From Scyliorhinus canicula (taxonomy: Eukaryota): a DNA stretch of 64,000 bases. The stretch lies in assembly GCF_902713615.1 (NCBI RefSeq), contig NC_052158.1:30483990-30547989 (forward strand). Direction: 5' to 3'. Below, piece by piece: positions 1 through 64,000 of the stretch (positions are counted from its first letter, which is position 1; every line of letters starts with the position of its first letter). The notes beneath the pieces were generated by a model. It saw only the letters and a list, made by a program, of their open reading frames with translations. It made no database searches and was not told where the DNA came from. The position numbers and the translations under genes are program-made.

Positions 1-31
1 TTGGTTGCATGAAGAGAAAGTAATGACTCAC

Positions 32-126
32 TCTGAATCGTCGCGTTCCACAATTACCAGAGAAGACGATTGCTTTAAAAGATCCAACTTTATCGTCGCG
101 TACTGTACATACTCTATTGCAGTAGT
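32..126 (-). CDS. Cytoplasmic exon 8 with ITIM-consensus VQYATI, 95 nt
   Basis: Acceptor CTTCCTGTTTTTACAG, donor AGA|GTGAGT; reads TTAIEYVQYATIKLDLLKQSSSLVIVERDDS; matches (S/I/V/L)xYxx(I/V/L). Confidence 0.75.
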
Positions 127-3100
127 CTGTAAAAACAGGAAGATTAGATTAGTCTAGATTGGCATGGTGCATCTTCAGGAACCTCGCGTTCATCAGTTGA
201 TGTTTCTGCAAAAGATCAGCTATTCTATCTCTTTAAACTGGGATTAAGTACCACAGAACATAGAATCATAGAATTGCTACAGTGTAGAAGGAGGCTATTC
301 AACCCATCACGTCTGTACTGACCCTCTGAAAGAGCACCCTACCTAGGCCCCATTCCCCCTCCCTATCCCCATAAACCTACCGAACCAGCACATGTTTGGA
401 CACAGGGGCAATTGAGCATGACCAATACACCGAGCCCACACATCTTTGGTGTGAGACTTTGGAGAAAATAAATAAGCAGACTATGCAATCAAACTCTGAA
501 GCATAGGTGAACTCAAACACGGTCCGGATGTATGTTTGCAGAGACCTTGGGGGGGGGGGGGGGGTTCATAACCAATAAACATTTGGTCTTCTTCCATCTT
601 GTACTCCTTTACAATTCTTAACATCTCGTAGTCGTAAAAGTGAAATGTATAATTCCTATCGATCGACATAGATAATTGTTAAAGATACCAATCTATTAAA
701 TCTATCCATGCTGCAGTTACCAAATTGTGTTCTGTTCCAGTTGCTACTGTAGAAAGCATGATATGGAATTTGGGGAATGAAATGTATCTCTTCGGTCTTC
801 TATAACCTGAGACTTCGAAACAATTGCACTTCATTTATATTGCTGCTTACCTCATTCTGTGAATTGTGTAGAGAACTTTGGGAATCTACAAGTACAAATG
901 TAATGGAGCGAAATGTCAGTGAAGTGAAATTCAATAAGGTGCAGCATAATATTCAAAGCGATTGATTGATGTTTGATGAGTGACGCTCAGACATATCGAT
1001 ATGTAGAAAAATAACTAATTTATTTGAGGGATAGCACAGGTATTCAATCGCAGATCAGATTCGAGAGGTTGAATGGTAGTTTCTGTTTCTATCACGTCTG
1101 GTCATGTTTCGCAGTGTCTCCGAGGTTCTTCTCATAGAGCTGATTACTTTGAGTGCATGATGAGCATGAATGTTAACAAACCAACACGGTTCCAGAAACA
1201 GCAAACAGCAATCAGCTAAATGACGAATAGATCATTTGTTTGTATATTTGTGTCTGTCGGTGTGTTTCAATAAACAGTATTAGAAAGTATACTGACATAA
1301 CGTCTTGCTGATTTGTCAAGGAGCTAACTCTAACCTGGACAAGCCGGTATGGCGAGGAAATCTGGCAATGCTGTGCTCCACCCCTGCTACAGGAAGGCGC
1401 CATCATCTATTAAACTCTTGAAGTTAAACTTTGATCTATTTTGCTCCGGAAGCAAGCGCATCAACAATTGAATCGAAGTAACACAAGACAGGGCGACTAG
1501 GGGATTTTCACAGTAACTTAATTGCACTGTTAATGTCAACCTACTTCTGACAGTAATATATTATTATTATTGACTACTATTATTGAGAGACACTTATTTG
1601 TGCAAAGTCCAACTGACATTCATTTGAAACTAATAATAGCTGGATTACTTCATGAAAGCTAATGGGTAAAACAGCAAGCGCAGTCCTTTCATACCAACTA
1701 AATTAGCGATCACCAATGACCAAGCTGCATTGATAAAATCGTCACAAGTTTCTGGAATCAGCATTAATTAAAACTTGCACATATAGACAGATAGGTTTTA
1801 TAACTGTAGATAGATGTTGTGCTCGCTCTCGTGAAGGACTCTTCCGTTACTTGCGCGAGGTCCAATGTAGCATGGGCGCAAAAAGAGCTCCAGAAAAGAT
1901 CTCCCGTGTAAAATTTCCATTTCCCGGAACTGATATCTCATCACAGGACAATGATCCGATAGCGCAGTCGATTCTGCTTAATTTCCTGCGGGGAGAGCAG
2001 GTACACGAGAAATTGAACTAAGGTCCCTTCAAACTAAATTCACATGTGGACCCCTCACTGGGGAGGATTTAGTCTTATCTGCCTGGGGCCGACTGAAATC
2101 AAGACCCCACAAGTGGCATCATAAGTCCTCTTCTAGGCTCACTCAGAACAGCTGTGCTTTACTGTTTGCCGTGCCTCAACGAGCGGTGTTCTCTCGTCAC
2201 CCAGTCAGAACGTCATGGCGCCGAACCTCACTTCAGCTTGAAATGGAGACCGACACAATACTCAAATGCTGCGAGAGTGCTGCTCTGCTAAAGATGTGTA
2301 TTTCAGTTGGGATGCCATTTACAAAGAACCCGTGGCTATATTGGAAGAGGAAAATCAGAGTTCTCAACTAAAATCACTAAATCGCATCACGGATTGTTTT
2401 TCGAGGGGCCCTGCTATGCACAAACTGGTGTTGCTGACACCACTGCACCAGATCTTCGTCGGCTATAAAGCACTCCATGGCCTCCTGTGGTTATGTGAGG
2501 CGCTAGATTAATGCATTTTATCGTGCTGGAGCATAAGTTTGCAACACCGTGGTACTTGAGAACCTATAAAGGATAGATATTTCCAAAAGATCTCCCACCA
2601 GCTGATAGGACGTAGAAAGTTCAGCATACAACATGCATACTTATAATACTTCTAATGAACACAATATGTCATAGCCATGTCAAACATCGAAATTAATTCG
2701 TATTGAGTTACTTACCCATCAGGTTACCCATCGAATTGCTGAATGTCTTTAGGCTGGGGGGAGGAATAAAATAACGTGTTAGGAAATGAGAAGGAAAAGC
2801 AATCATTTGTTTTTCTACATTTTTCTTATACATTAGTGTGGACAGTCAGGTAACTGCGTCAAGGAATCTGCACCCACTTTCGAGGACTAATCAGTACGAC
2901 CACCCCCTCCCCCCCCCCCTTCCTCCCCCATCACAAGGACCAGAGAGCACTCCCAGAAAATGTTTGAGAAGCCAATACTAGAGGAATCCTTTATAGACGA
3001 ATAGAACAGTACAGCACAGAACAGGCCCTTCGGCCCTCGATGTTGTGCCGAGCCATGATCACCCTACTCAAACCCACGTATCCACCCTATACCCTTAACC

Positions 3101-6100
3101 TTACTTTTTAGGACACTACGGGCAATTTACCATGACCAATCCACCTAACCCGCACATCTTTGGACTGTGGGAGGAAACCGGAGCACCCGGAGGAAACCCA
3201 CGCACACACGGGGAGGATGTGCAGACTCCACACAGACAGTGACCCAGCCAGGAACTGAACCTGGGACCCTGGAGCTGTGAAGCATTGACGCTAACCACCA
3301 TGCTACCGTGCTGCCCTTTCACCAACTACTCGAGATGTAGCGACCCTGTCTCGATATGATATGGAGATGCTGGCGTTGGACTGGAGTGAGCACAGTAAGA
3401 AGTCTTACAATTCCAGGTTAAAGTCCAACATGTTTGTTTCAAACACTAGCTTTTGGAGCACTGCTCCTTCCTCAGGTGAATGGAGAGGTCTAGATAATCA
3501 AGGCATCATGCCCATGCTTGCCCAATAACACCACCCTTCATGGTGAACATTGACAAACAATGATAATCAAACAATGAGCATAAGATAACCATACCAATGA
3601 TTGCAATTATACGAGCTGACAACACTGGGAGAAATGTTAATTTTGCTTGCTGGTGGGAGACCAAGAACAGGATCAGAGGGAAGAAAATAAAAATACCCGG
3701 GATGCTGGAAATCTGGAAATTAAGTGCTGGAAAAACTTAGCTGATCTGGCAACATGTGTGAAGAGGAAAATAGAGTTCATATTTCAAATCCGAATGGCTC
3801 TTATGTGAAGCTACGATCAGAGGGAACATCAGTTTTTGCCCCACCGAATATTATACCCTGATGGAGCCAAATTAGTTGGTTCTCAAAGCTTTCTTGGTAA
3901 CCACTCCCCTCAGCATCTGGAAGGGGAGGTCATTTGTCGATTTTGTTTTTGCAAGATCAAGGGTAATACAAGGCATGACGCATAATTGGCATTCTACCAG
4001 ATCACTCGTGGTTCCCGCCTTGGCTTAAACCAAGCTCCCGCTTTTTCAATCTGTGCCACAGCACTGCAAAAGCCAGGAGTCGGTGTCACGGTGGTATTAC
4101 CCCTGTGCTGACACGGGGGTTATGCTGCAGCTATGCAAAACTTGGTTTGACCCCACTTGGAATACTGCGAGCATTTCTGGGCACCACACCTTAGGAAGGG
4201 TATTTTGGCCTTTGTTGAAGTGCAACGTAAGTTTTAAAAAATGATACCTGGACGACAGTGGTTAAGATATGAGGCGAGATTACTCAAATTAGGCTTGTTT
4301 TCGCTTAATTTAGAAGGTTCAGGCATGATCTGATCGAAGTATTCAAGATATTAACAGGGAAAGAGAGGGTAAATGAAGATAAATTATTTCCACTGGTTGA
4401 AGATTTCAAAACTAGGGGCCATAGTCTGCAAATTAAGGCTTGACCATTCAGGGGAGATGTTAGGAAGCACTTCTTCACCCAAAGGATGGTAAATGTTTGG
4501 ACCTCTCTCCCATAACCCGTAGTTGAAGCTAGAACAGCTATATAGAATATAGAACATACAGTGCAGAAGGAGGCCATTCGGCCCATCAAGTCCGCACCGA
4601 CACATTTAAGCCCTCACTTCCACCCTATCCCCGCAATCCAATAACCCCCCCTTAACTTTTTTGGTCACTAAGGGCAATTTATCATAGCCAATCCACCTAA
4701 CCTGCACATCTTTGGACTGTGGGAGGAAACCGGAGCACCCAGAGGAAACCCACGCAAACACGGGGAGAACGTGCAGACTCCGCACAGACAGTGACCCAGC
4801 AGGGAATCGGAGCAGAATAGGTCAGAGATAAGATTAATCGGACTAATGAACCCCACAGCTATCACTTGTTCTTATATGTTGCTCCCACAGGGCAGAATTA
4901 CCGAAATACATGATTGCTGCAGAAGGCAGAGGACCCACCGTGTCTGCACTTGCACTTGCTCTCCAAATAACCATCATGACTTAAAACCATTCCCTTGCAT
5001 TTTTGTTCAACTAATCATCTCATGCCCTCTTGAGTGCCTCGATTGGATCTACCTCCACCACACTTCCAGTCAGGCAGTGCATCTCAGAACCGCACCACCC
5101 ACTGTCTGACAATTTTTTCTCACATCGTTTTTGCTTTTTCTCCAAATCACTTTCAAACTGTGCCCTTTCGTGCTTTTTCCCCCCAATCCCCTCTCTCTAA
5201 ACTCTGCCCCCCCCCCACCCCCATTACTTTTTAGCACTATCAAATCTCATCTTAGCCTTCTCTCCAAGGAGAACATCCTAACCTCTCCAATCTATCCTCA
5301 TCAGTGAAGTTTCTTATCTCCGGAACCATTCTCGCAAACCTTTTCTTTGCTCTCTCCAATACGTTCATATTCTGCCTATAGTGGGGAGCCCAGAACTGTA
5401 CACAACATTCCAGCTGACTTCATACACACCCATAATAATACAGAGATTGCAGTGTAACTAATTTCTGCTGACCACAAAATGCACCCCACAGCCATTTCTA
5501 GGAAACTAATACCTATAGGCTAATTGTAAACGTTAATGTTTGCGCCATGTAATTTACCTTTCCATTGGTGTATAGATCGGCTGTTCTTCTTGGTTTGTAT
5601 CCTTCAACACAAATTAAACTGAATTAGTGATTTATTGCATTGACGTGAAATATAATCACGCACAAAGTGAAACATTCTTCCGGGCCATGCACTGAGAATC
5701 ATGCCCTGAATTTTTCATAAGATAAAATATTTATCCAAGGAAATCAACATGTATATAGATCAAGAAATTCTAATTACATTAAAGGAGTACTTCCTCTATG
5801 ATCTACCACGCATATATATAATATGTATCATACTCACAGACACACACTCTCAGACACAGATACACACTCACAGACACAGACACACTCTCAGAGACACACA
5901 CACTCTGACAGACACACACACTTGCAGTATTGTATCAAAGTATTGCAAGCTTTCTTCAAATTGTTAAAAATGATAACAGCACTGAAACTGTGTTGGATGG
6001 ATGAGTGTTTCGAATGCAGGCACCGAACCTAATTTGAATAACATGTAACAACTTAGTCTCACTATCTTTAACATGACACTAGGAGCCATTGAAATCAATG

Positions 6101-9100
6101 AAATATTCTTATGATGTTCAGCATGTTGCCAACGCAGAGTGAGAAACCCCCTTTTGCCCCTGTGTTCACCAAATCACCAACACATTGGGACCAAATGAGT
6201 CTTCCCACTATACTAACATCACCGACAGTAAAAGGACATTGTGCGTAATTTTATTAAAGGTATAGAACATACAGTGCAGATTTATATAGTATACATATAT
6301 CATGATATGATAATGCTTTTGCACAGTATTTTTCATACTGTTAAAAGCTCACTTACTTCTAAATACACCAGCTCTAATTATTTCTGCTATCTTTGAGGAC
6401 CTAGGCAGTAAGTACTCCATGTTTAAGCCAGTGCCAAGAATATGGACGAGAACATCAACAGCAGACCCTACGAGAGCGGGTTGTATTTGACAGCTAGACA
6501 CCAAGCATTGATGGCAGGTTTACCTCAAATAGAACTGTTATTCTTGGCAGAATATTGGCTCATTACACATCCCATCGCTAATCTGACATAGACAGATTAT
6601 TAATCAGTGTGGGAATCTATACTTACGGGGATGAGGTGGGAAAGAGGATTATCACATCAGATAAGTCACCATCTCACTCAATGACCGAACAGATGCGTAA
6701 TGGGCCGAATTCTGAAACAGGACCATCAACCCATCGAGTCTGCACTGACCCTCTGAAAGAGCATCCTACTACAACTCCCCTGTCTTAACCCCATAACCGC
6801 ATCTAACCCGCACATCTTGGACTGTTGGAGGGAACCGGAGCACCTGGAGGAAACCCAGGCAGATACGGGGAGGAAGTGCAAACTCCACACAGACAGTGAG
6901 CCAAGGTTGGAATCGAATCCTGGTTCCTGACATCATGAGGCAGGAGTGCTAACTACTATGCCGCCATGCCTCCCTCACCTTATGGTCCTTGTTCAGTGTG
7001 CCATGATAGGACAGTGGTTAGCGCTGTTGCTTTACAGAACCAGGACCCGGGTTCAATGCCTGCTTGGGTCACTGCCTGTGCGGAGTCTGCAAGTTTTCCC
7101 ATTTCTGGTTGGGTTTCCTCCGGGTGCGCCGGTTTCCTCCCATAAGTCCCGAAAGACATGCTGTTAGGTGAGTTGAGTATTCTGGATTCTCCCTCTGTAC
7201 CTGAACAGGAGCCGGGATAGGGTGATTAGCGGATTTTCACAGTAACTTCATTGCAGTATTAATGTAAGCCTACTTGTAACATTAATAAAAATAATTATTA
7301 TGTATTCATTCTCAGCAATAGCCCAGTTATTTTTATGACCTAATATGTGATTTAATAAAGGGGCACTTGGGGAATTACTGTTCCAAACCTTCGCGGGGAA
7401 TTTGGATTTCAAGTGATAAGATTTGTTTTTTTTGTTACGTTACTTACGAGGCCTTGCAGGGGTGTCATTATATTATCTGCAAAACAAATGATAAATATGA
7501 AACAATTGGGTATACGCCCTGGCACTGCACATGGCGAGTATGAGGTTACACTGTCTTTAATAATGGCAATCTATGATAGGAAAAACATTGTAAGTATGAG
7601 TATTGTTTGCAGGGAGTGTTTGCTATATATAAGATGTCTCATAAATATATCCATTAGACTGTTTAGCCATTCCAGTTTTGCTTAGTTTGTAATCCTGAAT
7701 GGTGGAAGTTGTGGATTACAAGCTGCAGAACCTGAGAACAGAAGCTCTTCCTGCCATTGTTATCCAATACTGAGAGAGTGCTGCATTGTCAGAGGTTCCT
7801 CATTCAGTGAGATGTCAAAGAGAAAAACTGTCTGCCTGTTCTCATGGACAAAGGATCCCATTACACCATTCAAACAAAGCAGGATGTTCTTGCTCGGTGC
7901 TGTTTGACAACCTTCCTGTAAGCAAACCCGGTGAGAACCAATGTAATGCCTAATGGTCTCAGTTGCTTCTTGTTGGACCTTGTGTGTAAAAATTATTTAA
8001 TTGGTCACCCAGTGCTTTGGGGGATAGTTGGGCGATATAACTACAGCCTATTTCTTATAGATGCAAGAGAAGAAGGTGTAATTGCATATTGTGCATTTTA
8101 AGGTATACTTCCAGCAGATAGTGGCCAGGAGTTTTAGCATGGCAGGGATCGCCATCCTACCATCTGAGAAAACTCCACGGGAATGTGCTGCCGGTCCTGC
8201 AGCCATATCAAGCTCCGATAGATGGATGCAGGCGGGACTTCCCCCGCTCACCTGGGCGGATGTCCCGATTTAGAGAGCTGCCAGCCAATCTCCACACCCT
8301 AGAGCGCCAAAGGCTGCAGTGGTCAGGACTGGGAGTGCACTCTGTTCCCAAAGCCGAAGTCCCAGGATTTCAGGGAAAGGTGCATTTGTGGATCTCATGG
8401 AAAGAAGGGTAGGGATGGCCTGGGAGTCATCAATTTTTTATAAATACTTTTGCGGAATATCGGCGTCGCTGGTTAGGCCAGCATTTATTGCCATTCCCTA
8501 GTGGCCCTTCAGAAGGTGGTGGTGAGTTGCCTTCTTGAAGCACCGGAGTCCTGGAGGTGTAGGTACACCCACTGTGCTGTTAGGGAAGGAGTTCAAGGGT
8601 GTTGCCCCAATGTCAGTGAAGGAGCGGCGATATATTTCCAAGTCAGGGTGGTTAGTGACTTGGAAGGGAAGGTCCAGGTGGTGGGATGCATTATCATCTG
8701 CTGTCTTGTCCTGAATGGATTTGAATTTGCATTTGCTTATTATCATGTGCATTGAGGTGCAGTGAAAGTACTGATCTGCGAACAGCTCAAACACATCATT
8801 TAGTACACGAAAAGAAAAGAAAATAGTGGGTTTGGAAGGTGCTGTTTAAGGAGCCTTGGTGAGCTACTGCAGTGCATCTTGTAGATGGTACACACAAATG
8901 CCACTGTCGGTGGTGGAGGGATTGGATGTTGTGGAAGGGGACGCAATCAAGTAAGCTCCTTTGTCCTGGATGGTGTAGAGATTCTTGAGTGTTGTTGGAG
9001 CTGCACTCATCCAGGCAAGTGGAGAGTATTCCATTATACTCTTGACTTGTGCGTTGTAGATGGTGGACAGGCTTGGGGGTCACAGGTGGCGAGTTACTCG

Positions 9101-12100
9101 CAGTAGGATTCCTAATCTTTGACCTGCCCTGGTAGCCACAATATTAATATGGCTAGTCCAGTTCAGTTTCTGATCAATGATAACCCCCAATATGTTGCTT
9201 GTGGGGGATTCCGTGATCTTAATGGGGGGATTCAGTGATCGGAGGTGAGGAAATAGCTGGGGAACTGAACAGGTTTTTTGGGTCGGACTTCACAGTGGAA
9301 GACACAAATAACATGCCAGTGACTGATAGAAATGAGGCTATGACAGGTGAGGGCCTTGAGATGATTGCTATCACTAAGGAGGTAGTGATGGGCAAGCTAA
9401 TGGGGCTAAAGGTTGACAAGTCTCCTGGCCTTGACGGAATTCAGCCCAGAGTGCTAAAAGAGATGGCTAGGGAAATTGCAAATGCACTAGTGATAATTTA
9501 CCAAAATTCACTAGACTCTGGGGTCGTCCTGTCAGATTGGAAATTGGCAAACCTGACACCACTATTTGAAAGAGGTGGGCAGAAAGCGGGTAATTATAGG
9601 CCAGTGCGCTTAACTTCAGTAGTAGGGAAGATGCTGGAATCTATCATCAAGGAAGAAATAGCAAGGCATCTGCATGGAAATTGTCCCATTGGGCAGACGC
9701 AGCATGGGTTCATAAAGGCAGGTCGTGCCTAACTAATTTAGTGGAATTTTGTGAGGGCAATTACCAGTGCAGTAGATAATGGGGAGCCAAATGATGTGGT
9801 ATATCTGGATTTCCACAAAGACGTTGACAAGGTGCCACACAAAAGGTTGCTGCATAAGATAAAGTTGCATGGCATTAAGGGTGAAGTAGTTGTATGGATA
9901 GAGGATTGGTTAATTAATAGTAAGCAAAGAGTGGGGATTAATGGGTGTTTCTGTGGGCAATCAGTAGCTAGTGGTGTCCCTCAGGGATCAGTGTTGGGCC
10001 CACAATTGTTCATAATTTACATTGATGATTTGGAGTTGAGGACCAAGTGCAATGTTTCAAGATGACACTAAGATGAGCGGTAAAGCAAAAAGTGCAGAGG
10101 ATACCGGAAGTCTGCAGAGGGGTTTGGATCAGTTAAGTGAATGGGCTAGGGTCTGGCAGATGGGATATAATGTTGACAAATGTGAGGTTATCCATTTTGG
10201 TAGGAATAACAGCAAAAGGGATTATCATTTAAATGATAAAATATTAAAACATGCTGCTGTGCAGAGACCTGGGCGTGCTAGTGCCTGTGTCGTAAAAAGT
10301 TGGTTTACAGGTACAACAGGTGATTAAGAAGGCAAATTGAATTGTGTCCTTCATTGCTAGAGGGATGGAGTTTAAGACTAGGGAGATTATGCTGCAATTG
10401 TATAAGGTGTTAGTGAGGCCGCACCTGGAGTGTTGTGTTCAGTTTTGGTCTCCTTACCTGAGAAAGGACGTACTGGCGCTGGAGGGTGTGCAGAAGAGAT
10501 TCACTAGGTTAAGATTCACCCCAGGTCTGAAGGGGTTGGATTACGAGGAGAGGTTGAGTAGACTGGGACTGTACAGGTTGGAATTTAGAAGGATGAGGGG
10601 GGATCTTATAGAAGCATATAAAATTATGAAGGGAATAGATAGGATAGATGTGGGCAGGTTGTTTCCACTGGCGGGTGAAAGCAGAACTAGGGGGCATAGC
10701 CTGAAAATAAGGGGAAGTAGATTTAGAACTGAGTTTAGGAGGAACGTCTTCACCCAAAGGGTTGTGAATCTATGGAATTCCTTGCCCAGTGAAGCAGTTG
10801 AGGCTCCTTCATTACATGTTTTTAAGATATAGATAGTTTTTTGAAGAATAATGGGATTAAGAGTTATGTTGTTCGGGCCAGAAAGTGGAGCTGAGTCCAC
10901 AAAAGATGAGCCATGATCTCAAATGGGATGGCGGAGCAGGCTCGAGGGGCCAGATGGCTTACTCCTGCTCCTAGTTCTTATGCTCTTATGTAATGCCATT
11001 GAATATCAAGGGGTGGTGGTTAGATCCTCGCTTTTCCACATTATCGTGTAGAAGCTAGTGCTGTAGCTGTACTGGAACAGCTTGACTAGGGGTGCGCAAA
11101 TTCTGGAGAACAAGCCTTCAGTACTATTGCCGGAATATTGTCAGCGCCCATAGCCTTTGCAGTATCCAGTGCCTTCAGCCATTTCTTACTATCATGTGGA
11201 GTGAATCATATCGGCTGAAGAGTGGCATCTGTGATGCCAGGGACCTCCGGAGCAGACCGAGATAGATCATCCACTCGGCACTTCTCGCTGAAGATTATTG
11301 CGAATGCCTCAGCCTTGTATTTTGCTCAAATATGCTGGGCACCTTCGCCATAAAGAATGGGAATATTTGTGGAGCCTCTTCCTGCAGTGAGGTTTAATTG
11401 TTCACAACCATTCACGGCTGGATGTGGCAGGACTGCAGAGTTTATATCTGATGCATTCATTGTAAAATTCTTAGATTTGTCTATTATGTGCTGCTAATGC
11501 TGTTTGGCACAGATGGAGTCCTGTGCTGTAGCTTCACCATGTTGACACCTAATTTTTCAGTATGTCTGATGTTGCTCTTGGCATGCTTTCCTGCGCTTTT
11601 CATTGAACAAGGATTGATCCCCTGGCTTGGTGGTAATGGTAGAGTGTGACACATGCCAGGCCATGAGATTGCAGATTATGCAGAATACAATTTTGCTGCT
11701 GCTGATGGCCCACAGCACACTCAATATGCCCAGTCATCAGTGATTGGGGTGTGGGCAGAGAGACTGGAGCGGGGAAGCCCAGCAGTTACTGGGTCATAAG
11801 AGGAAGGTGCCCAAATTTAAAAGGGACTTCTGATAGAGGTGGCCCCCTTTCCATGCGAGGCCGAAACCCAATTATTTTCAGGCTTCTCCCATGCCCAGCA
11901 ACTCCTCGTGCCAGCCTAAAATTGAGGCTCTGTAGGAAACGGCTCTCAAGTTGTCAATAATTGGCCAGTTAAGGGCCTTAATTGTGGGTAAGGCATGCTT
12001 TGCCTGCCCCAGTGTTTAATTACTGTCATTTGGGACAGGTGGGAATCCAACAGGAAGCTCATCCATGCAATTTCATGCTCACCTCCCCCTCCGACCATCA

Positions 12101-15100
12101 CCCCCCGCCCCACCTCCCACCCGTCCAACCCCTCCAGCGTGAGTGTAAAATCCAGGCCCACGTGTACCAAATCAAGTGACTGCACGATAAAAGAAGCAAA
12201 GTTGATTAAATATTTCAACAAAGACAGTTGAAACTATTGCAATTTTAACTGAACCTACTGATAAAATTGTGCGGAACATTGTTTTCCTAATCAATCGTTA
12301 GTGTCTGGGTGAGAGAGGTCAACCGACGCGCAGCCAATTGGAGGCCCATCCGGTTAATATTCAATATTGACTTTGAGAATCCTGATTATCTGGAGTCTCG
12401 TATAAGTCAGAAAAATACGATTGCGACATTAATTGTGACTCCGTTCATACCTAATTTCAAGTCTAAAGTATCTGAGAAGATCAGAGTGGAATTCCTCAGG
12501 TTCCATCCATAAGAATAGAGCCACAGAACAGCACAGCAGAGAAGGATGCTACCGGGCTCTTTTGCAGCGCAGTTGATTTATTTGCACTGCCCTACTCTTT
12601 CCCCACACTCCTGCAATATTCCCTCTTGTTTAAGAACGTATCCCTACACAGATTTTCTTTCCCGACACAACCGAGAGTTCTTCCAATGTGCATTAATACA
12701 TACTGCGGACTGTGAGCCTGTTGAGAGATCGAATTATAAATTTAGACATGGCTTAAATAGGAGAGAAGAAAAAAGTGTTGTCTGAAACTAAACTATACCA
12801 CAGAGGCTGAAGACGTGTATACTGGCACAAATGCCGAGATGTTTTATCATAAAAAACGTTACATGAGTTAATACAACGGCAATGCACGAAAAACGTCGTT
12901 TAAGGGATTCTGTGTTGTTTCTGAACCATAAGCAGGTTTTAAATTGGAAACTTTAGAACAAATTTTTAAGTAAACAATTTAAATGAAATGTTTTGGTTCC
13001 AAAAACCCCATATGAAGTGGGGGTAGAAAGAGCATCTGGGAGCCCTCGGTTGGAATGGACAAGATGGGCACAATTATGTGTCCTTGCCATGAAAAACAAT
13101 TTAACTTACCATCCACGCAAACGATTTCTGGAGAAACCGTGTCTTGTCTGCAAAGGAAGAAAATAGAAAAAAAACTCAATCTTATTTTCTGATAAAGTGG
13201 GACCACACAAACTTTGAGTGCTTTTAGACACAGAAGCAGGCCATTTGGCCCATCATGTCCATGCTGGCCAAAAATGAGCTAAGCAGCCAAATATGACTTC
13301 CCAGCTCCTGCCGTTAGCTCTGAAAGTTGTGCTGCGTATCCAAATCTTTTCTTTTTAAGGGAAGCGTATTTCAGTCTCCACTACCCTTTCATGCAGTGAA
13401 TCGGGAGTCATTTCCCCTTTGGGTGAAAACTCCTTCAATTTCTTTGAATGTTAACTGTGTGCATTTTCAAACAATGAGTGTAGACAGGCTGACAATTACT
13501 CACCTTTGAGACAATTGAACGTCTAATGAACAGGGAGACAAGAAAGAAAATGGGATTACAAAAGATAATTCTTATAACTTAACTTTTATTGCTTATTGCT
13601 GTCAGTTCTGCACTTGGAGGAAAAGTGACTTCCCTTCAAAATAATCAATTATGCCAAGTGATTCAATTTGTATGAGAAACCTGCACCACATAAATGCAAG
13701 GCGATTGAGGGGTGTCTGAGAGAAATTCTGTGAGTCTTTAATGGCACGGAGGAGGGGGTGCATCGAAACAATATTTCTGCTTGTGGGATGAGTGGCCAAC
13801 TGCAGTGTGGATGGACGGATAGATAGATGGATGGTCAGATGGACTGGGGGGCCAATGCATAAGCCAATAATCAGATCTAGTGCAGTAAATTGGTTTGGTT
13901 GCAAAGTGATTATGTCGCTGTGCCAGTAATCAAGAGGCCCAGAATAATGATGTGGAAACATGAGCTGCAAGGCCACCAGAAAAGTACGGGAAGTTAAGTT
14001 CAGTTAAATAAATGGAAGGTAGTAGTTCACTATCACCTTCGCAAGAGCAAGTAGAGCCCATCAATTGACACGTCATGCGGTGCTGGGTGTCCAACTTGCA
14101 GGCAATGCCATCCATGACCTGAAAACAATGGTGTTCTGACCTGGCGGCACTTGAGGTCCCGCAGATGTGCAACGGACTCCTGCTGGGACAGAATTTCACA
14201 TTGGCCCCAAGCCCCATACCCTCCCTGGGAGCCGGAGCCCCACAACCCTAGCCACCTCACGGAACTGCGCTCCGTGCCCTTTCACGCTGCATGGAACAGT
14301 TTGCCGAATGGGCTCCTGCTGCACATCCTTCACCACCTTGCCATTGCCCATTGCCCGTACACATCTTGGCAAACCTTGTTGCCATCCGGCAGCTGATGTC
14401 CCCAGTGGAGTTCCCTCTATGGAGGAGTCCTTCTGCTCCCCTCAATCTTTGGGACATTGGGTGGAGGGTGTTGCATGTGCCATGCAACTGCCAATTAGAT
14501 CATAGAATTAGATCGTAGATCATAGAATTGCACCGGTTCATGGACTCCCAAGAGGCCTGCCTTTTTTGCGACCTTGTGGAGTTCGTGGACCATGCCTATG
14601 TTCAATCTTGAAGGCTACACTTCCGTTTCAGTTTTTTGTCAAAACTTTTATTAAAGCTTTCTTTGCACTTCTGTCCCATGCTCCTGATATGTGGGTAACC
14701 AGTGCATAGAGGGATGGCGAAGGAGGAGGACCTCCTCATGAATCTGTTCCTGGGTCCAGCAAAACTTACAATTAACAGGTCCAGGCAGTGAATCATTGAG
14801 CGGGTTGGCCAAGCCAGCTATTCCACGGCTTAATTCACGGCCAGTATCATTTGCCAAGGGAGCATGCGGTGTCCATGGGCACCAGCGAGGTCTTCAAAGC
14901 CGATATGGCACCGCAGGGTCTGGGGTGCTTTATTGACCTCTTTAATCATCTTTTGTTTTAAATCTTTAAGTTTCCTTTACTCTTTGTTTTTATTTCAGGC
15001 AGTGCCCCTTTAAGGAGCAATTAGTTAAATTCAAAAGAGTTCAAGAGCAATTGAGAATGATCAATAAATGGTGCCTGGCCTGCTGCCCTTACATCCTCTA

Positions 15101-18100
15101 AAAAACTAAAATTAAAAGGTTAGTGAAAGTTACCATGAGCTATTGGCCTTAATTTTTTTTTAATGATCTGATTTACTCATGTCCTTTAAGGGAGGAAATC
15201 TACCGATCTTATGGGCGGCATTGTGATACACTGGTTATTACTGCGGCCTAACAGCACCAGAGACCCGGGTTCAATTCCAGCATTGGTTGACTGTATGGAG
15301 TTTGCACATTTTTTCCATGTCTGTGTGGGTTTCCACCGGGTGCTCCGGTTTCCTCCCATAGTCCAAAGATGTATAGGTTGTGTGGATTGGCCATGATAAC
15401 TTGCCCCTTTGTGTCAAAAAGGTTAGATGGGATTACCTGGTGAGGGGAATTGGGTGGGGGCGTGTGTCTAGGTAGGGTGCTCTTTCAGAGGGTGGGTGCA
15501 GACTGGATGGGCCGAATGGCCTCCTTCTGCAGTGTATGATTCCTACTTGATCTGGCCTAAAAGTGATCAGGCCCAAGACAATGCAGTTGTATTAACTGCT
15601 TCTGAAATAGCATCAAAAGCCCCACAGATATCGCAATGAAAAACTAGAGATGGACAATAAATACTAACCTTGCCAATGATACACACATCTCGTGAATAGC
15701 AGATAAAATGACTGAATATTGACTGGGCAAGTAACAGGCAGCCATGTAATACTGACCATTTGACGTTAACATTAGGAAGGCAAATGAAACAGTGCTTATT
15801 GCAAGGCGAATGGCGTGTCGATGTAGCATTACTTTGCTAAAGTTCTATAGGGTGTTGGTGAGGCCACATGGAGAGTACTGTGTGCAGCTTCGGCCTCCTT
15901 ATTTAAGAAAGATTATAAATGCAGTTCACTCGCTTGATACTTGGGCTGGAGTTGATAGGTTCAAAACATAGAAATATAAAATATAGGAGCAGGGGCAGGC
16001 TATTCCGACCCTCGAGCCTGTTGCACTATTCCTTATGATCATGGCTGATCATTTGTTCTCCTTCGCCCCACGTGCTATATCTAACCCTTGACCTCTACTG
16101 CTTTCTGTGGTAGCCAATTCCACAGGCTGGCCATTCTCTGGGTTAAATAATTTGTCCTCATCTCAATCTTAAATTGTTCTACCCGCAGATCCTTAGACTG
16201 TGACTCCTGGTTTTAGACACCCCACCACCGGGAACATGCTTCCTACATCTACTCTGTCTAATCCAGTTAGAATTTTATAGGTTTCTCCAAGGAAAGGCTG
16301 GACAGCCTGGGTCTGTGCCCATTGGAGATTAAAATATTGAGATATGGTCTTATTGAACCACGTAGGATCCTGAGGAGACTTGACAGGATGGATGCTGAAA
16401 GGATCTTTCCCCTTGTGGGAGAGACTACAACTAGGGGACACTGTTTAAGGGCAAGGAGTCTCCCATTTAAGAAATAAATTGGAAGAATGATCTTCTCTCT
16501 CAAAGGGTTGTGAATCTCTAGGACTCTCGTCCCCAGAGAGCAATGGGGAAAGGGTTAATTTTTTATGGCAGAGGTTGCTAGATTCTTGATTCACAAGGGG
16601 GTCAAGGGTGGGCAGAATAAGGTCACAATCAGATCGGCTATGATCTTACTGAATGGCCGACCAGGCTGACGGGTCCGAATGGTCTGTCCCATATCCTAAT
16701 TCATGGCGGACCAACCTGACAGTGAAAACGTGATCTGCTGCTCATAATTCATATGTTCATATGTCCAGACCGAATTCCTACCTTGCTGCACATACATTAT
16801 TTGGGGCACCTAAATTTTGAGAATTGTGTTGCATGGTTTCAGGGTGCATATCATTTTTTTAAAAATTTGTTGGCAATCTTTCTAATCAATTCATAATTTT
16901 CCTCAGAAGGCGTTAATTAGATTTTTCTTCAAGAAATTTATCTTATAACTATGGAGCTCGTACTAGAGACAGCGTCATGAGTTAACTGAAACTACCTGTA
17001 GATCATGATGCGATGGCAGATTCCCCATCTGTGTTTTTCCAAAACTCTGTTGCTTTCATAGATATTCCCCACACTGCCAACTCGTCACATTACACTTGAG
17101 CCAGGGTTAATTTTCTCTGACCTTCAGGGTGTCACTGGTCAATTATCAATTCTATTACTCCAGTCATTCTCCCATGTATCATGAATACCTCCAATTGAAT
17201 ACCTCCACCATGGAATTTTCAACATATTCCCACGGCAATATTTTACAACCATAACACTTGGAAATCAGCCTGTACCGTTCATTCTGCGTAAATGCAAACA
17301 GTGGAATACAACAAGTAGGAGGATGACCAGTTCCAACCCTGTGCTGATTAATATGATTGACGGTAGATATCTCATCGGTTTTGTTTTCTCTGCAGAGAGA
17401 AGAGAACAAGTTAGACGGGAGCATTGCTTTGGAGGAATAGGACCAGTCCATTCAGCACCCACATAACCATTCCATCATTCAACTAAGTCATGCTTGATCT
17501 GAATCTTAACTCAATCTACCCACCTATTTTCTGCATCCCTTCGTATTATTGTCCGAAGCGTGCTGCAAAACTAAGTCTGGAAGTTTTCAATCTTCCTGAG
17601 CTGACCAGCTTTATTGGCGATAGTGCCAAGTTTCCTGAAATCTTTTTAGCACTGCAACCATTCTATTTACTACGGGCAGAAGAAGTCAAAATCCACCCTG
17701 CCGAATCCGAAAAGTGAAAGACATGCCTGCCTTATCAAATCTCAGAAGAGCCAAAGACAGTGGCTGACTAACTGGCCCACCAAGTCCCAGAGCGGGAAAG
17801 GATAGTGTCTGACTCATTGTCTCATTCAGTCTCAGAGGGGAAATGTCAGTGTCTGACTCACTGTCCACCAAGTCCCAGAGGGGGAAAAGGACAGTGTCTG
17901 ATGCACTGTCCCACCCAGTTCCAGAGGGGGAAAGGACAGTGTCTGCCTCACTGTCCCACCCAGTCCCATAGGGGGAAAGGACAGTGTCTGATGCACTGTC
18001 CCACCTAGTCCCATAGGGGGAAAGGACAGTGTCTGATGCACTGTCCCACCCAGTTCCAGAGGGGGAAAGGACAGTGTCTGCCTCACTGTCCCACCCAGTC

Positions 18101-21100
18101 CCATAGGGGGAAAGGACAGTGTCTGATGCACTGTCCCACCCAGTTCCAGAGGGGGAAAGGACAGTGTCTGCCTCACTGTCCCACCCAGTCCCATAGGGGG
18201 AAAGGACAGTGTCTGATGCACTGTCCCACCTAGTCCCAGAGGGGGAAAGGACAGTGTCTGATGCACTGTCCCTCCCAGTCCCATAGGGGGAAAGGACAGT
18301 ATCTTACAGTGTCCCGCCCAGTCCCATAGGGGGAAAGGACAGTGTCTTGACAGCTCACTCTTCCACCCAGTGCCAGAAGGGTAAACGACAGTACCTAACC
18401 TATAACCAGCTCCAGAGTATGTGGACAATGGCAGTTTTTGCTCATACTACAGGCGGGAGAATCCCTTACCCTTCACAATGAGATGTGTCCCCACTCCATA
18501 TTCCTTGCCGATACCCCTCACTTCGAGGCTGCAGTAATAGAACCCAGAGTCATTCACCTTCAGGTCCCTTATTTGAATGGAAGCGTTAAAAATATCCTTG
18601 TGTTTCGGCCTGAAGATCCGCCCTTTGTATTGGGCTGTTCCGTTAGAAATTTCCGTTCCATTTCTAGAATTCTTGTACCACTTATAATTCTCTTTCCGAT
18701 GAGAGGCAGGGGCTGTGTGGGTACAGGGGATGAACACCGCCTGTCCTTCCAGAGCCTGGATACTGGACAACTTGTGAATAAGTTGAACATCTGTATTCAT
18801 TTTCGGAAAAGGCAGAAAAAATGATGCTATTTGATTTGGTTGAATGGCATCCTTGCATAATGGCTAAAAACAGCAACTTTCAGCGTGAAGGTTTGTTTTT
18901 CTGAGCTCATTTCAGGTTTTGGAATTATGCAACCAACCAGCAGAGTGTTTCCCCACATGTGTACTACTTTGACGTGGAGATTCCTCTGCTTTGAAACACA
19001 AACGGGAAAAGGGGGGATGAAATTGGGGGAAACCAGTGGTGTCGCATTGATCATCTCTGATGCGCAGGGCACCATATTCAGTTACACTAGCTTCAGTAGC
19101 ATTGAGTATAGGATATGTGCTCCAGCAGGAGTTAAAAGCCCGTTTTCCATCACAGTTCAATGTCACCCCTGGCACATGACGATATAAACACGGGGTAAAC
19201 TTCTAAAAAGGATAAGGAGCAGAGGGACCTCGGGATATATGTGCATAGACAGGTGGAGAGAGCAGTTAATAAAGCATATGGTGTGTGATCAATGCACAAA
19301 TTGTTATATATTATGTTTTATATTTGTGACAGTGATGTCATATCTTAAAAATACATACAACCAGTGCACCTACTAAACATGCAATTAAGTTGTCGGAAAA
19401 TAACCATTGCCTTGTTTACAAAGAGATGGCGAGTGGAACATTGTTTTGATTGCAGGAAATTCCCTGGAGAGTAGATAATTTATGAGGGATTGTATTTAAT
19501 CCTAACTAAACTGGTGATGGGACATATTCTCACTATGCATGTGGTTAAATTAATGGGAGGAGGCAGGTCTGTCTGTAGTTTTGCAGTCTGTTGTAGGGTT
19601 TTATGTTGAACCATAGTTTGCCAGAAGATTTCAGTCTTACAAGACAGAAATATTTTCAGGTCGTTCCTAAAAGTGTCTCTCTCTCCAATGGCCTGCATAG
19701 ATAAGCAGGTAACCTGGTTTGTCAATTATGTTTATAAGTGGCATTTGAACTCTACTGGTATTAGTGGCAGGTGTAGATAATAAGGTACAGTTTTTCCTTT
19801 TTTAAAAAACTTTTTACCTGATAATTTTAAAGCTATTCATTTTATGTTAATGTAATTGAATCTATGTTTAAATTACAACTTGTTTTAACAGAAAATATAT
19901 CTGTTCGTCATGACCATCACTCCGAGGGTGAAGGATACTTACCTCACAGTTTTGCAAATTGGAAAATTGTTAGAGTTTTGCGTCCGGCTTCCTAACTTAA
20001 GTAGGGTCCTGTCCAGTATCCTAACAGATTTTGTGGTCTTTAATAGCAGAATACAGTACAAGAGCAAGGAGGTTATACAAGACACTAGTTAGTCATCGGC
20101 TTGAATATTGTGTACAGTTCTGAACTTCACACTATGAGAAATATATGGATGGTCGAAGAGAGCACAGATGTGGTTTACAAAAATGGTTTCAGGAATGAGA
20201 AACAGTTGTGAGGGCAGATTGGAGAGATTGTGACTGTTCACCTTGGAGAAAAGGCTGAGCGAAGATTTTATAGACATATTCAAGATCATGAGGGGTCTGG
20301 ACAGGTTAGATAGGGAGAAACAGCACCCACTCGTAAAAGGATCAGGAAATAGAGTGCACAGATTTAAGGTGCCTCAAAAATTAAACGAATCTGAAGTGAG
20401 AACAGAACTCTGTCACATGAACTTCCGGTGGTGTTCGAGGAGAGCAGCCACGTTAAGGAGAAGCTCCCACCAGTCCGCAATATCGCGGTCTTTTTTGGGG
20501 GTTCCCCGCTGGTTTTTAAAAAAAATTTAAACATCTCCGGGGTCAGTCCTGCCTCCCTCGCCCTGTTAAAGTGTCAAAGCTCTGTTTCATGGAGCCAGAG
20601 GGTTAGAAGGGCGGGAGAGGAGAGACTGGTCCCGGTGGGGTCGGCGGAGCGGCTGCACATGGAGGAGGAGCGGGGATCGTGACTTTGTTCCCTAAGAAAC
20701 AACCTGAAAGCCGGAGGGCTTAAATCGCACAGAGAGAAAAATTTTTCTCTCACTCCCCAGAAAATTTGAAAGGAGCAGCGGGGGCGGAGCCAAATAGAGG
20801 CCGAGGTGACAGGCCCAAAGCCAGGGCGCGATGTAGGTGAGATGTCCGACATCGGATGGCTTTCGCCTAGAATGTGGTAAGAAGACTGAAGCCCGGTCCC
20901 ATGGAAATTCGGGAGGAATACAAAAAAGATGAGAAAGAAGTTTTAAAGAAATCTGGTGAAAGTTCTTTTTTCCCATTTTATTTTTGAAGGAAGAAAAATT
21001 TTTTTTTGTTTTTCCTATTTAAAAAAAAGCCATTGAAGAAGGAAGGAAGGGTGAAAAGAAGAAAAGGGACAAATAATAAGGCATTAAAGGATGCGAAAAG

Positions 21101-24100
21101 CAGCATCGCAAGAGGGAGGAAACGCTTGCTCGCCGTTGAATGAGAGGACGAGCAAAAGCGCTGACAAGATGGCTGATGCTGGACCGCATGGTGGGGCCGC
21201 ACTACTTACGGTGGAGAAGATGACCGAGGTGATGGCGGTGGAGCTGGAAAAGCAGTTTGCGCGGCACATGGAGGCTTCAAGGAAGGAGACGGCGGTCGCA
21301 TTAAATTCATTAGTGGAGGACGCAATCGCCCCGGTGAGAATAGCTGTGGCAAAGATATTGGCCGAGTTGAGAGAGCAGGGCAAGAAGATGAAGAAAGTGG
21401 AGGAGGCCGTGTTGCAGCACAGCGACCAGCTCACCTTGATGCGGGCCGAGCTGCGGAGGGTGGTAGAGGTCAACAGAGGACTCCGAGCAAAGCTTGACGA
21501 CTTGGAGAACCGCTCAAGGCGGCACAATCTGAGAATGTGGGCTTGCCCGAAGGGTCAGTGATCCAAGGCCAACAGAGTACTTCGCTAAGAAGTTGGTGGA
21601 GCTGATGGGGGAGGGTGGGAACCCCTCCCAGTATGAGCTGGACTGAGCTCATCAGTCATTAAGGCCAAAGTCCAAAGTGAATGAGCCGCCAAGAGCAGCA
21701 ATTATCTGCTTCCATAAGTGCTGCATGAAGGAGAAGGTGTTAAACTGGGTGAAGCAGAAGCGTGAGGTGCAGTAGGATGGTGCTGGAGTTCAGATCTACC
21801 AAGACTTGACGGTGGAGTTGGCAAAAAGATGAGCGCCGTTCGGGCGAGTGAAGGCGGCACTGTACAAATAGCGGGTTTGATTTGATATGGTATACCCGGC
21901 GAAGCTGAGGGTGACGTATAATGCCAAAGACTTTTATTTTGAGACAGCGGAGGCGGCTGAGGCGTTCGTGAGGGCAAAAGGCTTGGGACAGCCGTGAGGT
22001 GCAGAGCTGGAAGAGAGACTGTGATTGGGGAGCTGGAAAATGTATAAATGCTAAAACTTTATTTTTACTGACAAATATTGTAATTTACTTCTCCACATTG
22101 TTACAGAGTTCAAGGTATTGGTTGGATTGATTGGCATTCTGTGCTGAGACAGTTATATCTTAGTTTAGTGAATTGTATGTGTTGGATTGTTGTTTTTGTT
22201 TTTTCTTTCATGGGACTGGGTGGGAGGGGACGGTATATCTTGGCAGGGAGAGCCATCCGTGCTAGCTAACTAAAGTCGGCTAGTGAACAGAGGTGAGGTG
22301 AGAGGAGGGCTGCAGATATTGGAGCCGGGTTAGCAGGTTTCAATGGGCCTACAAGGCAAGCGAGGCAGGGGGAGCGATTGATACTGTGGGATGTTTTTTC
22401 AAGAGGAAATGTCGGGGACAGGGATGGGGGAAGGTGTTTAATGTTAATAATGGACAGGGGCGGGTCAGGCTCATGGGGCAGGGCCCAGAGGTATGATGAC
22501 GGTGGATAAGAAGGGTGGGGGGTGGGGGTGGTGAGAGACCCCTAGTTAGGATAGTCACGTGAAACTTGAGGGGGTTAGGAGGGGTTAATTATTTTTGTTA
22601 ATTTATTGCTTCTGATTTGGGGAGGGGGGGGGGTTACTGTTTTTTCTCTTTTTCTATTTTTCTTGGTCAAGAGGTCAATGGTGTTTGCGCATCTTAAAGT
22701 TTGAAAGCCGCTGTACCAATGCTATGGGAGACTCATTTGAGGCTGAAGGACCAGGTGAGACTTAAAAAGGGCTGGGTTAGTCAGGTGTTTCACTCTGGAC
22801 TTGGCGGAGAGGCTCGAGGGGTAGCAGTGATTGTCAGCAAACGAGTACGCTTCCAGATGGAGAAGGTGGTGGCAGATCAGCGGGGTAGATATGTGATTGT
22901 GCCAGGGGCACTGGAGGGGAGGTTAGTAGTGCTGTTAAGTGTATACGGCCCCAATAGGGACGATGTGGGATTCACAATGAAGGTGTTTAGGGCCATCCCC
23001 GACTTAGACACACACAAACTGATAGTGGCGGTCTGGAACTTGGTGCAGGAGCCAAGCTTGCACAGGTCACGGCCACGCTCGCTGGTCTCATCGGGGGGTG
23101 GGGAGCTAAGGCATTTGCTGGGCTCATGGTGGAAATTGGAGGGGTGGACCCATGGAGGTTTCTGCATCTGAGGGAGTGGGAGTACTCATTTTTTTCAGCA
23201 GTCCATAAGGAATACGCGCGGATCGTCTTTATCGTGGTGGGGAAGGCTTTGCTGGCTGGGGTTAAGGGGTCAAATACTTGACAATTGCTGTATCAGATCA
23301 TACTCCGCATTGGGTGGGTATGGTGCTGGAGAAGGGGGCAGCGCAGAGGCCGGGGTGGAAATTAGATGTGGGACTTTTGGGAGACCAAGTGTTCTGTAAC
23401 AGAATTGAAAAGGTAATTAAGTTTCTGAGCTGGCACAGGGCAGGTATCAGGCGGATGGGAGACCTCTTTCACAATGGGAAGTTTGCGACCCGAGAGGAGT
23501 TGGAGGGAAGGTTGGGCCTTCCCCCAGGGAACACATTCAGATACATGCAGGTAAGGACGTTTGTCAGGCGGCAGGTGGCGGCGTTTCAACTGTTGCCGTC
23601 AAGGTGGGTTCAGGACAGGTTGCTCTCGGGACCATAGGTCGGTGAGGGGAGGATATCGGCAATCTACCAAGTGATGCAGGAGGGGGAGGAGGCCTCGGTG
23701 GAAGAGCTAAAAGATAAGTGGGAGGAGGAGTTGGGAGAGGAGATTGAGGAGGGGACATGAGCAGCTGCCCTGGGGAGGGTGAAATCCTCCTCCTCCTGCG
23801 CGAGGATTAGTTTAATTCAATTAAAGGTACTGCATAGAGCGCACATGACTGGGACTAGGCTGAGCCGGTTTTTTGGGAGAGAGGACAGATGTGTCAGGTG
23901 TTCTGGAAGCGCAGCAAACCACACCCACATGTTTTAGGCGTGCCCTGCACTGGTGGGCTTTTGGAGGGGTGTTGCGGAGACGTTGTCAAGGGTGGTTGGT
24001 TCCACGGTTGAGCCGGGCTGGGGGCTCGCAATGTTTGGGGTAGCAGTGGAGCTGGGAGTGCAGGAGGCGAAAGAGGCCGATATTCTGTCCTTTGCGTCCC

Positions 24101-27100
24101 TTGTAGCCCGGCGCAGGATTCTTTTGCAGTGGAAGGATGTGAGGGCCCTGAGCATGGAATCCTGGATCAATGATATGGCTGGGTTTATCAAACTGGAGAG
24201 GGTCAAGTTTGCCCTAAGGGTGTCGGTGCAAGGGTTCTTCCGGCGGTGGCAACCGTTTCTAGGCTTTCTGGCGGAACATTAGAAGGTGATCAATTTCAGC
24301 AGCAACCGGGTGGGGGACGGGGGCAGCAACCGGGGGGGGGGGGGGGGGGCAGCAACCCGGGGGGGGGCAGCAACTTGGGGGGTGGGGAATGGGCGGGCTT
24401 GTTCTTTTTCCTTTATTGGGTAGGTGTATTTGTTCCAATGTTAATTATTTTTGTTAATTTATTGCTTCTGTTTTGGGGGGGGTTTACTGTTTTTTTCTCT
24501 TTTTCTTCTATTTTTGTTGGTTAAAATTTGTTGAAAATTTGAATAAAAATTATTTTAAAAAAAAAGAAAAGGTAATTAAGGAATATGTAGGTTTCAACTG
24601 GACAGGTGAGGTGTCGAAGGCAGTTGTCTGGGAGGCTCAAAAGGCGGTGGTGAGGGAGGAGATGATTTTGTTTAAGGCCAGGGTAGACAAAGAGGAGAGG
24701 TTGGAGTGGCAGAGGGTAATAGATGAGATGTTAGAGCTGGTTAGGAGTTATGCAGAAGATGGGCACCCTGCAATGCTGGTAAATAAGAAGGAACTACTGG
24801 CGAGCTTTGACCGACTATCTGCCAGGAAGGCAGTGCGCTAACTGAGACGAGCAAGGGGTGCATTTTATGAACATGGAGATAAGGCGGGGTAGATATGTGA
24901 TTGTGACAGGGGTGCTGGAGGGGAGATTAGTGGCGCTGTTAAGTGTATTCGGCCCCAATTGGGATGACGTGGGATTCGCAATGAAGGTGTTTGGGGCCGT
25001 CCCCAACTTGGACACACACAAACTGATAGTGGGGGGGACTGGAACTTGGTGCAGGAGCCAAGGTTGGACAGGTCACGGCTGCGCTCGCTGGTCCCATGTA
25101 TGTTAGCAGTTCAGCTCCAGAGGGAAGCAGCGGCATGGGAAATTGTGCAGGTGAGGGATAGGGCAAGGAGGTTGGTGGTGGCTCCAGATCTGATTAACAA
25201 GGTGTTTGAGGAATTTAATGAGAGGCTGTACAGGTCAGAGCCACCTGAGGGAGACCGGGAGATGCAGGAATGTCTAGAAGGGTTGGAATACCCGAGGTTA
25301 GGGGAGGGGGACAGGGCTACATTTGAAGGAGCAATAGTGAATAGGAGATAAAGGATGCAGTTGGGGAAGGTGGCAGGGCCGGATGGGTTTCCGGTGGAAT
25401 ATTATTAAAAAGTTCAAGGATCAGCTGGTACCCTGATGGTGGGCATGTTTGAAGAGGTGATAGGGAAGGGGGTGTTGCCACAAACTTTGGGGCAGGCATC
25501 GATTTCCTTGTTGCTAAAATAAGACAAGGATCCAACGAATTGTGAGTCGTATAGGCCCATATTGCTTCTGAACGCGACGCAAAAGTATTGGCGAAGGTAC
25601 TGGCGGGTAGGATGGAGGAGTGCCTCCCGAAGGTGATAGGTGAAGATCAGACAATGTTCGTGAGAGGGAGGCAGCTCTTTTCAAACGTTAGAAGGTATTG
25701 AACGTCGTTATGGCATTAGCAGGGGGAAAGGAAAAATAATTGGTTGTGGCATTGGACGCTGAGAAGGCGTTTGTCTGGGTAGAATGGGGGTACTTAATGA
25801 CAGTTCTGGAGTGGTTTGGGGTTGGGCCAAGATTTATGAACTGGGTAAAGCTACTATATAAGGAGCCAAGGGCGAGTGTCCGCACAAACGACATCAGTTC
25901 AAGATACTTTTCTCTCCACCGTGGAACGAGGCAGGGATGTCCTATGTACCCCCTGCTGTTTGCACTCGCGATTGAGCCGTTGGCCATCGCATTAAGAAGT
26001 TCGGGGGTATGGAAAGGAATAGTGTGGGGGGGATAGAGCATAGGGTGTCCTTATATGCCGATGACTTGCTGTGATACGTGTCAGAACAAAATGTGTCGAT
26101 AGGGGGAATATTGCAGTTGCTTTGAGTGTTTGGGTCTTTCTCGGGGTACAGCCTAAATCTAGACAAGAGTGAGTATTTTGTGGTGTCTCGGCCGGGGGTG
26201 GGGGAAGGGGTGGGGGGTTGCTATTCCATAAGGACTCACTTTAGGTACCTGCGGGACTGGTGGGGGGGTGGCTCCGTAGATACAACATTTCTAGTTTGGT
26301 GGGGTGTGAAAGCTGACCTAGCGAGGTGGGATGGTCTCCCTCTGTCACTGGCGGGTCAGATACAGGTGGTTAAAATGAACATTTTGCCGTGATTTCTGTT
26401 TATTTTTCAATGCCTGCCGATTTTCCTGCCAAAGGCTTTTTTCAGAGAGATTGAGGGAAGGATTACGTCATTCATATGGGGAGGGAAGGTGGCCAGTGAG
26501 GAAGGTGCTGCTGCAGAGGGGTAGGCAGGCAGGGGGTTTGGGTCTTCCGAACCTGATGTATTACCACTGGGAGGCGAATGTGGAGAAGGTGCGGAGCTGG
26601 GTCAGAAGGGTTGATTCCCAGTGGGTCAGAATGGGGGAGAGTTTGTGCTGGGGGTCGGGACTGAAAGCACTAGCAACAGCGCCACTCCAGATAGCCCTGG
26701 GGTAATCCTCAGGGAGTCCGATAATAATAGCTTCATTGAGAGTTTGGAGGCAGCTTCACCAATACTTCGGGTTGGGGCAGGGTCAAGGGAAATGCTAATT
26801 TGGGGGAACCACAGATTTGAGCCAGGGAGGTGGGATGGAAATTTCCGGAAATGGGAGAAGGGAATTAAGACACAAAAAGGTTGTTTCTTAGGGGTCGGTT
26901 TGCAGGACTGAAGGAGCTGGAAGCAAAATATGGGCTGGAGCAGGGGGAAATGTTTAGATACAAGCGAGTTCAAGATTTTGCCAGAAAGGAGATACAGGGC
27001 TTCCCAGTGGAGCCGGCCTCCACTTTGCTGCACGAGGTGCTGATGCCAAGGGGACTGGAGAAGAGGGTAGTATCAGCAGTTTACGGGGCTATTTTGGAAG

Positions 27101-30100
27101 AGGAGAAGGCACCACTGGAACGAATCAAAGCAAAGTCTGAGGAAGAGATCGGAGAGGCTATGGAGGAGGAATTCTGGTGTGAGGTGCTCCGGAGAGTGAA
27201 TGCCTCCACCTCGTGCACGAGATTGGGGCTGATACAGCAGAAGGTGGTATACAGAGCACACCTTATGAGGGCGAGGATGAGCCGATTCTATGAAGGAGTG
27301 GAAGATGTGTGTGAACGTTGAGTGGGGGTTGGGGGGGGTGAGGGGGGTGGGAGAGGACGCTAATCACGTTCATATGTGTTGGTCCTGTCCAAAGCTAGAG
27401 GATTACTGGAAGGAGGTTTTTAGGGTAATTTCTAAAGTGGTGCACATAAAATTGGACCCGGGCCCCCAAGAGGCCATATTCGGGGTGTCGGACCAGCCAG
27501 GGTTGGAAACGGGTGCGGAGGCAGATGCTGTAGCCTTCGCCTCGTTGATCGCCCAAAGGCGGATACTGATGGGTTGGCGAGCAACCTCTCCACCCTGTGC
27601 CCTGGCGTGGCAGGGGGACCTGTTGGAATTCTTGACTCTTGAGAAGGTTAAGTTTGAACTGAGGGGAAGGGTGGAGGGGTTCTACAATTCATGGGCATTT
27701 TTCATTATGCACTTTCAACAATTGGATAACCGAACATTAGTTGGGGGGGTGTGGATGGGAGGGTTGGAGAAGGGGGGGGCGGTGTGTGTTAATGGTGACT
27801 ATGGGTGATTCCTGATTCCTTTTTGTCATTTGTTTATATTAACATGCGTGCTAATCTTTGGGGTTTGGTGGGAGGATGGGATCATTGTTATTGATTTGGG
27901 GATTGACATATTTGTTACTGATTATTGTTTATTCTTGGTGGGTATAAATTTTGGAGAAAATGAGAAAAAGGAGGAGAATAAAAAATATTTTTTTTAAAAG
28001 GAACTGCTTCACACAGAGAGGGGATCTCATGTGGAATGTACTGTCTGGAAGTGTGATGGGTGCAGGTTCAATCGAGGCATTCAGGAAGGAAATAGATAAT
28101 TATTTGAATAGGAACAATGTGCAGGGATTACGGGTGGGACATCAGGAGAATGGCACTAAGTCATAATGCTCATTTGCAGACACGGTGGGCCAAATGGTCT
28201 CCTGTGCCATAACAAGTCTGTATTTCTGTGATCATTCAGTTGCCTGATATTGAAGGCTTACCTCTCACCGTGAGCCATGTTCCAGCTCCATATTCTTCGC
28301 CCCGTTGCATGACCATCACTTGGCAGTAATACACCCCGGAATCGTTCACCCTCACATCCCTTATTAAAATGGAGGCGTCTCGGGCATGCAGAAAATCCTC
28401 TTTGGACCTGTAGATCCGTCCTCTGTACTCTTTAGTTTCATTGAAAACCTGAGTGCCATTTCGGCTGTCCTTGAACCATTTGTAAGATCCTATCACCTTG
28501 GTGATGTTCACTGTGAAGTTACAGGGGATGTGCACGTCCTGTCCAGCCTCTGCCAGAATGCTGGGCAGCTTTTGAAGAACGCTGAGCTTATCCGCATTAA
28601 TTCCTGGAAAGAAGAGGGGGGACATTTATTCTACTTTATTGGAAGTGTTGTGGCTAAAGGGGAACCCATGAATGCACTGTACTTTGTTGGGGTGCTCTTT
28701 TAGAGGATCAGTGCAGATTCGATGGACCAAATGGCCTCCTTCTATTGATTCTCTGGATTTTATTGATTCTTCTTATCATGAGGGTCATAAAAGTGAAAAG
28801 AGAGGTGTAAAGAGTCTGGAGGAGCTAAAGCAGAGGGTAAAGCTGCTGAAGCGGAGTGAGTTCAGGTATCTGCAGGTTAGGGACCTTGCACGAAAGCTCT
28901 GGAGGGGATTCCTTAGGTTGCTGAGATACACCCTGCTGGAGCGACTGCTGTTTCCGGCTGTGGAAGGGGAGGGAAGAATTAGAGATATATACAAGTGGCT
29001 GGGGGAGCAGGGAGACGAGCGGGTGGTAAAGATCAAGGAAAAATTTGAAGCGGAATTAGGAGGGGCGATCAATTGGGGAGTATGGAGTGAGGCACTGCGT
29101 AGGGTAAACGGGACCTCCTCTTGTGCAAGGATGAGCCTGATACAGTTTAAGGTGGTGCACAGGGTGTTTATGACTCAGGCAAGAATCAGTGGGTTCTTTC
29201 AGGGGGTAGTAGATCAGTGTGAGAGGTGTGGGCGGGGCCAGCAAATCACACGCACATGTTTTGGGGTTGCGAAAAATTGGAAAGATTCTGGGCCGGGAGT
29301 ATTCACGGTCTTAGCCAGGATAGCAGAAGAGGAGGTGGACCCAGACCCTTTTGGTGGCGATATTTTGGGTTTCAGAGAAGCCGGAGCACATGGAGAGGAG
29401 GAAGGCCGATATCTTGGCCTTCGCCTCTCTGCTTGCATGGCGGCGAATTTTGCTGAAGTGACGGTCGGCATTGCCACCGGGGGTAGTGGCTTGGTTGGGT
29501 GACCTGTACGATTTCCTGTGATTAGATAAGATAAAGTATGAGTTGAGGGGCTCTTCAGGGGGGTTTGAGAACAGGTGTGGGGTGTTTGTGACCGTGTTTA
29601 AGGGCTGTTCGTCGTGGGGGAAGCGGGTGAAAAAGTGGAAAAATCTGGACAGACTGTATAGTTGATTGTTGGGAAGTATGTTTCTCAGAGTGTTTATTCA
29701 CTGTAACCTGTTTTGATACATGTAAACAAATACATTTTTTAAAAAGATTTCCTTTTCTGAAGAGCATGAGTGAACCAGATGGAGGTTTACTACGATTAAG
29801 AACAGATCTGAAGGCCTCCACCATCACTGAGACTGGCCTTACATTCCAGATTGATTTTTCACCCATGTCCATCACAGCATGAGTTTGACCATATAGATTA
29901 CCTGACCAGCAACAATCGCCAGTGCGACACCAATATGCGGGAGGGGGAAATAGAGAGGGAGCAGCAAAAGACGAATTCATGCAGGGAAAAATAAGTGCAG
30001 AATAATGGCATAAATATGTCGCCGGGAGCACATTTTTGGGTTCAGATATTTTGGGTTCAGCCTCAAGACACTTACTCGGGTGAGGAATGAAGTCGACAGA

Positions 30101-30448
30101 TAGGAGACAGAATTTGTAGCAAAGGCTGATGGCAACAGCTTCAGTCTTTGCGATATTGAAGTGGGGCAAATTTCTGCTCACAGAGTACAGCATGTTAGAT
30201 GAATAGCTTGAGAAATCAGCAGTAGCAGGGGAGTGGAGAGGGCTGATGAGTGGTGAGTGACATGTGGTGGAGCAAGAGACACTTTGGACAGCAGGGCAGT
30301 GTTTGGGCATTGAAAACTGGTTTGTTTTCCACTGCCCATTCACTGTTGTCTATTTCTGTGCATTCATCCAAGACAGACTTGTAGCATAAGAAATAATGAA
30401 CTTACCCAAGAAGACAGCCAATATCCAGAGGATGGCACTGATGTTCAT
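32..30448 (-). CDS. Multi-exon IgSF receptor with two NKp30 (NCR3)-like V domains, TM and a tyrosine-motif/ITIM tail; 3'-partial (continues past the left edge)
   Basis: 12 exons with canonical AG/GT ends sum to 1139 nt (379 codons + 2 nt) with no stop when read from the ATG at 30448: MNISAILWILAVFLGINA-V1-V2-EKTKPMRYLPSIILISTGLELVILLLVVFHCLHLRRMN-DVQLSQRQDTVSPEIVCVDDTLDLKLDNIMTPLQGLDTNQEEQPIYTPMESLKTFSNSMGNLMDSQSSLHNSQNETTAIEYVQYATIKLDLLKQSSSLVIVERDDS. Confidence 0.8.
851..885 (-). CDS. Cytoplasmic micro-exon 7 (DSQSSLHNSQNE), 35 nt
   Basis: Acceptor CATTTGTACTTGTAG, donor GAG|GTAAGC; phase 1 to 0. Confidence 0.7.
2716..2753 (-). CDS. Cytoplasmic micro-exon 6 (S-LKTFSNSMGNLM), 38 nt
   Basis: Acceptor TTTTATTCCTCCCCCAG, donor TGG|GTAAGT; only the phase-2 frame is open, and it is the frame the chain requires. 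Confidence 0.7.
2999..3316 (-). mobile_element. HE1-type V-SINE, young full-length copy
   Basis: tRNA-like head GGGCAGCACGGTAGC with A/B boxes, V-domain GGGTTTCCTCCGGGTGCTCCGGTTTCCTCCCACAGTCCAAAGATGTG, CR1-like tail. Confidence 0.92.
3358..3491 (-). mobile_element. Single-arm Penelope pLTR fragment
   Basis: Matches the pLTR end of 34291-34411. Confidence 0.8.
4540..4809 (-). mobile_element. HE1-type V-SINE, 5'-truncated
   Basis: V-domain and CR1-like tail. Confidence 0.88.
5558..5601 (-). CDS. Cytoplasmic micro-exon 5 (DTNQEEQPIYTPME), 44 nt, YxxM motif
   Basis: Modest acceptor TTTGTGTTGAAG, donor AAG|GTAAAT; phase 0 to 2 bridges its two neighbours. Confidence 0.6.
5830..5925. repeat. CA/CAGA-rich microsatellite
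   Basis: ACACACACTCTCAGACACAG.. repeats. Confidence 0.9.
6715..6970 (-). mobile_element. HE1-type V-SINE, older copy
   Basis: Diverged V-domain and head. Confidence 0.8.
7005..7300 (+). mobile_element. V-SINE with an L2-type tail
   Basis: tRNA-like head and V-domain, then TTTTCACAGTAACTTCATTGCAG..GCCTACTTGT tail also seen at about 1495-1570, 53085-53195 and 53668-53853. Confidence 0.75.
7448..7476 (-). CDS. Cytoplasmic micro-exon 4 (DNIMTPLQGL), 29 nt
   Basis: Acceptor CATTTGTTTTGCAG, donor CTC|GTAAGT; phase 1 to 0. Confidence 0.65.
8450..11745 (-). mobile_element. CR1/L2-like LINE fragment with Deu-SINE-type 3' tail, split by the CR1 at 9241-10990
   Basis: Same family as 35510-37874; sequence resumes across the insert (GGGGGATTCAGTGAT..GTAATGCCATTGAAT). 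Confidence 0.8.
9241..10990 (+). mobile_element. 5'-truncated CR1 LINE (RT region) inserted into another LINE
   Basis: KSPGLDGI.PRVLKE, NYRPVRLTSVVGK, VYLDFHK, SGVPQGSVLGP.LF, LVRPHLE..VQFWSP; short tandem tail (CTTATG). Confidence 0.95.
12451..12471 (-). CDS. Cytoplasmic micro-exon 3 (DTLDLKL), 21 nt, frame-neutral
   Basis: Acceptor CTCTGATCTTCTCAG, donor TAG|GTATGA; phase 1-1, so the model also works without it. Confidence 0.45.
13110..13147 (-). CDS. Cytoplasmic micro-exon 2 (QDTVSPEIVCVD), 38 nt
   Basis: Very strong acceptor TTTTTTTTCTATTTTCTTCCTTTGCAG, donor ATG|GTAAGT; phase 2 to 1. Confidence 0.7.
13504..13522 (-). CDS. Cytoplasmic micro-exon 1 (DVQLSQ-R), 19 nt
   Basis: Long pyrimidine tract TTTTCTTTCTTGTCTCCCTGTTCATTAG, donor AAG|GTGAGT; phase 1 to 2. 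Confidence 0.6.
13945..15110 (+). mobile_element. Decayed Tx1-type (L1 clade) LINE 3' fragment
   Basis: Residual EDLLMNLFLG-AKL-INRSRQ and WAPQGL motifs typical of Tx1 ORF2 C-termini; interrupted frames. Confidence 0.55.
15213..15545 (+). mobile_element. HE1-type V-SINE
   Basis: Head, V-domain and GATGGGCCGAATGGCCTCCTTCTGC tail. Confidence 0.85.
17276..17389 (-). CDS. Transmembrane exon
   Basis: Strong acceptor CTTGTTCTCTTCTCTCTGCAG; 114 nt, phase 1-1; hydrophobic YLPSIILISTGLELVILLLVVFHCLHL followed by basic RR; the donor G|GTACAG is weak. Confidence 0.85.
17775..18372. repeat. 45-bp minisatellite, about 13 units
   Basis: Unit GGGGGAAAGGACAGTGTCTGATGCACTGTCCCACCCAGTTCCAGA with variants; 15-aa periodic ORF on the minus strand; internal inverted repeat GGACAGTG-7nt-CACTGTCC. 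Confidence 0.95.
18470..18790 (-). CDS. IgV domain exon 2, NKp30/NCR3-like VJ-type domain
   Basis: Acceptor TTTTCCGAAAATGAATACAG, donor G|GTAAGG, phase 1-1, 321 nt. ALEGQAVFIPC, YKWYK, YKGRI, DSGFYYC, EVRGIGKEYGVGTHLIV. Confidence 0.93.
20420..27999 (+). mobile_element. Near full-length decayed L1 LINE (ORF1, endonuclease, RT), antisense in the intron between the two V exons
   Basis: 5' ACTTCCGGTGG start; ORF1 with coiled coil and LENRSRRHNLR (21091-21980); APE endonuclease LWETHL..GVAV (22500-23400); RT pieces VALDAEKAF, GTRQGCP, LYADD (25500-26100); A-rich end near 27990; many stops and frameshifts. Confidence 0.92.
23422..24565 (+). mobile_element. 5'-truncated L1 of another subfamily nested in the host L1 ORF2
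   Basis: L1 ORF2 C-terminus plus 3' UTR and poly-A; 15-bp TSD GAAAAGGTAATTAAG at 23407-23421 and 24566-24580; the host frame resumes after it. Confidence 0.9.
28262..28603 (-). CDS. IgV domain exon 1, NKp30/NCR3-like VJ-type domain
   Basis: Acceptor CTCTTCTTTCCAG, donor G|GTAAGC, phase 1-1, 342 nt. Has B-strand Cys (VHIPC), C-strand Trp (IGSYKWFKD), YRGRI, DSGVYYC and J-like GAGTWLTV. The pattern closely recalls human NKp30 (FLPCSF, IGSVTWFRD, FRGRL, IRDVR, GNGTRLVV). Confidence 0.93.
28790..29755 (+). mobile_element. 5'-truncated L1 3' fragment
   Basis: FRYLQVRD, WSEALRRVNGTSSCARMSLIQFKVVHR, CERCG..HMFW zinc-knuckle region; G-rich 3' UTR and A-rich tail. Confidence 0.88.
30406..30448 (-). 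CDS. Leader (signal peptide) exon MNISAILWILAVFL-G
   Basis: Acceptor CCATCCCCTGCAG then GAAA-ATG; 14 hydrophobic codons; phase-1 donor G|GTAAGT; joins in frame to GINA-DKLSV of the first V exon. The acceptor upstream of the ATG implies a further non-coding exon. Confidence 0.85.
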
Positions 30449-30924
30449 TTTCCTGCAGGGGATGGAGCAATGAATGACAGAAGATATGAAATTAACACTC
30501 AACGTTCAGAAACGAAAAGCCCATTGCAATTGGAATGATGAAGGTCTTTACGAGTATTGATCAGGGCCCTGGGGTTTCTTTGAGTGCATTTCTGGAAGTG
30601 CATCAATTCCACCGTTGTTCAATTACAGCCAAATATCCACTCCAACTCACAGGATTCACCCGCACTTATATGTGAACATATGAACAAAGGGCAGCAGGCC
30701 ATTCAGCCCATCAAGGCTGCTCCACCATTGATAAGATTGTGGCTGATCTAACAGTAATCTGAAATCTGCGTCCTGCTGAGCCCCAATAACCTATCACCAA
30801 GAATATATCCACCTCTGCCTTAAAAATATTCAAAGACTCAGCTTCTGCCAGCTCTTGAGGAAGAGAGTTGCAGACATGCACAACCCTCAGAGTTAAAATA
30901 ACGCTCTTCATCTTTGTTTCAAAC

Positions 30925-31130
30925 GGGGGCGGCATGGTGGTGCATTGGTTAGCACTGCTGCCTATCGCGCTCAGGACCAGGGTTCAATCCCGGCCTCAGG
31001 TCACTGTCCGTGTGGGGTTAGCACATTCTCCCCGTGTCTGCATGGGTTTCACCCCCACAACCCAAAGATGTTCAGGTTAGGTGGATTAGCCATGCTAAAT
31101 TGCCCCTTAATTGGAAAAAAATAATTGGGT
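30925..31130 (+). mobile_element. HE1-type V-SINE variant inside a CR1 fragment
   Basis: Head and shortened V-domain. Confidence 0.8.
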
Positions 31131-31486
31131 CTTCCAAATGCATTTATTTCTTTAATGTTTGTTTCAAATGTGCGACCCCTTATTTTTGACACAGACCCCC
31201 TATTTCTAGATTCTCCAACAAGAGGAAGCATCCATTCCACATTCACCTGTCAAGACCTGACTGGGTAAATGGTTGTAGTTCAACATAGATCTCTGGGGCC
31301 AAGGAAACTGCTCAACCCAAAGAAGGATAATTCATTTTTGAGTCTTAATATTAAATTTTCAATTTATTGAACCTTAAGCCATGCACAACAGGCAAGGCAG
31401 CTTAAATAACCTGCAATCAAGGAAGCTTTGCAATTTATAATATTGCATGTATGTCATCATCAAAAATGCATTGGAATAAACTACAA

Positions 31487-32119
31487 CAGTGTTTTTCAAA
31501 CGTTTGTTCCAGGGACCCATTTTTACCAACCAGCCAACCTTCGGGACCCAACCCGGCAAACCATGGTGGCCCACGGCAGCCGGCCTTCACGACCCACGCT
31601 GGCCGACCTTCCCGGCTCATTCTGGCCGACCTTTGCGACCCACGCCGGCTGACCTTCCCGGCCCACACCGGCTGACATGCGTGACCCACCATTTCTTCTT
31701 ACCCTGTAATGTTTAGGTGAAATGTGGTGAACCTCCAATTTCTAGAGGATGAAAATATTTTCAGTTTCTGCATTTTTTTCCTGTAAAATGTTATCAAATA
31801 AAAACTCTCCAAAACTTGTTTAAAAAAAAGGCTGCAACCATATTTAAAAATATGCGGCCGCACTGCGCATGCGTGCCCGCTCATCAGTGTGCATGCACAC
31901 TGATAAGCAGGCACGCATGCGCAGTGTGGCCATATTTATTTTATATGTTCGCAGCCATTTTGAAGGCCACTTGCAGCCGCCGTTATTAATAGCCAGCTGC
32001 TGCGGCTGTTGCGTGCAAATTTGTGCGATCGGGAGCTCAGCGACGGATAGCGCCGCAACCCTTCCGACACCCACCCGCTACCCACCCGCAGGCCACGCCC
32101 CCAAGTTTGACAATTCCTG
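31487..32119. mobile_element. Non-autonomous hAT (Charlie-like) DNA transposon / MITE
   Basis: Imperfect TIRs CAGTGTTTTTCAAAC and GTTTGACAATTCCTG; exact 8-bp TSD AACTACAA at 31479-31486 and 32120-32127; internal GACCCACGC.GGC.GACCTT repeats. Confidence 0.85.
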
Positions 32120-33462
32120 AACTACAATACCAGCTTCAGTAAGGACAGGTTTTAGAAGAAAAGCTTAACATGCTAGAAAAAATATATAATCAATTGCATG
32201 CTGATATGGATGCTGATATGGATGATATGGTTCTTTTGCACTTTGGGTAGCTCTGCTGAATGTGACAATTTGAAAGTGGGTTTCAGTTTGGGTGAGATAG
32301 ATCTGCCGTTCTATTGTTCACTTTGCTTGCTAACCCCATATCTCAACTTCCGACGAGAGACATGAAGAGGTTGCAAGTCCATCCTATCATTACATTCACT
32401 CCCTCCACCACTGATGCACAGTAGCCGCCATGTGTACCATCCACAAGTGGCATTGCAGGAACTCACAAAGGCTCCTTAGGTAGCACCTTCCAAACCGAAG
32501 ACCACTGCCATCTGGGACAGCGGGAGCAGATAACTGGGAATAACACCACTTTGAAGTTCCCCTCTAAGTCGCTCACCATCCTGATTTGGAAATATATGAC
32601 GTTCCTTCACTGTGTGAAAATCCTGGAACTCTCTACCGTACAATGTACCTACACCTCAGGGACAGCAGCGGTTCAGGACCGCACCTTCTCGAAGGCAATA
32701 GGGATGGGCAGTAAATGCTGGTCTGGACAGCGACGCCCACATCCCGTACATGATTTTTAAAAAATCTCTATAATATGGTGCCCCGCACGCACTCAGCTCA
32801 GCTCATCCCCAAACTAGCTTTCTGCCCGAATAATCGCTTCTACGCCCCCGAATTACCCTAGACTGTTTTATTCCCTGAACTCTTTATCTTTCAATATGTT
32901 GGAGGTTGATAAGGTTTATTTCACATCAATGGCACAAACTGTTAATTCCAAAATTGCCTCTCCAGGTGGTCCTCCCAGGAGATGTGAGCTAGTTCGCATG
33001 ATGGCTGATGCATCGATGCTCGCTTGCAGGCGCATCCGATTTTTTTTTATAAATAATAAATTTGCACTCATCTCTGGTCTCTGGGCCATCCGATTATGCA
33101 ACTTGTCTGCTTTCTCTCCGCTTCCAGAAATAAATCCGCCTGTTTTGCTTCGTACGTGGTTTGAGTCGGAGACGACACGTTCTATTACGACCCAGCAATG
33201 CGGCCAGCTGAACACACGCTCAAAACCCCATACCCACGACATCGTCTACTGATATCGGCTGCCTCGAGTGAAATGTGACTTTATTTTAAGCAACAGCAAC
33301 AACAAAAATAAACTGCTTCTTTCTTTAACACCAGCTCCCGCCAGCTCGGTCTGAGAATGAGGGCGCTGGTGATATTTCATCAATATACAACCGGGACATT
33401 CAGAAAGACTCCCACAGACAGAAAGATATTTCACTCACATACACAATGACACAGATAATTTC

Positions 33463-34411
33463 AGTAAGACGTCTTACAACACCAGGTTAAAGTCCAACAG
33501 GTTTGTTTCCTTCCTCAGGTGAATGAAGAGGTATGTTCCAGAAATATATATGTAGACAAATTGCCAGACAATGCTTGGAATGCGAGCATTTGCAGGTAAT
33601 CAAATCTTTACAGATCCAGAGAAAGGGATTGTCACGCTGGGTAGCCTTCAGAACAGCGACCATGACACCACACAACCCTGCCATGGCAATCTCTGCAAGA
33701 CGTGCCAGATCATCGATATGGATACCACCATTACACGTGAGAACACCATCCATCAGGTACGCAGTACATACTCGTGCGACTCGGCCAATGTTGTCTCCCT
33801 CATACGCTGCAGGAGAGGATGTCACAAAGCGTGGTACATTGGCGAGACCATGCTGACGCTGCGACAACGAATGAATGGGCATCGTGCGACAATCACCAGG
33901 CAGGAATGTTCCCTTCCAGTCGGGGAACACTTCAGCAGTCAAGGGCATTCAGCCTCTCACCTCCGGGTAAGCGTTCACCAAGGCGGCCTTCAGGATGCGC
34001 GACAATGTAAAATCACCAGCAGAAACTTATAGCCAAGTTCCGCACACATGAGTGCGGCCTCAACCGGGACCTGGAATTCATGTCGCATTACATTCACCCC
34101 CCACCATCTGGCCTGGGCTTGCGAAATCCTGCCAACTGTCCTGGTTTGAGACAATTCACATCTCTTTAACCTGGGGTTACCCCTATCTCTGGATCTGTAA
34201 AGATTTGATTACCTGCCAATGCTCGCATTCCAAGTTTTGTCTGGAATCTTTGAATTTGTCTATATATGTTTCTGGAACATACCTCTTCATTCACCTGAGG
34301 AAGGAGCAGTGCTCCGAAAGCTACTGTTTGAAACAAACCTGTTGGACTTTAACCTGGTGTTGTAAGACTTGTTACTGTGCTCACCCCAGTCCAACGCCAG
34401 CATCTCCACAT
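33463..34411 (+). mobile_element. Penelope-like element 3' fragment: GIY-YIG endonuclease, pLTR and inverted partial pLTR
   Basis: C.SANVV..I.C..GC..AWYIGET..LRQRMNGHR..PVGEHF; left end is the reverse complement of the right pLTR; 13-bp TSD CACAGATAATTTC at 33450-33462 and 34412-34424. Confidence 0.9.
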
Positions 34412-35234
34412 CACAGATAATTTCGGCAGGATACATGCACCAGTGTGGCAGAAACGTCCACAGAGGCATAAAGGCATTAATTTAGACAAATCCTTCAATA
34501 CATACAGGTGCACTGACAGAGCGGGGTTCACACAGACGGATTTCCAGACTCAGATATGTGCATGCTCGCGGACTCAGACAGAATGAATACAAAACTAGGG
34601 AAGTCATGCTTCAGTAGTGAAGCGCATTGGTGAGACCACATCTGGAGTAGTCTGTACAGTGTTAATCTCCTTATTTAAGGAAGGTTGTTAATGCATTAGA
34701 AGCATTTCAGAGAATGGTTACGGGACTGATTATTAGGTGGATTGGCCATGATCATTTATGCTGATAGCTTGGGGATAGGGTAGGTGGATTATATTCTGCT
34801 ACAGAGAAACAGGCATAGAGAAGTACAAAACACACACACCAAGGCACACTTAGAGACACACTCGCAGAGACACTGGCAGAGTGACATAAGACACAGACAT
34901 ACCCATAGAGACACACTCATACAGACACTCTCACAGAGCTACTCAGCACAAATGCACTAACATAGAGGCAAAACTGACAGATGGCATACAGAGACACACT
35001 CACATAGGTGTATACATCGGAGACACACTCACCAAGACACACTGACAGAGACACACTGACATGCTCACAGATGTTATACAACAGAGAAACGTTCCCCAAA
35101 ACATACAGAACATACTCAAAGACACAGTCAGAGACACATTGAGAGAGACAAGGTAAAGGAGACATACACAGACACTCAAAGTAACCCAACCCAGATGCAC
35201 ACTTGTTTGCAGAGACATGCACTCACAGACATAG

Positions 35235-35457
35235 TAAGAAGTCTTACAACACTAGGTTAAAGTCCAACAGGTTTGTTTCAAACACTAGCTTTTGGAGCAC
35301 TGCTCCTTCCTCAGGTGAATTGCTTCTTGATTCACCTGAAGAAGAAGCAGTGCCATGAAAGCTAGTGTTTGAAACAAACCTGTTGGACTTTAACCTGGTG
35401 TTGTAAGACTTCTTACTGTGCTCACCCCAGTCCAAAGCCAGCATCTCCACATCATGG
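35235..35457 (+). mobile_element. Penelope-derived fold-back mini-element (two inverted pLTR arms only)
   Basis: About 95-bp inverted arms plus a 40-nt tail; 13-bp TSD CTCACAGACATAG at 35222-35234 and 35458-35470. Confidence 0.88.
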
Positions 35458-36459
35458 CTCACAGACATAGATTGAGACACACGCACATACAGTCAGTGTC
35501 ACAGAGGTACACAGCAAGGCTGAGGCATTCGCAATAATCTTCAGTCCGAAGTGACAAGTGGATGATCCATCTCAGTCTCCCCCAGAGGTCCCCAGCATCA
35601 CAGATGTCAATTTTCAGCCAATACGATTCACTCCATGTGATATTACAAAATGGCCGAAGGCATTTGCAAATGCAAAGGCGATGGACCTTGATGATATCCC
35701 GGAAATAGTACTGAGGACTTGTGCTCCAGAACTACTACACCCCTAACCAAGCTGTTCCAGTACAGCTACAATACTTGCATCTACCTGGCAATGTGGAAAT
35801 TTGCCCTCGTATATCCTATGCACAAAAAACAGGACAAATCCAACCCAGCCAATTACTGCCCTATCAGTCTGCTCACCATCATCAGGAAAGTGATGGAAGG
35901 AATCATTAGCAGTGCTATTAAGCGGCACTTAATCAGCAATAACCTGCTCACGGATGCTCAGTTTAGGTTCCGCCAGGGTAACTCAACTCCTGACCTCCTG
36001 AACCTTGTGCCTTGGTTCAAAAATGGAAAAAAGTTCTGAATACCAGAGGAGAGGTGAGAGTGACTGCTCTTGACATCAAAGCAGCATTTGACCAAGTATG
36101 GCATCAAGGAGCCCTAGCTAAACTGGAGTCAATGGGAATCAGGGGGAAAACTCCCCGCTGGTTGGAGTCATACGTGGCACAAATGAAGATGGTTATGGTG
36201 GTTGGAGGTCAATCATCTCATCTCCAGGACATCACTGGAGGAGTTCCTCAGGATAGTGTCCTTGGAACAGCCATCCTCAGCTCCTTCATCAATGACTTCC
36301 CATCCATCATAAGGTTAGAAGTGGGGATGTTTGTGGATGGCTGCACAATATTCAAAACCATTTGTAACTCCTCAGTTAATAAAACAGTCCATGTCCAAAT
36401 GCAGCAATAACTGGAAAATATCCAAGCTTGGGCTGACAAGTGGCAAGTTATGTTTTTGC

Positions 36460-36801
36460 CATAGAATTTACAGTGCAAAAGGAGGCCATTCAGCCCATCG
36501 AGTCTGCACCGGCTCTTGGAAAGAGCACCCTACCCAAGCCCACACCTCCACTCTATCCCAACCCTGTAACCCCACCCAACACTAAGGGCAATTTTGGACA
36601 CTAAGGGCAATTTAGCATGGCCAAGACATCTAACTTGCACATCTTTGGACTGTGGGAGGAAATCTGAGCACCCGGAGGAAACACACCCACACATGGGGAG
36701 AACGTGCAGACTCCGCACAGACAGTGAGCCAAGCAGGGAATCGAACCTGTGAACCTGGAGCTGTGAAGCAATTGTGCTAACCACAATGCTTCCGTGCTGC
36801 C
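36460..36801 (-). mobile_element. HE1-type V-SINE nested in a LINE
   Basis: Head, V-domain, tail. Confidence 0.9.
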
Positions 36802-37376
36802 ACGCAAGTGCCAGCCAAAGATCATCTCCTATGAGAGAGGATCTCACCACCACCGCCCCTTGACATTCAATGGCATTAACTTCGCTGAATCCCACACAAT
36901 CAACATCCTGGGGGTTACCTTTAATCAGAAACTGAACCGGACTGGCCATATTAATACTGTGGCTACCAGGGCAGGTCAAAGGCTAGGAATTCTAAGGCGA
37001 CGAACTCATCTCCTGATCCCCAAAGCCTGTCCACTATCTGCAAGGACAAGTCAGGAGTGTAATGGAACGCACTCCACTTGCCTGGATGAGTGATGCTCCA
37101 ATAACATTCAAGAAACTCAACACCATCCAGGACAGCACAGCCCACTTGATTTCTCCCCCTTGCTCGAACATTCAAACCCTGAACTACCGATGAACAGTAG
37201 CAGCCATGTGTACCATCCATAATATGCACTGCAGCAACTCACCAAAGTTCCTCAGACAGCAACTTCAAAACTTACGGTCACTACCATCTAGAAGGACAAG
37301 AGCAGCAGCTACCTGGAAACCCCACCACCTGGAGATTCCCTCCAAGTCATTCATCACCCTGACGTGTAAATGCAGA

Positions 37377-37703
37377 ATCATAGAAGTTACAGTGCAGAAA
37401 GAGGCCAATCAGCCCATCGAGTCTGCACTGGCCCTTCGAAAGAGCACCCTACTTCAGCCCATACCTCCACCCTATCCACTTCATGCCACCAAACATTTTT
37501 CGACACTAAGGGCAATTTAGCACGGCCAATCCACCTAACCTGCACATCTTTGGACTGTGGGAGGAAACCGGAGAACCCGGAGGAAACCCATGCAGACACA
37601 TGCAGAATCTGCAGGCTCTGCATAGACAGTGATCCAAGGAAGGAATCGAATCTGGGACCCTGGAGCGTGAAGCAACAGTGCTAAACTGTGCTATCGTGCT
37701 GCT
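37377..37703 (-). mobile_element. HE1-type V-SINE nested in a LINE
   Basis: Head, V-domain, tail. Confidence 0.88.
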
Positions 37704-38149
37704 GAGGCAACATCCTGAAACTCCCTCCCTAACAGCACTCTGGATGTACATACACCTCAAGGACTGAAACGGTTCAAGAGGCCAACACACCGCCACCTAC
37801 TGCAGGGCAGTTAGGGATGGGCAATACATCCTCAACTAACCAGCGACATCCACATCCTGTAAATGAATAAAAAACACAGAGGCACTCTCATGGATACACG
37901 CTCATACAGAAACACTAAGGCATAAAAAAGACATACACACAGACACTCTCATGGAGGCACACAAAACAGATACACACTCACATACCCGAACACAATGCAC
38001 GTTCTCACAGACAAACTCTCACAGATGCACAACAGAGACACAGACTCAATACTCTAACACAAATATGCATTCTCAGAGATTCTCATAGGCACACAACAGA
38101 GTCACACACTTATAGAATCTACAGTGCAGAGACACTGATACACTCTCAC

Positions 38150-39130
38150 AGATAAAAATAAGCATTAGGAGGAAGTGAAACCCGCATGGCCTATCAGCCT
38201 GTTCCACCATTTAACATGATCATGGCTGATCTCCGCTTCGAATCCACTTTTCTTTCTAACCCCACAAATGTTACATCTCCGAGAGACCAAAAAGCTGTCT
38301 ATCCCAGCCTTAAATGTGTTCAGTGATGGAGCATCAACAACACTCTTAGGTTGCAATGTCCAATGTTTCACAATCTTTTGCGAGAAGGGTTTTTCCTCAT
38401 CTCAAGCCTTACCAATCAGCCCCTTATCCTGACACTGCCGTATTTCAGATTTCCCAACCAGCAGAAAAAAATCTTTTTGCATCTACCCATCAAAGCACCG
38501 TCAGAATCTTGATGGTTTCAATGAAATTGCCCTCTCATGCTCCTAAACTAGAGAATATAAACCCAATTTCTCATCATAGAACAACACCCAAATCTGAGGG
38601 ACCACTTTCGTGAACCTTCACTATATTGCCTCCAATACAAGAGTATCTTTTCTTAAATCTGGAGACAAAAACTGCGCACAGTATTCCAAATGTGGCATCC
38701 CTAAAACCCGACACAAGCGTGGCTTCTTTATTTCTGTACTCCAAGCCCCTCGCAATAAAGGCCCATATGCAATTTCCCTTCCCAATTGATGACTGCACCT
38801 GTATGCTGACGTTAAATGTCCCTCGTATGAGCGTGCCCAAGTCTCTCTGAAGATCAATGATTACAAGTTTCACGTCTTTAAAAATACATTTTATTGCTCT
38901 ATTCCTGGAGCTAATAACTTCTCACTTGCCTATATGAAACTTAGTCTGCCCACTCCCTTAACCCGTCAATATCTCTGTGCAACCTTTGCGTGCCCCCCAC
39001 AGCTTACCTTCCCACCTAGCTTTGTATCATCAGCAAACTTAAGATGCTTTACTCTCTATCTTTCATCCAAGTTGTCAATATAGTTTGTAAATAGCTGAGA
39101 TCCACGCACAGATTATTGCTGTACTCCACT
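38150..39130 (-). mobile_element. Decayed CR1 3' fragment
   Basis: IARGLEYRNKE, MPHLEYCAQFLSP on the minus strand. Confidence 0.8.
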
Positions 39131-40159
39131 TTTCATTACCTGCCAAATTAGAAATGCTTTGTTTATCACAGAAGTGTTATGGCGCAGAAGGAGACCAATT
39201 AGCCCATTGTGTCTGCACCAGCTATTCAAACTAACAGCATGGTTGCGCATTTAAATGTACCATCCCACTGCCTTTTCCCTATATCCCTGCACATTGTTTC
39301 TTTTAAAGCACTCACCTAATAAGCTCTTAAATGCTTCTATTAAACCTGCCTCCACCATACTTCTTGGCAGTGTATTTCAAACCTCAACTGTGTGAAAAAG
39401 TTATTTTTCTCACATCGCATTTATTCTTTTGCAAATCATTTGAAATCTGTGCTTCGTTCTTTGCTTCCTGTCTGTTAACCAATCCTCTATCCATGTCAAT
39501 ATATTACCTCTGATCTTGTGAGCTTTAATAATGCCTACTCACCGAAACAAAGGACATACTGACAGAGTCATGCAGTCACACAGACAGACAACACACTCAC
39601 AAACATGCACAATACTCATCCAGACACACTGGGCACATATACACACACACGCTAATACACAAGGCAGACAGCAGACATTTACAGCTGGAAGTACCATGAC
39701 ACAGGATTTTGTGTTCTATAGGGTGTTCCCAGGGGCGCACACTGAGACAATACCAGTTGTTGCTGGAGGATCATCTAATCGTTGAAAGACTTTCTTTGGT
39801 CTGGACTACACATCTTGGTCTTCCAGTGCAAAGATTTGTCTCCAACCTGACGTTGCAGACTGGCACATTGCTGACAACTAGTTGCGGAGGAATGCACTAA
39901 AACCTGGGGCAACCACCGCAGAGGCACAATGGGAAAAGGTTGTTGTCTTTCATCCATTGTGAACTGAGGGACTGGAAATTGTATAGAATCTCCTCGGGCT
40001 GTCCAACTTACATTGAATGTATAGAATAAATATGACTTCTGTCACAATTGTATTGAAGCACTTCAGGCTGCAACTTGATCTATGTGGATGACTTGAGTGC
40101 CATTGTACCATTTGTAATGACCATTTTGACATGTCTGTAACGTTTCTTTGATAATACGG

Positions 40160-42700
40160 AAGCACCTCCGAGTGTATAAGACCATAAATACCAGAAGAAA
40201 TAGGAACAGGAGTAGACCATTCAGCCCCCTGAGTCATAAATGTACCCACTGCTCTCTGTGTCAAGGAGTTCATAGACTCACAACCCTTGAGAGAAGAAAT
40301 TCCTCCTCATCACAATCTAAATGGGCACCCCTTTATTCTGAGACTATTCCCTCTGGTCATAGACTCTCCCATCAGGGGAAACATTCTCTCAGCATTCACC
40401 CTGTCAAGCCTCTTGAGAGTCCGATATGTTTCAATTAAATCACCTCTCATTTTTCTGCATTCCAATTAGGATTTGCGACCCTTTTAACCTTTGCTCATAA
40501 TCATCATCCGAGTAAACATTCTCTGAATCGCTTCCAATGAAATAATCTTCCCTTAAATAAGGGGACCAAAAGTGCTCACAGTGCTCCAGATATGGCCTCA
40601 CCAGTACCTTATACAGTAGCAGCAAGACTTCCCTGCACTTATACTCCAACCCCCTTAAAATAAGGGCCAACATTCCATTAGCCTGCCTGATTACCTGCTG
40701 CACCTGTGTGCTAGCGTTCTGTGTTTTATGTACAAGTACCCCCAAGTCTCTTTGTGTTGCAGCTTTCTGAAGTTTTTCCTCCATTAAAATAATCTGTTCT
40801 TTTATTCTCCCTTCCAAAATGAACAAGTTCACATTTTTCCATATTTTACTCAATTTACAAGTATTTTCCCCACTTATTTAACCTAAAAACATCTATTTGC
40901 AAACTGTTTGTATCACTCGCAATTTGCCTTTCCACCTACTTTTGTGCCATGTCCAAATTTGCATTCACTTCCTTACTCCAAGTCAATATATATTGTAAAC
41001 AGTCGTGGGCCCAACACTGATCTCTGTCTAACCCCACTGGTTACAGTTTGCCAACCTGAAATAGAACCCCTTATCCACGTTCGCTGTTTTCTGCCCGTTA
41101 GCCAATTCCCTATTCCTGCCAATGTACTACTTACAACACAATGGGCTCTTCTCTTATGGCTTTATCTTTTGTGATATAACTTGTCAAACACCTTCTGGAA
41201 GTCCAAATACAACACATCTCTGGTTCCCCTCTATGCACTGTGGTTGAGATGTCCTCAAAAAACTCCAGTAAACTGGCGAGGTCATCGAAGGCAGAGAGTA
41301 GCAATGAAAGGGTGCTTTTTTGATTGGAGTGCTGTGACTTGTGGTGTTCCGCAGGGATCAGTACTGGGACCTTTGCTGTTCATAGTATATATAAATTATT
41401 TGGAGGAAAATGTAACTGGTCTGATTAGTAAGTTTCCGGACTACACAAAGGTTGGTGGAATTGTGTATAGAGATGAGGACTGTCAGAGGATACAGCAGGA
41501 TTTAGATTGTTTGGAGACTTGGGCGGTGAGATGGTAGATGGAGTCTAATGCAGGTAGGGACTATACAGTGAATGGTAGAACCCTCTAGAGTATTGACAGT
41601 CAGAGAGATCTAGGTGTACAGGTCCACAGATCACTGAAAGGGGCAACACAGGTGGAGAAGGTAGTCAAGAAGGCATACGGCATGCTTGCCTTCATTGGCC
41701 GGGGCATTGAGTATAAAAATTGGCAAATCATGTTGCAGCTGTATAGAACATTAGTTAGGCCACACTTGGAGTATAATGTTCAATTCTGGTCGCCACACTA
41801 CCAGAAGGATGTGGAGGCTTTAGAGAGAATGCAGAAAAGATTTACCAGGATGTTGCTTCGTATGGAGGGCATGAGCTATGAGCAGAGGTTGAATAAACTT
41901 GGTTTGTTCTCACTGGAATGACGGAGGTTGAGGGGCAGCCTGATAGAGGTCTACAAATTATGATGGGCATAGACAGAATGGATAGTCAGAGACTTTTTCC
42001 CAGGATAGAGGGGTCAATTACTTGGGGGCATAGGTTTAAGGTGCGAGGGGTAAGGTTTAAAGGAGATATATGAGGCAAGTTTTTTATACAGAGGGTAGCG
42101 AGTGCCTGGAACTCGCTGCCAGAGGAGGTGGTGGAAGCAGGGATGATCGTGACATTCAAGGGCCATCTTGACAAATATGTGAATAGGATGGGAATAGAGG
42201 GATACGGATCCCGGAAGTGTAGAAGATTTTAGTTTAGATGGGCAGCATGGTCGGCGCAGGCTTGGAGGGCCGAAGGGCCTGTTCCTGTGCTGTACTTTTC
42301 TTTGTTCTTTGTCCTTTGTTCTAATTAGTCAGACACAATTTCCCTTTCACGAAGCCACGTCAATTCTGCTTGATTAGATGCTGCTATTACTTCCTTAATA
42401 ATTGATTCCAAGATTTTTGCAATAGCTGTCAGGCCAATCGGCCTATAGTTATCCCCTATTTGCCTCCCACCCTTTTGAATAGAGGTGCCAAATTGGTAGT
42501 TCTCCAATCCTCTGATACTTCTCCAGAACCCTACTGATGATGATGGTATTTAATTGCTCCCCATATTCTTTTGTATGAATGAGATGTTCAAAATATCTTC
42601 CAACATAAAGACTGATGAAAAATACGGATTTAATTCCAATGCCATTCCATTCTTCCCCACAACTATCTCCCCTATTTTCATTTTGACTTATCGCTTCCTT
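40160..42700 (-). mobile_element. Decayed CR1 RT fragment interrupted by an opposite-orientation CR1 (about 41276-42322)
   Basis: Minus-strand LVRPYLEHCEHFWSP and NYRPIGLT; plus-strand insert with GVPQGSVLGPLLF, LVRPHLEY.VQFWSP and a (TTTGTTC)n tail. Confidence 0.85.
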
Positions 42701-42734
42701 TTTATTATATATTTATAGAAGAAAACCTGAAACT

Positions 42735-43075
42735 GGGGGCAGCACGGTAGCATGGTGGTTAGCATAAATGCTTCACAGCTCCAGGGTCCCAGGTTCGATT
42801 ACCGGCTGGGTCACTGTCTGTGTGGAGTCTGCACGTCCTCCCCGTGTGTGCGTGGGTTTCCTCCGGGTGCTCCGGTTTCCTCCCACAGTCCAAAGATGTG
42901 CGGGTTAGGTGGATTGGCCATGCTAAATTGCCCGTAGTGTCCTAAAAAGTAAGGTTAAGGGGGGGTTGGGTTACGGGTATAGGGTGGATACGTGGGTTTG
43001 AGTAGGGTGATCATTGCTCGGCACAACATCGAGGCCCGAACAGCCTGTTCTGTGCTGTACTGTTCTATGTCTATT
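42735..43075 (+). mobile_element. HE1-type V-SINE, young copy
   Basis: Nearly identical to 2999-3316 and 52459-52815. Confidence 0.92.
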
Positions 43076-46000
43076 GTTGCACTTTGTGTGACGGCCATTT
43101 TGAAATGTCAGTAATGTTTAGATTTTAGAACAGTACAGCACAGAACAGTTGTTTCAGATATTTTACGAATGATGTATATTTTCTCAAAAATAAAAGTACA
43201 CTAACGAGCCTCCTGTTGATGCAAGCTCAAATAACTTTCAGAAAGGTTCTGTTTCTAAGAGCGCTTGGAGGTGTACCCAGTAAGGTAATCAGAAAAAATA
43301 AGGAATACATAACTTCAATAGAAAGATCGCAAGCAACAGCGAAGCTCAATATATTGAAGGGTTTTGATCGTTTTATTATGGCTTGACATGTTCCCGTGAC
43401 AGGAGGGCGGGTTGTCCGAGGACACGGATTTCCCGTAATTGACGGACTAAGGGTTTATGTTGAAATGTAATGTTGTTAGTTGTTAGAATCGGAAGGTACT
43501 GTCTCAACAGTTGGTGGAAGCAGCTTTTCAAGAGTAGCGTTCAATGAGAAATGGGATAAATAGTTGGGATGGAGGAATAGTCACATCGGAATATGAAGGA
43601 GGGTCAGATGCGTGGGACTGATCGAGAAACTCTTTTAAAGGGCTCACAAAGCCACGATGGCAGAACGGCCTACTTTTATTTTGCTGCCGGATTCTATGAC
43701 AATCTGCTAAAAACAACCCCCTCCCATTTCAAAACATTGGGATGGGATAATATCCGGGACAGTTCTTTTTTTAAATGGTGGCAACAGTGTTGAAATGATA
43801 ATGGAACTTTCTGCAGCTAGCTAGTGGGTTTCACAAGTGACTGCTTTGATCAGGCCAGGCCTTCTATGTGAACCCCCCGGTCAGTCTCTTCTCTGTTTTT
43901 TTTTAAATTAGCATTACACAGCTTGTCCCTTCTCTGGATCTCCTGACAATCTGCATTTTCTACTAAAAAGGCTGAAGAATCAGGTCGTCACTCGTCTGAA
44001 AGCTGTAGGGAATCGACCCGGCCGTTTATTGTTCAAACTAAAAAGTGGAATATTTCAAAGCAGCCACTAAATTTTGACTCTGGGGCAGTGAGCCAAAGCT
44101 CTCAGAAGCTGATTTGGTCAAACCAATGGTGAAACCAGATGTCCTGGTATTGCTTCGATTGGCTGCATCCACCCATCTCCTCGGTGGACGAAAATGGATC
44201 AACTTGGGAGCAATTTCGACTTTGCAACTTTCAGGGTGTTACATACCGAATGGACTTGCGCTCAGTTACTATTCCACCCTCGCCGCCCCCCCCCCCCCCC
44301 CCCCCCCCCCACTCCGCTGTTAATGTCTTACCAACTGCCGTCGGTTCACTTTCTCCCCAAAGGCCTGTTCACATTCCCTGGCTGGTACTTCTCAGTACGT
44401 CTTGAATTCGTAGGTGAGGAGGATGAAATCTGCTTGCTCACTCGCAACTTCCGCGTTGTATTCGGAGAACCTGGAGGGGGAGGAGCAGCAACCCCACATC
44501 CTCACACCAGCACCCCAAGGCGGAGTGGGGTGGAGGGAGTTGGAGGAACAACGCTCAGGAACCCCCCACCACACACACACACGCCAAGTCCCATCCCCGG
44601 AAATTTAGTATTGGTCCAGTGGCATTTCCGATGCCATCGACTGCCTTTGGGAGAAGACCTCGCTGGATGTATGTGTGGCTGATAATCAATTTAGCGGCCC
44701 GCAGAAGGTTACACTTACGAGGTTTATTGTGAGAATGTTAGATTTTGAGACGGTGTGATTGATTTAAGTTAAACTGAAGGAGGTCTTTTGAAGTCTGCCT
44801 CACAGAATGTTTGGTTGGTTTGCTGGGATGGGGGGGGGGGGGGTGTCAGGGTTGCTGTTTTATATTTGAAGATGATGGCATTTGCCTGTGTGCTCACAGT
44901 GAATAGACTGTCAATCTCCAACGTCACAGAATAGTGTTGAGAATTTTTTTCCCCTTCTTTATACATTCACGGAACTGGGAAGGCCAGTGTCATGTTCTGT
45001 ACACTGGCCAGTGTGAATGATGCAGTGCAGAGCATCTGGTTCTTGACTAGTTAAAATTATTTATTATAAACCAAATCGGTGGTAAAGATAACTGGAAGCT
45101 ATACATACAAAGTACTAACACTCCCTAATTATTCTAGAACTACTGCAAAATACCTCTGTCCACCAACACGACTTACTCCCAACTCCCCTGGGCAGAGTCA
45201 TGTGGTAGGTTTTCACTACCGCCTGCTGGTTGAAGGTCATGTACATTATTATTATACAAGATTGCTTTTGCATATCATCACAGCCAGCATTTGTTCCCCA
45301 CCCCTAATTCTATTTGAAATTGCCTTGCTCGGTCATTTCCAGGCATTGAAGAGTCAGCTACATTGCTGTGGGTCTGGAGTCACCTGTAGTCCACACCAGG
45401 CAAGGATGACAGATTTCCTTCCCACAAGGGCATGAGTGAACCAGATGGGTTTTTATGACAATTGGTGATAGTTCCATGGTCTCTGTTACTGAAATGAACT
45501 TTACATTCCAGATTTATTAATGAATTCCAATTCAGACTTGAATGCATACCCCCAGAACGTTAACCTGAATCACTGGAGTACTAGTCCAGTGTCATTACCA
45601 TTATGCCACCATCTCCCAAATTGTGTGGTAAACAGTTGTGCTCTAAACTGTCCTTTTAATTTCAGGATAAAAAGTGGGCTACTCAAGAATAGCTGATCAG
45701 TATCTCTACCTAGATATATGTCCCGTGCGATTCGTGTTGTGAAGTTGATGGATTTTTAGATAGGAATGTCATGGAGAAAGCCGTAGTAATATTGGTTACA
45801 ATTCCTGAATATCACAGGCAGGATCACTTGGATGCGAGAGAGAGTTAGAGGCCAAACGTCTATGGTCCATCATACCTGAATGCAAGTGGAAGCTGACACT
45901 GGATTGAAAATCTGAAACTAATTAATAGTTACAATGAAGGTGGAAAATTGTCCAGCTAGTGATAGGTTCTCCAGTGAGACTGAACAGCCCAGGTCCAAAT

Positions 46001-46876
46001 CTAGCATCACCTGGAAAATATCCACGTTTGGGTTGACATGTGGCAAGGAAATTTGCTTCACACAAGTGCTAGGCAATAGCCACCTCTCTTGATGCTCAAT
46101 GAAATTACCATCACTGAATCCCAATCAACACCATGGGGGTTCCCGTGGGCTAGTAACTGTACTGGACTAGCCATATAAATACTACCAGAGCAGGTCAGAG
46201 GCTGAGATTCCTGCAGCCAGTAAGTCACCTCCTGACCCCCCACAGCTTATCCAGCATCTACAAGGCACAAGTCAGAAATGTGAGGAAATGATTTCCCCGT
46301 GCCTCGATGAGTGCTGCTCCAACAATACTAAAGGAGGTCGACACCATCAAGACCAAGCAGCCGGTTTGATTCCACAAACATTCAATGCGTCCACTACCGA
46401 AGAACAGTGGCAGTCGTGTGTACTGTTAGGAATTTGGAACAAAAAGGAAAATGAATAATTGAATAAATAAGAAAATAACTGGCCTATAGCTGCGCTGAGG
46501 GCTTGTGCGATGCAGATTAGGTGAGTAACAGGGTGAAATCACTCCTTTATTAAGCAAAGTGGAATCTAGCAGTCTGGTAGCCTAGATCACAGCCACGCCC
46601 AGTTTGCAGTTTTTTTTAATCTCAGAGAGAATCAAGCTGTTTGACAGAATGCAATAGCAATCTGCCTGTGTTTGACCACAGAGATTTTACTCAAACCTCA
46701 AAGAAGGGTTCCCAAAAGAAAACTGAGACCCTGTGTGGTAAATATTTGCTGGAAGTGGTTCATAGTGTTAAAATCTATGTGATTCTGTTTTGAGGCAGGT
46801 GTATTCTCGGAGTTTAGAAAAGTAGATAGATTTATATTGAGGGGATAATTCGAATATACTGTCTGGGCAACTATTC

Positions 46877-47168
46877 CATAGAATCTATAGAATCCTGACA
46901 GTGCGGAATGAGACCACTCAGCCCATCAAGTCTGCACCAAATATCCAAAAGAGCACACTACCCAAGCCCACTCCCCTGCTCTATCCCCGTAACTCCACCC
47001 AACCTGCGCATCTTTGGACTGTGGGAGGAAATCGGAGCACCCGGAGGAAACCCACACAGACATGGGGAGAATGTGCAGACTCCTCACAGACAGTGACCAA
47101 GCCGTGAATCGAACCTGGGACCCTGGAGCTGTGTAGCAGCAGTGCTAACCACTGGGCATGCTGTGCCA
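46877..47168 (-). mobile_element. HE1-type V-SINE
   Basis: Head, V-domain, tail. Confidence 0.88.
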
Positions 47169-47289
47169 CATAATATTATACTTAATTGTAAATATTGTTC
47201 CTTAATTTATCCCTTCTTGTTCAAAGTTCAATAAACATTTTGTTATTTGAATATTTACAACAAGACTAACCCCTTGCTTAAAGTTTCTT

Positions 47290-48540
47290 TCCGTGGAGAA
47301 GGTGCTGGAGTAAGAGCCCTCTTGGTGCAGATGGAATCGGAATCAGTTAGGGAGATGAGCTTGGAGTATTGGTAATGGCGCCACTTCTGGTGTCACTGAT
47401 AAAATAATCTACAATCCAATGGTGGTGGTGGCCATGCTAAACATTTGGCGGCAGCCCCTTCTACATTTTGAAAAGGTGGCAGCCTTGCATCGGGTGCTCA
47501 GCTGTGCCAATCACCTATTCGAGACAGCAAGGCTGAATGCCACATTTAGTGCTCGTAGAGAGAGAGAACTGGAGAAGGTGCGAGATATGTTTTTGGAGGG
47601 GCGGTTCGCTAGCTTGGAGGAGTTAAAGGAGAAATATGGGCTTTCAGATGTAGACAGATTTAGATACCTTCAGGTATGGAGCTGGATTAAGTAGATTTTT
47701 CAGGACTTCACAGTGGTTCAGCCATCCACCTCGTTGGAGTGGAATTTATCCTGCGCAGGATTGGCGGAGGGTATGTACCAATGAATAGTGGGGGAGGAGT
47801 TGGGTTTGGTTGAGTGGGTGAAGGCCAAATAGTTGGAGGAGTTGGGGCTGATACTAGAGGAAGGGGTGTGGTGGGAGCTTTTGAGGGTGAATACAACATC
47901 GCCTTGTGCAAAGCTGAGCCTCAGATGGGATAGAAGGTAGGTGTGAGCATTGTTCAAGGGGATTCACACATCACACGCACATGTTCTCACCGTGCCCCAG
48001 CCTGGTGGAATTTTGGGGCCCTTTATTGACACCATGTCAGCGAACATGAATGTGGGGGTACAACCCTGCCCACTGGTGGTGATATTTGGGATCTCTGAAG
48101 TGGTGGAACTATGGAGAGGAGCAGGGGTGGATGTCCTGGCTTTCGCTTCATTGGTGTCACGGGGACATATCATACTGGGCTGGAAGATGGCGGCATCGCC
48201 GAAAGCTTTGGCATGGGGGTGATTTGATCGAGTTTGCTCACCTCGAGAAGGTCAAATATACCATGAGAGGGTCGATTGACGGGTTCCATCGAAGATGGCG
48301 ACTGTTTATAGTATACTTCAAAGAATTGGTCACTGCTAGAGTTTAAGATGGGGAAAGGGATTTGTTTGTTTACAGGAGGGGTAGTCTGGGTGGGGAGGGG
48401 TGGGGCGGGCAATAGGGGTAACGGTCTTTGTAAAAAGTTTTTGTTTATTGAATTTTGTTTAAAAAGTTTTGTTATGGTTCCCGTCTTTTATATTATTTTG
48501 TGTGGAAAATACCAAAATCTTTCATTACAATAATTTCCAA
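47290..48540 (+). mobile_element. Decayed L1 3' fragment
   Basis: EGRFASLEELKEKYGL..FRYLQV, LAFASLV, EKVKYTMRGS motifs shared with the other L1 copies. Confidence 0.82.
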
Positions 48541-48700
48541 AGAAAAACGAAGTTGCCAGACGAAGAACAGAAGCAGATCTTCAGGAGTTCAGAATGATTT
48601 TGGACTGATTCTGGGAGAATTGGGTGGGCAGTATAATATACTTCTGTCAATTTTATCTTTTTGGTTATGCTAAAAATAAGAAGGGATTATCATAAAATTT

Positions 48701-49030
48701 ACAGTGCTGAAGGAGACCATTCGGCTCATCAAGTCTGCACCGGCCCTTGGAAAGGGCACCCTTATTAAGCCCACAATTCCATCCTATCCCCATAACCCAG
48801 TAACCCCACCTGACATTTTTTGGACACTAAGGGCAATTTATCATGACCAGTCTGCCTAACCTGCACATCTTTGGACAGTGGGAAGAAACCTCAGCACCCG
48901 GAAGAAACCCACGCAGACACAGGGAGAACGTGCAGACTCTGCACAGACAGTGGCCCAAGCCGGGAATCAAACCTGTGACCCTGGAGCTGTGAAACAACAG
49001 GACTAACCATTGCGCTACCGTGCCACCCTC
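48701..49030 (-). mobile_element. HE1-type V-SINE
   Basis: Head, V-domain, tail. Confidence 0.88.
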
Positions 49031-49229
49031 CATTTAGTTGTGGTTTAAAATGTAAGTTGGCATTAAAGGTGGTGTTCGGTCAGGAGTGCTTTTTGACTTT
49101 TGTTACAATAAATGTCTTAAAACATCCTGTCATGTCATTCTCTGAGCTATTAACTGGAAGTGCAAATTTAATTTCTGTAAAAGTTTCAGGCTGTCAGGAG
49201 ATAGTAGCAATAAGCTTGAGGGGCTGAAT

Positions 49230-49558
49230 ACATAGAATTTACAGTGCAGAAAGAGGCCACTTGGCCCATCGAGTCTGCACCGGCTCCTGGAAAAAGCATC
49301 CTACCCAAGGTTAACACCTCCACCTATCCGCATAACCCAGTAACCCCTCCCAACACTAAGGGCAATTTAGCCTGGTCAATCCACCTAACCTGCACATCTT
49401 TGGACTGTGGGAGGAAACTGGAGCACCCGGAGGAAACCCACGCACACACGGGGAGGATGTGCAGACTCCGCACAGACAGTGACCCAAGCCAGGAATCGAA
49501 CCTGGGACCCTGGAGCTGTGAAGCGATTGTGCTATCCACAATGCTACCGTGCTGCCCC
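49230..49558 (-). mobile_element. HE1-type V-SINE
   Basis: Head, V-domain, tail. Confidence 0.9.
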
Positions 49559-49769
49559 ATATGGCCTCCTCATATTCCTATGACCCTCCGAGTAAACATG
49601 AATCTAGATAAGTGAGTGCCCAGTGGAAAACTATAGTTTCTAACCCACTGAGAATATTATTCATATGAAAATATGGAATTCTGTAATCGCACAGGCTTTA
49701 ATCCTGATGTGTGTAGTGAGATGCAGATGCCAGCAGATGGTGATAGAGAGAGAAGAGCGACTGAGGAGA

Positions 49770-49899
49770 ATGACTCACCTAATGAAAGAGTTATACTCCG
49801 AAACCTAGTGATTCCAAAGAAACCTGTTGGAATTTAACCTGGTGTTGTAAGGCTTCTTACTGTGCCCACTCCAGTCCAATGTTGGCATCTCCACATCAT
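49770..49899 (+). mobile_element. Single-arm Penelope pLTR fragment, divergent subfamily
   Basis: AACCTGTTGGAATTTAACCTGGTGTTGTAAG..CATCTCCACATCATG. Confidence 0.75.
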
Positions 49900-50719
49900 G
49901 AGGAGAATGAGACAGGTACACCAGCAGATGGGGATGGAGAGTGAGGGAGCGTGATCAAGGAGAGTGAGGTAGGGCCACCAGCAGAGGGTGACAGAGGAGT
50001 GGCTGCGTGCAGTAGATGGCACGAGCAGGTGGTGATAAAGGGAGAGGTATGATTGAGTGCAGTGAGACATGAGCATCATGACATAGAACGGGGGAGGGTG
50101 AATGAGTGCAGTGAGACAGTGATAACAGCAGATGGCGTGAGAGAGGTAGTTATCTGAGGTCAGTGGTGCAAGGACATGAGCAGAAGGTGATGGTGGGATG
50201 ACTGAGGGCAGTGAGACAGGGACACCAACAGATGGTGATAGAGAAAGGGGGTGACTGATGATAGCGAGACAGGGGCACCAGCCAATGATGATAGAGAGTG
50301 GGGTAACTGAGTGCAGTGGCACAGGATCATCAGCAGATGGTGATAGAGAGAGCAGAGATTTGACCTGCTTGTGGGTCAGGAGGTTTGCAACAAAAGTAAA
50401 TATCCAACTGTGAATATACAATGTTCAAAGCTATGTGTGTGAGGGAAAAGTGTGTGATGCTAAGGGAACATAACAATGGAATATGGCTGAAAGTGTGTAC
50501 GTGGATATGTGTGATGCAGGCAGTCATTGTCAGCTGTCCTTGATTTGAGGTCATCTACTAAGTCATGATTTTCAGTCGTCATGTGGCTGAACAGGTCAAT
50601 TCCCAAGTCGCAGATCTGTGGACACATAGGGACAGGAAGTCCCAGCGGGTAGTGGGATACCAAATATCGAACATGCTTCCTTTTCTTTTCTCTCCTGCTC
50701 CTCTATGTCTTGGTTAAGA

Positions 50720-51260
50720 CATTGGGGGAGGTGATAGCATAGTGGTATTGTCATTGTACAAGTAAATTGGAGACCCACAGTAATCCTCTGAGGACCAGGA
50801 CTCTTATCCCCCTCCGACAGATGGTGAAACTTGAATTTGAGACAAATCTAGGAAGCTAGGTCTCATGTTGACTGTGAAATCATTGCTGACTGTCGTAAAA
50901 ACCCATCTAGAAAATTTAGAACAGTACAGCACAGAACAGGCCATTCGGCCCTCGATGTTGTGCCGAGCAATGATCACCCTACTCAAACCCACGTATCCAC
51001 CCTATACCCGTAACCTAACAACCCCCCCCCCCCCCCCCCCCCCCCCCTTAACCTTACTTTTTGTAAGGTTGTACTGCTCTGTACAACCGGACTTTGGTCC
51101 TTACTTCTGGTCCACTAATATCTGTTTAGGGAAGGAAATCTGCCAACGTAATACTGTCTGACCTACATGTGACTCCAGACACTATACTGGTTGACTCTTA
51201 AGCATCCTGTGAAATTGTCCAACAAGTCACTCAGTTCAAGTGCAGTTAGGGATCCCATGA
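50720..51260 (+). mobile_element. Deu-domain SINE interrupted by an HE1 tail fragment (about 50915-51060)
   Basis: GGAAATCTGCC..TACATGTGACTCCAGAC..GGTTGACTCTTAA core. Confidence 0.65.
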
Positions 51261-51659
51261 ATGCACAGGGGTAAAAGGACCTCAAAGTATGATGGAATTT
51301 AACGGACAAGTTGCCTCCATTGGTATGAAGCTTCTTCCAATTATTAATTCAATGCTCCATGTTTTAAGCCTCAGAATACCTTTTATTTGTCCTCCCCCAG
51401 AAATTTAGTCATTTCGAAAATAGGATCTGGGGGAGGCGGGAGACAGTTTTTGGCAATTTGGGCAATGTCCAGGCTATTATAATTGATTTTTTGGGAATTC
51501 CATCTGGATGCTTATGGAACTGACATTGAGAAGGACACATGCTTTTGTGTGTTGCTGCATCCCCCACCCTCCATTGAATCCAGGGAGTGCAGCTGAGGTT
51601 TTGCTGCTGGGATTTCTCTTGCACTCTGATGCTTCTCGAAAAAGGCTCTGATTACAGCA

Positions 51660-51911
51660 CGGGAGGCGGTGGCCTAGCGTATTGTCACTGGACCAATAAA
51701 CCAGAGACCCAGGTTCAATCCCACCACGACAGATGGCGAAATTTAAATTCAAGAAAAATCTGGAATTAGAAGTCAAATGAAACCATTATGGATTGTGGTA
51801 AATCTGTCAACCTTACCTGGCCTGGCCTACATGAGACTCCAGATACACAGAAATTTGGTTGACACTTAACTGCCTCCTCAAGTGCATTTAGGGATGGGCT
51901 ATAGATGCTTG
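51660..51911 (+). mobile_element. Deu-domain SINE (SacSINE1-like)
   Basis: tRNA-like head, CCTTACCTGGCCTGGCCTACATGAGACTCCAGA..GGTTGACACTTAACTGCC Deu core, TTAGGGATGGGC tail. Confidence 0.7.
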
Positions 51912-52415
51912 CACAGCCTGTGACCCATCCCCGTGAATAAATGTGGTGGCGACAACTGCGCTGTACAACCGGACTTTGGTTGACTTGCGGAGTTTTTGTT
52001 TTCAAACACTCGCGACTGTAGTCTGTCAACGATTAATCGGGCACAGGTGATCCAGTATTAGATCTTCCTCACCAATGGCAAGGCTTTTAGAGAGGGGCAG
52101 CTGCCAAGGTATGGGAAATGCTCAATTTATTCCAGAATCTGTCCTTTAACATAAAAAGGTGGAACACTTGGTGTGGTTAGATAGATGTGTTTTGTTTTGG
52201 CACCATTCATGTATGTGGAACTGAGGAGATTGAGAGAGGCTTGAAAGTCTTGCGCAGGATGAGCACAGCAGTCATGCACAGACTGTGGGCAATGCATGCC
52301 TGCGGTGCTCAGTTTAGTTTTGACGCAAGGTAACTGGGTGGCCCTGATGGCTTCATACATCTCTTTGGGACTTAAAAACTGTCCGGTTTCAATATCAATC
52401 ACATTGCACAGGTAA

Positions 52416-52815
52416 TGTCAGGGGCAGCACGGTAATCAGGGGCAGCACAGGTAATCAGGGGCAGCAAAGTAGCATGGTGGTTAGCATAAATGCTTCACAG
52501 CTCCAGGGTCTCAGGTTCGGTTCCCGGCTGGGTCACTGTCTGTGCGGAGTCTGCACGTCCTCCCCGTGTGTGCGTGGGTTTCCTCCGGGTGCTCCGGTTT
52601 CCTCCCACAGTCCAAAGATGTGCGGGTTAGGTGGATTGGCCATGCTAAATTGCCCGTAGTGTCCTTAAAAGTAAGGTTAAGGGGGGGGGGGGGTTGTTGG
52701 GTTACGGGTATAGGGTGGATACGTGGGTTTGAGTAGGGTGATCATTGCTCGGCACAACATCGAGGGCCGAAGGGCCTGTTCTGTGCTGTACTGTTCTATG
52801 TTCTACGTTCTATGT
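52416..52815 (+). mobile_element. HE1-type V-SINE with a triplicated 5' head
   Basis: TCAGGGGCAGCA three times before the normal body. Confidence 0.9.
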
Positions 52816-52930
52816 AATGTACATTGCCGAACACAGTGAGGGACTGCTGTACCTGGAAACCAGATGTGGTGTGTCCATCTCTCACGTGTGCTGGGACTGT
52901 GAAGCAGTGCCCGGTGTACTTAAAATCTTG

Positions 52931-53234
52931 AAGTGGAGATGCCGGCGTTGGAATGGGGTGACACAGTAAGGAGTCTTACAACACCAGGTTAAAGTCCAAC
53001 AGGTTTGTTTCAAACACTAGCTTTCAGAGCACTGCTCTGAAATTCACCTGAGGAAGGAGCAGTGCTCCGAAAGCTAGTGTTTTCCCGTACCAGCCTCCCC
53101 GGACAGGCGCCGGAATGTGGCGACTAGGGGCTTTTCACAGTAACTTCAGTGAAGCCTACTCGTGACAATAAGCGATTTTAATTTTCATTTCATTTCACCT
53201 GTTGGACTTTAACCTGGTGTTGTAAGACTTCTTG
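52931..53234 (-). mobile_element. Penelope-derived fold-back mini-element with a SINE fragment inserted in one arm
   Basis: Same arms in mirror orientation; 12-bp TSD CTTAAAATCTTG at 52919-52930 and 53235-53246. Confidence 0.85.
53045..53079 (+). ncRNA. Minimal type I hammerhead ribozyme motif in a Penelope pLTR
   Basis: CAC-CUGAGGA-A-GGAGC-AGU-GCUCC-GAAAG-CUA-GUG: conserved core, 5-bp stem II, 3-bp stem I, palindromic AGCU in place of stem III. Confidence 0.65.
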
Positions 53235-53429
53235 CTTAAAATCTTGTACACCCCTCCCCTCACCAACCACCCAACCCTCCCACCCCCTCCTGCTGCTCCC
53301 AACTGTGGAACTGAATCTCCACTGTGTGGGGGGGGAGGGGGGGGAGTGAAGAGACTCCACATTTTATCTCTCTTCACTCTCTTCATACATAACTCATTCT
53401 CTCATCCTGCTTTCTTTTCTACTTCCTTG

Positions 53430-54955
53430 ATTTTTTTCATTTCTCATATTGATTTTTCTGTATTTTATTAAAGATATTTCATTCCAAACATATACAATCT
53501 CAACAAAATACATAGTCCATCAAAGCATTTAACAGATTGTACAGCTGTTCCCCTTTTAATCGCCCCTCCCCCACAATGAACAGCTCATCAAATAAAGTTA
53601 TGAATGGCTCCACCACAACTCAAAGGCCTCTCCTGGCCCCTCCTGCACCCTCAGAGCGAACTTAATCTCCAGTGGCACACTGGGCTAAATAGCTGACTTT
53701 TAAAGCAGACCAAGGCAGGTCAGCAGCACGGTTCAATTCCCGTACCAGCCTCCCCTAACAGGCGCTGGAATGTGGTGACTAGGGGCTTTTCACAGTAACT
53801 TCATTGAAGCCTACTTGTGGCAATATGCGATTTTCATTTTTCATTTTCATTTTCAAATCGCACAAGTCCTCCAGCCAGGCCTCCACCCCAGGCGGCAAAT
53901 CCCACCTCCAATTCAACAGGACCCTTCACCTGGCAATCTCAGATACGAAGCCCATGACATCGGCCCCCTTCCCCTCCAACAGCTCCGGCTCCTCCAAAAT
54001 CCCAAAGATTACCACCATACGGTGAAGCCTGACCTCAGCCCCCACAATCCTGGATAACATCCCAAACACCGCCTCCCAAAAGCTCTCCAGCTTCTCATGC
54101 TCCAAAACATCTGAGCATGATTTGCCGGCCCCCTCCCACACTTTTCACATCCATCGGCCACCCCATGAAAGAACACACTCGTCCTTGCCCGAGTCATGTG
54201 TATCCTGCGCACCACCTTGAACTGTATCAAGCTCTCCTCACAAGGAGGAGGCTGAGTTCACCAGCATATTGCCTCTCAACATAGCTCCCAACCTATTTCC
54301 ATCCCAACTCCTCCTCCCACTTATGCTTTATCCTCACCACCTGTGCCTTGCCCTGCTCCCCCAAGCACTCGTGTATGTTCCCAATCCTACCCTCCCCCAA
54401 GTCATCAGGGAGCAGCAGTCGCTCGAATACCGTACTTCGGTAGCTCGGGGAACATCTGCCACTCCTTTTGCATGAAGTCCCGCACTTACACATACCTAAA
54501 CCCGCTACCCATCAACAGCTCAAACCTCTCCCGCAGCTTGTCCAGCCCCACAAACCTCCCCTCCGATCCCTAATCTGCCCCAGCCCTACCTCACTCCACT
54601 TTCCATACATCCCATCCACCCATTGCCCCCTCCATGCTTAAACCTGTGATTCCCACACAATGGCATCAACACCGACATCTAATCCAGCGTAAAATGCGTC
54701 CTTAACTGGTTCCATATCCTGATAATCAATTGCACCACCAGATTCCCTGTATACGTCCCCGAGGCTAACGGCAATGGGGCCTTCACCAGCGCCCTCAGAC
54801 TGGAACCCTCGCAAAACTCCCCTCCAACATAATACGTTGCTCCTAACCCCCACCCACTCCACCAAGGCCTTACCTTCTCCACATTTGCAGCCCAGTAATA
54901 ATAGATCAGGTTTGGGAGCGTCAACCACATTTCTGCCCCTGCCATTGTCGCAGAG
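53430..54955 (-). mobile_element. Decayed L1 3' fragment containing a SINE insertion (53668-53853)
   Basis: LPNLIYYYWAAN, IQFKVVRRIHMTRAR, CEKCG..HAQMFW on the minus strand. Confidence 0.85.
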
Positions 54956-55415
54956 CCCTCATCACCATTGGTACGTTCCCCGCCTATATGATCTTCAAAA
55001 TCAGTGCTTCCACACTGTGAAGAAGGCCTTTGGGAGAAAGATCAGGATGGTCTGAAAGGCAAACAGGAACCTTGGCAGCACATTCATTTTTACCATTTAC
55101 ACCCTCCCGGACAACGTCAAGTGCAAATTATGCCACCTTTTGTAGTCCCTCTTTACCTCCTTGATGTTTCTCTTTTGGCAACCTCTTCAGTTGGGATATT
55201 TCTGACATTCTCACTCTAGGGTTTCTCTCTCTCCTTCTCTCGCTCTCTCTCTCTCTGTTTTTTGCTTCCATTATCTCACTTACTTGCCCTGCCTCCCTGT
55301 TTCCCCCTCTCTCTCTCTTTTTCCCCCCATCGCCAGCCTTTTGAGCACCAACATCACTCGTCCCCTCGCCACCTCCGTTATCTCTCTGCTTTTTAAAAAA
55401 CTTTTATCTCATATC

Positions 55416-58400
55416 TGTGCTTAGACTTAGGCCAGGCCTTTGAGATTGGTCAATTAGAATACAAGACCCCTGATTAGTGGCCCAATCAGGGAAGCCCTTT
55501 CTGTGTATATAACAGGGAGTGTCAGATCCTTTGTACTCCCAGTGTAGGCAGCAGACTGAATGGTCATGGTTGTTCAGCTGTTGGGTTTGTAAATAAAAGG
55601 AATTCTGGTGACGGGACTTCTGCCTCCGTGGATTTATTACAGCGGCGATGAGAAAAACAGAACGACCCGAAGAAACCTGCTTGTCAGCAGCTGCTGCATA
55701 TTGAGGGTAAGCCACTGACAGGCAAAATGCCTTTATTCGGAAAGTTGGCCTCTTTTGACCCTGCAGTGGAAGACTGGATATGTAGAGCGGATGAAGTATT
55801 TATTTGGAGCAAATGATACAATTCCGGATGAAAAGCAATGGGTCATTGTGCTGACCGTGTGTGGGCCGGCACCCTTTGCCATTGTGCGCAGTCTCACTTT
55901 TACGGAGGCACCGGACACGAAAACTTTCCAGGAATTGATGGACTGAGTAAAAGAGTACTATGACCCTCAGCCACCTCTGATCCTGCGAAGGTACCGGTTT
56001 TACTCAGCATTCCGAGACACCGGGGAGTCAGTTACAAACTTTTTAACATGATTAAGGCAATTAGCTTGCAAATTTGGCCTGACGCTAAATGAGATGCTCT
56101 GAGACCGTTTGGTATGTGGAATAAACAATTTAGCAATCCAGAAACGTCTGTTAGCAGAGGCCGAGCTGGATGGCAAACACGCTTTGCAGCTGGCTTTGTC
56201 CTTAGAAAAAGGGGCAAGAGGAGCGCATGAGGGTACTCTGATGGAGGGAGACGCCCATACCAGTGAAACTGATTTAAGGGACTACCACTGGAGGATAGGC
56301 AACTGCATAGACACCCTCAGGAACAACTCAGATTCTACATTAACCAGGCCCACTCGCAGAAGCCCTCCCAAGCAAGGAACAATTAGGTCCCAACAGGCAG
56401 CAGCCTTTCGTCCGGCAAAATATTGTAGTTGTTGCCAGAGATCGGAGCCAGAAAGGAGAAATAGAAGCCCAAAACCATCATCTTGGAGACGGTCACGTAG
56501 GCCGGGGTACAGGAGAATGCATACCCTAGAAGCCCCACCTACCTCCGACGAGGAACAACTAAATTGTGTAACACTGGTGAAATCAAACCCCATTAAATTA
56601 TCCATAAGGTTGAATGGATGTCTCATACTGATGGAAGTCGACAGCCGTATCAGTGATAGGGGAAACGGTATTCAATAAAATTCGTACTGGACTCCAACCC
56701 TTATTCCTAACCAGGATCTCTGCAAAACTGAGGACATACACAGGGGAACCTCTGAGAGTGCTGGGCACATCTCATGTAGCTGTGGCTTATGGAGAGCAAC
56801 TGGTTAGGCTGCCTTTAATGGTAGTGAAAGGTATGAGCCAAGCTTATCGGGACGAAACTGGCTAAAAAAGATCCAGCTGTATTGGGTAAACATTTTCCAG
56901 CTAGAAAATAGTTGCCTGAGTGAACTCCTATGCAAATACCCGTAGGCTTTCCAAGAAGGGCTCGGAACAGTAAAGGGAGCAAAGATGACATTGCATGTAG
57001 ATTCAGAGGCAGTCCCAAAATTCTACAAGGCCTGACCAGTACCCTTCTCATTAAGGCAGAAAGTCAATATGAAATAAAATGATTAGAGCATGAGGGAATA
57101 ATAAAAACGGTCCAGTTTGCAGAGTGGGCGGCACCCGTGGTGCCTTATCTGAAGCCGGACAGCTAGGTCCGCCTTTGTGGAGATTTCAAACAAACGATTA
57201 ATTGCTACTCCCAACTGGAGAAATACCCAATTCCCCGAGTTGAGGATTTGTTTGCAAAGCTGGCTGGAGGACTCCTATTCTCAAAGCTGGATATGAGCCA
57301 CGCATATCTACAGCTGAATCTGGACAAAGAGTCCCAAACATTCTCAAAGATTATCACCCTGAGAGGCCTTTTTCAGTATACAAGATTATCGTCAGCTTGT
57401 ACATTATTTCAGAAGACAATGGAGAATATATTGCAAGGGCTACCACAAGTCACCATTTACCTGGATGACGTCCTCATTCCAGGAAAAACAAAGGTCGAAC
57501 ACCTGCAAAACCTGGAGGAAGTCCTTAGGAGATTTTCAGAGCAGGCGTGCGCCTAAAGAGGGAGAAATGTGTTTTTCTAGCACCTCCAGTAACCTAATCT
57601 GGGGTACAAGGTTGACAAAATCAGGGCTACAGCCTTTGGAGGATCAGATGAGGGTGATTAAGAATGCCTGGCCCCCACCACAATCCAGGCGTTAAGGACT
57701 TTTTAGGACTGGTGACATATTATGGAAAATTCATACAGAACAGAGCTTCCATCTTGGACCCCCCTACACCAATTACTAAAAAAAGGGCAAGCCTGGGTGG
57801 GAGTGGTCCTCTCGCCAAGACAGGGCTTTCAAGAAGATAAAAGAACAGCTTTCCTCAGAACATTTTGGCACACTAGGACCCCAGGAAAGAGTTGGTGTTC
57901 ACGTGCGATGCGTCTCCATGTGGCATTGGTGCAGCTTGGCACACAGAGGACAAAACGGACAGGAACGACCTATAGCGTTTGCTTCCAGGGCGCTGGAATG
58001 AAAGTACATACAAATCGAAAAGGAAGGACTGGCTGTGATCTTCGCGGTGAAGAAATTTCACCAATACGTATACGGACGGAAATTCACTATAATTACACAC
58101 CACAAGCCATTGCTGGGTTTGTTGAAAGAAGACGAAGCAATACCACCAATAGCTTTGGCCTGGATCCAACACTGGGCCCCACTACTGGCGGCGTCCCAGT
58201 ATCAATTGGAGCATCGGCCAGGAACCCGGGTGGCACTAGGCAGGCTGCTATTACCGGATGCCCCACCATTAGTACCCAAAATAGAGGAAACATTTCCTGG
58301 ATACCCTTCTAGTGGGCGCAAAAAACATTAATTTATGTATCCAAAGGGACCCGTTTTTAACAAAAATAAAACCCATGGTGCTAACTGGGGAGATGGAAAG

Positions 58401-59917
58401 ACCAGTCCAGGTGGCATTCCACCCTTACTGGAGCAGAAAGGCATATCACTGTGGAAGATGGGATCCTGCTTTGAGGGGCTTTAGTAATAGTTCCAAATCA
58501 AGGCAGTCGAGCCGTACTGGCTGAACTACATCATGGGCACCCTGGAGTCTGAAAAATGAAGATGCTGGCCAGAGGCGATGTCTGGTGGCCAGGCCTGGAC
58601 ACCGACATAGCGGCATTGGTAGGCCAGGACTGCCAAAAAGGGCAGAAGGTGCCACCGGCAGCCCCGTTGCACTCATGGAAATGGACGGGTAGACCATGGT
58701 CGTGACTTCATGACGATTTTGCAGGCCCGTTTATGGGTTCAATGTTTTTATAATAGTAGACGCCCATTCCAAATGGCTGGACATCTACAAAATGAACTCT
58801 GCAAATTCAACAACTACCATTGGAAAAACTCTGCACCTCGTTCACAACTCATGGTATCCCGGAGGTGTTAGTTTCGGATAATGGATCGGTTTTCACCAGC
58901 CAGGACTTTAGAAACTTTATGAAGTCGAATGGCATTCGGCACATAAGGACGGCACCACACCACCCGGCATTGAATAGTTTGTCGGAGAGTGCCGTCCAGA
59001 CCTTTAAAAGTCGGGTTGAAGAAATAATCAGCAGGATCATAGGACACCAAACTGTCGCGCTGGCTATTTGACTACTGAACAAGCCCACATGCCACAACGG
59101 GAATAGCACCAGCGGCGCTACGCATGGGCAGGCGACTCCGAACCCGACTATTCCCGGATTTAGGTGAAGAATAGAGCGACACCAAGAGGCCCAATGCAGG
59201 GGCCACAACAACACTCACCAAGGAAGACAGTTCAACATGGGTGAAAATGTATGGGTCAGAAATTATGCAAATGACCCGACATGGGTAGCAGGAACATTCA
59301 AGGCAAGGACAGGACCTGTGTCGTCTGAGATACGTGTGGGAAAACAAGTAATAAAGAAACACCTGGACCAGGTGCGGGCCTCAGAATTGTTTCCTCCTCT
59401 GGAGCTGACTCAGACCAGCATTCCAAGGACTGTGGAGAGTCCTCCCTGACAAACTCTTCACGCCCCTCCAACATCAGACTCAAATATGAACACCGTGGAT
59501 GGTGCCGCAGCTGTACACTTGCCGCCAGAGGAAAGGGACAAACCGCCCCTCAGACGCTCACATTGGAAACGACGGGAGCCTAGCAGTCCCCCCCCCATTG
59601 GAGGCCGAAGGGGAGGAGCCGGACCCGGCGCAAAAAGCAAAGCCAGGAGACCCACGGGGACCATGGGGGCTCCTCGGACTTTGGGGGGGGAGGGGTGTAA
59701 TGGCTTCGGCAAGGCCTTTGAGATTGGTCAATTAGAATACGAGATCCCTAATTAGTGGCCCAATCAGGAAACCCCTTTCTGTGTATATAACAGGGTGACA
59801 GATCATCTGCACTCCCGGCGTAGACAGCAGGCTGAATGGTCATGGTTGTTCAGCTTTTGGGTTTGTAAATAAAAGGCATTCTGGTGACGGGACGTTTGCC
59901 TCCGTGGACTTATTACA
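55416..59917 (+). mobile_element. Decayed Gypsy (Ty3) LTR retrotransposon, gag-pol with both LTRs
   Basis: LTRs about 55416-55641 and 59696-59917 (3' LTR TGTAA..TTACA); PBS-like GCGGCGATGAG; PPT GGGGGGGGAGGGG; protease MEVDS, RT FSKLDMSHAY and YLDD, RNase H KFHQYVYGRKF..HKPL, integrase region; many stops. Confidence 0.93.
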
Positions 59918-59968
59918 CTTTTACTCCTGTTTTCTCTCTCTAACTTTCCCTGGCTACAGGTTTAAGTA

Positions 59969-60310
59969 AGCGGCACGGTATCACAGTTGTTAGCACTGCT
60001 GCCTCACTTCCAGGGACTCTGGTTCGATTCCGGCCTCGGATGTCTGTCTATGTGTAGGTTGCATGTTCTCCCTGTGTCTGCATTGGTTTCCTCCCGGGTG
60101 CTCCTGTTTCCTCCCACAGTACAAAGATGTGCAGGTTAGGTGGATTGGCCATGATAAAATTGCTCCTGAGTACCCAGAAATGTGCAGGTTAGTTGGGGTT
60201 ACGGAAATAGGGTTGGGGGAGTGGGCCGAGGTACGATGTTCTTTCAGAGGGTCAATGCAAATTTGATGGGCTGAAAGGCCTTCTTCTGCACTGTAGAAAT
60301 TCTATGGTTC
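59969..60310 (+). mobile_element. HE1-type V-SINE
   Basis: Head, V-domain, tail. Confidence 0.85.
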
Positions 60311-60854
60311 TCAGCCTTGCTACAGTTGTATTGGGTTTTGGTGAGATCACACCTAGAATACCATGTGCAGATTTAGTCTCTGCATCTGAGGAGATATTTA
60401 CATTGGAGGTTTCACAATGTTTTCCCAGTAATGAGAGAGTTGTCCTATGAACAGTGGTTGAATAAATTGGACCTCTTGTTTTCTGGAGTTCAGAGGAATC
60501 AGAGGTGATCTCATTGAAAAATACAAGATCCTAATATGATGCATACTGAGTCCTTATTTTATTCCTGAGTGTGGAATCTGTGACACTCCAGAGAAGGGGA
60601 ACGATCATTAAGGACTGAGCTGAGGTGATTTATTTATTTATTTATTGAATGTGCTTGTTGCTGGCTGCGCCACAATTCCTGATTGATATGAATGGCTTGC
60701 TGGGGCATTTCAGAGGGCATAAGGAGTTATGGGGAGAAGGCTGGAGAATGGGCTTGAGAAAAATAGCAGCCATGATTAAATGGCAGAGCAGACTCGATGG
60801 GCCAAGTGGCCTTATTCTGCTTCTATGTCTTATGGTCTTATTTAGGACTTCTGT

Positions 60855-61130
60855 GGATCACGATAGCACTTCTGCCTCACAGCATCAGGGACCCTGGTTC
60901 GATTCCGGCCTTTGGTTGTGGAGTTTGCATGTTCTCCCCATGTCTGTGTTGATTTCCTCTCAGGTGCTCTGGTTTCCTCCCACAGCCCAAAGATGTGCAA
61001 GTTAGGTGGTTTTACTGGGCTACAGGGATTGGGCGGGACGTGGATCTAAGTAGAGCGCTGTTTCAGAGGGTCGGTGCAGACGCGATTGGCCGAATGGCCT
61101 CCTTCTGCACTGTTGGGACTCTATGATTCA
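60855..61130 (+). mobile_element. HE1-type V-SINE
   Basis: Diverged head, V-domain, tail. Confidence 0.8.
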
Positions 61131-61779
61131 GTGAAATGCTGTCCCAGCCAGCGGCACCCTCATCAGTGAATGAGTAGAAAAAAAATTCCCTGCCCTATCT
61201 AGATTCACTAGTCAGTTCACAAGACAATCACAGTTAAATGATAACTCCCACTGTGGGCCTCTGGCTATGAATATCACCCCCCAAAATAAAGATTATCTGA
61301 AGATGATCACTTCGCTGTGGTGCCGCGCTCATAATTAGCTGATGTATTTCCTGCTCTTAATCACCAAAAGTACTTCACGGGCCACAAAGCGGTGGTTGTG
61401 AAAAGGGGGCGATAAAGTCAACTTTTTCTTCTGCCTTTGTTGCAAGCTGTTTTTAAACCATGTGTGTGTGAGTGGGTGGGTGGGTGTGCAGGTGTGCGCT
61501 GCTAACTGACTGGGTTTCCAATCGTCTGTCACCTACCCATGCTCCTCCACCCACCCCCGACTCCATTCTCAGCTAGGTTTTTTTGAACTCTCTCTCTAGT
61601 CAGTATTGTAAACAGGATGCTTGGGAGGGACCTGAAGTTCAACTCTGCAATTTCCTTCAAACATAGCCTCAAACACAGCCTCACATGTTCAAGACCAGCG
61701 GCTGCGGCAAAGACCTGGTGTGGATCGCGCCAGGACTCCAGAGTGGATCACACCCGGAGTTCGGTGTGATACAGAGACC

Positions 61780-63145
61780 ATAAGACATTAGAAGCAGATG
61801 TAGGTCATTCAGCCCATCGAGTTTTCTCCATCATTCAATGAGATCATGACTGCTCTGATATGGTAATCCTCAAACCCACTTTCACACTAATCCCCATATC
61901 CTTTGATTCTCTCACTGATTAAACATCTGTATCTCAGCCTTGAACATACTTAATGGCCAGGCCTCTACAGTAAAAAAATTCCATATGTTCACTACCCTCT
62001 GAGAGAATAAATTCCTCCTCATCTCTGTCTGAAATGGGTGACCAATTAACCTGAGATTATGCCATCTGGTGATAGACTCTCCCACAAAGCAAACATCCTC
62101 TAAGCATCTATCTTGTCAAGCCCCCTTTACAATCCGATATGTCTCAATAAGTTCACCTCTCATTCTTCTAAACTCCAATGAATACAGGCCCAACATACTC
62201 AACCCCTCCTCGTAAAAAATGCTCCATACCCGGGACCAACCCAGTGAAACATCTCTGGGATGCCCCCAATGCCAGTCTATCGTTCCTTAGAAAAAAAGAG
62301 ATCAAAACTGTTTACAGTATTCCGGGTGTGATCTAACTAATACCTTGTGAAGTTTTGGCAAGAGTTCCCTATTTTTATACTCCGTTCCCTTAAAAATAAA
62401 CGCCAACTTTCCAGTTGCCTTCCGAATTATGTGCTGAGCTTAGCATCGTAGAATCTGTACAGTGCAGAAGCTGGCCATTTGGCCCATCAAGTCTGCACGA
62501 CCCTCTGAAAGAGTGCCCTGGACCCATACCCCCACCTATATTGTACATCCCTGGACACTAAGGGTAATTTAGCATAGCCAATCTAACCTGCACATATTTG
62601 GACTATGGGAGGAAACCGGAGCTCCTGGAGGAAACCTAATCAGACACGGGGAGAAAGTGCAAACTCTGCACAGAAAGTGACCCAAGGCCGGAATTAAACC
62701 TGGGTCCCTGGCGCTGTGAGGCAGCAGTGCCAATCACTGTGTCACAGTGCATGCTAGCTTTTTATGATTTATGCATGTGGACCCCAAATCCCTCTGTTCT
62801 GCAGCTATGTGCAATCTTCCTCCATTTAGATAATAGTCAGCTCTTTTATTCTTCCTACCAGTGCATAATTTCACATTTTCCTACATTATATTCCATCTAC
62901 CAAGTTTGTGCCCACTCACTTAGCCGGCCTAGAGTCTTTGCGTCATCCTCACCCCTTGCCTTCCAACTATTTTTGTGTCATCAACAAACTTGGCAATAGT
63001 GGATTCACTTCCCTTGTCCAAATCATTAATATTGTATATTGTAACTAATTGTGGTTCCAGCACTGATCCCTGTGGCACTCCACTAGTTACAGGTTGCCAT
63101 CCTGAAAATATCCCTCTTATCCCAATTTTCTGTCTATCAGTTCGT
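61780..63145 (-). mobile_element. Decayed CR1 3' fragment with a nested HE1 SINE
   Basis: CR1 RT-downstream and 3' UTR motifs on the minus strand. Confidence 0.75.
62451..62740 (-). mobile_element. HE1-type V-SINE nested in CR1
   Basis: Head, V-domain, tail. Confidence 0.85.
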
Positions 63146-63147
63146 CA

Positions 63148-64000
63148 ATCATGGCTGCAGGGGGTTCAGGACTGGCAGTTAAACATCCAAGGATATACAA
63201 CCTATCGAAAAGACAGGGAGGTGGGCCGAGGGGGTGGGGTTGCCTTGTTAGTTAAGAACAAAATTAAATCTATGGCACTAAACGACATAGGGTCGGATGA
63301 TGTGGAGTCTGTGTGGGTAGAATTGAGGAACCACAAAGGCAAAAAAACCATAATGGGAGTTATGTACAGACCTCCTAACAGTGGTCAGGACCAGGAGCGC
63401 AACATGTACCGGGAAATAGAAAAGGCATGTCAGAAAGGCAAGGTCACGGTGATCATGGGGGACTTCAATATGCAGGTGGATTGGGTAAATAACGTAGCCA
63501 GTGGATCCAAAGAAAAGGAATTCATGGAATGCTTACAAGATGGCTTTTTGGAACAGCTTGTCATGGAGCCCACAAGGGAGCAGGCTATTCTGGACCTAGT
63601 GCTATGTAATGAACCAGACTTTATAAAAGATCTTAAAGTAAGGGAACACTTAGGAAGCAGCGATCATAATATGGTTGAGTTCAGTCTGCAGTTTGAAAGA
63701 GAGAAGGCAAAATTGGATGTAATGGTGTCACAGTTAAATAAAGGTAATTACGAGGGCATGAGAGAGGAACTGGCGAAAATCGACTGGAAGCAGACCCTAG
63801 TGGGGAAGACAGCAGAGCAAAAATGGCAGGAGTTTGTATGCATAATTGAGGACACTGTACAGAGGTTCATCCCCAAGAAAAGAAAGATTATCCAGGGAGG
63901 GATTAGACAGCCATGGCTGACAAAGGAGGTCAGGAAATGTATCAAAGAAAAAGAGAGATCCTATAAAGTGGCCAAAAGCACTGGGGAATCAGAAGATTGG
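63148..64000 (+). mobile_element. Young CR1 ORF2 (endonuclease and tether), 5'-truncated, runs off the right edge
   Basis: About 283 codons without a stop: YRKDR..GGGVALLVK, VMYRPPNS, IMGDFN, ILDLVL.N, LGSSDHNMV, QPWLTKE. Confidence 0.93.

Follow-up and report, generated by a model that had tools for sequence, protein, structure and literature searches.

A catshark gene of the NKp30/NCR3 family predicted to encode a two-V-domain receptor with its own ITIM/YxxM tail

The window analyzed here is a 64-kb stretch of chromosome DNA of Scyliorhinus canicula, 40,448 nt of which were identical to LR744042.1. Its minus strand carries a receptor gene, LOC119975535, whose protein XP_038671255.1 (P0002) is labelled "uncharacterized protein" in RefSeq. 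The window contained only two V exons, one transmembrane exon, and one tail. The full model of LOC119975535 had 14 exons encoding 425 aa, and the last three exons lay beyond the start of the window. The exons were located as follows.

30406..30448, minus strand: exon 1, ATG and signal peptide; 14 codons and one extra nt, ending in phase 1 before donor GTAAGT
28262..28603, minus strand: exon 2, distal V domain D1 (V1); phase 1-1, Pfam V-set E 6e-14
18470..18790, minus strand: exon 3, membrane-proximal V domain D2 (V2); phase 1-1, Pfam V-set E 2e-10
17276..17389, minus strand: exon 4, short stalk and transmembrane helix; phase 1-1, omitted by RefSeq
13504..13522, minus strand: tail exon t1, 19 nt; in XP_038671255.1, with an equivalent in the zebra shark locus (L002)
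13110..13147, minus strand: tail exon t2, 38 nt; encodes QDTVSPEIVCV; from the RefSeq exon map and the zebra shark comparison
7448..7476, minus strand: tail exon t3, 29 nt; from the RefSeq exon map and the zebra shark comparison
5558..5601, minus strand: tail exon t4, 44 nt; conserved NQEEQPIYTPME segment with the YxxM-type motif
2716..2753, minus strand: tail exon t5, 38 nt; encodes SLKTFSNSMGNLM
851..885, minus strand: tail exon t6, 35 nt; from the RefSeq exon map
32..126, minus strand: tail exon t7, 95 nt; canonical ITIM VQYATI, donor GA|GTGAGT
42990-43024, 52546-52586, and 54023-54106 of L001: three exons past the window, starting at HDYGYDELNIT and running to the stop

All 14 exons were open, with canonical AG/GT splice sites and phases that chain into one open frame. 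The product of exon 1 was identical to the N-terminus of XP_038671255.1, and this leader resembled the leaders of relatives in horn shark and white shark. Judging from its sequence, LOC119975535 is an intact gene and the exon chain did not arise by chance, because the same exons without the transmembrane exon make up XP_038671255.1 and the zebra shark gene shares the micro-exon layout. The corrected 425-aa model predicts a type I receptor. Introns of LOC119975535 were swollen by transposable elements.

A preliminary description of this DNA had proposed one gene with two NKp30-like VJ-type V domains, a transmembrane segment, and a YxxM/ITIM tail, and this proposal was borne out by the exon map, RefSeq, and the orthologues. 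It had also counted eight tail exons in a frame of 379 codons. Seven of these were corroborated and, together with the leader, two V, and transmembrane exons, span 1118 nt (~373 codons), while the eighth, which would be an exon of ~18 nt, was not corroborated, as neither the RefSeq model nor the protein of white shark contains a counterpart. The zebra shark gene does have an eighth tail exon, shared by horn and bamboo sharks, for which no convincing homologue was found in the catshark t3-t4 intron. Nor does the frame close in the window: the exon ending at base 32 is followed by the GA|GTGAGT donor, and three coding exons lie 2.5-13.7 kb outside. The in-frame TGA at 30-28 matters only if the t7 donor is not spliced, and the donor is arranged in the same way at the t7 equivalent of zebra shark.

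Other gene structures were tried and dropped. Two separate genes were rejected, as neither a leader-like exon with a usable donor nor a transmembrane-like exon was found between V1 and V2; several V exons are joined in the RefSeq model and in orthologues. A six-exon model, in which the transmembrane exon is spliced to exons at 885 and 126 (317 aa), was in frame, but was discarded because it lacks five intervening micro-exons that are present in RefSeq and orthologues. A hydrophobic frame with Arg at 3640-3580 had no homologue among the transmembrane segments of the family and is probably a chance one.

Both V domains were of the VJ type, with the Cys, Trp, and YYC residues and a J-like strand (GAGTWLTV in D1, GVGTHLIV in D2) inside one phase 1-1 exon each. 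The two domains were 48% identical and are arranged in tandem with no linker. Among solved structures, the best match was human NKp30 for both D1 (E 4e-15, the next family at 1e-7) and D2 (E 2e-12). The next families were TCR V-alpha (1e-7) and pIgR (1e-8), and no CD300 or NITR chain was present among the top 60 solved-structure matches of V1/V2. A word-index search for homologues of the V1 reading frame gave no match, whereas an exhaustive HMMER search of 1.84 billion proteins did find relatives. The named single-V matches in the latter were NCR3 or NCR3-like proteins of turtles, frogs, newt, lungfish, and nurse shark.

In a phylogenetic tree, 56 NCR3-like domains formed one clade apart from 15 other V-set matches with UFBoot/SH-aLRT support of 85/85, where the outgroups were the unnamed next-best V-set matches rather than curated NITR or CD300 sets. 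Within this clade, the long-tail subfamily was supported at 87/92. D1 paired at 98/92 with D3 of white shark, to which it is 70% identical. D2 paired at 98/94 with a horn shark domain, the third and membrane-proximal one of the 3-V protein P0001, and on this tree D2 is an old, distinct membrane-proximal lineage that catshark shares with horn shark. Sequence comparison thus places D1 and D2 in the NKp30/NCR3 family with moderate clade support; the NKp30-like character first proposed for them held, with human NKp30 as the top solved-structure match and a clade made of NCR3-named proteins.

A structural model of the two domains gave confident V-type Ig folds (mean pLDDT 88). It did not superpose on the paired V-V arrangements of scFvs and diabodies (query TM-score 0.37-0.45). 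Used as the query of a fold search, the model matched nothing but scFvs and diabodies; global TM-scores were low, and the result does not discriminate between families.

The cytoplasmic tail comprises ~150 residues encoded by ten micro-exons, seven of them inside the window. The expected ITIM/YxxM tail of more than 100 residues was found, and it is longer than is visible in the window; the catshark motifs are IYTPM (YxxM-type) and VQYATI (ITIM). The comparison at the DNA level covered the zebra shark gene, whose tail is split into micro-exons in the same way. Three Tyr motifs have been kept across sharks and a ray, namely IYxPM, the ITIM (V/I)xYAx(I/L), and an acidic GY(D/E)EL. The IYxPM tyrosine motif was kept in 7/8 aligned relatives, a horn shark isoform (P0151) having IDTPM, and a canonical ITIM was likewise present in seven of the eight (IQYASI, IQYATI, IQYTEI, VQYATL, IHYATL, and IQYAVI among them). 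GY(D/E)EL was located 28-30 residues past the ITIM tyrosine. The residue at -2 of this third motif was non-hydrophobic (Tyr, Gly, Glu, or Asp), and it is therefore not a canonical ITIM. Pfam found no family in seven tails. Homology of the tail to LST1, SIT1, TLT-1, and similar adaptors is an unsupported lead, as the language-model neighbours all scored below 0.8 and the tails contained no Pfam family.

Taken together, LOC119975535 is likely a member of an elasmobranch NKp30/NCR3-family expansion, and its product would act as a self-signalling inhibitory or modulatory co-receptor. In the mechanism we propose, a ligand, possibly B7-H6-like, would engage the predicted receptor, and the tail would be phosphorylated by Src-family kinases. 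SHP-1/2-type phosphatases would dock on the ITIM, perhaps together with the YxxL that follows it at tandem-SH2 spacing, and PI3K p85 could bind IYxPM. Signalling of this kind would need no ITAM adaptors, unlike that of mammalian NKp30. Inhibitory signalling is plausible from the motifs, and YxxM with the acidic GYxxL could signal positively.

It is possible, if somewhat doubtful, that the tail is mainly activating or co-stimulatory, with IYxPM recruiting PI3K as in CD28/ICOS and GY(D/E)EL serving as a hemITAM-like motif for Syk. IYxPM and GY(D/E)EL are conserved to the same degree as the ITIM, and DDGYDEL of the devil ray resembles DEDGYxxL, the hemITAM of CLEC-2 and Dectin-1. The residue before the Gly in sharks is, however, Tyr and not part of the acidic run of a hemITAM. 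The canonical ITIM kept in 7/8 relatives also argues against this reading, as does the steady gap of 28-30 residues to the next YxxL, which is typical of tandem-SH2 phosphatase docking. KIR, SIRP-alpha, and LAIR-1 dock tandem-SH2 phosphatases at such tyrosine-motif spacing.

The tandem ectodomain itself could be a minor product if the V exons are used alternatively and single-V isoforms dominate. All V exons are phase 1-1, the pyrimidine tract is interrupted at the V2 acceptor, and isoform variation is seen in relatives: LOC121291130 of white shark yields isoforms with three or with two V domains, and more than two isoforms are known from horn shark loci. We nevertheless regard this as unlikely, as V1 and V2 are joined in RefSeq, and in horn shark, too, the D2 lineage follows distal-type domains. 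This shared position of the D2 lineage argues for a maintained multi-domain arrangement.

Whether the two-V receptor with its signalling tail is anchored in the membrane depends on exon 4. Its helix carries a mid-membrane Glu (ISTGLELVILLL) followed by an RRMN stop-transfer sequence. XP_038671255.1 splices V2 directly to t1 and skips this exon, yet it contains the micro-exon tail. The expectation that automated annotation would miss the micro-exon tail was thus reversed: Gnomon built the tail and missed the transmembrane exon instead. The exon was homologous to the transmembrane segments of white shark, zebra shark, horn shark, bamboo shark, and devil ray relatives, most of which have the mid-membrane Glu, and in zebra shark an equivalent exon follows the V exon and precedes the first exon of the tail. 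The donor of the exon is weak in catshark (ACG|GTACAG) compared with that in zebra shark (AAG|GTAAGG), so that inclusion of the exon in catshark could be inefficient.

These observations bear on a soluble product, in which the transmembrane exon is skipped and a two-V protein is secreted as a decoy or is non-functional. The V2-t1 junction of XP_038671255.1 and the weak GTACAG donor agree with such a product, and skipping would keep the frame because the exon is phase 1-1. On the other hand, the exon is open, is ~55% identical to the white shark transmembrane segment (count from the alignment), and keeps the family Glu and the basic stop-transfer. Moreover, a transmembrane segment is present in all related models from five other species, and a conserved Tyr-motif tail would be pointless on a secreted protein. 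We consider a soluble product improbable. The transcript containing the transmembrane exon would be the functional product, and the RefSeq model without it either an annotation gap or a minor isoform. The public LOC119975535 model, which lacks a membrane anchor, calls for an annotation correction. A decaying or unexpressed copy in a fast-turnover receptor cluster, to which the weak donor and the introns swollen by transposable elements might point, is very improbable given 14/14 open exons with canonical splice sites and the retention of the structural Cys/Trp/J residues and the tail motifs.

The predicted receptor was compared with known systems. Human NKp30 has one V domain, a transmembrane Arg pairing with CD3-zeta/FcR-gamma, and a short motif-free tail. 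Human NKp30 (NCR3; PDB 3NOI, 3PV6, 6YJP, 9FWW) aligned with nearly the whole of each catshark V domain including the GxGTxLxV strand, but in catshark the protein combines two V domains with a transmembrane Glu in place of Arg/Lys and a tail of ~150 residues with three Tyr motifs. As a whole protein, it does not have the mammalian-type NKp30 architecture.

In sharks, Kinlein et al. 2021 reportedly described eight nurse shark NCR3 subtypes (GenBank MT914154-MT914161), and by the same account the shark NCR3 family is said to be MHC-linked. QTT61904.1 (P0099), which we take to be one of those nurse shark proteins, was 39% identical to V1 and shared the NCR3-like clade with the catshark domains. 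Both are examples of non-rearranging VJ-type V domains in elasmobranchs. P0099 differs in having one V domain, which is of another lineage, a Lys in the transmembrane segment, and a short tail. When a bamboo shark member was used in a word-index search, no entry of the long-tail subtype came up from nurse shark, which is a weak negative. The preliminary description also suggested that the long-tail receptor may be paired with an activating NKp30. Catshark itself has an NCR3-like half with a transmembrane Arg and a short tail, LOC119975537 (P0015), but the V domain of this protein is of a different subfamily.

Tandem NKp30-like V domains on one chain are shared with amphibian multi-V NCR3-like proteins (Xenopus XMIV and those of frogs and newts), such as 3-V of Leptodactylus (P0004), 2-V of Mixophyes (P0013), and 2-V of Pleurodeles (P0043). 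In the tree, however, the domains of one frog or newt protein grouped together, suggesting that these duplications were lineage-specific and independent of the shark ones. The amphibian transmembrane segment also often has the family Arg, in contrast to the Glu in catshark. Annotated multi-V genes of the NCR3-like type exist in frogs, newts, geckos, and bichir, and these, with the nurse shark subtypes, reduce the novelty implied by the preliminary description. A 2-V relative of bichir was fused in one model to PRRC2A, an MHC class III gene, which is a possible lead on MHC linkage.

CD28/CTLA-4/ICOS carry YxxM, and PD-1/BTLA carry an ITIM and a second Tyr motif. These co-receptors for ligands of the B7 family also resemble the catshark protein in the way they work, as their V-type ectodomain includes a J-like strand and their own tail carries Tyr motifs. 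Sequence evidence for tail homology to them was not obtained, as Pfam gave nothing and language-model neighbours were below the reliable score.

One bolder scenario is that the long-tail NCR3-like proteins represent primordial NKp30 signalling, as a self-contained B7-ligand co-receptor with YxxM and ITIM, and that the Glu pairs with short-tail chains having Arg/Lys in the transmembrane segment, so that the long-tail chain would provide the signalling part of a heteromeric V-V receptor. We regard this as speculative and quite improbable.

We concluded that LOC119975535 is a member of the already described shark NCR3 family and not a new kind of system, given what was already known of NCR3 diversity in sharks and of multi-V relatives in amphibians. 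Automated names scatter the long-tail relatives among "turtle-like", "SIRP-beta-like", "pIgR-like", and "uncharacterized" proteins. They nonetheless form a coherent subfamily with a tail of ten micro-exons, three Tyr motifs kept from sharks to rays, and a mid-membrane Glu in most members. Early NKp30-family receptors may have signalled via their own ITIM/YxxM tails. If this is true, the mammalian adaptor-coupled form with a transmembrane Arg would be just one branch of the family.

An exhaustive HMMER search with V1, the distal V domain, as the query retrieved the 387-aa RefSeq protein XP_038671255.1 ("uncharacterized protein LOC119975535", Scyliorhinus canicula), whose leader, V1 and V2 (the membrane-proximal V domain) are identical to those of the window. 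The locus record of the gene, LR744042.1:30,460,332-30,524,437, has 40,448 nt in common with the window with 0 mismatches. The exons are listed below; those of the tail were obtained by mapping the protein onto the DNA.

Exons of LOC119975535 (window coordinates)
30448-30406, minus: start codon and hydrophobic leader; stops one base into a codon, donor GTAAGT
28603-28262, minus: V1 exon; AG/GT borders, phase 1-1; Pfam V-set E 6e-14
18790-18470, minus: V2 exon; AG/GT borders, phase 1-1; Pfam V-set E 2e-10
17389-17276, minus: transmembrane (TM) exon, 114 nt, phase 1-1; short stalk, hydrophobic helix with central Glu, RRMN stop-transfer
13522-13504, minus: tail micro-exon t1
13147-13110, minus: tail micro-exon t2
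7476-7448, minus: tail micro-exon t3
5601-5558, minus: tail micro-exon t4
2753-2716, minus: tail micro-exon t5
885-851, minus: tail micro-exon t6
126-32, minus: tail micro-exon t7; ends at a GA/GTGAGT donor
2.5, 12.1 and 13.6 kb beyond the window start, minus: three further tail exons

Every junction of the mapped tail exons (seven in the window, three outside) had AG/GT, and the phases chained. The mapping thus recovered the micro-exon tail of the preliminary description, with the same first exon (13522) and the same final base in the window (32). That description had counted eight tail exons in the window, of which seven were corroborated, and had let the frame finish at base 32; this base is instead the donor of t7, with three more exons to follow, and an in-frame TGA at 30-28 matters only when the t7 exon stays unspliced.

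When family proteins were compared with all 64 kb by tblastn, two V exons, one TM exon and one tail were found, and nothing else of the family. Scanning of the V1-V2 intron for a leader-like exon with a usable donor found none. Because the TM exon and tail are single and this intron is leaderless, V2 has no start and V1 no anchor of its own; leader, V1, V2, TM exon and tail are one gene.

RefSeq XP_038671255.1 splices V2 straight to t1, giving a protein without a membrane anchor. All related models carried a homologous TM segment and, after it, the same tail; these were white shark LOC121291130, zebra shark LOC132206215, three horn shark loci, bamboo shark and devil ray LOC134346462. The zebra shark exons run V, TM, t1, t2 onward with small exon sizes as in catshark, and the GA/GTGAGT donor after the ITIM exon is common to both species. 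The donor of the TM exon is weak in catshark (ACG/GTACAG) compared with zebra shark (AAG/GTAAGG), and given this, some skipping of the catshark exon could be real. The TM-containing form, which has 425 aa in the corrected model of 14 exons, is taken to be the functional product.

V1 and V2, which are 48% identical, each have within one exon both the Cys-Trp-Cys core and a J-like strand, GxGTxLxV. Human NKp30 was the top match among solved structures (E 4e-15 for V1, 2e-12 for V2), with TCR V-alpha (1e-7) and pIgR (1e-8) as the next-ranked families. Named single-V matches in a large protein library were NCR3 or NCR3-like, from turtles, frogs, newt, lungfish and nurse shark (QTT61904.1, a published shark NCR3 protein). 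In a tree of 71 V domains built by maximum likelihood (support as UFBoot/SH-aLRT), 56 NCR3-like domains came together, apart from 15 other V-set matches (85/85). Since these outgroups were unnamed next-best matches, the NITR/CD300 alternative is ruled out solely through the solved-structure ranking. The long-tail elasmobranch domains formed a subfamily (87/92); catshark V1 (D1) joined white shark domains (98/92) and V2 (D2) joined the third, membrane-proximal domain of a horn shark three-V protein (98/94), indicating that the distal/proximal split is older than the divergence of these shark orders. The frog and newt multi-V proteins reflect independent domain duplications of their own. The AlphaFold model of D1-D2 was confident (mean pLDDT 88). 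It did not match the V-V arrangements of paired scFv/diabody structures on superposition (query TM-score 0.37-0.45), which fits D1 and D2 being joined without a linker.

Alignment of eight tails, from sharks and one ray, revealed three conserved tyrosine motifs: (S/P/L)IYxPM, a canonical ITIM (V/I)xYAx(I/L), and an acidic (D/E)x(G/E)Y(D/E)ELN located 28-30 residues past the ITIM tyrosine in every case. At the mid-membrane position, five of the aligned relatives had Glu, two had His or Gln and one had Thr. A polar residue at this position, conserved throughout the long-tail subfamily, is odd in an ITIM receptor and hints at a membrane partner or oligomer. Glu occurs in two horn shark loci as well as in catshark (exon 17276-17389), white shark and zebra shark; bamboo shark has His and devil ray Gln.

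By analogy with established ITIM receptors, ligand binding would lead to tail phosphorylation; the ITIM would then dock SHP-1/2-type phosphatases, perhaps jointly with the YxxL that follows it at tandem-SH2 spacing, and the YxxM motif could bind PI3K p85. It is possible that the tail output is co-stimulatory instead. The phosphorylation, SHP-1/2 and p85 steps would favour an inhibitory or modulatory self-signalling receptor, which is our best reading of the LOC119975535 product.

Chains with a basic TM residue were found as well: catshark LOC119975537 contains an Arg-TM, short-tail NCR3-like half, and nurse shark QTT61904.1 is an NCR3-like form with Lys in the TM. Their V domains fell in subfamilies other than that of LOC119975535, so strictly defined "paired receptors" are not demonstrated. 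The RefSeq model of LOC119975537 (469 aa, same chromosome record) looks like a fusion of two NCR3-like genes, with a V domain, TM and the ITIM-type motifs MQYAQL and VLYATV in one half, and a V domain, Arg-containing TM (SARILGVF) and short tail in the other.

The introns and the 31-64 kb region look like transposable-element debris, and the search with family proteins found no further family exons there. The 9.5-kb V1-V2 intron (20000-30000) is filled by long plus-strand reading frames with strong positive GC skew, and the t2-t3 intron (13110-7476) holds reverse-transcriptase-like frames around 9235-10832, with YIDDL seen by eye. Six of the flanking frames had no Pfam match; the frames are probably decayed LINE-type elements, which swelled the gene to 44 kb. 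In the V2-TM intron, a 45-bp minisatellite (17756-18392, 14 copies, 84% matches) gives rise to a minus-strand repetitive frame of 198 aa (17832-18428) that is no gene. An imperfect CA-rich repeat (5835-5921, periods 20 and 38) lies ~230 bp upstream of t4. In the t4-t5 intron, an open hydrophobic frame (3580-3640, minus) with Arg at its centre looks like an activating-type TM; it resembles none of the family TM exons and is probably due to chance. The first ~38 residues of bamboo shark XP_072406317.1 match three dispersed repeat copies (62661-62738, 49457-49540 and 6880-6972), and this N-terminal extension is probably a repeat mistaken for coding sequence.

Shark NCR3 genes were reportedly described by Kinlein et al. 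in 2021 as an MHC-linked family with multiple subtypes. Several vertebrate lineages have annotated multi-V relatives. LOC119975535 itself is already in RefSeq. New here are a LOC119975535 gene model corrected to include the TM exon, a conserved long-tail subfamily defined by its motif triad and TM Glu, and the recognition of an old membrane-proximal V-domain lineage.
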